In this document: piece after piece, positions 1 to 64,000 of the stretch
How positions within the stretch are numbered: the first letter of the stretch is position 1
Layout of the letters: the number at the start of each line of letters is the position of its first letter
Origin: Perkinsus chesapeaki ATCC PRA-425
Lineage: Eukaryota; Protista; Perkinsozoa
Assembly: GCA_013115145.1 (NCBI GenBank)
Contig: JAAPAO010000066.1
Coordinates: forward strand, 31,354-95,353
Length of the DNA: 64,000 nt
Reading direction: 5' to 3'
Notes under the pieces: generated by a model
The model's database searches: none
Told to the model about the DNA's origin: nothing
The model's input: the letters and a program-made list of their open reading frames with translations, nothing else
Translations under genes and position numbers: made by a program

Positions 1-2694
1 CAGATGCCAAGTCAGTTAAGCTGCTCGATGACGGATAGTCCTGCATAGCGTGACCTTCGCTTCCGGGAGTCTCCACACTAACAGGATAAGACGCCATGCT
101 GCCATTCAAACGACCCGGGTTCGATTCCTCCCCCTTCCCCTTACGGAGCGTGTATAGTAACCTGTTGGTCAGATGGGATGGACATTGCTATCGAGGAGGA
201 GCTGGTGTCATCAGCGTTCTAACAAAAACATACCGGAGAATCATGTAAATGGCAATGTACCTCCGATGAGCCTTGCAAACGGGAAGCGCTTGTCGAAGTG
301 TGTAGAGAATGTCCGGCAGGTTCGCTCCGTCCAGTTGCTTGACCACTCTTCTGGGCTCCATATTGTTGCTGCTGCTGCTGGACGTACTGGCCATAATGTT
401 GGTCCTGAGCGCAGGTTCAAATCCCAGTACCTCCATCTTTAATACCTGCTGTTGTTGCTGCCTCTGTTGTTGAGCCATCTGTTGCTGTTGCCACTGCTGG
501 GCGGCAAGAGCAGCTGCAGCTTGCTGTTGAACGAACATTGCTTGTTGCTGCTGGGCGGTGTACGATAGGTACCTACCGAAGAAGGACATCAACAAATATT
601 TCTCATTGATATCGGGAAATATAACTATACTAAATAATATAGTATAAATTATAACTCCCTCAGTTCCACCAAGCTAATCTATATTATTAATAATAATGTT
701 GATACAGGTCAATATAGTATTATCCCTTCTTGCGACTTCGATATGTCCGCCAAGGAGGGGAAAAAGCGATCGTTGATTTCATCCTTAGTCATGTCATCAG
801 CGTGTTCCCAAGGCGACAATGAAATTGGATTTTCGTAGTAGGAGTCTTCCTCTATGACTCCCTGGTATCAACGAGCAGCAGGTCTGTGAGCTATAGCAGC
901 TTTCCCTGCCAGAAGGATCATGTTACGGAAGTGTCCCCAAATGGAATGCATTCTGCCACTGGAGTTTCACGAGGAACATCCTAGATCTAGCTCAGCTGCC
1001 ACCTAGCCAGAGCGGTGGCAAAAGGATGATATGATACAGCCAAACCTAAAACCATTACATCTGTTGCATTGCAGCTTGCTGATGAAGTGATCGTGCAGCA
1101 GCCAAACTAAGGTTCTGTAGTTGAGCCTGAACAGTAACAAAAACCTACTGGAATTGAACCCTCTCCTTTCCCCTACCGGTGTTGGTTCGAAGCCTCCAGC
1201 GATCGACGCCACAGCTGCCGTTGCTGCCGTTGCCGCCGCCGCTGCAATGGCCCATTGTTGCTGCTGTTGAGCCGCGTAAGCCTAAATGTGCTTTAGGAAT
1301 GGTAAGACCTCATTGCCTATTACTGCAGGGTCCTGTGTTGGTCTCTGCTGCATAGCAGCCGCCTGAGCCGCGGCAGCGAGCGAACCGGAAAGAACAGTGG
1401 CGAATTGGTTCTGCTGGTACTTCAAAACCTCAGCTGGACTCACAGCTACCTCTGGTGGAGGAGTGAAACTAAATAAAACTATACATAGTCAAGTACAAAG
1501 GATATTTACATATTAGATGCCGGTCCCCGGGATTGAACCTGCGACCTAGGCATACCCTCATTGGAAGGATAAGCCCCCGCAGGCATAGAGGCAGTCTGAT
1601 CGAGGCTTCCTCTGGTGGGCTGCTGCTGCTGCATTTGAGGAGGGGTAGGCACATGTGATACCGGAGGTAGATCTTCCATGTGTTGCAACCCCGGTGGGCT
1701 GCTTGGTCGAGACCCCTCACCAGAATGGATAGACCCATTTTCCCCTTCCTGAGAAATATCTTAATGCACGCGTGCGCAAGGGGACCCTACCTCACTGACA
1801 GGATTCTGCAAAGGTGTGGTACCAGGTGTTATGGAAACGTCTTCAGGTCCAGAAGGCACACCTAAAGCTACTCATCTTTAAGCAATACTAAAATCCGATC
1901 CTACTGGGGCGCTGCAGTTCCGCTTCCCCGTGTGCAAATCGGCACTTGTCACCCATATCGCATTTGCCCTTCTGCCACCAACTGCACAGAACCTACAGCG
2001 ACGACCCTCCTCCTAATACGGCGACTGCTGCTATCTAAGTTCTACAGTCTTAAAGAGGCCTGGAGTGGCCTTGAGATCCTCAGTGGAGTGAGCGAACTGG
2101 CAGTCCTCTGCCTTATACGGACACCTCCCCTCAAGGTTAGCCTGGCACATCTTGGTCTTACGAAGATCTGGTCTAACTTGGATCTGGCTGTAGTCATGAG
2201 CGTATGTACCTGATGATGATGACGGTCCCGATGAAGCCCCCACCCTAGTAGACAGTCTTTACATTTATCACCGTATAGGCAACACCCGCGAAGGAAATGC
2301 TTGCATAGCTTTGTTCGTAAAAACTGCTTCCGAACTCCCGGAGCAACTGCACAATAAATCCATCGTGAGCATCCTTCTGACCAATTGTTGGGCCCTCACC
2401 TGCACTGTCTCCCTTGGGGCCATTGCTTGATGTAGGTGTGACAGCCCTGAAACGAACTAATGTGGCCGATCTTCGTCCCTCATCGGCTTACATTCCATTT
2501 CCTGACACCGATCTAGGATGATGATTATGCTTATTGCCTCCCTTCTGCCCCTCATGGTGTCCCGAATGTCGAGGGTGGTAGGGGGCCTGCAGCTGCTGCT
2601 GAGGCATGCCCCCATCAACATAGGGTACAGTGCCAGTCTCAGCGGCGGTGACCATGGGTCTGTTGGCGGCGCTATTAGTGTCCCAGGTATTCAT
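1..2694 (-). CDS. Triple CCCH zinc-finger RNA-binding protein (TTP/ZFP36-like) with Gln-rich C-terminal region; multi-exon, 3' end runs off the window
   Basis: Spliced reading gives RTKLCKHFLRGCCLYGDKCTYAH, KTKMCQANLEGRCPYKAEDCQFAH and KTVLCSWWQKGKCDMGDKCRFAH; start ATG at 2694 (MNTWDT); many short GT-AG introns. Confidence 0.85.
115..139 (+). other. tRNA 3'-end/B-box relic, antisense in intron 78-144 of the CCCH gene
   Basis: CCGGG TTCGATT CCTCC CCCTTCC C; ends 5 nt from the GTAAGG donor. Confidence 0.55.
380..435 (+). ncRNA. tRNA-like element lacking an anticodon arm, antisense in intron 378-445
   Basis: GGACGTA CT GGCC ATAATGTT GGTC CTGAGC GCAGG TTCAAAT CCCAG TACCTCC A: 6/7-bp acceptor-like stem, 4-bp D-like arm, B-box. 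Confidence 0.5.
1140..1163 (-). other. B-box relic, sense in intron 1127-1176
   Basis: GAGGG TTCAATT CCAGT AGG TTTTT; spacing to the T-run shorter than in other copies. Confidence 0.45.
1518..1542 (-). other. tRNA 3'-end/B-box relic, sense in intron 1469-1555
   Basis: GCAGG TTCAATC CCGGG GACCGGC A. Confidence 0.65.
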
Positions 2695-3104
2695 TTAGTA
2701 CATAAACTATAATAAGGGAAATTCTGAGACGACCGTCAGCAGCATATACACGGTAGAGTCCCCCATGTGAAAATCACCGTCCTCCGGCAACTTCTTCCCC
2801 TCCCCCTTGGTGAGGCAGACTAGTACACAACAATAACACGTATAGCATCACATTGCCGAATAATATACAGCATCCTTGTAGCTCCGCATGGAGTCTTCGA
2901 ATCCTCTGTTCCTCGGCGGCCAGAAAAGCTAAAGAGGGAAAACAAGACAAACATTGGAAGTCATCGCCACGAGCCAAGTAATAAGCTGACAGTCTCTGGA
3001 AGCTGCCCCCCTCCTACTGCCATCGACAAGGAGATGTTGGAATCACACTTTGCCAACCCAACACGGCATGTTCCGATAAAATCGACGGAGCGAAGCGACG
3101 CACG

Positions 3105-5160
3105 ATGGCTGATTTTAGACGAGGGCGTTGCGAGTTACAAAGTGCGCAAGATCTATCAAGCAACTTTGGATCGTTCCGGAAATTCATGCGTGCTAGCATT
3201 CGAAGCCATATCAGTGATGAGCGTGGGGTGAACACGGACGGGCGTGTCCGGAAAGGATATATTCTCGCTCGCCCACATCCGCAGTTTGGAAACGGCCGAG
3301 GAGAACGGCTCAGGGAGCTTTATGAAATGAGAAGTAAACTGATAACTGTGATAACGTCGTTTTTGCCGCTTATTAGACGGTTGGAACAACATTACCAAAA
3401 CAATATTAGCTGAGTATCGTTCTGGTAAATTACCAGGGGTAATGATGCTAGGTATTATTTAGTATCTCAGAGACTGCGTAACAGCAGTATGTTGTGACAA
3501 CATTGTTGTCAACAAAACCGATTCTCTAGATCGCGATAGCATCTTATGTCATCCCCTACTAACAAGCTACTACAGTAGTAGTAACTACAGTAGGTAGTAA
3601 CCAGCACGCTAACAACCCCGAAGGAGATTGGAGATCGACCCCAAGCAGAAATTTAACGCCCGCCCTACCCCCAGTAACCCCAGTAGCTTTCTCTTTTGAC
3701 TGGTCTCCTACGATAGAAGTCATCGGAGTGTCACCGGTCTCAGAGGCCTTCCATTTTTCGACTCTTCTTCAACATTTCTCGGATGATGCACCATGTTTTT
3801 ACGTGACTGCAACGCACAGATAGATTTTTAAGGAATAGAAGAGAACATAAGATATTAGCCTTAGGAGGCCAAAGCTTAGCTCGCACAGAGGGGACAGTGT
3901 ACGAAAGTGACGCACCGGGAATTGAACCTGAGCGTCTTGCAGAGGAATCTTGTGTTCAAATTTTATGGCACAAGTGGCGCTTTCTTCCAAGCACCAAGGT
4001 GCAACCGAAAATCCATATGGTAGAGCCAAACATCTATAGGTCTTGAACACGTTGCCGGCCGTTGTGAAATCTTGGACTTAAAATCCTGGTTTTTCTCAGA
4101 TGATAGTAGGGTGAGTTTTTGCCATATCGGTTCTTGTTATTATGGTTACTGATAGTAACTTACTATCGTACCAACCCCAGCCACGCTGAGGATCTCAGCC
4201 TGAGATGTGGTTTCTTCTTTATTCGAATTACCACCGTCTCCAGTATCATGATCGTTGTTGTTCAAATTGGTATCGGTACAAACAATGTAACAGTTCTTAA
4301 GGGGGAGCATTTCGGCCGGTTCAAAGTAGGGGAGGGGGTCGGGATGCCTACAGACCGTCCAGCAGCTCCCGGTTTCTTAAAAATGATTGAAACGAAATTT
4401 GTTTGACGAATCACGTTTATATGAGTATACCGATTCTATTAATTTCCGCAGGGTGGAAAAATTCATCAATTTTGATCAGCGCAGGGTTTCCGCTATTTTG
4501 GCAGGCTAGCGTACTAGCCACAAGGTGTTGTGTTTGTGTACCCGAATTGGTTTCCTCTTTTTGTGTAATTTCACTCTCATCGTTTCCTGTACAAAGGATC
4601 ATTTTCACAACTCGCACACACTGTGTACGCTATTGCGCAGGCATCTCGCCTGGTTCAGTGAGACCAGCACTGCTGGTCCAGCAGTGAAAGAGACACGGTG
4701 TCTCAGACACCTACGTTAGCGTGAAGGTGCGAAGTGTCGTCGTAGCAATCCTACGACCAACTGTCGGTGACAGCTTTGACGAGACGGGAAGAGCCACTTC
4801 GTACGTGAGATAAATGTCGTGCGCGATAACAACGGAGATGAACCGGGTTCATTGAACCCGCATTGCGTGCTCTGCAGCCATGCGCACAATGAAAAGCGCG
4901 AATTGTGCGAGGTGCGATACTTTTACTGCACTTGACTCATTGGGAGAAATTGCGCGCACTGCGTGAAATGCGAAGTGCGTTACGTGAAATACGCTACACG
5001 TGCAAAACACAGTCTTCTCTGCGCGCTAATACACGTGCAAAAGTACGCAAAAGCAGGCATTAGTGCTAGACTCATGGAATAATGTGTAGCAAAAAACTAT
5101 CGTCGCAACCGGGAATCGAACTCACGACCCTCTGCAGATCGAAAAGGACAGCAGGTAATG
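3105..5160 (+). CDS. Possible multi-exon hypothetical gene
   Basis: ORF 3105-3413 followed by a GT donor; frame-consistent mini-intron 3899-3942 and acceptor at about 5137; no recognisable domain. Confidence 0.25.
3907..3931 (-). other. tRNA 3'-end/B-box relic, antisense in putative + strand intron 3899-3942
   Basis: TCAGG TTCAATT CCCGG TGCGTCA C TTT. Confidence 0.6.
5101..5125 (-). other. tRNA 3'-end/B-box relic, antisense in a putative + strand intron ending at 5137
   Basis: GAGGGTC GTGAG TTCGATT CCCGG TTGCGAC G ATAG TTTTTT; retains a tRNA-like variable loop. Confidence 0.65.
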
Positions 5161-5899
5161 GAGGAGAAATAGACTCTAGGCTCTAGAGTAAATTCGAGTT
5201 CTCAGGTCATCCTGCGCTGGAGACTGTGTATAAAAGTTGATCATATATCACATAATACTATTTATATTCGACATTGGCGTCACTGCGAGTCCCATGATTG
5301 GGTGATTACGTATTATATTTCATAACCATGTTGTGTATCAGTCATACAGTATCGCCGCGCAGGATAGCAATACTTCCAGCCTGCCGCCAATAACTGCGAT
5401 TATTCAGCTCAAGGAGCCATTGACAAGGGCTATATTAGTGTATATAGAGGTAGCGATATACCCTGGGACACCACACCCACTTTCGTTAATTGGCAAACGC
5501 AAAACTCTACATCGGAATTCGCTCCATTTCCATGCTACAAAAAGGTGCAAGATGAAAGTAGTAGCTCTCGAGTCGAGAGCATGACAGTGATGATAACGTT
5601 CTAACATTTACATCATCGGAGTTGAGAAATAGAATTTCTGTGGCGATCTAAACAAGCCGTGAGCCTGAGAAAAACATATCTTTTTACGCTCAGTGCGGGA
5701 CTTCAATATCCACGGCAGCCTCACCTCCCAATGAGAAGCGAGTAGATGGCATGGTTGTTGGAATGCGCTGCCAATATCAGTGGCGACTCGCCTCGGCGGT
5801 TACGCACAGAAGGATTAGCACCATACTGATAAGTAACAAGAATTTAGTAATTCCTAATACGAGCACCGTAGCTTTTGGGCTCCTACTACTCGAGCTACT

Positions 5900-6530
5900 G
5901 TCTCAAGCCTGCGGTTGGGATTACCCCGAGAAGCAATCGAACCATTTGAAGATCTCCTCTCCGTACGGCCTGCATCAAAGGTGTATCGCCATCGGAGGGG
6001 CGTACCGCATTGACCTGCAAGCAAGCCCACTTTGAGGCAGCTCGACGGTGGCAAATGAATCACTTACGTCGGCTCCGGCTTCCAAAAGCAAAAGAGATAC
6101 CTGCGGTTGATTCGACTCGAGCAAAAAGCTCGCAGTAGGTGGCCCACTGGCTCCCTCTGGATTTGGTCGGCAGCCAAGTTTCTGACCAAGATTGGTGTCA
6201 AGACACTGTCGAGTCGACAGTATGCACTTCCAATACAGCGAAGTGAACTAGAAATCACAGTTTCGCGTCTCACATACCGCGGTTGTTTGAGAATATTATC
6301 TAAACGCTTCCGGAATGACAGTTTCACTGACAGCCTATCATTTCCCGAGCTCCGGGAAAGTAGTACAGGTTTGCCTACGACCTACCAATAGCTTAGATAC
6401 ACGCTGGTGATCACCGGCTCGAACTGCACGCAGTAGTTCCATCTCAAGCTCTCTGAGTACTCCCGGCGATGGAAGAGGAGTCTTCAGTGTGGAGTTGAAG
6501 TTGAGCAGCTCAGACTTTGCCGTCATCGGC
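5900..6530 (-). CDS. Ankyrin-repeat protein (partial model, ends undefined)
   Basis: Exon translations LLRAVRAGDHQRVSKLL, LLLEAGAD|VNAVRPSDGDTPLMQAVRRGDLQMVRLLL match the ankyrin consensus. Confidence 0.65.
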
Positions 6531-9137
6531 GTCGTACCAGACTCAAACAGCTCAGCCGATACACCTCGTGTATTGTGCCCTGATCATTCGCACCCGTTCA
6601 GCTTCCATGATTATCGTATCTACTCATTACTCAAAACTAGCTTGTCCGATGGACTGCAATTGACCTCTGGCATGCTCGAGTGTCGCTCGACTCGCCCGCC
6701 ACCATGGGGGAGCCTAACTGCCATCTTGGGTGTCGAGCACGACCCTGATAAGTAGGCAGCGTCATGGTGCTTCATGTAAGGTATCGTATGGGTCGAATAG
6801 TCAAATGGAATGCCATAAAACTCGAGCCTATCACTGCGACATAGTAGGGAGGAACTATATGGCTATATCTAAGTTTCTAAGTTTCAACTGGTCTAAGTCT
6901 TATGTTGATAACCACATCGTACCTAATATAGGTAGCCTACCCGGATCAGATCCAGTAGTTCTCGTGAAAGGGCCAGTTGAGTCTGCCAAACTGTCATCAT
7001 CATCATCCTCTGCAGATCTGATAGCCTCCCTATACGCTGTATGCAAGCCAGACTAAGAACGATATAGCGGTTCATATTAAAATATTGATATATACTGATA
7101 TAATGATACTATTATTCGCAGATGTTAGTCTCGCATCGGCTAACCAAGATAATTCTCTCCTGGCCCAGGTGTTCTAGGTAATAGTAACCCAGATTTAGTC
7201 CTACAATTGCCTCTCAGAGCCGGTGATCAAATACTCTAAGTTAGGGTTAGAGAGTCTAACTCATTGCAGAAATAGGCCGCAATCTCTGGAGATCTATTCA
7301 AGACCTTACTCGCCGACATACACACATAGTCCAATAGCGACCCCCTCCTCACTTTATCCTCTCCAGTAGCTCTCATAGTGTTAATTTTCCTTCTAGTCAC
7401 CTTCCCGCGTGCCGTTGAAGACGTCGACAATGAGCTCCAAGGTGACCGAAAGCACGATCCGCAGCCCGGCGTGATATTAACGCTGTATTCGTTGGCTGCC
7501 TGCCCAATGTGAGTCCCTTGCGATGATGAAGTCATGATTGAATAATTGAGCCTTCTGCAAGCGACATAGTACTCAAATTTTCGGAATAAGTCTATCCCAA
7601 ATTCGAACCCGCTACCGGACCGGTACCGGCTATCTTCCGCGGATTCGCCGAATCGGCTTGCGTAACCATGCCAAGTATTTACAAGCCCTCTGCATTCGAT
7701 AGACACATCCTACTACTATTGTTTGAGGCTGCACTATAACAGTATTAAAGTATATTTGACCATAAGCTATATATCTCCCAAAAGCAACACTAGTAGCAAC
7801 TCCGATGAGGGAATGTTCTAGCCTCTGGGACAGTAGCTACTCCTAACACGGTAATGCAATGGAAGTTCGCCGAAACCGAAGGGAAACATTGCACACATTC
7901 CTCCGAGGAAGACTTGAATCAAGTCACTTGACGTTCTTTTATATGTCTCCTCGACCCATCCCAACTAGTCCCCTCTCTCATTAACATCACTCCAACATAA
8001 TACTACCCTGCGTCCATCGACAAGCCTGCTAGCAGCAGCATCATCATCATGCCACCCACATGCCTGGATCATAATTTCCTTCCATCTCAGCAGCCTCTCT
8101 GGCCTTCCTTTCCCTTTCCTTTTCCTCCTCAGCTTTAACAAACCTCGAATACTAAAGTACAAAAGCAATCCGATAATTCAACCGACCATATGAGGTTTAC
8201 TCTGCCGTAAAGGACGAAGCTGGAGCCTCCGAGCATCAGCGTGGCGAAGACTGCTAGGTAATAGCAGATACTCAACCTGAAGGAACGCCCATCGAGCTCC
8301 TCATACGGTACAGAACCAGATATGCATAGGGTTATCAGGTCTGCAGAGCTACTACTCCGGTGTGATAATACCAACTTTTTCTGAACCTACCACTCCATCC
8401 GACCTACTGGCTGCTACATTACACAAATATGCGATAATGCAATACAGTGATTTAACCTCCGTTTGATCTACTATAGACTGGAACCCATACGTTAACTACT
8501 CATAAATCACTTAAAGGGAAACTATTGTTAGCAAACGCTTAGAGATTCCTAATGCAACTGCACCACACTCAACTTCACTAACTCGCACTGTAAAAAGGGG
8601 ATGTTGGAAAACGAATCAGCAAGAGCAAAAATCAACTCGCTATCGGCGGCGTAAAAAATATTATTTGATCAACCGCAAAAATATGATGGAACATTCCAAT
8701 TTTATCTTTCATTTAAATGGGCTTGACTTCTCCCATCGAGGCGCGGATTGCCGAGGAAACCCAAGCGTCAGCGGATTACAACAGACTAATGCTGTACCAT
8801 TCCCCCAGAATGGGTATTACGTGGGAGAGGGATAGTATCCATATTGGTTGAACTTCTTGTACATCACTACCGAGTAGAGACCGTAGGTAGCAACACCAAA
8901 CGCAGCTGCTACACCACCAGAGGCGCACATAGTGAAATAAAGAAAACGATCCTTTTTACGCCTGAGAAGGACAAGAACGCTGCTGGCGTGACGGAGACAT
9001 TTATCTTAAGAAATAGGATCCTCCGGAAAGTGAAATGCAGAGGGTTTCATGAAGATGACGTAGCGCTGTGAAGCTTTTCGATGGTGCCTCAGCTTAAGCC
9101 TTGCGTCAGTTGTCAAGATAGAGGAATAAGCCTACCG

Positions 9138-9453
9138 CTCACTAGTAAGGATAGGCTTATCTCTCACTAGTAAGGATAGGCTTATCTCTCACTAGTAAGG
9201 ATAGGCTTATCTCTCACTAGTAAGGATAGGCTTATCTCTCACTAGTAAGGATAGGCTTATCTCTCACTAGTAAGGATAGGCTANNNNNNNNNNNNNNNNN
9301 NNNNNNNNNNNNNNNNNNNNNNNNNNNNNNNNNNNNNNNNNNNNNNNNNNNNNNNNNNNNNNNNNNNNNNNNNNNNNNNNCGCTTATCTCTCACTAGTAA
9401 GGATAGGCTTATCTCTCACTAGTAAGGATAGGCTTATCTCTCACTAGTAAGGA
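9138..9453. repeat. 25-bp tandem repeat (CTCACTAGTAAGGATAGGCTTATCT) interrupted by an N gap
   Basis: Identical head-to-tail copies on both sides of the gap; no spacers. Confidence 0.95.
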
Positions 9454-12400
9454 TTATCCCTCACTTAAAGTGTCCCTTATTACTCTTTTATTATCAAAGG
9501 CATTATTGATGCTATCAATGATGTAAGTGGCCCCAGGACAATCAGCGCCGCTATCAGAAAATTAAGGTAAAAGAATATCCTATAGAATCGGCATCTGAAA
9601 TGACCATCATTAAGAGCACCGATACAATATCACAGTACCTTAAATTTAGCTGATAAACACAAAGCGGGGGACAGTCTGAGCCAGTCGCGGTAGAGAGAAG
9701 GCTTCCTACCGATTGCTTGGGTAGACCTGCCAACCATAGAGCGTTTCCGTCGGGCATGACGGCACACCTTGCTTTGCCATGGCAATGTCACAGGTGTTGC
9801 TTTGAATCTGTTTCCAAGTTAAATCGGCCGCTATTCTAAGAACTGGGGTGTATTTGCCGGAGGCTTTAAAAAGGCCGATATTCCTGAAAATGCTGGGGTC
9901 CCTCGAGATTTCAAAATTGGATGCATACCTTTCGGGGAACTTAAGGACAGATATCATCGGATTGTATTGCCAATACGGAATGAAGACTAAGCACGCCATA
10001 AGACATAGACCTGATATATCGATAAAAGATTCAAAATAGGTCAAGTTGCCTACTCAGGAAGTTTATGATGAGAGCGAGATTTACCGCTCCATCATCCTTG
10101 TGTTTGGACTTCTTGCCCATTTACAATAATAGCTACAAAGATTCCACCATCTCATCGATTCGACTTTCCCTCGACCATCCTGCGCCGTCCCTAAGCCCAC
10201 CTTACAACTTCTTACCTTTCCTCAACGCTCATACATATATCGCACGCCCTAATGCCTCACGCATTCGGTCACATGTCACACGAATGTGTGAATCCGAACA
10301 ATCTCGCCAGTTTGATCTTACAAGATCGTATCCAATCCTCCTCGCAGCTGGGTCTCCTCAAAAGAGACGGCTCATTTTGTCAGTAGAATGAGCAGTTCCG
10401 TATCACACGAGTTTTGACCATCGGTCTTTTCTCTGCGGTGGATAGGCCCATACCTCCTTTCTGTTTTGAAGGCGTACTGTTTCTAAAACTTTGACAGTTA
10501 TACTTCAATTTTCAATGTTGAATTTTCTTCATAATAGCACGGCAAGTAATGGGAACCTTGACCGTAGTCAGCTCACTATGGTAAATGATGGTTCAAGTCA
10601 ATGTTCATGTTGTTGTGCCTGGTAGGTACCAGAGGACCTTCCGTCCATATCGTTCCGACATACCTTCGTTTTGATAGGGCGTGCCACTGTGTACTGCGAA
10701 TTCGTTAAAATGGTGTGTAAAAGCAAAGCAGCGCGTTTCGCAATGTGCCAAAAAAGCCAGTATTCTATACGAGCCAATAATTCCGCCTGTGGTTCGAGTC
10801 GGTCGGACGTAAGCCAGGTGTCGTCCAGTAGCAGTCTTAATTTGGCCGCGCGACGTAGCGCAGCTAAACGTCAGCAGCCTGTCAGACGGACGAGTGATTC
10901 GTCGTTCAAGTAGGCAAAGGTTTGTGAGAGTGTTGAGGGTTGCTTCGACAGAATATCCACCCATGAAGGCGTATAGTTAATGTATAACGCGATACTTGTA
11001 ATATCTATGGCAAACTGATGCAATGCTGAGCTTCATGTTTAGCAGTTCTAGAGTCGATTTAAGAACATTTGCAATCGTGATGAGATCATCGTGGAACTTT
11101 AGATGATTTCAAATTATTGCTTGACAGACTCTCGTTAAACTAAACATGTGGTACTCCTCATTTTGAGTTTCGCGAATCCTGGCAGTTTCAAGCTTCAAGA
11201 ATCTTTCCGTTTCAGATGCTACTGCCAGATAGAAACTGCCAATATCCAGCGCTCGGCTTCCCGTGGTGGTTCTCAGCTATTATCAATCCAGCGATCAGCA
11301 TCTAACCTATCCCCTGAAGCTCGCTGTACGGCCTCTAACCATTCGACGCCTGTTTGCCGTTCGATATCGAATTCAATTTCCAGACAGCGTTTGACCGGCA
11401 ATGTCCTTATCAGCCGAGTTTGCTTCGAAAATGTAGGACAACTGCTACAAATTATTATTGTATGTCTTCCTCTGCCAGGTATCCTACAAATACTCATCCT
11501 ACATCCCCCGGCTCAGCTGCTCCAATGCGGTGCTCAATACAGCATTCCTCTTCCTTCTACCGTTGGACCCGCCCTCCAGTAAAGAAACCGTCGTGGCAGG
11601 TTCTTGCGCTAACTGTTTTAATATGTTCACTATCACCGATTCGTCCCGACAGACGCGTTCCGATCTCCTGGTAAGTTGACCTCGCTCGCCCCCTTCAGCT
11701 TCTTCTGCTGTTTTGATCCCTTCGCGCCACGTGCTTCCGAAATCGCTTTGTTCCTTTTCATTTAAGAATACCCTCATGCTTTCAGAAGGAAGATATCAAC
11801 ATGCTCGATCTCCGGTTGCGGCAATGCCAAAGGATGATCCAGAGTTGGGGTAAACGTTACGGTGAACCCTTGGTGACGCTGGTTGTTCTGTCTGATGACT
11901 ACTCTGGTCGTAAGCCCTCTTATGGTCGACAAGAAGCTCGAGCAGCAGTCGAGGGTTTATGGAAGAAGTGGGGCCCTAGCGGTGAAGGCGTCCTTAGCGA
12001 GAGGTTCGACTATGAGTGGGATGGCGACCGATTGCACACTCTGGTCACCAACTTGTCCGAGATGCTCACGCAAAACTGGCGGACTAATAGTGTCAAGTCC
12101 CATTAGTGTCGCCTTCGTCACCTACTAGCTTGAGACTAGTCAAGGTGTTTGGATAGCTGTCAATTCTGTTGTTCAACCTGCACCATTGGTTTGACCATTC
12201 TTATGGCGTTTCCGCCAAGTGACGTGTGTAGGCGTTTTAGTCATTAACTGTAACACAACATGATTGTCTCCTCGTTAGAGCTCATGCCTTCGCCGTGCGC
12301 TATGATCACATTTAATAAAAGCCCTTCGTCGTTCAGCATCGACTTCTCCCGGTTCCAGAGGGCGATCGGCGTAGATGTCCTGGTAGCAGATGGGGGAGAT

Positions 12401-13992
12401 ACACCTGTCAATGGCGAGGAGAAAGGGAATGTTTTGTGTGAATGTTAAAGCACCTGTCAATGCAAGCCTCCATGTGATCGTTGTTGTTGAGGTTACGACA
12501 CTCTGGTGAGCGAGAGCAGCGAGAGCGTCGTTGTGTCCAACTTCGGGATAGAACGCAGCATGGTGTGATGAGGAGGAATATTAAGAGGTGTTGGAATAAT
12601 ACGAACATTAGGACAACTGAGTGACAGAGGGAGGAGGAGACTTGTTGCAATCAATAATCTGATAAATGGATGGAATGAAAAGGTCATCTTTTATGGGATA
12701 ATGAACGATGAATATTTGAATCTGATTAAGATGGTTTGAAGTTACATCCGACGGTGACTGTTCCCACGTAGATGGTTTAATTGACAACGAAAGAGAGCAA
12801 GGGTCAACCAATAGAAATGGCAAAGTGCAAAAAAGTCAGAGGTTGACGGTAGTGTGACGAATAAGACAATTGGAAGTGCATTGCCGCATCAAGAAGCCTC
12901 GAGCTCCTCCGAAGTCATAGCTCTGCTCTCGATTATTGGTGTGAGCGTCCCATTAGTAAACGGTGATGAGGCTTTGTTGCTGCCTGGGTGGCGTTTCTTC
13001 GCCTTGGGAGTTGGCTTGGAAGTGCCACCGTAAATCCTGAGAGTACCAGAATGCAGAAGGTATTGCTCATCGAAGATTCTCACCATTCAAGCTTATCCAG
13101 TCCATGGTTTAAACCGGTCCGACGTTCTTGACGGCGGAGTCCGCAAAAAGATAACAACTTCAACCATCGTTCGTTGAACGATTCACCGTGTCCAACTTTC
13201 CGGTCAGAGATTTTCCGCTCTGAAGAATGAATCGAGTTGTGAGCATTAGTACCCGAAGACGACTCACCGCCTTGCTGGAGGCATCCCATACAAGGGTGGA
13301 TACAACGGGAGGGAAAACAATAATAGCCGGATGGCAGTACGTCACGTTCTTGCTCTCTTACCAATCTTGCTTTTCCTCAACTATGTGGACGCGTGCAACT
13401 TTCTGTCACCTTTGGTCCTTTGCCGACTGCTGGAGGGTACATGTCACATACTTCTCGCTGCGTGGTATATAATAACGAATCGATATATCAACAATGTTGT
13501 TATATACACACTCGACTTCTCCATTAACTCACAAGCTTGGGAAATCACAAGAACTGCTTTGGGGAAGAACTCGGCGGTGTAGCATCGAACAGCAGCCGAA
13601 TCTTTCGATTAAATTTGATAAGTGAACGTTTACCATAGCCAACGCGTCATCGAGGTTATATTGTGCTGGGAAGCCTTTTCCTAGGGTGTATCCCACTGCA
13701 CTTTGACACCTTACGTTGCCGCTTGCTTGATTGTGAATGAGAAGGAGCATGCCATATTAAAGATTATCGCGAAGGCTTCCGATTGCTATAGGTTCCATCA
13801 TCGAGCTCAGGATGCAGAGACATTCAATATTCTGCACTCCAACACAACCGGCTTCCCCGGAGACGCCATTTCACAGCACAGCAATTGTCCCCAGTGCTAA
13901 GATGCCTGTCTAGCGCCGATTAATCTGTGGAGCCACTTGACAGGTGTTCATGTACACTGTTTGTTAGTAATTGTTTTATTTAATTTACCAAT

Positions 13993-14957
13993 ATGAGTTC
14001 TCGTGTTGTAGTGAAGTTTCACTTCAAGTCGGAAATACTCCGAATAAGAGCTGTTGCAGAGGACTTTGATTCGATCGACAAGGTCCGAGAATACGTGGCT
14101 GACTGCTGGCCGGAGCTTCGTGGTAAAGACTTTGAGATTCAGTACAAGGACTACGGTGATGTTAAGAGAGTTCTCAACGAGCATTCGATAGATCATGCTT
14201 TTGATGTCGCCCACGATAAGGTCCGAAAAGTCACTCAGATCCCCTGTGTTGATTTCTTCGTAACGGAGAAGGTCAATGTTGCTGATAACAAGCAGGGTGA
14301 GGCTAAGATACCAGAAGAAAAGAAGCAACAAGAAGCTGCTAAGGAGGGTACCTGCCCTGCTATGAGCAAGTGCCCTTATATGGCTGCTAAGGAAGGTACC
14401 TGTCCTGCTATGAGCAAGTGCCCTTATATGGCTGCTAAAGAGGGTACCTGTCCTGCTATGAGCAAGTGCCCTTATATGGCTGCTAAGGAGGGTACCTGTC
14501 CTGCTACGAGCAAGTGCCCTTGTATGGCTGTAAAGGAGGGTACCTGTCCTGCTATGAGCAAGTGCCCTTATATGGCTGCTAAGGAAGGTACCTGTCCTGC
14601 TATGAGCAAGTGCCCTTCNNNNNNNNNNNNNNNNNNNNNNNNNNNNNNNNNNNNNNNNNNNNNNNNNNNNNNNNNNNNNNNNNNNNNNNNNNNNNNNNNN
14701 NNNNNNNNNNNNNNNCCTGTCCTGCTATGAGCAAGTGCCCTTATATGGCTGCTAAGGAAGGTACCTGTCCTGCTATGAGCAAGTGCCCTTATATGGCTGC
14801 TAAGGAAGGTACCTGTCCTGCTATGAGCAAGTGCCCTTATATGGCTGCTAAGGAAGGTACCTGTCCTGCTATGATGTGTCACTATGCAATGGTCTGTCCA
14901 CAGAACTACTGTTGTTGTTGTCCTTGCCCATATTGCTGTCATTACTGCAGTTGTTAA
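13993..14957 (+). CDS. PB1-domain protein A with Cys/Met-rich 16-aa repeats and Cys-rich tail
   Basis: N-terminal PB1 (VVVKFHF...WPEL...YKDYGD); repeats CPAMSKCPYMAAKEGT; tail CPQNYCCCCPCPYCCHYCSC*; N gap inside the repeat. Confidence 0.8.
14335..14872 (+). repeat. 48-bp coding tandem repeat
   Basis: GCTGCTAAGGARGGTACCTGTCCTGCTATGAGCAAGTGCCCTTATATG repeated; copy number unresolved because of the gap. Confidence 0.95.
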
Positions 14958-15885
14958 GCTACTCAATTCCCTCCAAATCAGTAGTTACTCGCGTATTCGC
15001 TTTCCGTTAATCTTCATTTGTTTGAAACTCTAAAAGACCCGTTTATTTCACATTTCGTACGTCGTTGAGTTGCCTAGTTGAGGCGAGATGATTTTTAAAA
15101 TGGTGGATGGTTGGGGAGATGGAAAAAATGAAATTTGAAAATGTGCGAAATTATTGTTTCTCCATCTTTTATATTTATTGAGGTATTAATAGAATATATG
15201 ATGATGTACATTTCTTTCTCGAAAGATGTCCTGGTTTTTACCAGGACATATAGCAGTAAATTTGATATCGATCAAGGAGCTTCTCGCAAGGAGGCCAATT
15301 AGAGAATCAAAACAACGTTTGGATAGTTCCTGTTTGTGACGAGCGCATGAAAAGTGAAGTAGACAGCATTTGTGTTGCGCATAATACATGTGCCTCACAT
15401 CGCGCTGAAGAGCGCCCACTACCGAGACTGCTACGGGAATGAGCGTTGCTACCAGCAGAAACTTGGTAGATTGTGATTTGAGCTCAAAAGCTTTGAAAGA
15501 TCCCCCTAGTCACTTTCTCACTGCACAATTAAGACTTTCATCATCATTATCTTTCACTTGGTGTAATATGGCGCATATCTTTCTACATCTTCTTGTTGCA
15601 CAGCATCACCTGCCCAACACAATACTTTATAACTTATTGTGAAGTGCGCTTACCCTACATGTGGTAGATAGTTGCCTAAGAACATAATTTCCTACCCGTC
15701 CTTTGTGTGAGAGGATCTTTCTCAGCTTTGTGTGAATCTGTCTCTGTGTCCGTCGGAATTTCTCAACAGACGCTAAACATTACTACTTGGTGTAATGGGC
15801 CATTTCCTCTTTGTGAACTTGTTTGCCATGTTGTCATGGGTTGCTCTTCATCAGTTGTATAAGTTATTCTTTCTTCTAAGTTGTC

Positions 15886-17106
15886 ATGTGTGATCAAGTC
15901 GTTCTAAAGTTCCATTTCAATTCGGATATCGTCCGCGTGCGTGCCAGTCCCAGCGACTGCGACTCTGTAGCGAAACTGCACGAGTATGCAGCTGACGCCT
16001 GGCCAGAGCTCAGAGGCAAACACTTCGATATCGTCTTCTGTGACGGTCTAGGTGCGAAGGACATCTTGGATGAGGAGAAGCTCGGTAAATTGTTATCAGA
16101 GGCATCTGGCTCTGATAGCACTTCGAGAAACATCGGCCTATTCGTGGAGGAGCGCGCTGATGATGATGAGGCAGCAGCAGCAGCAACTGCTGATGAGAAA
16201 CCCGGTACTACTGCTGATAACGATGGTGCATGTCAGTGCCCAATGAAGGGTCCTTGTCCATGTATATGTATGTGCCATCATATGATGGGTTGCTGTCCTG
16301 CTATGGCCAAGTGCCCCTATATGGCAGGCAAGTGTGGTGATGCTTGCAAGTGCACTGNNNNNNNNNNNNNNNNNNNNNNNNNNNNNNNNNNNNNNNNNNN
16401 NNNNNNNNNNNNNNNNNNNNNNNNNNNNNNNNNNNNNNNNNNNNNNNNNNCTCTGGCAGGCAAGTGTGGTGATGCTTGCAAGTGCCCTGCTATGATGGGT
16501 TGCTGTCCTGCTATGGCCAAGTGCCCCTATATGGCAGTCAAGTGTGGTGATGCTTGCAAGTGCCCTGCTATGATGGGTTGCTGTCCTGCTATGGCCAAGT
16601 GCCCCTATATGGCAGGCAAGTGTGGTGATGCTTGCAAGTGCGGTGATGCCTGCAAGTGCGGTGATGCCTGCAAGTGCGGTGATGCCTGCAAGTGCGGTGA
16701 TGCTTGCAAGTGCGGTGATGCCTGCAAGTGCGGTGATGCCTGTAACAAGGCATCTTCAAGCTTATCGGGCTTGCCGGTAATGAGATGCCATGGCATGTTG
16801 GTCTGCCCTGTTATGAGACACCACGGTTCAGTTTGCTGCCCCATGCGCAAGTGTTGCAACCCTGCTGCTGTCGAGAAGCCCGCCTCTGAAGGTTCCCAGA
16901 CCCCAGACGCTTCTCAGGAGTCTTGCTGCCAGAAGGAGCGTTCTTCTTGCCCTTGCTGCTGCTTCTGCCCAGCTGCTGCCATGGAATGCCCCTACATACA
17001 CCGTGCGTGCATGTGCCCTATTATCCGATGCCACCTAATGATGATGATGGCCAATTGCCCTGCCCACTGTTGCGCTCCTGTTGCTGAGACCGCAAAAGAA
17101 GACTAG
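15886..17106 (+). CDS. PB1-domain protein B with metallothionein-like Cys-rich repeats
   Basis: PB1 (VVLKFHF...WPELRG); repeats CPAMMGCCPAMAKCPYMAGKCGDACK and (CGDACK)n; Cys-rich C-terminus; N gap inside. Confidence 0.8.
   Translation: MCDQVVLKFHFNSDIVRVRASPSDCDSVAKLHEYAADAWPELRGKHFDIVFCDGLGAKDILDEEKLGKLLSEASGSDSTSRNIGLFVEERADDDEAAAAATADEKPGTTADNDGACQCPMKGPCPCICMCHHMMGCCPAMAKCPYMAGKCGDACKCTXXXXXXXXXXXXXXXXXXXXXXXXXXXXXXXXLAGKCGDACKCPAMMGCCPAMAKCPYMAVKCGDACKCPAMMGCCPAMAKCPYMAGKCGDACKCGDACKCGDACKCGDACKCGDACKCGDACKCGDACNKASSSLSGLPVMRCHGMLVCPVMRHHGSVCCPMRKCCNPAAVEKPASEGSQTPDASQESCCQKERSSCPCCCFCPAAAMECPYIHRACMCPIIRCHLMMMMANCPAHCCAPVAETAKED
16280..16742 (+). repeat. Coding tandem repeats (78-bp and 18-bp units)
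   Basis: TGCGGTGATGCYTGCAAG repeated about 7 times after longer CPAM/CPYM units. Confidence 0.9.
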
Positions 17107-17998
17107 GCAAATGGTATTCATACTTTTCTCTGAAGAGTGTTATTAAAGACAATTAATCGTCGAGATGATCTCCGCGTTCATTATGAACGAAATACCACTT
17201 TTAAGGTAACGATATATTACCCTTACTTTGCCTAAAGTTGTTGCTGTTTACGCATAGCTTTTTCCAATCTCAATTAATGTTGTGTTCTTTCCAAATTGAA
17301 TGTTTTCTACTATTCGTATTTACAGCCTTAGATCGAACATTCCCAAATACTATCTTTCCCTCTGCGGTTGGACTGTTATTATTCGGTCACTAGGTTTCTA
17401 GGGGTGACGTGGGCCACTATGGCCATTTAACGAGTAGTTCGAGTTCTGCAGCTATGTGTTTTACCAAGATAGTTCTATCTGTTGGTATGCACTGAGTCCG
17501 CATATATTAACAGCGTCGCTGTAACAGCGATCCTGATTATGTTACTTCCTAATAGCACAATAACAGCTATCATGTGCTGTAGTGGCGTCGTAGATACTGT
17601 TGGCTTATATAATGTATTATTAAGTCACCGGCTTTAGGAGTTGAAGGAGTTATATTCTTCCTGCTTGCAACAGCAGCACAACGCTATTCGTGGGTGGCTC
17701 TACTTTGCCGTGTGTGTGGGAGTTTATAGTCTAACGCCGAATAGGGTTTAGTTGGACTATCCATTCTGTGTCGTGTCGTTATGATGCCAGAGCTACGTAG
17801 TAGAGGTTGTACCATTTTTACACAATGTGGGACATGTTGTCCCCCTAAGCTAGTGAGCATCTTGTGGTAGGCATCGCGGAAAGGTATCTTTAGGTCAAGC
17901 GTGCATGATACAAAAAAAGTCAGAGTAGAGCCACCACATGAGCGCCCATCAAGATCATCGTTTTTGGCAGTTATTATTAATATACCTGATTATAAACT

Positions 17999-20071
17999 AT
18001 GAGTGACCAAATAGTTCTGAAGCTTCATTTCAATTCGGAGATCGTCCGAGTAAGAGTCGCATCTTCTGAATGCTCCTCCTACTCTCAAGTGTGTTCTTAC
18101 ATAACCAGCACTTGGCCCCAACTGGCTAGCAGCGACTTCGCCGTCTACTACGTTGATGATGAGAATGATAAGTGCCTGTTGAACGATCGTTCCCTTGCTG
18201 ATGCCGCTGAAGTGTCTAAGGAGATCGCCGCCAATAACAACAAGAAGACTCCAAGCATCGACTTGTACGTCGAAATCGCCGCCAGAAAGGCCGAGGAGAA
18301 GGAAGAGCCCAAGCCCGAGCCCAAGCAGCCTGCCGATTTCTTCGGTAACGTTGCCAGCTGTGACGTCTGTGGTCAGTACCCTATCTTTGGAATGAGGTAC
18401 AAGTGCCAGACTTGCCCTGACTACGACATGTGTGAGACTTGCTACGATAATCGTACTTCTGAGACTCACGATCCCTCACATAAGTTCACTCAGCTGCCCG
18501 GTGTCCAAGTCCCGCCGATGTTCCCTTGGTTCATGATGAATGGTGGCTGCCCGGTTGCCGGCAAGGGCAAGGGCAAGGGCAAGGGCAAAGGCAAGGGCTA
18601 CTGTGGCGACCGTGCTGCCGACGGTAGCTTTCCCTTCAACGCAATGTTCTTTGGCGGCAAGGGCAAGGGAAAGGGCAAAGGAAAGGGATGCTGCAGTGAA
18701 GATTGGTTGAAGAACCTCTGGGCCCAAGGGAAGGCCGCTGCTGACCAGTTCGCTATGGCTGCTGGGATTCATCCTGGAGTGACCTGTGATGGGTGTGGTG
18801 TCAGCCCCATTGTCGGGCTGAGGTGAGTTTGCTTCCCATCACTCTCGCTTAACATTGCGCATGTTCAGGTACAAGTGTCTCACCTGCCCTAACTACGACC
18901 TTTGTTCCAAGTGCTACAACAACGACAAGATCGTTCATGATCACCCTAGAGAGGACTTCTGGGGGATGACTCCCGAAGATACCATTGACCTGAAGAATGG
19001 TGATGAGCCGCCTAAGTCCCCATCTGCTGCTGCTGCTGACCAGCAAGAGCGGGAGAAGACCCCTGAGAAGAAGCAGCCTGAGCAGCAGGAGGCCTCTGAG
19101 AAGAAGCAGCCCGAGCAGCAGGAGGCCTCTGAGAAGAAGCAGCCTGATCAGCAGGAGGCCTCTGAGAAGAAGCAGCCTGATCAGCAGGAGGCCTCTGAGA
19201 AGAAGCAGCCTGAGCAGCAGGATGCCTCTGAGAAGAAGCAGCCTACTGAGGAGGATAAAGGTAGGGTTAGACAATTTTGTTGCTGTTGTATTGCCTGTCC
19301 TTCTTCGCCCCAGATACTGCGTCTGATGCTGGAAGCTGGACTCATGTCGATTCTCAAGCAACTCAACAACAACAACAACAACCTTCATGCGCCCAACTTG
19401 ATGCGCAGCAAGATGCCTTAGAGAAAGAGGACGCCGTCAAGAGCTCAGCCAAGGATACGGAGGCAGTCTCTGACTCCAAGACTGACAACAAGTCCGCCGA
19501 GGTTCCGGAGACTACCCCTACGCAGACCCCCGGAAATGCAGCTGTCCCTGCCGAGTCTGCGGATGGCGCTGCTCAAGAGGCTGGCGAGCCGAAGGCAGCC
19601 GAGCCACGCTCTCGCGGCGGTGTAGAGGAGCCTCAGATCTCTGAAGCCCCAGCAGCGGCGCAAGAACAGAGCCAGCCTGCTGCTGATGGACAACAACAGG
19701 TGGGTTGTGTGGCGCTGCATTTCGGTAGCGTATTTTCGTGTCTTTTTTAGGGAAGCGGGGAGTCCACCGTGGAGACTATCATGAACTTGATGACGAATCT
19801 CGGATTGGTTCAAAACAGGGACGCTGCGGGGCAGTTCGTCCGTGATGTGGTGAGTCACTTGAACTGGCGGGTTTTGTTTCATTGTGGATTTCAGATGAGC
19901 ACAAGCCAAGACATCACCAGTATGGTCGACCACTTCCGTACCCACGCCGAGGCCGTCCAAAACCAAATGAGACAAGCCCAGGAGCAAATGAGGCAGGCAC
20001 AGGAGCAACTTCACCAAGCTCAACAACAGCAACAACAGCAGCAGCCGCAGCCGCAGCAGCAGCAACCCTAA
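17999..20071 (+). CDS. p62/SQSTM1-NBR1-like selective autophagy receptor (PB1-ZZ-ZZ-repeat-LIR-UBA-like)
   Basis: Exons 17999-18822, 18869-19260, 19314-19699, 19751-19849, 19895-20071 are phase-consistent; PB1 with basic Lys and YVDDEND; two ZZ fingers; SDAGSWTHV; C-terminal helical segment LMTNLGL...QDITSMVDHF weakly UBA-like. Confidence 0.8.
19063..19245 (+). repeat. 33-bp coding repeat (EKKQP[E/D]QQEAS, about 5 copies)
   Basis: Direct reading of sequence and ORF. Confidence 0.9.
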
Positions 20072-20281
20072 GGAGTGAACCCGAAGAGTTTGAGCAATTA
20101 TGATGATGCTTTGAAATACTCCTAACAAAGACGTTGAGATCTTTTTAAGTCATCCAGAAACCCTTTCCTTTTGTTATGGTCACCGTCGAGTGAATTCTGT
20201 TAGAAACAGGGGAATACCAGATAGCTGTTGCGTTATCGAGTACACAAAGATTGTCTCCTCCGAAGAGTGTTGACTCTGCAA

Positions 20282-21437
20282 ATGCCAGTCTTCATCAAGC
20301 TCAAGTTCGACTCAGAGGTAGCCAGGTGGCGTATTTTCTATGTGCCAGCTCTCGCGGACGTCCGCCGATGCCTCTACGAAAAGTGGCCGCATCTGAGAGA
20401 GGACGCCAATGTTAAGTTATTCTACACCGACGAGGACGGTGATAAATGTCTGTTAAACGAGGACTCCCTGTTCGATGCGTGGGAGCTGGCTAAGCACCGC
20501 GTAGAGCACCAGGATGCTAGATCGCCGACTCTGAACCTGCTCGTCGAGCGTGGTACCTCTGCTATACCTCCAGCCGTTCACAGCCTATCTGGTTTGAATC
20601 TCAAGGGCTGTCTCTATGTGATACTGCCCATGTCTTATTATAACAAGTTGCTCGGCGACTCTATTATCAAAAATGATGTTGACGGAGGTAACCAGCTTCT
20701 GCCATCGCCATTCATGATAGTGTGTGCTGTATTGATTAATAATATGATCATTCCGAGGTGACCCCCTAAGGGAAACTGTAGCGAGGATTAGCGAGAAGGA
20801 TAATGATAATAGAAATAAGTTGTACATTGTATGCATCTAAAAGTCATAGTAGATATTGATAACATCTAAATGAGATATATTATAAATGATCCCTTGCTGC
20901 TATACTATATGCTATGTGACAACGGGTGGTATCTTACCGTTACCTTAATGAGGAGCCTGAGCAATGCAAAAGACCACTAAATTGATCCGGGAATTACGAA
21001 ATTTGATCCATGGGATATTGTGGGCATTCACGTACATCGGAATCATCACTGCTCAAAATTGCGACCATGACTGTTGCCACGTTCACTGGATACCTGCGAG
21101 GATGGGATAGCGGCTATCCGATAGCCAAGTGCTGCTTATTCTGTACAAACTCCTTATGGGTTTCTGTGAGATAATGTCGTTGAAGGAGGCGTAGCCTTGT
21201 AGGTGTTGTTGTAATAACGGGTTATTGATCGTCGGGGCGTGTGGCTCAACGGTAGAGCATCTGACTCCAGATCCGACGGCTGTCCGTTCGAATCGGGCCA
21301 AGCTCATTTTAGGCAGTAGGTCTGGTATAAACCCGGTCTTTTCAGATATCGCAGTCCTCGACTCTGCGTCCGATTCTGGCCACACCAGCTGCAGCAGCAG
21401 TGGAAGCTGGTTGAATGTTCCCGCTGAATCATTCTGA
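20282..21437 (+). CDS. PB1-domain protein D with putative terminal LIR exon
   Basis: PB1 (FIKLKF...YTDEDGDKCLL) from ATG 20282; phase-1 donors at 20553 and about 20690 fit acceptor 21312 and exon 21313-21437 ending SSSGSWLNVPAESF*; internal exons uncertain. Confidence 0.65.
21235..21306 (+). tRNA. trnW: tRNA-Trp(CCA)
   Basis: 72-nt cloverleaf with A and B boxes, followed by TTTT; G5.A68 and U29.C41 mismatches. Confidence 0.8.
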
Positions 21438-21974
21438 CACCCCTAGCCATCCTCGTTGAACCTAAACGGGTTAGTCAATGGCCGTTCTTTGTTGTTATCT
21501 TCTGCGGTTCTCTTCGTGTACGTATGCTTTGTTCGCTGCGTTTAGATATCGGTTTGTCCGCTTTTCGTTATGCCGCCTGCAACCCACGCCCTTCTGAATG
21601 TTAATCCCCTACCGTAACTATTCGACTACATTACAATTTATTTCATCTGTGTGAGCATACCAACAGGTTTTTATCTCACCTGGCTCATCCACAGTTTGCC
21701 TCAAAAGATGCAATGTTTCGTTCATCTGCAAGTGAGGAAGAGTACACTCGTTCTTCTCGCCATCCTCAGCAATTGGCCGTGGTCCTGTTTTTTCTATCTT
21801 CGACCCACAAGAAAACGTGCCCGGCTCTAGCAGCCAGACCTTTCCAAAGTTCCTGCAATCCTCCCGTCGCTGCCATAAATGGTCGCAATATCGTACTTGG
21901 GCCCTAGGATGCCTTTTCCGTGATGAGGGAAATCTTTAGCATTTTGTTGTGTCGAAAACTGTCCCCCGGTATCC

Positions 21975-22397
21975 ATGCCATTTGAACACATATTGCTGAA
22001 GCTCTATTTCAAGCAAGAGTGCATGAGGACGCGGCGCTCCTTCCAGAAGGACTGTACTTCGCAAGGTGCCGGAGTGTTGGGGAAAATAAAATCGTTAGCC
22101 GTTCTGGCCTGGCCGGAGCTGACCGAGAAGTCACTGAGATTTTACTATTGCGATGATGAGAATGACGATTGCGTGCTGCTCCCCGAGACCTGGGATGATG
22201 CGGTCTTAACTGCAGCAGCCGTCGGAGATAACAAAGGCGAGGACTCCGAACACCCGGTTGTCATTAGGGTCACCGTCGTCGTAGAAGATGATATTGTTGT
22301 TGCTGATGGATACGGCCAAGTGGCTGCCAAGACCGACACAGCGCGTGAGAGCGGTGGCGGGATTAATCGACGGCCTCGATTCGACGGTTCCCTGTAG
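21975..22397 (+). CDS. PB1-domain protein E (PB1 plus short tail)
   Basis: ILLKLYF...WPEL...YYCDDENDDCVLL. Confidence 0.75.
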   Translation: MPFEHILLKLYFKQECMRTRRSFQKDCTSQGAGVLGKIKSLAVLAWPELTEKSLRFYYCDDENDDCVLLPETWDDAVLTAAAVGDNKGEDSEHPVVIRVTVVVEDDIVVADGYGQVAAKTDTARESGGGINRRPRFDGSL

Positions 22398-24339
22398 TGG
22401 AGGGTTGGATAGAACAGCTTGGAATGAAGACATGCGCTAATTTCCGTATCTTTTGATGGAACCGATTTCCCTTAGACTTTTTTTTATTTTTCCGGAAACT
22501 CGGTGAAATTCCGGCAGATCTTAGCGTCCCTAATTATAACAGTGTGTGCGAGTTTATGGTCCAACACCAAAAATGGCTTAGTTGCACTATGTCTTACTGC
22601 TGCTGGCCGAGTTCATTACTTATATTGCTCCGTCACTGTATGGTTCACCCAGAAAAATGTAACTGGTGTTGAGAGATTCTACTATAGTGCCCATCTCCTA
22701 TAGCGACTCGAGGCGGCGAGGAGAGCTCTGCTGAGGGAGTCACACGAGCGATGATATCATTAATAGATATTAAAACAGACACTCAATTCATCACAGACAG
22801 GCATTACGATAAGGCGGTGACCGGATCTATAAACCTGTTGGGGGTACAAACCCTTCACTTCGGAAGATTTTAGTCGTCAAACTTCGCAGAATTTTGGTGA
22901 AAAAATTCGCGGAAGATAGCATACAAAGTATCGCGTAGATCTGTACAAATGATGACACTATCGGTTGTGACATAGATTCCACAAAAACAAGTAAACATCT
23001 CAGTTAAGGAGGCGCGTCAGGAAATTTAGAAAGTTTTCTCATTTTGCTCAGTTATCAACAGTCATCAGCCCAGTAAGGTCGCCAAGCGACCTCGTCGAGT
23101 ATCTTCTGTTCTGCCTACAAGGATCACTTCAACGCCGTTCGCTCGGCCCAAGCAAGGCTCCTCGCCTTCTGCGTCTTTCACCGCCGCCACGAATGGGGTT
23201 GCTCCGTTTGCAGGTAATTGGGAATGCACTCAACCTTGGAACTGCTACGGAAGGTTTGGACGCCTTGATCGGAACAGCTAGCGCATCTTCCAGAAGAATT
23301 AAAACAGATCGTCTCGTCGAGTCTATTGTTGACGTCTATGTGTTCTGGAAGGGGTCTCGGGAATGCAGGTGTTAGCGAGACTTCATTCGGATAAATTTTT
23401 ACATCGTTTGCAGTGCAAACGGCTTCTTTCCACTTCACGCGCTACAACTCTGCGGACTTCAATGAAAATTCTATAGCCCAGGGCTTCTCCGTCGACAGGT
23501 TCGACCGTGCCCCTTCCAGCACCGCCTTCAATGAAGACAACCGAAAATAACAGGGAGATTGACCTGGAAGCCGCCGACAACCAAAGTATTAAAGTTTACT
23601 TTTCGGGGTCATTGATTTCGGTAGGTAAATCTACAACGGAAGAGAATGAAGTGCAGATGGAAATCGACAAGACAGTCGAGGATAAAGTTTAAACTGAGTT
23701 CCTCATGTTGTTATTTTCTGACACCTCTAGCTGTTTAGTGGGGTTATTCTGTGAAGGCTGGAATCTATCTAGCCTCAGTGAGATGAATTCCTCGGTGGTA
23801 TAGTATACCTAGGTATAGTAAAATAGTCCTAGTGCGGATAGTCTAGATAGTATGGATAGTCTGACTAAGCCAATTTCGGCGTTGGACTATAAACTCACAC
23901 ACACACGAATAAACTCAAATATGTTCCGAGAGCAAAGAGGGCATTATGGGCTTCCCCTCTAGGGCCTCTTTATGCTGCCCCTCTGTAACTCCTCGGCTGG
24001 GAGCTCGGTTCACACAAGCGAACAGCTGCGAGTTGCGACCATGATTCTTAACATCGTACTTACTCCCTGTGAGTTCTCATGGAGTAGTTATCTTGTCTAG
24101 GACAGGTTCTCTTTGACATCAGTTTGGGCGTCAAAGCTGTGCCCTAAATCGACATCCTCGAATTTTTCAACTTTCCACCACTGAGTGGTTCGCATTATAT
24201 CTTTTATTCAAATTCAACGATGAAAAAGTGCCTACTTTCTCTGAATCATTCAAGTCCGTTTTCTCGCTTCAAATTTGCTGCTAAAAAACGTCCAGTCATC
24301 TTCAGATCAAGTCTTCAATTCGGCAGCGTTCCATTTCAC

Positions 24340-27300
24340 ATGTCCTCCGACAGCGTGTCTGAAGATGGCATGGAGCCCGTCCTGGATGAGACTGCTCGTA
24401 ACGTCGACGTTGTCATAATCGGCACCGGTCTCACCGAATGCATTCTTGGAGCGTCTCTCGCGGGGAAGGGGAAAAAGGTGAGCGAATTGGTGGGTTATTA
24501 CAATTCATGTTTCTGAGATTTCTGAATGCACTTTGATACCGTCCGAGAGCATTACAGGATCGTCGGTTATACCAGGCCAACTAAACGGCCTGCCCTAGCA
24601 CCGTTGAGCTCAAACCTCTCTCACACTTTGACTTGTAGTTGATGGAATTTCGTGAGACATATAAAATGTTTTTTCCACCACTGATGTGAAGTTCAGATTG
24701 TGGGCAGACCGTGGGGGTTATCAATTTCCTGGTCACACTTCTTTTACAGGATCGATTCTCGTGGCGCAACCAACGCCTTAGGTTCTCCATCTGGACTCCA
24801 ATAACTACTATGGCGGATCGTCAGCGTCTTTGTCATTGAAGGACCTAAAGCAGTGGGCGATGGAGAAGCAGTTGGATGGCGATTTCGTGGCGCGTGACGA
24901 TAGCAGTGAACCGAGTAAGTTGTCATCAAACCATTCTGAATGTGCATGAATAGTCGCTCAATGGTAATTTTTTCGCATGCCTTGCTCATCGATATATCGA
25001 CCGTCATAAGAAACGCGAGGCGAAAAATCTACACTTTATTCTCAGGCGTAAGTCGGTGACTTAAGGACTTTGGCCTAAATCCTGGGCTTTCGTCCACAAA
25101 CTATGGCTGCTTCAACCCGCTAACTCTGAAGTTTCCCAGAGAGGCCAATATGTTTGCTAACCGCCATTAACGAATTCTTGAATTGCAGATATCACTGATA
25201 ACTTGTCACTCATTTAAGCTGAAATAATGAATTTCCAAAATTCTTCATTTTCTACCAGCCATTTTGTAATCAGAAATGTCCCTATACGGAATGAATCTAG
25301 ACGAATTGGATTCGTTAGGATCGGAATGAATCGACGAGCAATCACAGAAATAAACCCAAAGAGGATTGCAGCCACGTTGCACGAGGCAACGATTGAAGTT
25401 AATGCTGCAAGGCAACTTTGTTCCTTGGATGAAGACCAACAACTTGCTCGAAAGTTTCGAGTCGAAACGGCACTGTTTGCCAGTCTGGCGCCAGATATTC
25501 TATCGCTCTCATGAAGGTAGCCCAAGATTTGATGGGACAAGATTGTCGCCTATGTGTCTCAATCGTATGCTCGTCCAAGCGCTCTCAGAGGCTCTCAGAC
25601 GTGTGGAACCAACGGGAAGAGTGATTGGTGGTCTGTGCCGAGTCACGAACGTCCAGCACGTCAGGCTGACACAGTTCAGACTCGCGAATCGTTCCCTCAT
25701 TATTATTATCATCATTCCTCACTCCCCTGGGGAATTAATGTCTGATGTCGTTCGTCCGTGTTTGCTCGCGCAGAGGTCGCAGAAAGCGGTCCGCGAAAAC
25801 TTGGCTATAGCTTATGGCGGTAAAGCAGGCATCACTATCACATACAGGTTGAAATTGATGGTATCGATTTGATAGTGAGCCACAAGTCTCAAATTGAGAC
25901 TCTCAATGGGCACTTAGCAATTGAAAACATGACACAAATGTGTACTGGTGATTATTGATTTCATTGAACTCATTCCAATGATTGTTGGATTCTCCTTGCC
26001 AAATGCGGCCTGCAATCCAGGCTTCAGGCCCTGGATACGAAGCTATGTGCATTTTATCCAAAAATTCATAGGTTTGGTGATGTGGCTTTTATTCGCGAAA
26101 GATACTTTCAGACTTCTTCTATCAATGTGGCATATGTCATACCATGAGTATCGCCGCTATCAGTTACGAATCTGGTCCGATGTCACCAATGGTACATGGT
26201 GGATCGCTCCCTGGAGGTGACGGATGAAGAGGCTCTCAGGGGTGATCTTGAAAGATACTCCAGCAGGTTCACTATAGACCTCAATCCAAGGATGCTGTAA
26301 GGCAGAGCCTGCCCAGCAGTTGGCAGCGTGAAACAATGGACGGATGAGCGTTGCCGATTGCCTGTCTTGTCAGATACTGTAAAAGCAAAATGGTTGATGT
26401 TCTACTTGAGAGCGGCTGTGCGACTTACTTGGAGTTCCAAAAACTCAAAGATACTTTGATGATTTGGACGGAGCCGACAGACGATGCGAGCTTGCGCGTC
26501 TCGGATACGCTGACGGTTCCGGTAACTCGCCAGCAAATATTCAAACATAAGGGATTGTCGTTGCTCGAAAAACGCCAGTTGATGAGGTTCCTCACCTCCT
26601 CTGCAAATTTGCCGCCAACATTAGCATTCCAGAGCGCTGCAGCAGTTGGCACCGACACTTATAATAGCGTTGAGGAAAAGCAAGATAGCAAGATTGTTAA
26701 CGAGGCATCGGAGCTGGACCTTTCCAGCTTGCCAAAGAGGCTTTTGGATGGTTTCAAGTATGCAGTGTGTCTAGATGTAAACGAGGACGACTGGCAGAAG
26801 AATAAGAGCCGAGAACTTCATCAAAGATTAATACAGTTTGTGGAATCATTGCGGGTTTATGACAGCGACGGGTAAGCCTGTGGATTAAATGTCTCACAAT
26901 ATCGATTCAGGTGCGCTCTACTGATCCCCTCGTATGGGACTGGGGATATTGTTCAAGCCTTTGCTCGGCGGTGCGCGGTAGAGTCCGGGATCCACGTCCT
27001 GAGATGCTCTCCGAAGTGTGTCCATTCAACATCTGGTGGTGTGATTGAGGTCACTACTGAAGGTGGTCAAACCATCACATGTCATCGCGCTGCTATATCT
27101 GCCGACTACTTGCCGCCCTCGATCCCTGCAAGCCGTACCATTTCGTGGCGTGCAGTTTACTGTACAGACAAGCCTTTACTTCCCAGTGATGTCCAGGAGC
27201 TTCCCTATAGATTTGGTGTGATGTCCCTTCCCTCTACTGATGCTCCTTCGATCGTCTCTGTCCTCCAAACTGTCGTTTCCTTAACGAATGCTGGCAAATG

Positions 27301-27604
27301 GTGGGTTACATGTTTCTCAGAAGAAGGAATTGATTCCTCCATTATTAACGTTACAAAGGCCGCCAATGCCCTATTAGCCGATGCCAATGCAACGGTGCTT
27401 TTTAAGCTTAGTTATCGGTGTACCGGTACAGATAAAGAGGATGATGTAGAGGAGCTTTCCCCTGGTGTCTTTAGAGTGCCACATGTGTCCGACTTTGACA
27501 TTTTGGCTTCTGATGGTTACACGGAGGAAATTGCAGCGAAAAGGGTGTTAAATAGTGTGATGGGAGAAGATGATGTCAAGTTGTTTGATAAGGGGGACGA
27601 GTGA
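24340..27604 (+). CDS. REP: Rab escort protein / Rab GDI family
   Basis: DVVIIGTGLTECILGASLA, LHLDSNNYYGG, RFTIDLNP, YLEFQ, VPVTRQQIF..LSLLEKRQLMRFL, PSYGTGDIVQAFAR across short introns. Confidence 0.88.
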
Positions 27605-27752
27605 GTGTATTATTGAATGTTTCTCTTTTTTCGGGTTTGGTTAACTTGAGTACTGGTAAACTAAACAAGACATCTCCGAACTTTTGCAATGCTTTAAGAC
27701 AATTGATAAACGTGTCAATTATAGACGAATGAGATAATGAAAAGGTGAAATG

Positions 27753-28496
27753 CTATTGTTGGACGCATTGTTCGTCGCTGCTGTTATCTTCCGTAATATC
27801 TCCGACACGCCCTCCCAAAGGGAATCGCCTTCGCAGGTCGTCTTCGTTCACCAAGCCTCCCCCTGGCCACGACGGCTCTACCGTAGATAAATTTATCTTC
27901 TTGTCGTCCGCTTCTAAAAGCAACAGCTGAAGGGCTCTCTTGGCGGCATCTTTAAACTCTTCAAGCGTCGATCTTCGTGGTGTAGCATCATCATCGCCCG
28001 AGGCGGTTGTAGTCGGCGTTTGACCAGTTAAGGGTGTACTTGGTTGAACTGTGAGCTCGTCCTCAAGGCAGATAATTCGCGGAGTTCCTTCCACTGGTGA
28101 GGAGAACAGCAGTCCCAACGGGCAAAAGCTAGGCTGGGAACTACTGAAGGGCACGTAGCATTCTATAGAGACGTCGGGGCCTCCAAGAGCGTCCATGAAA
28201 CGGCGGGCTAAAAGATCACCAGATTTAGCTAAAACAAAGGTAGCCGCTGCAACCACTGCTGAATGTCTCGTTGCAAAAATGCAAACACCAGCTCGGCCGT
28301 GTACAGTAGCGAAGAGCCTGTGCTCCGACACGGGGCCGAACGCCTTTGCCATAATGTAACAGAATCGGGAGCTTGTTAAGGACTCTCTGATGCCCTCAAC
28401 ATAGACACACCGATCGAAGGGATTGTCGACGCTTGTCGATATGTTATCGGGGAGAAGCTCGGCGAGGGACAGAATTTTACTGGTCATCATCTGCAT
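27753..28496 (-). CDS. Intronless divergent RRM protein (one RRM)
   Basis: RCVYVEGI...FGPV...GVCIFATRHSA; paralogous to the neighbouring ORFs. Confidence 0.65.
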   Translation of the reverse strand: MQMMTSKILSLAELLPDNISTSVDNPFDRCVYVEGIRESLTSSRFCYIMAKAFGPVSEHRLFATVHGRAGVCIFATRHSAVVAAATFVLAKSGDLLARRFMDALGGPDVSIECYVPFSSSQPSFCPLGLLFSSPVEGTPRIICLEDELTVQPSTPLTGQTPTTTASGDDDATPRRSTLEEFKDAAKRALQLLLLEADDKKINLSTVEPSWPGGGLVNEDDLRRRFPLGGRVGDITEDNSSDEQCVQQ

Positions 28497-28691
28497 AGAA
28501 CATCACAGAAAGACTGAAAGACGAAGCAGCGAGATGTCGTGAACGCAAGTCGGAGGATAATTAGTGCAGTTGCGGGTTTTAATTCTAGTGAACTGCTGCC
28601 GCTGCTCCATGCATAAATGACAATAGAGACACCATATGGTGGAAAAAGATTGGAATGATACTGCCATGCACAATACGCTTAACAACAACAA

Positions 28692-29939
28692 CTATTGCTG
28701 TGTGCAGTCAGGAACCGAAGCTTCGATCTCTTCAACCGTCCTTCGGGGATGGTTGCGTCTGTTGTGCTTCAAGTGAGCAGCATCGTTGTTATGATGACTA
28801 GGCTCCATTTTAGGGCTCGGCAGATGACTAGTTCGCGCACTCGAATCTGCAGTTGAACCGCCGAGTGATGGCATGTGGCTGCTGAATCGTACACTCGAGC
28901 GGGCAGCTAAACCTCCTACTGAGGGCAACTGTCCTACTTGTGTTGCGTTGTAGGCTTCCAACGGAGGCAAATTGAGGGCTTTTTGCAAGCACAAGAAAGG
29001 TGGCTCTTCAGCACCCGCTGGCAGTAAAAAGGGAATACCATTTACCACACCATTGGATAGAGCCATCTCTAACGATATAACCGACGGCTGCTTCCCTTCG
29101 CCGACACTTGGACGATTTCTTCCTTTTTTCCCGCTACTAGAATCAGCCTTTCTCGATCCAGCAGAGGGCTTCTTCGGGGTCGGCAGAAGCCCTCTGGGTT
29201 TTTGCTTGGGTTTATCGGCCTCGCCCTTCTCGGAAGCTAAACTTGCCATATAATAGGACATCAGTTGTATGCCCATCGAGGAATGATAACGCTCGATTCT
29301 GGGATCGTCACCAAATGCCTTCATTTTCACCAAGGCCATCTCAACACCCAATCCAGCTGCTCGACTGGTGCACAATGCCAAGGCGACTGTGTTCTGGCTA
29401 GCGAACGTGCAAAAGCCCGAAAGCAGGCCATCTGGACCTTCCCCTTGGGGACGGCCAACAACACATCCGACAACAGGACCGAAGGACTTCTCCATGAGCG
29501 CCTTCAAGCGATCGTTGTTGAAGACGCTCCTCAAGCCAGATACGAAGACAGTTCGCTCGGAGATGTCGTCATCCTCGGCAGAGCCATCCACCTCTACCAA
29601 GCTCGCGTGAGTTAGACAGTTCGCTCGAGGCCATCGGAAACATTCGAACGCTTTCACCATGCGCTTGGCGGCTTCGCGATTGTTGCACAGGACAACGGCA
29701 TCGAAACCACCTTCGGGCTTCCTGAGCTTCTCAAATGAGGAGTAGTCGCCGTTCGGACCAGAGATGAAATCTCGACTGGCGAGAGCCTCGGTGATGCCAT
29801 CGTGGTTGACGGTTGCCGGTACGCCGTGCAAGCGAACCTTAACAGGCTCCTCCTCGGGGGCGGGGGCACCTTGGGGATGCTTCATTATTAGTAAAAAATG
29901 AACGACAATAGGAATTGAGGAGCTACTATAACACTGCAC
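28692..29939 (-). CDS. Intronless divergent RRM protein (two RRMs, Lys-rich tail)
   Basis: VRLHGVP...F.CFRW and RTVFVSGL...FGPV...GFCTF; 415-aa open ORF. Confidence 0.75.
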   Translation of the reverse strand: MQCYSSSSIPIVVHFLLIMKHPQGAPAPEEEPVKVRLHGVPATVNHDGITEALASRDFISGPNGDYSSFEKLRKPEGGFDAVVLCNNREAAKRMVKAFECFRWPRANCLTHASLVEVDGSAEDDDISERTVFVSGLRSVFNNDRLKALMEKSFGPVVGCVVGRPQGEGPDGLLSGFCTFASQNTVALALCTSRAAGLGVEMALVKMKAFGDDPRIERYHSSMGIQLMSYYMASLASEKGEADKPKQKPRGLLPTPKKPSAGSRKADSSSGKKGRNRPSVGEGKQPSVISLEMALSNGVVNGIPFLLPAGAEEPPFLCLQKALNLPPLEAYNATQVGQLPSVGGLAARSSVRFSSHMPSLGGSTADSSARTSHLPSPKMEPSHHNNDAAHLKHNRRNHPRRTVEEIEASVPDCTQQ

Positions 29940-30093
29940 TGTAGCATTGAAGGAGACAGCGGAGCAGCTATCTGGCTTTCACATCACACTAATAACATGT
30001 ATACGGCATGGGTATAATATGGCACCACCCTACTACTCGGCCTCGGTGAAATTCTACTCCTTTGTATAATATCATACATATTTGCTGCATTTA

Positions 30094-31938
30094 TCATAGG
30101 AATGTCATCTGGACATAACCAGGCCACGCGGCCATGCACTTTGGAGCATCCTCACGCTTTCTGTACCCACCACACCACAACACTCTCATAGGCTCCTCCA
30201 CCGTACCCTTTCCGCCAGGGTCCTCCTTCCAAATGCCTGGTGGAAGTCCGGTTTTACTTTGCTCCACTGTGGCATCACTGCCCTCCACTGAGCCACGTGC
30301 AGATGAGTCGGTAGAGGGGACGGTTGTGCCGCTGCCCGCCATGTCCGCCTCCTCTGGCTCATCAAAGCGCGGACGCCTTTGGTACCAAATACCATCATCC
30401 TTCTCTTCGATCATATAAACGTTCGGCAGCTCCTCAGCATAGTGGTGAATTTGGGGCGCGTAAAAGTTCCCTATTGGTCGATAAATCTGGTCGAGGTAGC
30501 CAAGCACCGGCGTGAAGGTCCACGCGTGCATCTGACGCTTCTTACGATTACCGTCGATATACCACCGATTCACACACAGCCACGTAAGGCTCTTCACCCT
30601 AACCCTTGGGCTCAGCTGTGATAGTATCTTCCGATGGGGGCACTCGGGCACCTGGTCAGGAGGGGTTCTGCCGGCATTGAGAGCCAGCACCGCAGCAGCT
30701 CGGTGAGCGAAGTGACAAAAGCCGTAGAAGAAGACACCGCCAGCTCCGATATGAGCCCGGAGGAGGACCCGCCGGACTTCGCCGAAATGCGACATAACGT
30801 TGATGAAATCACTGCGGGTGATCTGGTTGGACACATTGGTCGTGACAATTGTTTTGTTCGTATCTCGATTCCAACAGTTATCCATTATATCGAGGAAGCT
30901 ATTGTCTTTTTTTTCGTCGATTATCTGCAGGAAGCCGTCGCCTAGCAGGGCCGGGAATGACTCAACGGTTGCCCTCAAGGCATCTGCCTTCTCCCAGGTA
31001 GCACAGTGAATGTAGGCAGTGAGCGTGGCATCCTCATTGACAATATCACACCCTCTATAGGGCGAATGCGGGCCGAATTCGATCCCATAATTCGACATAG
31101 TCTTCGCGAGCCTCTCAGGAGTGCATCTGTCTGGAACGTAATACCATATCAATGTTGCGCTCGGCTCGGGGATGGCCAGAAGAGTGTCGAGATGGCCAGC
31201 GCCTCTGGTGGCCGCCGATCGCGGACTGCTGTCATTTGAAGAGTCGTCCCAACCAGTAGAGTCGTCATAATTCCATGTACTTTCTATATTTTTAGCGAGG
31301 CCAGGAGGGTCCCTGTCGTGATGGTGACCGAGCTTGTCGATGCTCTCGTCTCTATGAGGCTCAATCCAAATCGGGCTTCCAAGCGAGCTCAGCAATTTCA
31401 CCGATGGTCGGTTGCCTTGACGCGCCATCCGACTAGCTTTCAGCGCCGCGCGCGCCGAGCCAACATTTGCGAAGGTACAAACGACCAGGCGGTTTGAGCG
31501 ACCAGTCCGCGAGCAGCTAACAACTTGCCCAAAAAAGCTCTTCAAAAAGTTCTGAAGCCTACCGAGACTGAAGCCCTGCGGCAGTCCTCTGATCACCACA
31601 GTCGAGCCGCCAGGTCGACGCCACTCGCCCGGGAGCGCGTCGATCCTCTCTGGAGACCAGCTCACTTGGCTACCATTTTTGGAATCAGGAAACCTATGGT
31701 TCCGAAAGGTCTGGATAAATTGTCTCGCCAGATCATGGTTTTCAAAACGAATTATCGCGCAGCCCTCCGCAGAGCCCCTCTCGAATGGCCAGTTGATAGA
31801 GCGTACGTTGCCACCGTAGTCGAAACCGCGGTGACGCATAAGATCAATTAAAGACGCCATGGTGACGCTCTGAGGGATACCCTCCCACTTCACTGATCTG
31901 CATTCGGTGGTGGGTAAGGGTTCACTGATGGCTTCCAT
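30094..31938 (-). CDS. Intronless divergent RRM protein (four RRMs, first one Mei2-like)
   Basis: 614-aa ORF; GCAIIRF...FIQTFRNHRFPDSK resembles Mei2 RRM3; further RRMs at STVVIRGL, ATLIWYYV and KTIVTTNV...GFCHF. Confidence 0.78.
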   Translation of the reverse strand: MEAISEPLPTTECRSVKWEGIPQSVTMASLIDLMRHRGFDYGGNVRSINWPFERGSAEGCAIIRFENHDLARQFIQTFRNHRFPDSKNGSQVSWSPERIDALPGEWRRPGGSTVVIRGLPQGFSLGRLQNFLKSFFGQVVSCSRTGRSNRLVVCTFANVGSARAALKASRMARQGNRPSVKLLSSLGSPIWIEPHRDESIDKLGHHHDRDPPGLAKNIESTWNYDDSTGWDDSSNDSSPRSAATRGAGHLDTLLAIPEPSATLIWYYVPDRCTPERLAKTMSNYGIEFGPHSPYRGCDIVNEDATLTAYIHCATWEKADALRATVESFPALLGDGFLQIIDEKKDNSFLDIMDNCWNRDTNKTIVTTNVSNQITRSDFINVMSHFGEVRRVLLRAHIGAGGVFFYGFCHFAHRAAAVLALNAGRTPPDQVPECPHRKILSQLSPRVRVKSLTWLCVNRWYIDGNRKKRQMHAWTFTPVLGYLDQIYRPIGNFYAPQIHHYAEELPNVYMIEEKDDGIWYQRRPRFDEPEEADMAGSGTTVPSTDSSARGSVEGSDATVEQSKTGLPPGIWKEDPGGKGTVEEPMRVLWCGGYRKREDAPKCMAAWPGYVQMTFL

Positions 31939-32764
31939 TGGTCAACCGATACTGTAAATCAACAGAGGTGATCAATACAGGGGATACAGCGTCGGAACAT
32001 CTAAACGCATCATCCTCAAAATAAGGGTCAAGGCAAATTCCTCATCGGCGTGCAAAGTATTCATAGAGATTCTATAATTAAGATGATATGATCCCTTCGA
32101 AGCCGATACAGATGCACTAGCAGACCGTAACTTTGTCAACAATTTTTCCCTTCGTGCCAACATATGTGGCAACTTACCACACTGAAGATAAGTGGAATTC
32201 TATCAGTCGACTCCTATTTCCGATCAGCACAGTCTCTGGCCATATGAGCCGCCACGGGGGCGTATTTAGCGTGAATTCTCCCGTCTGCCCACAACGATAA
32301 GTATGCCCCTAGACCTCCCAGAAACCGAAGACAAACTATGAAAAAATTGAGCGACCGAAAAGGGAGTAAAAAAGGTACACATGCCAAAAGTGAATCATTC
32401 AGACTCCATATCTTCTAAATAAAAATGTCAACCACAATTTCAATCGAACGGAAAGATGTCGGACTGGCATGGAGAATCTTCAGCTACCCATGTTTCGATC
32501 GTCCACTAGTTTCAAATAAAACCACCCGCCCCGTAAATCACGTTAATTCCATATCTATCTCGAAACCCGAAATGGCCCCTCTCTTAGCTAAAGCATTTAA
32601 TTGATGACTCAACTCATATTTGGAAATAGAAAAGATATCTTTATAATACTAGGAACAACATCAGCAGAAGGAGGAGGAGTTCCAGCGACGATGGCGACGA
32701 ACAGTATGTACACCAACAAGAAGAAATGGCCGCCTCGGATTTTCCTATTTTTCTATCAGTTTTT

Positions 32765-35700
32765 TCATCCAACTGCAGGTGCCGAATCTTCCACGCCGAG
32801 AAGGAGTGAACTCAGCGCGAACACTAGGAACAGAATGCCACCGGCGACCGCCACTTGTCGCTCGGATATTCGGCTGGCTAAAAGGCGACCTCCGATCACG
32901 GCTATTCCAGAACCTGATGGCACACCAGCGACTTTCACTGCGCCACGAAATTCATCACTTACATATACAGTGACCTAAGATACCCCCTAACATAACACCG
33001 TAAGGGTTCTTAGAGGAGGCCAGCGCTATGGTCGATATTTGACTCCGGTCGCCCCACTCGGCAAGGAACGACATAACAAATGACTGAAGGGAGATGCTCA
33101 GGTTGATAATATCTTATTACTGCTCATGCACGCTGATGCAGGCTTCAAGTAGCAATAATAATTATTATTAATATCGATAAATAGTAAAAAATGAAAGATG
33201 GAGTAAAACAAACAATACACTAGTCCATATGGTTTCCAGAACTCTACAGTAGAGTCTCTATTATCAACGCTGAAGGACCGAACGTAGGGACTTACTTGTA
33301 CTAAAACAGCTCTGTTCTCTTTAGAATACCAATGTAATGATGGTGACGCATTATCCTGACAAAAATACCCTAACTGAGGATCGAACCCACGCCCCCTCAA
33401 CTGCAGTAGCTTCTCCTTCCTCCATTTGAGCACCTTGCTCATCTACAGTATCTCTATCATGCTCCTCATTCTTCTTCCTAAAGATCAACTAATTACAGAA
33501 ATGCAATTGAATTCTAACAATGTCCTTGTACTTTGGAAATCCTTAAAACACACGGCAATTTAATTCACTTAATTTCAACGAAGAATTCGAATTCTCCTAT
33601 ATATTGATAGCTTAAAGCTGCATAGCTTCTCATGCGGGTTGCCTGCGACCAAAGAATATAGCACAGTGAGAGTCGTAGGTTCGAATCCCAGCCAAGACAT
33701 TTCTAAAAATGTCATATGGCCATATCGCATTGAGCACATTATTAAAGATGAATAGTCTACTCGTGCTTGAATGTATGAATATTAATTATCCTATCATAGC
33801 TCTCTGTGATACATCAAACAGATGTACAAGCTTGTAAATATAGTTCATTGACACTATTGTATTCTATTTCATTGCGCAGAAAGCTTCACGCGCCAAGATA
33901 TCAGTAGATAGGCATGAAACGGTTGATCGATTTAGTGTTATGTTTTTAAATCCCATTTTATTACTCATGCTTATCACCTTCCAGCACTCGATGTTAAGTG
34001 AGAAATCGGAAAAGTACTAATTATTCTATTTTATTGCGTCGGGCGGTAGGTGGGTGCCGCTATAATAATAAATTGACAATTTACCATCCTAAAGGTCATA
34101 ATGACATTGACAATTTCCAGATTAAACATTTCCAAAAGAATGATTTCGTGGCGCGCGACTTCGTTATCCCACTTACTTGACACTCATTTCGACTTCAGCT
34201 AATTCCCCTGATTCAGCAGAGTCATCTGCATCACAGGCGTCTTTTAGCAGACGAATACCTGATGAAACCAAAGAGAGCTTAAGTGTTAAAACATCTAGAA
34301 GACAATATCAGTGTAAAGTGAGAAGGGGTAATGAAATGGTGCCACTCGACAATTACACTGCTGCTGCTGCTCGACTATCTTAAGGTGTCTTGCAGCAGCA
34401 GCACTGCCTTGAGACTAAAGTGACAGAGAAGTCGTCACTGAAGCGTTGATGTTGCCGAAATGAAAGTCGTAATAAAATTGTAAAAACCAATTATGACCAT
34501 GATCCGTACGTTTAACCGAGCAAGCTATCGAACGAAAACAACAGCAAGAATTTCAATGCCTTAGTCGGCCCAATATACACCACCGGCAGGAGCAGCACGG
34601 AGCATCGCTTTCGAGGATTTAGGTGTACAGCAATAATTATACCGAATTTCCCACAACTCACCAAAGTATGTAAATAGGGCAATGCATGCATAGTGCGTTA
34701 CTTTCTTGCTTAATAATGCTGGTAATAACAAACCAAGCCCAGCTGATAGAACCTATGTACTGGACAATTCACCAATATTGGGACCATACAGCACCGATCG
34801 ACTAATCTGCGCCAAAGATATCCAACGTCACACTATGAATTCCTCGCCAACTCAAAAGCCCATCACACTTTCCTCCCAAAAACCAGATCGAATCCCATCG
34901 TGAGTGCATTGGAGCTAATAACCTTACCGAAAAGTGAACCACAAACTCATTTCTCGGGGCAGTCCTCTCCTACAGACGAACTGACAGATGCTCGAAAGGG
35001 TACGTAGATCAAACCACACCGACTGGGCGGCTCGATTCGTATACATCTTCCCCCCCTCACCGTCATAGTCGCCAATGCCGCAATGGCTCCAGCAAAGACA
35101 ACTGCAGCACTGTTACGCATTGACAGTATTGCTGCTATAAAGAACGTCTTATCGCCGAGCTCAGCACACAGTATCATAAGAAAGGATGATATGAAACCGC
35201 CCAGGAAGGAACCATTGGAGCTACTACCAGCGGACAGTTTCGCGAGGAGGGACGAGGTATCTGATAAACACCACCACCACCACAATCAGGTGCACATTTA
35301 CCAGTACGTTGAATATATATAAAAGTCTCTTAGTGCATATTTTTCGATATTTTAGTGTATCACTCACTGCTAAGCTGTTTATGAAGTATTGTCTGCTCAG
35401 CTGCCTATCTCAGGCAGACCTGTTAAGTATCTACCTCTATTCTCCATCCACAGTGGGCGTCCGCCAAGTGCTGGCTGCTTCGTTTCTACGATCAGCTCAC
35501 ATTTTCACCAACGCACTCGTACAAATTACTTCTTCTACGCACACTGTATATGTTCAACGCATGCTCTACCGCTTTTATGACACAGTCGACTTTTCAGAAA
35601 CCGCCTCGGGAATTCGAACTGAAATTGATAGTTCGACATTTCCTTACGGTTCTGTTTTTGATAATATTTTATATTCGAAATCTCTCTCAAGCTCACTTCT

Positions 35701-35869
35701 TGATAAACAGAGAATCCGTATAATGCGACCCTTCAAATTGATAAGCGCCGCGGCCCCCTCGAGTACCTCCGCCATGCAGCGATCGTTGATGCTCCTCAGC
35801 GACATCTTCTATCACTTCCCCATCCACAGTGTTAACCACTAGACATAATATACAGCAAAATAGGACCAT
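32765..35869 (-). CDS. GDT1: GDT1/TMEM165 (UPF0016) Ca2+/Mn2+-H+ antiporter
   Basis: Signal peptide MVLFCCILCLVV; both family motifs, AELGDKT and AEWGDRSQ; acidic loop; stop TGA at 32765-32767. Confidence 0.92.
33366..33390 (-). other. tRNA 3'-end/B-box relic filling the 46-nt GDT1 intron 33356-33401 (sense)
   Basis: GTGGG TTCGATC CTCAG TTAGGGT A TTTTT GTCAG; the T-run is also the acceptor pyrimidine tract. Confidence 0.7.
33675..33699 (+). other. tRNA 3'-end/B-box relic, antisense in a long GDT1 intron
   Basis: GAGTC GTAGG TTCGAAT CCCAG CCAAGAC A TTT. Confidence 0.7.
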
Positions 35870-36930
35870 ATAAACACAGCCACGACGGTGGGCGGTGAGA
35901 TTGGCCGTTATATAATGAAGATATGAATCATGAAACATAATACAAGCCTGCGGCCAGCAGCACCATCACACCCTCATTCGAACTAATCCTGCCGAGTACA
36001 GGACATACCGCTCTTTCATATGCAGCAGAAAAGCAGCTTTCCCCTACCACAAATGTCCATCTTAAAATGAACTAAATAACGTGTGAACCCTCTTCCACCT
36101 TCATTTGTATAGAGAGCCCTGCATGCCCCCACAGCACCATTCCACTACATTCTCAAGGGCGATCACCACCGCCGCGACGGTGCGAAGTTTTAAGACTTCC
36201 AATGAAGTTCACTCCTCCGGTTGAAAATATCAGAAGAGAACGGAACAATTAAATTTAACCTGCCCTGTTAAAAAAATTCATTATTTCTATGCCGTAACAT
36301 AAGCCCGCACTCTCCGTGTTAAAACTTGCTTTCTCTCCTCCACGATACATTTTTTCATGCGGAAATTTCCTCAGAATTTTCCCTTCCCGCCAACATATCT
36401 ATCGAATGGTCATCTGTTGAGTACAGAGTATGTAGGAGTATCGAACAGACCTATACGATCATCCATACACCCTTCCTCCCATGTTATATAACTCATTGAC
36501 AGTAACTCTATAGAGACCGCATGCTCATCATCACCACCACTATCATCAACTGCATTATGATTGTATATGATCCCTGCCAGCCCCAACTATCCCCGTTCGG
36601 CCATGCTGCTTCAATAACCTCTCACGGTTGGCTTGCTGCTTTGAATGGAAACATCTCGATTCCCTAAAGCCCGATAAACACCATAGATCGGCCACTTTGC
36701 GAACACGAACCCCAAAGATGCATCGTCCAGCTGAGATCGACTTATCTAATCCCCGAGGAAAATCTTACTTCTGGCGGAAGATGCAAAAACTTATTGAAAT
36801 TATATCTTCAAATATTCACCAAATTTTCCCTCCCTCGCCAAGATCAGGAGGGGGCCACTTTGCAAACAATACCTCTCGGCAATATAATGGCACACATAAT
36901 AGCTCGCAGACCCTCCGTCACAAAACCCGC

Positions 36931-36955
36931 ACAGGTTCGATTCCGGCATGTGCTA
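36931..36955 (+). other. tRNA 3'-end/B-box relic (host context unresolved)
   Basis: ACAGG TTCGATT CCGGC ATGTGCT A. Confidence 0.55.
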
Positions 36956-37380
36956 CTTCCTATCATTTTCCCTTAATTTGGTAATATGGTCCATTAGATT
37001 GTGAAGTGTATTATAAAGTCTCTGCCCTCGAGGACCATCTCCACCACACAGTTGCACGAATCGCTTGGCCGGCCATCGAACGACCATCGCTCCGCTTGTC
37101 CCAGATGCAAGTTTAACATTTTCAAACGCACCGTTGCAAACCGTCGACATCCATTTCGTTAACTGAAAAGAAGACAAACGCGAGGGTAGAACCTGGGTCG
37201 GTGGAAGGCAAAACGGCTACTCTAACCTCTTCACTAAGATAACCAGTAAACCCCCGACGGGACTGCCTATCAACGCGTTCTGCCTCCTTAAGACACCACA
37301 TTTCACTAGCTATACAATAAATACAATTCTAATAGTAAATTAGCACCAGCCGCATAATTACGGTATATAAGATCTAAAAA

Positions 37381-37405
37381 CGCTGCCGCTGGGATTCGAA
37401 CCCCC
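37381..37405 (-). other. tRNA 3'-end/B-box relic, antisense in a putative + strand intron
   Basis: GGGGG TTCGAAT CCCAG CGGCAGC G TTTTT. Confidence 0.65.
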
Positions 37406-37859
37406 CACCTCCTCTTCATCCCAATGTTTAGGATGCTTCGGCAGCTCCTTTTTAACAATTGGGAATAGTTCCGTTTGCCTAACTTCCTTCAAAGAATCAT
37501 CCACACTAGACAACATACTCACAGCCTTCAATGTACCTATTAACGATGCTAATCATAACACCCTGAACATGGAAAATAACTTGAAAAAAATAAAATAAAA
37601 TAAAGAAAATTAGAAAAAAATAAAAAAAATCACAAAAAATTAAAACAAATTAAAACAAATGAAGAAAAAATTAAAAAATTCCCCGGCATTCCATCCTTCC
37701 ATCCGATCTACTTGAACTCGCACTACCGGCACAGTATCCACCATTGCGCCCCTCTTGACAATCGACTAACTCCATAATGAGTTTCCACTTAGTTCCTTCT
37801 TAGGAACTTGTAGGGTGGTTTTAATGCATTGTTTACAGTCCATCTCAGTGCTAGAATCG

Positions 37860-40800
37860 ATAATAAACACCATCACAGCTCGAGAGGCTCATGATGGTAT
37901 CCGAGATCGGAGCGTTTCGTCCTTCTGCACTGGGGTTATCAGCATAAGACTATTTATGGTTAGACCCTCTGCAGCAGTGTCCACCTCAAAAGCGTATCTT
38001 ATTGTGTCATCGAAGTATCCTCCACCCATCAGAAACCAAACAGCGGTCTGCCCCTAAGCTTTACCCCCAAATTCTACTATCTGCTAAACTAATCAACATC
38101 AACGTGCATTTCTCTTTTGAGCATCTCAGTAACATAACCCAAATCCCCTCCCCTCCCCTCTCACTAATGCTATGATCGATGTCTGTTGCGCACGGTGACA
38201 CGGTGGCCATGACGTGCAACAGAGCATCCTCCCGTACAAAACCCTCTGCCAGCACACGTGTCAATGCAGAGCCACGGAAGGGTACGAATGATGATGAACC
38301 TTTCCAGAAATCCGACCACAGCAGCTTTCGATTCTAACCTGATTCCTTTTCCGATGGCTGACGTAACATTCGATAACGAATACATTCCTTCAAGGCATGC
38401 AAACTGGCATTGATCTCCGCTCCCTCCTGCTGACGAACCTTATCATGGTAAAAGGAATCTTTCCGTCTTTCCGTACCTGATAAAGCAGAGCCAACGTGAA
38501 CCGTAAAGTAGTAGGTGCAAAAGAGCGGTGGGAAAACGAAATTAGCAATAGGGGAAAAATCTTGATAATTACGACGCTACGTCCAAGAATTTATATCATC
38601 CTCATATAACAATGAGTCACTGTCATACAGTTATTTGGTCACCTACGTGTCGATATCAGACCACCAATCGAGAAGAAAAGAAATAAATTATTTACAGGAC
38701 TCGGTTAAATAATCCCGAAATAACATCCTTCCTCACCAGCGCAATCCACCAACACCAAACATCCAACCGCTTTCACCCCCGGCAAAGCTATAGATATCCT
38801 GAGCATTATAGCAGACCCGATCGGAAAGTATCCTACCGGCAAACCGCATGAGATCTGCTGGATACATCGTTGGCCCCCGTCGTCTCAGTTTTTCTTCTAG
38901 TGTGACTTTGTTTGATAATATCGATTAGCTTCTCTGAATCCTCCACAGGTACGCTCACTGCTCCCTCCAATAGAACCTAAAAGCATAGTCTCGTCGAAGC
39001 ACGGAAAAGCGTTCGCCTGCTCAAGGCGAACGGAAGAAACCCCGCAGTCCCTCCTATCATTACACAAAGAATGTCCCCATTTTGACAATTTTGCGTGCTA
39101 GTGCTCTCCAAGCTAGCCAAGTCTCTACGATCAATTATTACAAAACTAGGTACTCTAGAGTACTGTAAATGCTTTTGAGATTTACTGCTAAGATTTTCCC
39201 CTGCGCACTGTAAAGATTTTCCCTGCGCACTGTAAAGATTTCCCCTGCGCACTGTAAAGATCCCTTACCGTATTATTTCCAGCATCTCTAAGTCGTACTT
39301 CCGTTCGTTTAGCCGCCATCAAATCAAACACATGCTTTCCGCATATCTCATTGAAACAAACCGTCACAGTGGAGCCCTCAGGTATATCTGAGATCTTGCA
39401 ATCTTGCATTTCCTCAACGCCCTACCTCACTCTGAAAGATATCTTTCGCCGCTCTGCTTTCGATGCTCGTCATCGTGTGAGTTTTGCCACTTCCAGTTTG
39501 ACCAAACATGAACATCGTCGACAGGCCACCACGGCAGGCATTTAATACCTATAAAGTTGAATAAGAAAGATACTTTAGAGGTTGAATAAGAAAGATACTT
39601 TACAGGTCGAATAAGAAAGATACTCTGAAGGTTGGACAAGAAAGATACTTCAGAGGCTGGATAAGAAAGATACTTTAGAAGCTGAATAAGAAAGATACTT
39701 TAGAAGCTGAATAAGAAAGATACTTTAGAGGTTGAATGAGAAAGATACTTAAGAGGTTGAATAAGAAAGATACTTTAGAGGTTGAATGATGAAGATACTT
39801 TAGTGGTCGACAGGAGGAGATCCTGTTCTCCTCTCTACTCCTGTCAGGATGAGATGAACAAATATGCTCCTAGAGTATGAAGAGACGTTGAACGCATTTC
39901 TCTTGGGCTCAGCATCTGGTGTTTCACTCCCGCGCGCCACGAAATTACCATCTCCTGCGATCCACTGTTCTTGTAGACAAACTCGTTATCTGCTGACTCA
40001 TCAAAGACTCTCGCAAATTTACTGGACAAATGAGAAATTAATGGACGTTTTAAATCAGCCTGATAAAGGCAATTATGGAGAGTGATGGTATCTGACAAAT
40101 GGTATCATTTTGCACGCATGCGCAAGATACTACTTTCATCGACACAACTAACCACATCATATTCTAATTTAATGCTTTCTTCCTTTTCAAACAAAGGCCT
40201 TTTCCGGACCTAACCGACACCGTCACGCGCCACTAAATTACCACCGAAAGTCGATAAAATCTTTTTCATAAAATATACAGTACACCCCCGTGAGACCTAA
40301 AAGCCAGTGCACCAACAGTTTGATGTTGTCACACTACTGGAATGAAGTGGATACACCCCCAGAAGTCTGTGAGCGAGCCAACACACTCGACAATGTCCCC
40401 CCCCTAACCACCGAGACTCATTCCAGTCACCACTAGATCTTAATTATCAATAGTTACTTATATCGTCTAGCAGATACCACTACATTAAACACTGTTCAAT
40501 ACCTCATTATCTTGTCCCATAATACTTATTTATTAACTCATCACTGATATCTCCCCTCCCCCTATCTATTATTACACACACATGAACTCCCCCTCCTCCT
40601 CCCTCTGTCGAGCCATGTCCTCCAACTTCACTGCCCCCACCAGCATCGGCACCGTTCCTCCTTTCTTTAATATTTTCCTCCCTCCACAGTGCAATCGCTT
40701 TAATAAAATCATCCCTCCCAATAATCCTCAATGTATTTTTATCATACATTTGCCTAGTACCTTCCACAACACCAGACCATGCAATCGTACCAAATTTTCC

Positions 40801-41250
40801 TCTTCAAAAATGAGCCGGTCCAGATTCTCTATTTGGGAGTCATCCAGACTCCCTATCAATGCTACATCCGAAATATCTTCCCCAATTAACCCAACTCTCT
40901 CCAGCCCTATCAAAATGTCTCTCGGCCTTCCTCTCCCAAGCCCTAATTCTCACCAAATTCCTGTAGAAAACACAGTCTTCGAGAAATTCCGTTAAAATCC
41001 ATAGTTTCCGATCTATAAGGGAGCCCATGCATATATTCCAACCCCAACCGACCCCCTCCTTACTAGGATCCTCCCTCTGCTGTACAACTCCCTTAACCTT
41101 CCTTTTCCTTCCATTATCATCATCCCTTCGACTACCTTTATTAGTAGCTACTGTTGAAGCTGAACTGATGCCCTCTCGTTTAGGCAAGACAGGCCGCGGA
41201 GGCGGAGGCGGAGGCGGAGGAGGCTTTCTAGTGGGGGGAGCAGGGGCCTA
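37860..41250 (-). CDS. Kinesin motor protein, kinesin-13-like (internal motor); ends approximate
   Basis: Exons encode VHVC|VRKRPLF, FGQTGSGKTHTM, NDVSSRSHAV, LVDCAG|TER, EINASLHALKECIR, VPFRGSALT, ATVSP. Confidence 0.88.
39191..39261. repeat. 22/23-bp tandem repeat (3 copies) in a kinesin intron
   Basis: AGATTTTCCC(C)TGCGCACTGTAA x3. Confidence 0.9.
39554..39802. repeat. Degenerate 25-bp minisatellite (about 10 copies) in a kinesin intron
   Basis: Consensus GTTGAATAAGAAAGATACTTTAGAG. Confidence 0.9.
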
Positions 41251-41299
41251 GAGACACGAGATGCGACTTAACTAACTGTATAGGAATAAACCACTAGTC

Positions 41300-43970
41300 G
41301 GGTCTGTTCGAAAATATCTTCGCCAGGGAGCTTTGAAGCTCCCAGAACGAATGTATTTGGTGTTTCCGTTTGGACTAGTGACATACTTATCCTCCTTGAT
41401 GTAATAGTATTGCCCCCGACAGTGGCCGATGACCTTGAGGTCAGTATTGCGTACGGTTCGGTTGCTTCAATTGAACAGCTCGCCCGATCGATCTATGTCT
41501 GTCGTAGCTATTTTGTTATCATGCACGCATATACAATTCAGCCTCTCGACTTGCTGTTGGGTTAGCACAGTTCTATCGACCATCCCAACACCTTTAATCC
41601 CCATTATAAGCACTCTCTGATCGCCCAGTAGGAAATTTCTGTGAGACTGGAGGGCTTCCTAAACCTCGGCTATAAAACTTTCTAACCTGGGGGCTCCAAT
41701 GTCTGCCCTTCCCGGGCCTGTGATGCGCGGAGAACCCCAACACGTTCATTGCCAATGACTGATTGAGAAGATCGACAATTCACAGGCACTTTACCATTTT
41801 CTCAACCCCGGGCTCGGACCATCCCTCAGTTTGAGGTACACGGAAATCGGGAATACCAATTCTGACTCGGACTTCCGACCGAGTTTCATCTACACGCTTA
41901 ACACTCCTCTCTTAAATGCGCACACATATTCCCCCATCATAGCTCGTCTACTGCACCCACTCTATGAGCCGGACTAGCTTTGAGAGATCTATGCATTCCC
42001 AGCACCGCCGCCCCCGCCCCCCAAATCCCCACAGTGCGAATAGATACCATCCGTACTACCCTAATCTTCCCATCAGCCTTCTTCCCTCCACCAGCAACAC
42101 CACGCTTCCCTTCTTCAGCTACCAAAAAACATCCTTCACCCGAAACACCAAAGCCCGACGACCTACTGCTTCCTAGTGCCGACTTGGACGCTCTCGGCTG
42201 AAGTGGCCGAGAGCTCTCTTTTGGAGCTGCATTGCGATTCTCTAATATACGTGACGCATACGCCTTCTGCTGCCTCTCTTTGAGCCGGTCTCTCCGCCGG
42301 TCCAATTTTTGTGCCTATAAATACCCTGCCCGAGGATCGAACCTGCGCTCATATCACCAAACTAGCAGGCAAGGATTCCACTGCCTGATGCTGCCCGGCA
42401 TATACTTCCGCTCTGCTGTCACTGCGGGTGGGCACGGACTCGACTGGAAGGCTGCTCACCGGACGCAACTGGCAAAATAGGCTATTATCCACTCAACATG
42501 AAAATTTCACTCGTTAAAGAGATTTATTAAATAGAGATTTCTGTCTCTTATTCCCGTTGTTTCCAGAATGATGAGTTACCTTATCTTCATTCGTATTTTC
42601 CCGACTATCTCCCGGTCCTATCCATTTCCACTGAACTGCAGATCCATCAGTATCGACTGTAGGCACTTCCCCTTTGCCTTTCAAGTACGCTTCAACCTAA
42701 GATACGCGGTTCGAATCACCTGAGTTTTCGCGCAGAACAACGGTTCTACTCCACAACTTCGAAACCCGATTCACGAAGTCCTTCCCTTTGCAGGTCCCAT
42801 ATTCTTTATTTCTGACTAGCTGCCCCGCTTGGCTCTAATCCAGGAATAATTCTCCATTCAACACAACGGTTGTATTACAACCATGCCCTCCTACTAACCT
42901 GCGGGAAGTTTGTCAATTTCAAAAATTTTATGGGCACCGACACCACAGAGTAGTGATTGGGTTCCCAGAATTGAACACTCCGAAAGCAGTGTTGGCACGC
43001 CTGCCGGCGGCCCCGAAATCACCTCCACGAATCTATATGAGAAATGAATTTTAGTTCCCTGGGGGACTTCACGGATGATTCCCCAGAATCTTTCTTCCTC
43101 GGCACCATGCATATCCCCTCACCGGCAGCGCCCCTTACTCCTTGAGTCCTCAGAAATTCCGATTCTGCCCGTAACGTTCCTCCTGCTGCCGAATCCTCTT
43201 CTTTCCTCCCATCTACGTACGAGGCTGGATTGTAACTAGCAAACTAGAGGCTGTCTAAGAACAACATAACCCAATCTCCTCAAATGAACCTGCCGGAACC
43301 ACAGTACAGCGCAAGCGTCCTTGGCAGCTCTACTATAACGAAAGATGAGATAGTATCTCTGGGCGCACAAGATAGCTTGAAGAAATTAAACTCCCTTAAA
43401 AAATTTTTTTGATGTTGAAATAAATAGCAAGGGATGGTATTCAATAGACACGACGTAGACTTTATACTCTTACAAGGCTCCAGGATGAGGAGATACGGCT
43501 GATGGCATACGGGCAATAATATCGGAATAATAATAATACTATTATATTCTTGATCCGACTCCTGACCACTAGTGGTGATCAAGCAAACGATGCAAGCAAT
43601 CAAATGTATATTCATGACTTTGTATGAATTCAAGTGACGTACGAATTGCGCCCTAGAGAGGTCATTATCCATCCGCGAGGTTACGGGGTCGAGGAAAGCG
43701 TGCGTTAAAGAGTCCAGGATCCCAGCTCATAGATATAGCTACCATCGAAGCCCCGCATTCAGCGATGGAACCCAGGAAATACCTCTGTTTTCAGTTGCCG
43801 CTCTCAACGCCCGTATTACTCGATATTATCGTGCATCAGCAGCAACTCCTCCTCGCTCTCCCCCCTCTGACGTTCGCCCTCACCCCCATTCTCCTCGCTC
43901 CGCGCCGCTGCCTCCTTAGCTTTCCGTCTTTCGACTTTCAGTTTCTCAGCACGCGCAATCTGACAAAGCC
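41300..43970 (-). CDS. Multi-exon hypothetical coding region (N-terminal part of the kinesin gene or a separate gene)
   Basis: Frame-consistent exons such as AQKLDRRRDRLKERQQKAY, VEAYLKGKGEVPTVDTDG, IARAEKLKVERRKAKE; no domain recognised. Confidence 0.4.
42322..42346 (-). other. tRNA 3'-end/B-box relic, sense in a mini-intron ending at 42315
   Basis: GCAGG TTCGATC CTCGG GCAGGGT A TTTATAG|. Confidence 0.7.
42705..42729 (+). other. Weak B-box relic, antisense at an intron 3' end
   Basis: CGCGG TTCGAAT CACCT GAGTTTT. Confidence 0.4.
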
Positions 43971-46879
43971 TTGAGATAGGCTAGACTAAACCAAGAACAC
44001 TGCGATATCCCAACTACTCCCAATTCCAGAAGCCCATGGCAGTCCAATGAAAAAGTGCTGCTAGTACGAAAATAGAAGTGTTGCTGGTGTAGAAAGAAAA
44101 ACGAGAAGGTGCGTTCCTCTGTTAACGAGTAGCTGATGCCATAATAGTTGACTAGTAATCCCAGGGACATCAGAGGATGAAGGAGAGAATGGAAAAACCA
44201 TTGAAGGAAATGGATAAAGGAATCTCCTTTCCAATGGCGTACGCTACTGAAATACTCGTATGAGATTCTCGCTAATCCGCTGCATCAAACAAGATAAATA
44301 TTTTACTTTAGTCATATCATCGATTTCTCAGCTGAGCTATCCTGTGATTTCGTCCAGCCAAAATCCGCTATTTTTATTTACTATTAGAATAATCAAAATT
44401 ACGAATGATTCCCCTCCCACTTCTACCGCAATCCTCTTCTTTTCTGCCCACTCCACAGGATCATATGACTTGGTAGGAGTGCCACCCGCTGCCTTAGATG
44501 ACGATCTAGCAGCACTCTTATTTCCAGATCGGCTGGTCGGAAAGGGACCTATCAGGCAAAATAGGCAGCTCAGATTTAGTTATTCAAAATAATAATATCT
44601 CCCGTGACAAAGAGATGCGCGCGAGTTATGCGCACAATTTCCATGCCCTGCCCGGATAGGAAACTTCATACTCACCACTGCTACTCGGTGGCACACAGTG
44701 TGCCGCGTACCGGAGAACTCAATGCTAGACGACATGATATACATTGTGGGAAACACTCTCTCATCAACTATGCACAATTCAGAAACTCAACAGCCAATCA
44801 CTCCCTCTTTTTTACTCCCTTCTTTTCTCGATATTATACGATTTTCTCGAGCCGATAATCACACATAGCCGCTTGCTTATGGACTCTGTGTGCTTACCCA
44901 CGAACTTCCCCTCGATGCACCCCCACTGGGGATTCCCCAGCCTTCAATGAAGCAACACTGTCACAGGCCACAGATAATCAAATACGCTGCGCTCAACATT
45001 CTTTCCGGCTGTTGAAAATGCAAGCTCGTTACGGATGGTGATGTACCCGAACTACCGCTCCTCCACGGGGTTTGGCTGACGCTCCTCAGTCTTTAGCATG
45101 AACACGAGACCTATCCGGTCTACATTAGCTGTAGCGAAATCCCGGTCGGTGTGTGGGCTCCCATCCGGTTTATACACAGTAACATGTAAGTAGCTTACGG
45201 TAAGTCATAGAAGCGGTACACATCATTAATGTGGACCGCTATAGCCTTGTCGCCCATGATAGAAACGTTAACAATTGTCACAATTGTCTCTGGACGTTGT
45301 CACCCATTGACAATAATTGACTGCCATCTCGTTTCAACTTGAGACTCTCAAGGGTTCTCCCAGCTGCCCATCTAGGATGTACGAGACAAGCTGCAGCCAG
45401 CTGTGAGCCCCGAGGGAGGATATGGCCAACTTCTGTCTTAGCAAACCTCTGAAGAGGCTTGCACGAGACCACTGTGAAATATAGTAGTCCCGTGGAACTC
45501 CTGAGTTGCGGTTCCTCCCGAAGTGAGAGCAGATATCAACGCGTTCTACCCGTCAATTTCGTGCCATAGTACGAAGCGGTCGAGTAATCCAGGTGTGCAA
45601 ATTCATGTCGTTTTTAGGGCATCATGTCAGCTACTATGCTAGAAGCATTAATACTTAGAATAAATACTACTACAAAATAACAAGGGTTAAACCGTAGACC
45701 ATTACAAAGTTCAGTAATACTTATGAAGTTAAATCAACCATCTATCACTATACTAAGGAAGTGAAGACTATGCGGATGCCGACTCTATATGAACATATCG
45801 GCATTGTGGAATTTATCCAATACCATCTAGACTCCTATATGATCCCACCTCTTATCGACATGTGCGGTCTGCTGCTTAGTATGGTGAAATGTGGATATTA
45901 ATAAAATAATATAACTAACAAGGAGTCTGAATGACTGAATCTCCTCGATATCACGTACTGTGAGAATAGACAGTAATATTCATGATAAAGTATATGTTTT
46001 CTAATGCACTAGCTAAAGTGTAATATCTACTATTTTGCGACTTAGTACTGAATGACGGAGTTCACATGTGGATGCTCTTGAAGCTGATTGATCATCATAT
46101 TATGCACTGCGCAACAACAATCCTCTTTTCTTAATTATGTTGCTGGAGGTGATTATATAACAGAAATTCTGCTATGCACACGACCCATCAATCTTCAAAT
46201 CGTTGCTCATTGAGCCTTATTCTGACCCGAACTTAGCATGTAGAATATTGCCATATCTTTTACCGTGTAAATTTGGAAAATATATTTCGGTCGATAGTCC
46301 ATGACCAGTATAATATTATCATCTTTCAGACAGACCTTGCCTCTCCGCTACGCCGCGACCTATCCCTACCATATCCTCCCTCAGTAGCCTCAAACTTACC
46401 AGTAGATTCGTACTGGGAAATGCTAGTAAAATCTCACATAACGATTTTGCCCCGTTGGCTGTTCAAAGCCTTCATATTATTATTACTCAACTCAACTCGG
46501 AGTCGAATCAACACCCACGTAACGGTAAAGCCAGTACGGCAGTAATAACATGACTTATAATGTTATTAACATTATAATTTTTAATGTTATCATAGCTCAT
46601 CATGACACTCTTTCACCCCTTCCTCTTTGCTTCCACAAATCAAAGTCATTTATCTTGCCCACTACAGCAGTATGCCTCCACGGTCTAAACAAACGAACAG
46701 GGAGTCAAATCATTAATAATGAAGAGAAATTGACAACAAGTACTTAAGAAAGCAGTACTAGTCAGAATGCGGCAGTGTAGCTAAACCAATCAGCTCGAAG
46801 CCAAACTAGTAGTGATAAGAGTAAACTGGTTGGGGTGCAGCAGCTACAGTATCTCACCATTCCTACAAACTGTGTAAAA

Positions 46880-47305
46880 AAGCGAGTTACTCCTTTGCAC
46901 TAGGTCTACACTTAACATTATGCTACTTCGTGTCACTAACCAAGTAAGCGAGTTACTCCTTTGCACTAGGTCTACACTTAACATTATGCTACTTCGTGTC
47001 ACTAACCAAGTAAGCGAGNNNNNNNNNNNNNNNNNNNNNNNNNNNNNNNNNNNNNNNNNNNNNNNNNNNNNNNNNNNNNNNNNNNNNNNNNNNNNNNNNN
47101 NNNNNNNNNNNNNNNNACTCCTTTGCACTAGGTCTACACTTAACATTATGCTACTTCGTGTCACTAACCAAGTAAGCGAGTTACTCCTTTGCACTAGGTC
47201 TACACTTAACATTATGTTACTTCGTGTCACTAACCAAGTAAGCGAGTTACTCCTTTGGACTAGGTCTACACTTAACATTATGTTACTTCGTGTCACTAAC
47301 CAAGT
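46880..47305. repeat. 66-bp tandem repeat interrupted by an N gap
   Basis: AGCGAGTTACTCCTTTGCACTAGGTCTACACTTAACATTATGCTACTTCGTGTCACTAACCAAGTA, near-identical copies. Confidence 0.95.
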
Positions 47306-47689
47306 CACCAAGTGACTTTGTGTTGAACCCTAATTTTTCCCTATTCTGTTCCACGATAATGCTACTATAGAATCGCTCCGCACTAGAACGTCTAATATTA
47401 TCACAGTCAGATCGATTATTCACATCTCATCACCGCCGGTAATAGACATTCTCATTAAATGTATTTGGCGCTATCCTTCTCAACTTAAACTCTTTTCCTC
47501 CCCTTAGACTCTTTCATCCCATACGATATCTCTCTCAGAGCTAACGCTAAGTATTAACTTTATTTTCTCGTACGTCCTTCTAGGCGTGAAATTGAATTTA
47601 TCAAACGTATTTCTTTATCTTAATTTGGCCGATATAACTTTGCCAATACTTCATTTAAGAAGTCCTATGTGACTGTCAGTGAAATTTGG

Positions 47690-50600
47690 ACTTCTCCACT
47701 TACGCTGGTTCCGCAGGCTCCCCTATGAGCAGCCCTGATTGATTCAACTCCCCTCGAACATCATCAACATCAAGCCTCGGTACAAAGCATCCACTCTGGA
47801 CCTACGCAGGTTCGAATCCCACCTCTGGTATTTCTCTTTAATTTACATTATAAGGAGCTGCTGTATGATTTCCCCTCATCCTGGCCTCGAATTCCCTTCC
47901 TATATCAGCTTCCCTATAATAATCCCTCTCGTTGGATTCTCTATCAGATATCCCCAAGTTGCCATTAACCCAACCAACTCGCTCGCCATACTTCGCACCT
48001 GCACTTTTTTGAAGTGTCTTGGAACCTCTAAGGTGCGAATCGAAGGGCACAACTCACCAAGTGATTTGGGGACCTTCCTCTTGGAGAAGTCTATTCCAAG
48101 CTTCATCGGTGGGCCTTCTCTCAATCCATATCCCAGTTTAGCATCCAAACAGCCGCTGCCTGCCTCCTTACACTTCCCAAGCATTATCTTGAACGAAATA
48201 ATACATTTACCCAAGTCGATGGAGCGGCAACTATATCAAAAATACTCATTGCTTAGAATCCACGCAAGTTCGATCCTCGCCTGCGACACTCCTTACCGTT
48301 CCTTTAGTCATCCATCGTTTTTTCCTTCTCTCTTCCTCCTCACTCCCCTGTTCTCCTCCAAAGGTGACTCTATTACCACTTACTGCCTAAAACACATTCT
48401 CTAAAACATCAATCTCGACAAAACTTATTTTCCGACCATCTGATAAGATTAACGTACCACCAAGTGGACTATATAACTCACACAATTACTGTCTATCGCA
48501 CAATTGTTGCAACACCTCATTACTAGCTTTCTCTACTTGTAATACTTTTACCCTTCACTCACTTCCTTCACTGCCCTATTTCGTGACTAACTATGAGCCC
48601 AATCTATAATTGTTGTGTTACAACAACGACTACGCTGTCCCTGACGAGATAGTGCAGGGAGGTCGATCCCTGCACTAACATCACTCACTGGTCTCCCTAA
48701 CAAGAAATTTCCACTTTAGTGCATAACAAAATCTGTTATCTCAGCATTTCCTGCTAAAATATGAACGAACTGTTGAACCATTATAATATTAATTCATATA
48801 GTAATATTTTATTCTACCTTCATTTGGTGTTTAAATACTTCTTTATCCTTCTTGGCTCTCTCTACTGCCTCGGCCGCCAACACATCACAAGAGTAATGCA
48901 CCGACCTAATTAGAACAAATACTAATACCGACATGTCAGCATTGGCTAGATAGACACAATCGCCTTTGTGAAAAAAGGGAGGATATGATACGCACTGCCA
49001 GCCTCCTCCAACAAAATTATCATAGAAGTCTTGATGCGACAATAAGAACAACTTTATAAACTACCAACTAGTCAAGTTTCTTGAAGCCTCATCTATAAGG
49101 CTGCCTCATGCCTTGGCTCCAAAAATATCCCTTATATAACTTTATGGACCGTGAGTCTGTTTTATCATCAATCAGATCCTTGTATACTAATATTGCGAAA
49201 GAGAAAGAAGATTTATTGTTACACTCGTTGCTGTGCTTGTTAAAGGCAGAACCGGATGTCCTATGATAGCATAGTCCTATTGCTCCAAGCCAGTAAAGCT
49301 CGCGAGATAGTCCCAAATTATGCTTCTCGCAAATCATTCCGTACAAACAAAGAGCATCGGCCCGAAACCAGGAATCTTACTTATATATTTCAGATGGTCC
49401 AAACTCTGTTAAGAATCTTTTACTGGTGGACTTAGGATCAAAAGCTTGTGGATCCACCGGGACCCCTACGCGGCACTTTGGTACTCTTTGAGATTGCAAA
49501 ACAATGAAGTCGTTTATGGCCGGCTGAAGAATGAAGAGGCTCATCCACATTAAATGGAAGTAATTGCTTCGAACAGGGAAGAGCCAAAGAAATCGAACGA
49601 AATAAGAACACAGGAATTTACCTACATACTTTCATAAGTTTACCTTTTAAACAAAAAGTAAATTTACTTACCTTGCATACACTGTATTACTGATGATGTT
49701 AAACTAAATTACAGTATATTCACAATCCAGCAACATCACAGTGCTGGTGAAAGCTCCTTTATGTAAAACTATAACCGTACTGTGTCTTTCAATCTTCAGC
49801 TACTGCTACTTCTTGCTGCGTAAAGCTTACCCCTTTTTAATCAGACACGAGAGTGCTTAAAAGAGAGTATAGCGCGCTCTCAAGCGCTATCTAATTGCCG
49901 TCCGATAAATTTTTGCCTCGTCAGCTACCAGCAATCTTCCCTTACCTCCCACGGCATAGCTCCAGACAGCTCTTCCAGTCTAGACTCCGATAACGGCACA
50001 GTATGTATATGATCTGCTCGCCTGTAAGCTGATGGGGAAGATGGCCTTGGGTGCCTGAGAGGCAGCATTAATCCAATTAATCAACTTCGAGGATTACCGC
50101 CACTCAACCCTCCGTCGATCCGTAGCGAGCTTGGCAGCGGCCAGCCTCTCCTTGAGAGAAGCTCTGCCTTCATTCACTGATTAGATTCACATCCAAAGCA
50201 CCCAGGTTCGATCCGCGCAGCCTACTCCTTCCCAAATCTAAAGTATTGTTGAGGCATTCCCTACTGGCGGCAGCTTTGCTGCTCGGATCATTCTCAACTG
50301 GGTCAGCAGCATTGCTCATGCCGAAGGTGTAAACCCCGTCAGAAAACTGAGATTGAGGAGTGTAGGAATTTTATAGAGTAAAAGATCAACGCCTCGGTAG
50401 CTCAGTCGGTAGAGCGCGTGCCTTTTAAGCCCGTGGTCGTGGGTTCGAGCCCCGCCCGAGGTGTTTTACTTACCTCATCTCGCAACCGCTTTTGCTCCGC
50501 ACCAACAACTGTGTTATACGTTTGTATTGAATAGTTAAAAGGTCCACTTGCTCCATCATAAGTACGTCGTTTTTCCAAAGCCTTCTTTATCAAATCTGCA

Positions 50601-53600
50601 GAAACCAGGCATGTCCCAAACTGGGACTCCCAGTCAGCCAGCCCGTCAATATTTCCGCCAACAGCCTCAACACGACGTTTGACACAAACTTAGTAACTGC
50701 AACTAGCGCGCGCCCTAAAAACCATCTACACGCATGCGCAGCCGCTATACAAATACAAGTTGTGTTACACAACATACTATATATGGTATACTATATACAG
50801 CAACATATTATATCTGTATACAATAATATATTGAAGTGTACGAAGCTGCCAAGTAAAGGCGAGGAAGATAGTCAGCCTTTGTTAAAGGCAGCAGCCCACA
50901 CCTACCCTCGATCGGTCGATCTATTATCTTTTCTACTTGGTATTTTCTTTTCCGTCGTTCCATCAACACCTACAACAATAATGGTGATTTAACACGAAAG
51001 TATCCAAAGTAAACCAATACTAGCTACACGGTGCCCCCAGCGTAAATATTCCGCAGTCCTCTACAGGGCAGAATTTACACACCACTGAGTCAGTGACACT
51101 GACCTATATAGCTAATTTTCACAACGCTCAATCATTGACTTAATGGACCATTATCTGAGACTCGCAGCCTGAGGCAGCCCCTGTACAGATCTTGCAAGGT
51201 CAGCTAGATATGGAACACATTGTATAACGAACGTAATTCAATTCCAGTTTCAACTGGCCACAGCACTCACCTTGTCAAAATTAGGATTATGCGACTCTAC
51301 ATGAGTCGACCGCTCCCGTGCTGTCGGTTTGCGTTTTCGGAGCACCTAACACCCCCACATGCATTTCACCATCAACACCAGCCTACCTGTATCTCTCCCT
51401 TTGACATGTCCTGCGCCTCAGATGCATAAGCAGCGGAACGCGGAGATGAAGCTGCCGTTGTTGCCGAAGATCTTCGACCTGTACAAACAGTTGTTGATGT
51501 CAGTTATAAGATATAAAGTTGATATCCCATATACATTCGAATACACCAAAAACGCCTTGAAGACTCTTCCTTAGGGAGAGTAATCCGCTCACCGAGTTCA
51601 CACGCGACCAGAAAAAAACTAGATTTCACACTTCAAGAACTCTTCACAACCAGACAGCGATGCAACTCTGAAGACGCCACCTCACCTACCCATCCGTTTC
51701 CTTCTAGATTGGTCCTCGGCATCTCCCAAGCATCCTCCGACCACCTCACTATCCGACACGAAATCACCGTATCTTAAAAACCGCAGTCGATAAAATACAG
51801 CACCGTGAATGTGTACTTGGTTTGGATATCATACAGATCCTCGACACTCGGCCACACCGATCTTGACATTTTCAAATGCCAAATGCTTTGACATAATTGG
51901 AGCTCACCGAGTCGAGACAGAGAATCTCCCCCACAGTCGACTCGCGCAACTAAAAAAAGTAATACCCGGTAAAGCTTGCGCCACAATAACGACCATCGAA
52001 CGTGGCGTCTTATATCTACAGTTCAAATAGGTATTTCTAAAGGCTTTCGCAAAGCGTGACGCTTTCAGCAACACTTAGGAACGAAATCGCACCCGAACGA
52101 TTCGCGAATCTTTGCTCACTGAGAAGATTCCTTAATGGCTTCCTCAACTTAACGACAAATAATCTCATTGATAGATCGGAATAGATGCGGTCGGTCCACT
52201 GACACTGTGGATGATACCTGAGTATCCAAGCTCCAAGGCCGCAAGATACGTTCAAGCTCAAGCCTCCACTTACAATGCACGCCCATGCTTCTGTATGCTG
52301 GTCTCCGTCGATACGAATCTGTATAGCTCAGCAACTACTCTTCGAGGACCCTCGAAACACCATATACGCTGCCGCTTATCCATGACCTATCCGCAAACCC
52401 GAGTTCGAACCCCAGCGGCGGTACTTCTAAACCCACCAGCCAGCTTGTCAAAATCTTCTTCTTCTGTTCCTCAGTTACTTCTACTAATCTTGACAGCGTC
52501 CCGCCCATCACATTCTTATTATAGTCGTTCACAAATTTGACCAGGCCCCTGAACACCACAGCAATCTACAGCCTGCCAAATAATAATATAATATTTCTAA
52601 ATTTCAATCTTTTTCTACGAAAACTCAGTGCTGCGTGACGGAACTTCGTGGGTATAGACTATCGGACATCGAGGATTATATTTCAAATCGATCCACCGTT
52701 TCACGTACGTCTGCTGGGAGTCTCCCAGAAGAATCAAGAAATCATGATCCTCTAGTGTGTGTGAGTTTATAGTCCAACGCCAAAAATGTCTCAGTTAGAC
52801 CATCCATTCGATGTGCCACTGCTGCCGGAAGAGTTTGATACCTATACTGTTTTATCACTGTATGGGCCATCCAGAAGAATCTAACTGGTGTCAAGGGATC
52901 CGACCCCTCCCAGCAGAGTTCACTTACGCCTTTAGCATCAGCGATCAAATGCAAGCTGTACCACACATCGTTGTCATCGGTCGACAGTATAATATCAGTC
53001 TGCAGCTTAATACAGTTTTAAGATGGCTGATAGCCTAGTAAAGTACCTCTACGCTACAGCAACCATTAGAAGTAGCTGTTCTCTATAACAATTTTTCACG
53101 AGCATGCGAATCACATCTCTCATGCCCCCCCAGTGGCCACCCACCTTGCCCCATCCCTTGATGCTTTATATCCGAATATCAAACCTGATGAGACAGATAG
53201 CAGATCAGCCTACTAAATCACGCAAACTCACATAGTCGTCCGATGTCTCCCTCGTCCACAACTTCACTAACGTTCTCCCCCTCCTCTTTTGAACATGCTC
53301 CCCTAACTTCCCTTATCGGCCCAGCCATCCGTATGATATATTGAACAGTTGTATCTATCAAAAGCCTCAACAACTTCAACAGTTAACAACTATTTGCAAC
53401 CTACCAAGCTCAAGCCATGGGATTAAGGGCAGCCTCTTCGGTTTATCACTCAACTTTATCGGCTCCACCGATAGAATTTCCGGACACTTCAGATGGCCAT
53501 TAGCAGCACCTACGAGAAGGAAGCTTCTTATGAAGCGGCCCGAATTGAACCAAATAATAAAAATTAACAAAAGATAATAAAATCGCTAATTTTTCCCCGA

Positions 53601-56600
53601 TTTCCAATTCGGCTTGATTCCCTATTTACCCGCCATAACGATTAAGTGCCCAGCTATGATATGATCAAGCATACGATATACGTGCTAATCGTATGAAATA
53701 TTTCTACGGCGGCGGGCCCTAAACTCCCAAGTCTTACCTGCGCTGTCGTCACCGGGAGATAACTTCCTTCCGGCGTTCTTCGGTGGTACTATGTTCACGA
53801 CACCACAGGTTTCAACTGAAAAAGAAACACATAATATTATCACCCAATCATAAGCACGCAAATCGATCAAGTGATCGATTCTTTCACCAGAAGGATCTTG
53901 ACAACCGCATCACAAATGTTCAAAGGTAGTGTTCCAACTAGCAAGTAGCGAGCCTCTATAGTATTCAATTTACGGTATTGCGTTGATCTTTTTCACCAAC
54001 TACCAGTCTCCCAAGAATCTTAGCATCTTTCCTCGACTTCACAAGCTCCCCCCCACTGACCTTTATCTAGCCTCAATAGATCAAGTGCTGACAGGAGCGC
54101 CATGCCTAACACAGAGTCCATCATGAACCAACAAGTAATATGCAATGTTATAATTCTTCTTGTCTGGGAAAGATACGCCACGATGAGGTCTAACTGTCCC
54201 TTTACAAATACGTGGCGCATGACGAACATCAAATATGTGAGGATGCGTAGATATAGGAAGTATCCAGTTCCCTATCCGCCCTGAATGCGAAATGCACGCT
54301 TCAACCTACCAACAATGATATCCTTTCTTCCATCAGATTTAATTATCTCTACCCTCGGAGCGCTAGATGCTTCCCTACAGGCTTCCCAGAAATGACGGGT
54401 GGAATATATTCCAGGGAAGAATCTAAAAGAGAGACCATCTACATAATACTCATACCAACACTAGCAGTTCGGCCACCGCGGAATTTCCCGGCGCCACGTC
54501 CGCTATATCCCTTTCTCTATCCCCACACAATCATTCATAAATCACAGGTCTGAGACGTAGAAGGATCGATTGGGTAACGAGCCCTCCTCCGGTAGATGGA
54601 GCCTTATAGATGTCGACCCCTCCCCGTATAACTCAGGTTGCCGCAAATATAGTTATGTCCACACCGAACCATGTCTGCGTGCAGTGCGAAGCTGTTCTAC
54701 TGTATCCAGTTCTATCGCCGGGGGGTTGCCGCGTCAAAAATGAACTATGAGGAGGAGCAGCAAGATACGACTGGCTTACCCTATCTCAATCGGATACAAC
54801 CAATGGTCCGTCGATGCAGTCGGTGTAAACCCCCAAAAGGATATCCTTGCACGCATGCTCTCCTGAGCAAGTGGATGATACTTAAGATACGTCTACATGA
54901 AGTAACCTCATCCGGAAGATTCTTCATAGGTCCAACTTTGACAACCATCGGATGGAGTGCTTCCAATAATTCCGCAGAGAGAACATTTGCTGTTTCGCCG
55001 ACAACTTGGACAGTAGCATTAATTGACGTGTGCCGGGATCGAACCTTCGCGGGTTTACCGACCAACAATGGCGCCAGATATAGCGGGACTGACATCAACA
55101 TCACTCTCCAGTTACAATACAAAAAATCAGCTAAATTCGGCCAAAATTTTGCAAAATTCTCCCGTGGGCTTTCCAGAGCTTATTGAATGCGCCCTCAGAC
55201 CCACCTCGCTCCGACGCCTCCTCAGCTTCATTCTCCTCACCTTCAAAACTACGACTTTCTGAAATTACAGAAAAATGCCTCTCCCAAGAATCGAACCTTC
55301 GCCTTCACCTTTGACGTTCATCCACATAACCGCGCTCGCAATACTCCTGGCAACATCAAAGTTGACCTCAATCGGAAACTCTTTCTCCCAACGCCTTCTA
55401 TCGCCTACCACAAAAAGTTCATCGCATCAACAATAACAACGTTGCTATGAAAGGTCGGACGATTGATATGAGGTGACGCACATTCGCTCTCTTCTTCACT
55501 TTAACATTTTCATCACATTATCACACACAGCGGGCCCTCCTCAATAACTGTTATACTGAACATTGCATCCTTAATGTTTCCCAGTATTAATAACTAATAT
55601 AGATTAAGCAACGAGAGTCCCATGGATGCTCATCCGTAAACTCAATGAAACTATCTTGAGACATAAGTCCCGTCTCGAAACAGTTCAATTGAAAATAAAA
55701 CAAATGTCGAAAATAATGAAATGTGTTGAGAATAATGTCACATAAAACAACGCTAGAACACCGTCGGCCACCCTCCTCAGTTTTGCCACTAACTTCCCCG
55801 CCAGAGCGCTACCGACTACTCCAATGCCCCGAGATCTAACCAACCCTCACCGCCAGTATATCAAGGCGACCACACTTAAGGACACCGCTACAAATCCTCA
55901 TCAAGCAANNNNNNNNNNNNNNNNNNNNNNNNNNNNNNNNNNNNNNNNNNNNNNNNNNNNNNNNNNNNNNNNNNNNNNNNNNNNNNNNNNNNNNNNNNNN
56001 NNNNNNNACAACAAGCAACAACAAGCAACAACAAGCAACAACAAGCAACAACAAGCAACAACAAGCAACAACAAGCAACAACAAGCAACAAGAAGCAACA
56101 ACAATCAACAACAATCAACAACAATCAACAACAACACATTATTATTATTATCACCTTCTGCATTCTCCTCCCACTCAGCCATAGCTTCTCCACACTCAAC
56201 CGTCGTGCCCGCCACCGCAGAGTCATCCACAGTAAAAGACGGCCAATCCAAAGTGACATTAACTTTGCGGATTTCGTTATCTCCACCTAAGAATACCTTC
56301 CAGACGCCCATCTCATCCTGCCCATACCTTCATTTGCCTTATTAGGAATACTCAGTCGTACCAATAGCATTGATGGTTCTGAAATAATGGTAAAGTAATA
56401 GACAAATCAAGTAGCGCCGATGAGGTGATAATTCTGGAAAGAGGACATGTCATGTCTCGCCAACAACTAGGATTACGAATTTTGACATGTGCCGGGATCG
56501 AACTTGCGCATTACGACTTTATCATCGACTTTATGCGAGGACGGCAAGTGCTTTCACACAAAGGCCACTCACAAGCGTAGCGAAACATGACGAAAGAATT

Positions 56601-57100
56601 GTTTCCAGGAGTGAGGAGTGTCATTTACGATCCCCTCTGGAATCAATCACACTACTGAATTACATTTCATAAATATCCCAACCACCGCTGAGGGATTCTA
56701 ATAAGGTCATTTGAGTATTTGGAACGATACTAAATCGCCTCAGCTCACAACAAACTTAAGCAGTTCGAAAGAATACAGGGTACAGCAAAAGGACAATAGA
56801 AGTGCACTTTGGCATTATGTAGTCTAAAAACCGTCATACATACGGTTTTCATACCGCTCCTTCCTCTACTACTTCCAGGCATCGCCTTCAATACAGCATC
56901 AGTAATCAACTCTCCTGAGCTCCCTATCTTCCTTCTAGGAACATCTGCTCCATTCCGCGCAGGGTCGAATCCCAGCGACGGTACTTCATTTTCAGCACTC
57001 TTCTTTGCAGGCATTATAATACATAGTCAACTTAGACTGCCTAAACACCCAATTACCCATCCGCCCCCTCTTCAATCTTCGTAATATTTCGCCCAATGCC
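47690..57100 (-). CDS. One or more hypothetical multi-exon genes; boundaries unresolved
   Basis: Runs of phase-consistent exons, e.g. GAEQKRLRDE|FSDGVYTFG...|NEGRASLKERL, ESNERDYY...PYN|VQSGCF, ILTSWL|VMDKRQR; no domain recognised. Confidence 0.4.
47806..47830 (+). other. tRNA 3'-end/B-box relic, antisense in 45-nt intron 47802-47846
   Basis: GCAGG TTCGAAT CCCAC CTCTGGT A TTT. Confidence 0.7.
48264..48288 (+). other. tRNA 3'-end/B-box relic, antisense in intron 48231-48296
   Basis: GCAAG TTCGATC CTCGC CTGCGAC A; 8 nt from the donor. Confidence 0.65.
50202..50225 (+). other. B-box relic, antisense in 49-nt intron 50177-50225
   Basis: CCAGG TTCGATC CGCGC AGCCTAC; ends at the donor. Confidence 0.5.
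50391..50463 (+). tRNA. trnK: tRNA-Lys(TTT)
   Basis: 73-nt cloverleaf followed by TTTT; U29.C41 mismatch; antisense inside intron 50347-50473. Confidence 0.9.
52399..52423 (+). other. tRNA 3'-end/B-box relic, antisense in 50-nt intron 52387-52436
   Basis: CCGAG TTCGAAC CCCAG CGGCGGT A CTTC. Confidence 0.65.
55024..55048 (-). other. tRNA 3'-end/B-box relic, sense in putative intron 55005-55058
   Basis: GAAGG TTCGATC CCGGC ACACGTC A; the 54-nt intron is in frame and stop-free, so the intron call is less certain. Confidence 0.6.
55276..55300 (-). other. tRNA 3'-end/B-box relic, sense in 50-nt intron 55259-55308
   Basis: GAAGG TTCGATT CTTGG GAGAGGC A TTTTT. Confidence 0.65.
55902..56134. repeat. 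10-bp microsatellite-like array (ACAAGCAACA)n beside an N gap
   Basis: Direct reading; decays into ACAATCAACA. Confidence 0.9.
56483..56507 (-). other. tRNA 3'-end/B-box relic, sense in 48-nt intron 56467-56514
   Basis: GCAAG TTCGATC CCGGC ACATGTC A. Confidence 0.6.
56959..56983 (+). other. tRNA 3'-end/B-box relic, antisense in putative intron 56945-56998
   Basis: GCAGG GTCGAAT CCCAG CGACGGT A CTTC; in-frame, stop-free 54-nt intron. Confidence 0.55.
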
Positions 57101-58087
57101 CTCCTTCTACGACGAACCTTGCAAACCCGTCATCATTATCCACAGCTGTTCATTATGCGCCCAACTCAGTCACCCAGGATCGGCCACAGCCGAGGTGACC
57201 AGAACCATAATGTAGGTACTTCTACTACAAAGCACGACATACACATACGCTGTATTTGCCACCCGATTATCCTTATTAGTAATATGTAAATGTAATAGAT
57301 CTAGTATTATTTAATATATAAATCTAATTATAATTTAATATACAATATATTACTATTACCAGCTCAACGATATGGTCAAGACTGGCTGCTCGTGGCCACT
57401 TCCTCCTCGTCGTGTCACAGGTACTATTCAACCACTCACCACGTATCTTCTAGCCCCATGTATCTTATATGGTAATTGCCCCTCTAGTATTGTGTAACTA
57501 GTTTGTTCATAACAACGACAGTCACCTCAACCCCCCACCGATCATTCTAGTAATGTCCAAATTATTGTCACAAGATCTGTCCCGTCCTAGCGGAAGTGCT
57601 TTCGTCGTCCACACTACCCTTTCCAATTGAAAAAATAAACACCATCGCATCGGTAAATTGTTGCTTCATGTTGACATGATTATTCATCCCTCAACCGAAC
57701 TAGCTTTGTTAGTTGGAGGGCCGCCGCATACTTCAGTTTCATCCCCCTCGGAGCCGTCCGATCTGACACACACGAACATAGCCATCCGAAGCTCCCGCAC
57801 ATTCGGTCTATCAGAAACATTCTGAATCGCTGACCAAGCCTGATGAGAAATAACCTATTTAACAATTAATAACTAATTTGATAATTAACTTATTTAACGT
57901 TAACGTTTATTTTTTTGGTACTTATACAACTACAGCTACCGAAGGTAATCTACAAGTACTTCCCCTTGCACCGCCGCTTACCGAAAAATAGTGTTCCCTT
58001 CAAAAAGGTAAAGAAGCTTACGAGATCCTCTTCCGTGATACACAAAATTTTGCCCAAAATTACACCGAACGTTTCCGTAGGAAATAC

Positions 58088-60474
58088 TTACTCTTCTAAA
58101 GCACTCACAAGAATGCCAATCGTCCTCCTCGACACCAACGCATCTTTATTATTATTCATCACCGATCGACAAACACGATCATATCTCCTCCGAGTCTTCG
58201 GGTACATTGGCAGCACGTTGATAAGCTCCGATCGCTTAAGACTAATGGTTTCGCTAAACTTTATGCACCTCGCCGAACCATCTCGAACATCCTCCTTGAA
58301 CAAGGCCAACTCACCAAAGTGCCCACCATGGTCGATATACTCATCTCGATCTGGTTCACCTACGCCCCAATATATGGGCAAATTAAAACACACATTTGCA
58401 TTTCATTTTCGAACCAAAAAAGTATTTTAATAAATTCAACCTGTTAAGTACTCCTTGCGCTTGGAGGCCTTCACCGTACTGGGAAATATGTCGTCAGGAT
58501 GAACCCTTACAGCGTCTTACGCGTGCTTTAGATTGTTGCCAAACGTAGGGTTATAAAATAAAAAGATAAGCAATGGTAACTATATAGCTAAGTAGTGTGC
58601 ACATTGTAAAGAGTATATTTGAGCGTTCTGTTACGATCGTGTTAGCGTTGATCTGTAACATTTCCCATATTCCCTCACAAGCTGCTCTCAAGTGCCACTT
58701 TCCCGATCTTAAACAATTCAACTAAGTCAACTTGCCAACCTCTAATCACCTCGACAAGCATGTACAATAATTCAGGCGCCGCCAAATGAACTACTTTACC
58801 ATACTTCTCAATTCCCATCTCACCTGAATACATTAATTTAACCTTACCGCTCACCAAAAAGTACATTCCATAAGCCAACTGACCCTCCTCGAAGATAATA
58901 TCTCCCGGTGCGTGCGTGGCAACTTCGAGGCCTTTCTCACAGAGCCTTCGGAGCATCGCCGATGGTATGTTGCACAAGAAAGGCGTTGATCGGATGCCCT
59001 CTCCGATCAACTCCAACATGACCTCCCCCCTCAGATGTTTGCTCATCATACTCAGAATCCCCTCTTCCTTCGTTTTCTTTTCCGCCGCCATACCTCGACC
59101 GTTTGCCCAGAGGAATCGAAGATAGCGGTTTACTTTGGACTGCAATTCAGCTGGCACCTGCCTCTCCGTCAGAAATCTTTTAACTGCTTTATTTTTTGCT
59201 CGAAACATTTCCGACTCCGAGTCCAACGCTCGCACCAGCCCTCCTATATTACCAATGAAAAAGGCAAAGACCCCACATGCCAGCAGCATTGTTAACATAC
59301 CAAAAAGTTGCTCCTCCGAATTCACCGGATGAATCTCGCCATAACCAACCGTAGTCATCGTTGCGAACGACCAATAAAGAGCAGCGATATAGATTTCACT
59401 GAGAGACGATTGACGATATCCGAAATTGTCGAGCCACGTATCCTGCCGAGGTGGAGCGGAGATGGCCATGACATACCAAAGGCAGGCGATCCAATGAGCG
59501 ATGAAGAGGACTACTAAAACCAGACGAGCGAGTTGCAGTAATATCGATAATGCAGAGGAACTTATCGTATCTTCAACCTGAGCATTGTATAGCACTATAT
59601 AAGTGAATATATTATATATATCAACCAATAGACACACCCTGTATCTTCAGTGTTCATCATTTTAATAATACTATTATATATATCTTATATTTCTAAGCAT
59701 TTGTCATCTACGGCGGGTTATGTAAAGACCCCCCCTCCCACTGAGATTTCGAAAGGACATGGCAACTGAAATGACTCCAACAATGGAAAGGTTGTTTTCC
59801 TGTACACCGGTGATTGCTCCGGCCATTGCTCATTTCTCAGTTTTGGGAATGTCCCAGTAAAAATTAAAACAGATTGCTCAAGCTGCTTACACATACTAAT
59901 TTGATTTATTAGCCCCATGAACAGGGCCTTACCTAGAACTGCTTTGTACATATATTAAACTAAAGGCAGCATTGATTATCCACCATTTAACGCGCCAGTC
60001 ACATTGGTCGGCGTATTGGCCTACGGATCTTCCGCCCCAGTATTACCTTCGCCAACAACTTCTTTAACTTCAACACTCTTAATAATCGCAGAACTTTTAA
60101 CAGTCGAACAAACTTGAAGAACCTCAGAAGCTGAACACCTTCTAGATCTGATTCAGGTGCAATCCAGTCGTATGGAAATGAGGCCACGAAGTCCAACAGG
60201 AAAAAGTGACGCAAATAATGTCTGCTGACCATGGCCAAGCGATGCTCCTAAAATTTAGATATTTTGCAGGTTGATAGGAGTGCACTTCTACCATGACGCC
60301 CGAGTCGTAATAAGCAGTAAGGAAATTAATGGAGACGTCGAGGATGAAGAATACTGCGATGAAGGTCTCCCATACCAGCCAACCTCCTTTGGGCTTTTGC
60401 TCGAAGCTCAGACGATAGGGGATGACAATACACTGAAAACAGAAATCAAGTCGAAAGATTTGCAATTTCAGCAA
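58088..60474 (-). CDS. Voltage-gated, cyclic-nucleotide-binding K+ channel (EAG/KCNH/CNG superfamily); termini not located
   Basis: S2-S3 (DVSINFLTAY, DFVASFPYD), S4 (VRLLKVLRLLRVLKL), pore ALYWSFATMTTVGYG, C-linker and CNBD (GDIIFEEG, FGELAL). Confidence 0.92.
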
Positions 60475-61731
60475 TTATATAAATGATCGTTCAATCGTGG
60501 AAACTAGGCACGACTCACTCGGTACTTACATGAAATTTACAATACGTGCTACAGAAAGAACACGAATAGGTATGACGCATTGATGATGATTGTGTTAACA
60601 GTTGTCTACTATTTCCCAATAAAGGGATGTTCTATCCTATGCCATTATTAATGAGATACCTTGCCCCTTAACGCACAAGCGTACCACTTCATAGGGTTCA
60701 GAAGGCTACAAGCTAAACACGGGCGAAGGGCATATGCTTTTATATGTCTTAGTATGCACTAGACATTACCTCGTACAATATTAATATCATACCAAGTAGA
60801 TCCCAAGTAATACGTCCAACACTTTCGGGTGATATAATATACCATGGTTTCTCAGAACCAGGTTGACCGTGCTCAATGCGTCCTAGAAAGATATGTCTAA
60901 TATCCAAAGGATTGAGTAAGTACTTGATTTCTGGCTATCAATGTAAAGTGAGCTGCTCCTGAAAGTGGACATTCTAGTCCAGGCCCGAGAAATCCTCCTC
61001 ATAGGCAAGAAAAAATCGACTAGTTAAACTGGGAAAGCCGCAGAGTTGCCGCTTTAATATCGAAGGATCGTTTTAGTACAATAGAGTAATAAATCGACTA
61101 TTAGGTAGAGTAAGATTCTCTATTTATATCTAAAACACCCGCAACACCGAAGTGTTCCCAGCGGCGCAATGGCGAGCGAAACCTGGTGCCCCGAAACCGG
61201 AACTTCCCATTCAGTTGAGTCACGCGATAGGAAGGTCCACTTTAGAGACGCAACCGATGCCACAATGGCTATTTCAGTGAATGAGACGGAACGACAGTGC
61301 ATCGGTCCTACTGAGAGCTTGGCACAAATGAACATGTTTTGTATGAATCCAAAGTGAATACCAGTGGAAGTTCGCCTATACCGATAACGAGGTAAGACTC
61401 ACCACCGGGCAAAGGCCTCCAGAGCGACCGGACTACTACCACGTAAAAATACAGACAAATTAAGCAACAAAGCGCTAAGGCACAGTACTTCTACGTGAGT
61501 CTGCGTGCAGATGTACGCATACACAAGTCACGCATTTCACTTCGTTATTCGATATACCGCAGCGGGCGTGGGCCACGCGTTCGGAGTCTCGAAACTCGAG
61601 AGTCCTTTCCGTATGTCGGCCTCGTTGGTAGCGGATGGTAGAACGGTTTCGAGTGCTCCTCTGAAGTGCATGGTAGGATCCGAATGGTACTAATACAGTA
61701 TAAGCTCGAGCGACTTCAACTTTCGTAAGAT

Positions 61732-61803
61732 TGGACGTGCCGAGGATTGAACTCGGGGCCTTCTGCATGCAAAGCAGACGTGATACCACTACACCACACG
61801 CCC
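61732..61803 (-). tRNA. trnA: tRNA-Ala(TGC)
   Basis: 72-nt cloverleaf; acceptor, anticodon and T stems fully paired; G3.U70 alanine identity pair; A73. Confidence 0.95.
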
Positions 61804-62606
61804 TTGCTAAGGTAACAGTAAATTACCCTAATACGTATGCTAGCCTGGAGACAATCGATATTCAAGGATGACTCACACCTAACTGAATGCTCTCGCCTAG
61901 AGGAGAGTGAATGATGAAAGAACAGGAAGAACAACAGCCAATTAATTACATATACACTTGGCACGGACAAATTGGTAGTCCAACTCGGAAACGCTTTCTA
62001 CGAAGCAACGCCGGCTCGAAGGCTACAAGCCACGGATGAGCGTAGGACTACGACTCTTGGCGGTGCTAATGGAGCGCTACAGTTAATCCGATGAGCTTCG
62101 TAACGGAGCTCGGCGTGAGAAAATGCGCAAACTCTACTGCAACTCGTGGACAGTAAATATGGTATACACATGAGAGGATCTACAACCTATTTACCTTACC
62201 GAAACCATCAAGCCATGACCGAGTCACGCTGTCTCAATCTCAGAGAGCAGACCCATCAGTATTATGTTTCGTCCGCGACCGCGATTGTTCATTGGTGAGC
62301 CACCAATGGTGATGTGTCACGCATCTTCAATACTTTCAAGTGAAGCAGCGCACGAGCGTATTCCTTATCACTACGCAGAAAACAATCCTTGCAGCCTTTC
62401 AAGAAAGCCACCCTTGCATGATTTACCAATTATCTCGGAAGTGGAGATATTAATCGGAAATCAGAACTAATCGCACGCATGCGCTAGGACAACTCTCACG
62501 CAGGCGTGCAACAGGCCAATATGGAGCAGAGTGAGGTGGTCGCACTGATGCCTTTGACTTGCTTGCTGTGTGACATTCGAGTCTTTTAGATTATCAAATT
62601 GCTGGT

Positions 62607-64000
62607 ATGGTGTTAAACACCTTCCTATCGATCATCGTCCTGTATTGCCTCAATGGGCCATCCGCCGCAGCAGTAAGGCACTTAAAGGCGCTTTTCGATA
62701 ATTTCAAGATGAGAAACAGTAAACCTCCGCAACTGCATTGAACTGCTTATAATAACGATATTTATCAGAGATAGTGTACACTGTGGAGGAGGAGGCACAA
62801 CACTTTAGCCGGTTCATGGAGGAACTCAGTAAGCAATTCCCATTCTCTTCGGAAGATGGTCTGGCCGCCCTCTACGACGACACTAAGCCGGCTATCATAC
62901 AGAGTCTCGTCGATGAGATAAACTCCAAACAAGATTCGTGGACGGCATCTGCTGAGCAAGAACGATTCAAAGGCGAGCTGATTCATAGTATCGTCACCTT
63001 GGATCACTACAGTCCCGAACAGGTGCCTCCATCAGCGACGCTAAAATGCTTTGTGGGACATGGCTTGAAAAACCAGAGAACGTCCCACAGAAAGGCTACT
63101 CTACCGATGAGCTACAAGACTTGCCGGCCAGCTTCAATGCCACTGAAGAATTCAAACTATGTTCAAACGTGATCGGCCACATCAGGTGGGTAGAATCGTC
63201 ATTTCTATTTGGACTTCGACGCTCAGAGACCAGTCAGCTTGCGGCAGTTGTTGGGCAATTGCACCGACCGAAGCATTCAACGACCGTCTCTGCATAAAGT
63301 CGGCCGGGAAATTCACCTCGCTCCTATCTCCTGGGAACGTGATTGCATGCATGGAGTAAGTCACAATCCTTCCTTATCTAGAAAATTGTGATCTGTTCAG
63401 GACTAGCGGGTGCCACGGTGGCAGCTCGTTCGATGCTTGGCAATGGCTTCATACGACTGGGGTTGTTACTGGTAATCATATCAGCACGTCTGCTTTACAA
63501 ATCTCATTCTAGGTGGGGACTACTCAGAAAGCATGACTGAATCTGATGGTTGTTGGCCCTACAGCTTCCCTCCCTGCGCCCATTACACAAACGCCACAGT
63601 ATACCCTACATGTCCGAAGGTCAGCATCTCCTGTACATTTCGATACATTATCACTTCAGACGAAATACGATTCCCCAAAATGCACGGAGAGTTGCCCTAA
63701 CCATAAGTATCCTATTTCAATGGAAAGGTGGGAATGCCTTTTAATCGCCAGTCAAGCCTATTCTCCTCAGAGATCGCCACTTCGTCCAACAGTCATTGAG
63801 TGCCTTAAGATCGATTAACGATATTAAAAAAGAAATTCAGGCAAACGGTCCCGTAAGATATTCGACTTAACTCGGGTATACTTCGTCGCAGGTGTCAGCA
63901 TCTTATCTCGTTTATGACGACTTCCTTTTGATGTCGTGTGCCCACTAGGCATGACGAGCTATGATGATAAGTTATGTAGGTTTCAGTATATCTGCCTTTT
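62607..64000 (+). CDS. CTSB: Cathepsin B-like cysteine protease (runs off the window)
   Basis: Signal peptide MVLNTFLSIIVLYCL; RDQSACGSCWAI, NDRLCI, GCHGGS, GCWPYSFPPCAHY, IKKEIQANGP|V. Confidence 0.93.

Follow-up and report, generated by a model that had tools for sequence, protein, structure and literature searches.

Why should the introns of protein-coding genes carry, time after time, a short piece resembling the 3' end of a tRNA gene? The question is raised by a 64,000-nucleotide stretch of DNA (the 64-kb window) from Perkinsus chesapeaki, a parasite of oysters and clams. A sequence-only reading of this window had listed 20 copies of a 25-nt module corresponding to tRNA positions 49-73, and all 20 were found again where it had placed them. 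On the two strands of the window the B-box pattern RGTTCRANNCY has 20 matches, where 100 dinucleotide-preserving shuffles of the window average 3.93 (sd 2.18, max 10) and none reaches 20 (0/100), an excess of about five-fold. The matches comprise 17 modules, the T loops of two real tRNAs (tRNA-Lys and tRNA-Ala) and one exonic match (1184-1194), in agreement with the 17 strict copies, single exonic copy and roughly four chance matches claimed before. The three remaining modules (42708, 50205 and 56962) each depart from the pattern by one base, and all 20, none of them a tRNA, thus carry the B-box consensus of an extra-TFIIIC (ETC)-like site.

In module-rich stretches the density is about one site per 2 kb. 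The B box served as search key, which makes its uniformity from one paralog to another circular in part, and modules 55045 and 56504 share an 86-nt duplicated segment and are therefore not independent copies. Five N gaps occur in the window; four were seen directly to lie within tandem-repeat arrays, and the fifth (55909-56007) probably does as well, judging from the neighboring repetitive translation. No N gap falls within 490 nt of any module, so the result is unaffected.

Outside the search key, unselected positions also carry a signal, among them a C at -4 (C48) in 17/20 modules, and the core corresponds to positions 48-73. Position 72 is a pyrimidine in 19/20 copies, and A73, previously counted in 13 of 18 scorable copies, was confirmed in the same number, here out of 20. 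A T-rich tail follows position 73, with T at +23/+24 in 15-16/20 modules and at least four consecutive T within about 12 nt past position 73 in roughly 7-8/20, the T runs being degenerate in most antisense modules. The modules share an extended consensus, in which the B box is preceded by C-G-C-A and followed by C-R-G and which does not pair as a T stem; the acceptor strands differ among modules, as expected of different isotypes. The B-box core, TTCGAA, is near-palindromic and is the same in both orientations.

The modules do not have a tRNA fold. By hand count, the outer T-stem pairs 49:65, 50:64 and 51:63 are formed in 24/60 cells, which is chance level and bears out the earlier impression that they are mostly broken. 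The absence of a 5' tRNA half was likewise upheld, with A boxes not enriched in the window (33 matches, 27 expected) and no tRNA called at any module by ARAGORN in standard, intron-tolerant, pseudogene or mitochondrial modes. A search with Rfam RF00005 down to E=10 returned only the three real tRNAs of the window. Upstream of the copies inspected by eye, only one stretch looked like a 5' acceptor strand able to pair with positions 66-72; this 7-nt match, ahead of module 37402, falls within a conserved exon and was put down to chance. The modules are accordingly not functional tRNA genes, as the complete cloverleaf is missing, nor halves of split or permuted tRNA genes, given the A-box and T-stem counts.

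An origin from tRNA-gene 3' ends, as had been suggested, is nevertheless supported by sequence features: there is no CCA, a T-rich tail follows position 73, and a decayed whole tRNA-like element is present in P. olseni (L001, at 273). The ortholog of that element in the P. chesapeaki window has a broken B box, which indicates that turnover is real and that not every copy is protected.

The host genes lie on the - strand, and the modules occur in either orientation, as first described, with 10 sense and 10 antisense. Introns were checked against RNA, as had been proposed, and two were confirmed. In a GDT1-like gene, RNA contigs from two runs skip 33355-33400 (46 nt) and 33477-34175 (699 nt), both GT..AG on the - strand. 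The first of these spliceosomal introns is filled by the sense module 33387 (33366..33390, - strand), and the second contains the antisense module 33678 (33675..33699, + strand). The intron calls for the other 18 modules come from reading frames or orthologs only. Alignment with P. olseni places two of them at the 5' ends of longer introns: the sense module 37402 (37381..37405, -) begins 6 nt past the donor in a ~266-nt intron (37408 down to 37143), and the antisense module 36934 (36931..36955, +) lies in one of ~300 nt (36956 down to ~36653). Judged by reading-frame continuity only, 11 further modules can be fitted into GT-AG introns of 41-90 nt. The description of the hosts as mostly 44-90-nt introns therefore stands for the RNA-proven 46-nt intron and approximately for these 11, but does not extend to the hosts of 699, ~266 and ~300 nt.

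Among the sense modules, that at 1139..1163 (-) likely occupies intron 1127-1176 (50 nt), where its T run feeds the 3' splice site, and that at 1518..1542 (-) a predicted intron (1452/1479-1555) of a tandem CCCH zinc-finger gene. The module at 42322..42346 (-) likely lies in intron 42315-42357 (43 nt), module 55045 (55024..55048, -) in 55005-55058 (54 nt) and its paralog, module 56504 (56483..56507, -), in 56467-56514 (48 nt); module 55297 (55276..55300, -) is in, or overlaps the donor of, a candidate 38-50-nt intron ending at 55259.

The likely hosts of the antisense modules are an intron at ~101-168 for 115..139 (+), based only on reading-frame continuity in a CCCH/Q-rich gene, and 405-445 (41 nt; alternatively 387-430) for 411..435 (+), where Q-rich frames are joined over GT..AG. 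Module 42708 (42705..42729, +), whose B box ends in A, likely lies in 42697-42738 (42 nt), the module at 47806..47830 (+) in 47802-47846 (45 nt) and module 50205 (50202..50226, +) in 50177-50225 (49 nt). Candidate introns at 48188-48287 and 52335-52424 (90 nt) contain module 48267 (48264..48288, +) and the module at 52399..52423 (+), and module 56962 (56959..56983, +; GGGTCGAATCC) likely lies in 56935-56998 or 56935-56985. In 4-5/10 antisense modules, among them 36934, 48267 and that at 52399..52423, A73-C74 read as its reverse complement supplies the donor GT.

Two further - strand modules are 3928 (3907..3931), whose flanking ORFs gave no Pfam match, and 5122 (5101..5125), where GTG followed by AGTTCG forms a donor-like GTGAGT. 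A gene finder based on codon usage, trained on the long ORFs of the window, chained too many exons together, as did its longest-chain variant, and both served as rough guides only. Pfam yielded no useful match for 20 ORF fragments near the modules in the 3-6 kb and 47-55 kb regions, a homolog search with ORF 54784-55179 gave no match, and a search with exon 52745-53017, which encodes an ankyrin repeat, gave for that reason only bacterial ankyrin-repeat proteins. No run holding 47500-53400 was listed in an RNA run search over that stretch. Contigs carrying orthologs of the ion-channel gene are only 1.5-1.9 kb long and do not extend to modules 56504 and 56962.

The proposed comparison of orthologs was carried out with P. 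olseni and a third Perkinsus species (L003), a very small sample in which four modules could be compared with P. olseni. Two of these are shared with that species and two are missing there. At fourfold-degenerate sites, identity to P. chesapeaki is 34% for P. olseni and 22% for the third species, and synonymous sites are thus saturated. Module 33387 lies in the same intron in all three species, with pairwise B-box identities of 10/11, 9/11 and 8/11 and 8/11 positions invariant across the three; in its 3' extension 9/16 positions are invariant, versus 44/75 and 30/60 in the flanking exons. Between P. olseni and the third species, this intron is identical at 38/48 positions, a neighboring tiny module-free intron aligns only as noise, and module-free introns gave no BLAST match between species. 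Module 37402 has an ortholog in P. olseni (L001 77-105) with 10/11 B-box positions identical and the T run kept. Substitutions are at the free positions 59 and 60. Module 33678 has no counterpart in the P. olseni intron, and module 36934 is absent from that species.

Conservation of the kind known from ETC sites was thus found, against saturated synonymous sites, at two of the four comparable modules (33387 and 37402). A B box that stays nearly unchanged while neutral DNA is scrambled is probably still in use. Together with the T-stem pairing at chance level, this near-invariance supports the earlier proposal that sequence, and not RNA fold, is what is retained.

The explanation to which we give about an even chance, judging from these sequence comparisons, is that the modules are remnants of tRNA genes within introns, their extended B box being retained as a site in DNA, with TFIIIC as its likeliest reader. 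The starting state would be tRNA genes inside introns of protein-coding genes, and intact tRNA genes are still present among the genes of the window: a tRNA-Trp(CCA) gene at 21235..21306 (+) and a tRNA-Lys(UUU) gene at 50390..50464 (+), both found by ARAGORN and Rfam. The latter is antisense to the surrounding - strand genes, its B box lies 237 nt from module 50205, and it would represent the source state of the decay series.

Decay would then have cost these genes their 5' half, their cloverleaf and a large part of the terminator, sparing a core of ~25 bp in which the B box is extended 3' by roughly 10-15 bp. Purifying selection would hold this core as DNA, whichever its orientation relative to the host gene. 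The descent from tRNA genes, the intronic position (from RNA for two modules), the missing tRNA fold and the conservation of two modules between species are shown; protein binding as the selected function, and TFIIIC as the protein, most likely through its B-box-binding module, are inferred. The modules would then be a putative Perkinsus equivalent of extra-TFIIIC (ETC/COC) sites, placed within gene bodies. Deletion would meanwhile shrink the intron toward a minimum of ~41-50 nt until the splice sites abut the protected core, and a minimal intron of this kind accordingly appears to be built from a tRNA tail.

A role at the RNA level, in which the TTCGAA core acts as a branch site or splicing-factor site that aids very short introns, is unlikely, even though many modules fill introns of 41-50 nt and a palindromic core would account for orientation independence. 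The two conserved modules, 33387 and 37402, are moreover both sense and near splice signals, and splicing could therefore account for part of the constraint. Against this, the core lies ~10 to 34 nt from the 3' splice site in short introns and ~200-260 nt from it in long ones (33678, 37402 and 36934), a variation that led to rejection of the palindromic core as a branch point. TTCGAAY is also a poor match to the yUnAy or UACUAAC branch consensus, and a branch site would have no need of the conserved G52-G53 and C61-C62 or of the 3' extension.

That the introns were created by a tRNA-derived mobile element, introner-like or SINE-like, with the consensus reflecting a master copy and not a function, is quite unlikely. 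The extended consensus common to copies that do not pair as a T stem, and the frequent coincidence of splice sites with the tRNA 3' end in antisense donors, would suit such an element, and a P. chesapeaki-specific intron (58362-58823) holds broken B-box-like pieces. By self-BLAST, however, the module introns have nothing in common beyond the ~25-nt module, apart from a single related pair (54966-55050 and 56428-56509) that is 77% identical and part of a segment duplication. The A-box excess, common body and tail, and the many similar copies of a tRNA-derived SINE are missing, as are terminal repeats and any obvious target duplication, and the acceptor strands vary as they would among isotypes. 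With one related pair only, and with two modules orthologous in two or three species, the modules do not fit the introner class, and the suggested Introner-like route, in the sense of a recently active family, is not supported. Since those two modules are orthologous despite saturated synonymous sites, any burst would be ancient and the consensus seen today must be selected; an ancient origin via insertion of tRNA-gene fragments may still apply.

It is improbable that the modules are short Pol III units, or give processed tRNA-like RNAs resembling 3' tRNA halves. Such a unit would have the observed order of a B box and then a T-rich tail, with the T runs counted above in a minority of copies, but an A box or other upstream promoter signal is lacking, the T stem is at chance, the copies inspected have no 5' acceptor strand beyond the one exonic chance match, and the T runs are degenerate in most antisense copies. 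RNA contigs have no ends at the two modules that they cover, an observation from tiny runs that is nearly uninformative here.

Neutral debris, in which tRNA genes often land in introns and decay slowly, leaving the B box as the last recognizable and search-selected part, is the least probable reading: the circularity of the search key and the visible turnover (2/4 modules missing in P. olseni) are in its favor, but at 22-34% fourfold identity a neutral 11-mer would be 10/11 identical with a probability of ~1.6e-4 (calculated here), and this identity was found at 2/4 comparable loci, along with a conserved 3' extension. The T stems are broken, which led to rejection of the idea that real tRNA genes maintain the modules through gene conversion.

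A gene-body TFIIIC network fits the orientation independence, the extended B box and the conservation seen in these sequences, and it has partial counterparts elsewhere. The ETC sites of budding yeast and COC sites of fission yeast are B-box-only, with a consensus that extends ~10 bases 3' and is conserved among relatives (PMC3395662), and the Perkinsus modules are similarly B boxes without a functional tRNA gene. Yeast ETC sites, however, are scarce, with eight in S. cerevisiae, and occupy the space between divergent genes, whereas the putative Perkinsus sites are dense, lie in introns of transcribed genes and visibly come from tRNA-gene 3' ends. Transcription-independent TFIIIC sites in C. 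elegans are over-represented in introns and tied to tRNA- or repeat-derived sequence (PMC6950938), but these ride on the CeRep3 repeat family in long introns on chromosome arms, while every Perkinsus copy is unique, many of them filling a minimal intron.

In mammalian introns, TFIIIC binds the tRNA- or 7SL-derived Pol III promoter boxes that SINEs (Alu, MIR, B2) bring into Pol II genes, with effects on chromatin (PMC7014570, PMC3744447). A SINE belongs to a family spread by retrotransposition and has a body and a tail besides its A and B boxes; the modules in Perkinsus have neither A box nor family body, and end in a genomic terminator and not in CCA or poly(A). The likeness to introners is that a short intron is almost wholly one recognizable element, but introners form near-identical, recently inserted families, whereas the modules have only the 25-nt core in common and some are ancient and orthologous. 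No published description of intronic B-box modules in Perkinsus was found.

A more far-reaching version, offered tentatively, is that these are a dense, selected network of extended B-box sites in introns of Pol II genes, descended from tRNA genes in introns and recognized by TFIIIC or some other factor, which could organize chromatin or pace transcription along long one-directional gene arrays whose transcripts are spliced-leader trans-spliced. Taken furthest, the idea would have an entire minimal intron survive on account of the site it carries, and introns would gain a reason to be kept. If TFIIIC or another factor does dock there, the density of B-box-only sites and their placement, in minimal introns of expressed genes, would be undescribed in any organism. 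The purpose of extra-TFIIIC sites, the retention of tiny introns and the use of tRNA genes as raw material for introns would then be linked, and annotators of alveolate genomes would have a recognizable intron class. Short, numerous and conserved sites in a culturable organism make the idea directly testable.

The spacing of the modules also looks paired, 9/19 gaps between neighbors being 237-468 nt long, which may perhaps be just the spacing of an exon plus an intron.

All 20 modules listed in the sequence-only reading, each a segment of about 25 nt with the geometry of tRNA positions 49-73 around a B box, are present where that reading had placed them in the window, the terminal 64 kb of Perkinsus chesapeaki contig JAAPAO010000066.1. 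The strict B-box pattern RGTTCRANNCY has 20 matches on both strands of the whole window, compared with a mean of 3.93 and a maximum of 10 in 100 dinucleotide-preserving shuffles. These matches comprise 17 modules, the T loops of real tRNA-Lys and tRNA-Ala genes, and a single exonic match at 1184-1194, where the opposite strand encodes G-F-E-P; the other three modules are one base off the strict pattern. The window as a whole yielded just three tRNAs with ARAGORN in four modes and with Rfam down to E=10, none of them coinciding with a module, and a generic A-box pattern shows no enrichment (33 matches, 27 expected). When tRNA-Lys is counted, nine of the 19 gaps between neighboring B boxes from 115 to 56983 are 237-468 nt long, with none shorter; about two gaps in this range would be expected under random placement at the same density. 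Either the spacing of exons plus introns or a true pairing of sites may account for this clustering.

The 20 copies were aligned on the B box, and the non-selected columns were then read. Column -4, corresponding to tRNA position 48, is C in 17/20 modules, and columns -3, -2 and -1 are G, C and A in 14, 12 and 13 copies, respectively. Columns +11 to +13 carry C, R and G, position 72 is a pyrimidine in 19/20, position 73 is A in 13/20, and T is found at +23 and +24 in 15-16 copies. Flank signals of this kind mark the 3' end of a tRNA gene together with its genomic terminator. CCA is absent after position 73, and the source of the modules is therefore tRNA genes rather than mature tRNAs. Pairing at the outer T-stem positions 49:65, 50:64 and 51:63 is seen in 24 of 60 cells, close to the approximately 37% expected by chance; the fold is thus gone while the sequence remains, which bears out the earlier proposal that sequence and not RNA fold is retained.

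Self-BLAST of the window revealed no similarity among the module regions apart from one pair, 54966-55050 and 56428-56509 (77%), which lies within a duplicated segment; the copies therefore do not represent a recently amplified family. They may go back to an ancient tRNA-derived mobile element, as the non-pairing sequence shared on either side of the B box (GCA before, CAG after) and broken B-box pieces in a P. chesapeaki-specific intron would allow, but no family structure exists today. This 462-nt intron (58362-58823, minus strand), in a cyclic-nucleotide-gated channel gene, contains two broken B-box-like fragments and is absent from P. olseni (contig L007) and from a third Perkinsus-like species (contig L006); it represents a gain or loss between species.

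At its 3' end, the intron that contains module 37402 (37381-37405, minus strand) carries in P. olseni a whole but decayed element resembling a tRNA (L001:229-301), with an A box as well as a B box; the T run of this element serves as the polypyrimidine tract of the intron. This element is not called as a tRNA by ARAGORN or Rfam, and its P. chesapeaki ortholog (around 37160-37200) has a disrupted B box (GGTTCTACCCT). Intact tRNA-Lys and tRNA-Trp genes sit among the module host genes. Together with this pseudo-tRNA, they point to a decay series, in which an intact tRNA gene would become a pseudo-tRNA and then a 3' module, to be retained at some loci and lost at others.

RNA contigs from two small runs of the same organism were compared with the region 32600-38500. 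They define a spliced minus-strand mRNA of a GDT1/TMEM165-family gene (32742-35949), with seven GT..AG introns of 506, 308, 403, 699, 46, 212 and 49 nt. The 46-nt intron (33355-33400) is essentially module 33387 (33366-33390) in sense orientation, and the 699-nt intron (33477-34175) holds module 33678 (33675-33699) in antisense. At its loose 5' end (35949), the mRNA carries a match to the Perkinsus spliced leader (PMC3101222), indicating that the transcript is trans-spliced. In the public annotation, this gene, a kinesin and others are fused into a single chimeric product of 2132 aa extending from 57014 to 32765. One of the RNA runs also contains another expressed version of the GDT1 exons (32742-33083), about 15% diverged, mostly at every third base; it may represent a homeolog, a paralog or a divergent haplotype.

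Frame joining places modules 118 (115-139), 414 (411-435), 1160 (1139-1163) and 1539 (1518-1542) in short GT..AG introns of a CCCH zinc-finger/Q-rich gene at 1-2.8 kb. Likewise, frame-joining minus-strand introns of 42-90 nt would host modules 42343 (42322-42346), 42708 (42705-42729), 47809 (47806-47830), 50205 (50202-50226), 52402 (52399-52423), 55045 (55024-55048), 56504 (56483-56507) and 56962 (56959-56983). Modules 37402 and 36934 (36931-36955) occupy the 5' ends of two longer introns, of about 266 nt and about 300 nt respectively, bounded by exons conserved with P. olseni. Modules 3928 (3907-3931), 5122 (5101-5125), 48267 (48264-48288) and 55297 (55276-55300) fall outside these assignments. 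Every host gene that could be resolved lies on the minus strand, which makes 10 modules sense and 10 antisense. The plus-strand GC skew is strongly negative across the 28 kb from 32000 to 60000, in agreement with minus-strand hosts, and each gene resolved there (GDT1-like, kinesin, cyclic-nucleotide-gated channel, inferred module hosts) is on that strand, which suggests a one-directional gene array.

In short sense introns, the module T run leads into the 3' splice site; in four to five antisense introns, the donor GT is the exact reverse complement of A73-C74; and in the remaining module introns, core-to-splice-site distances vary. Such a layout would be expected of introns that lose sequence by deletion up to the point where their splice sites border on a protected core. 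A role in splicing at the RNA level is made possible by the palindromic TTCGAA core, but the distance from the core to the 3' splice site ranges between about 10 nt and over 200 nt, which argues against such a role. Small Pol III transcripts are a further alternative, against which stand the absence of both A box and fold and the degenerate terminators.

Synteny with P. olseni (contigs L001 and L004) and with a public run of the third, more distant Perkinsus-like genome (L003) was anchored on a neighboring single-exon RRM gene. Identity at fourfold-degenerate sites of this gene is 34% with P. olseni and 22% with the third species, and neutral sites are therefore saturated; no module-free intron was aligned between species by BLAST, though exons align. 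Module 33387 occupies the same intron in all three species (46, 46 and 48 nt). Its B box shows pairwise identities of 10/11, 9/11 and 8/11, with 8/11 positions invariant across the three species, and 9/16 nt are invariant in its 3' extension (positions 63-73 plus the T run); in the flanking exons, 44/75 and 30/60 are invariant. Between P. olseni and the third species, this intron is identical at 38/48 positions over its full length, and an adjacent tiny intron lacking a module yields only noise on alignment. Module 37402 is shared with P. olseni, with 10/11 B-box bases, 6/11 extension bases and the T run preserved, and in each of the two species the donor GT precedes the module by a few bases; the changes fall at free positions 59 and 60. 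By our own calculation, the chance of 10/11 matches at 34% neutral identity is about 1.6e-4 per locus. Conservation does not extend to every copy: P. olseni has nothing corresponding to modules 33678 and 36934, which are both antisense and in long introns. An origin of the modules as neutral debris is contradicted by the conservation seen against saturated neutral sites.

The data favor action of the modules as a DNA-level site, because orientation is irrelevant, no fold is preserved, conservation covers the B box and a 3' extension, and substitutions respect the B-box consensus. TFIIIC is the known reader of the B-box sequence. The reading ranked first, with roughly an even chance of being correct, is that the modules would be sites like the extra-TFIIIC (ETC) sites, derived from intronic tRNA genes. 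A close precedent is provided by yeast ETC sites, in which a B box is joined by a conserved 3' extension of 10 bases and which are kept between species (PMC3395662). The evidence is much stronger for an origin from tRNA genes, for placement in introns and for selection on some copies than for which factor would bind them. The nearest known kinds are extra-TFIIIC-type B-box sites and tRNA-derived intronic sequence. A literature search found no description of intronic tRNA-derived B-box/TFIIIC modules in Perkinsus; the nearest Perkinsus paper concerns Dada transposons, which insert into abundant Perkinsus tRNA genes (PMC3706591).

No N gap lies less than 490 nt from any module. By self-BLAST, tandem repeats flank four of the five gaps, and we infer the same for the fifth (55909-56007), directly after which the translation is repetitive. 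The arrays at the gaps (9126-9465, 14335-14874, 16272-16641, 46880-47317 and 56008-56106) are built of repeats roughly 25-66 nt long, several of which are coding, and the gap lengths probably hide collapsed repeats. Four further stretches are mutually similar (17709-17767, 22541-22677, 23849-23907 and 52754-52899); the database matches of one copy, at 52745-53017, are ankyrin-repeat proteins only, and the four are probably ankyrin-repeat exons of different genes.
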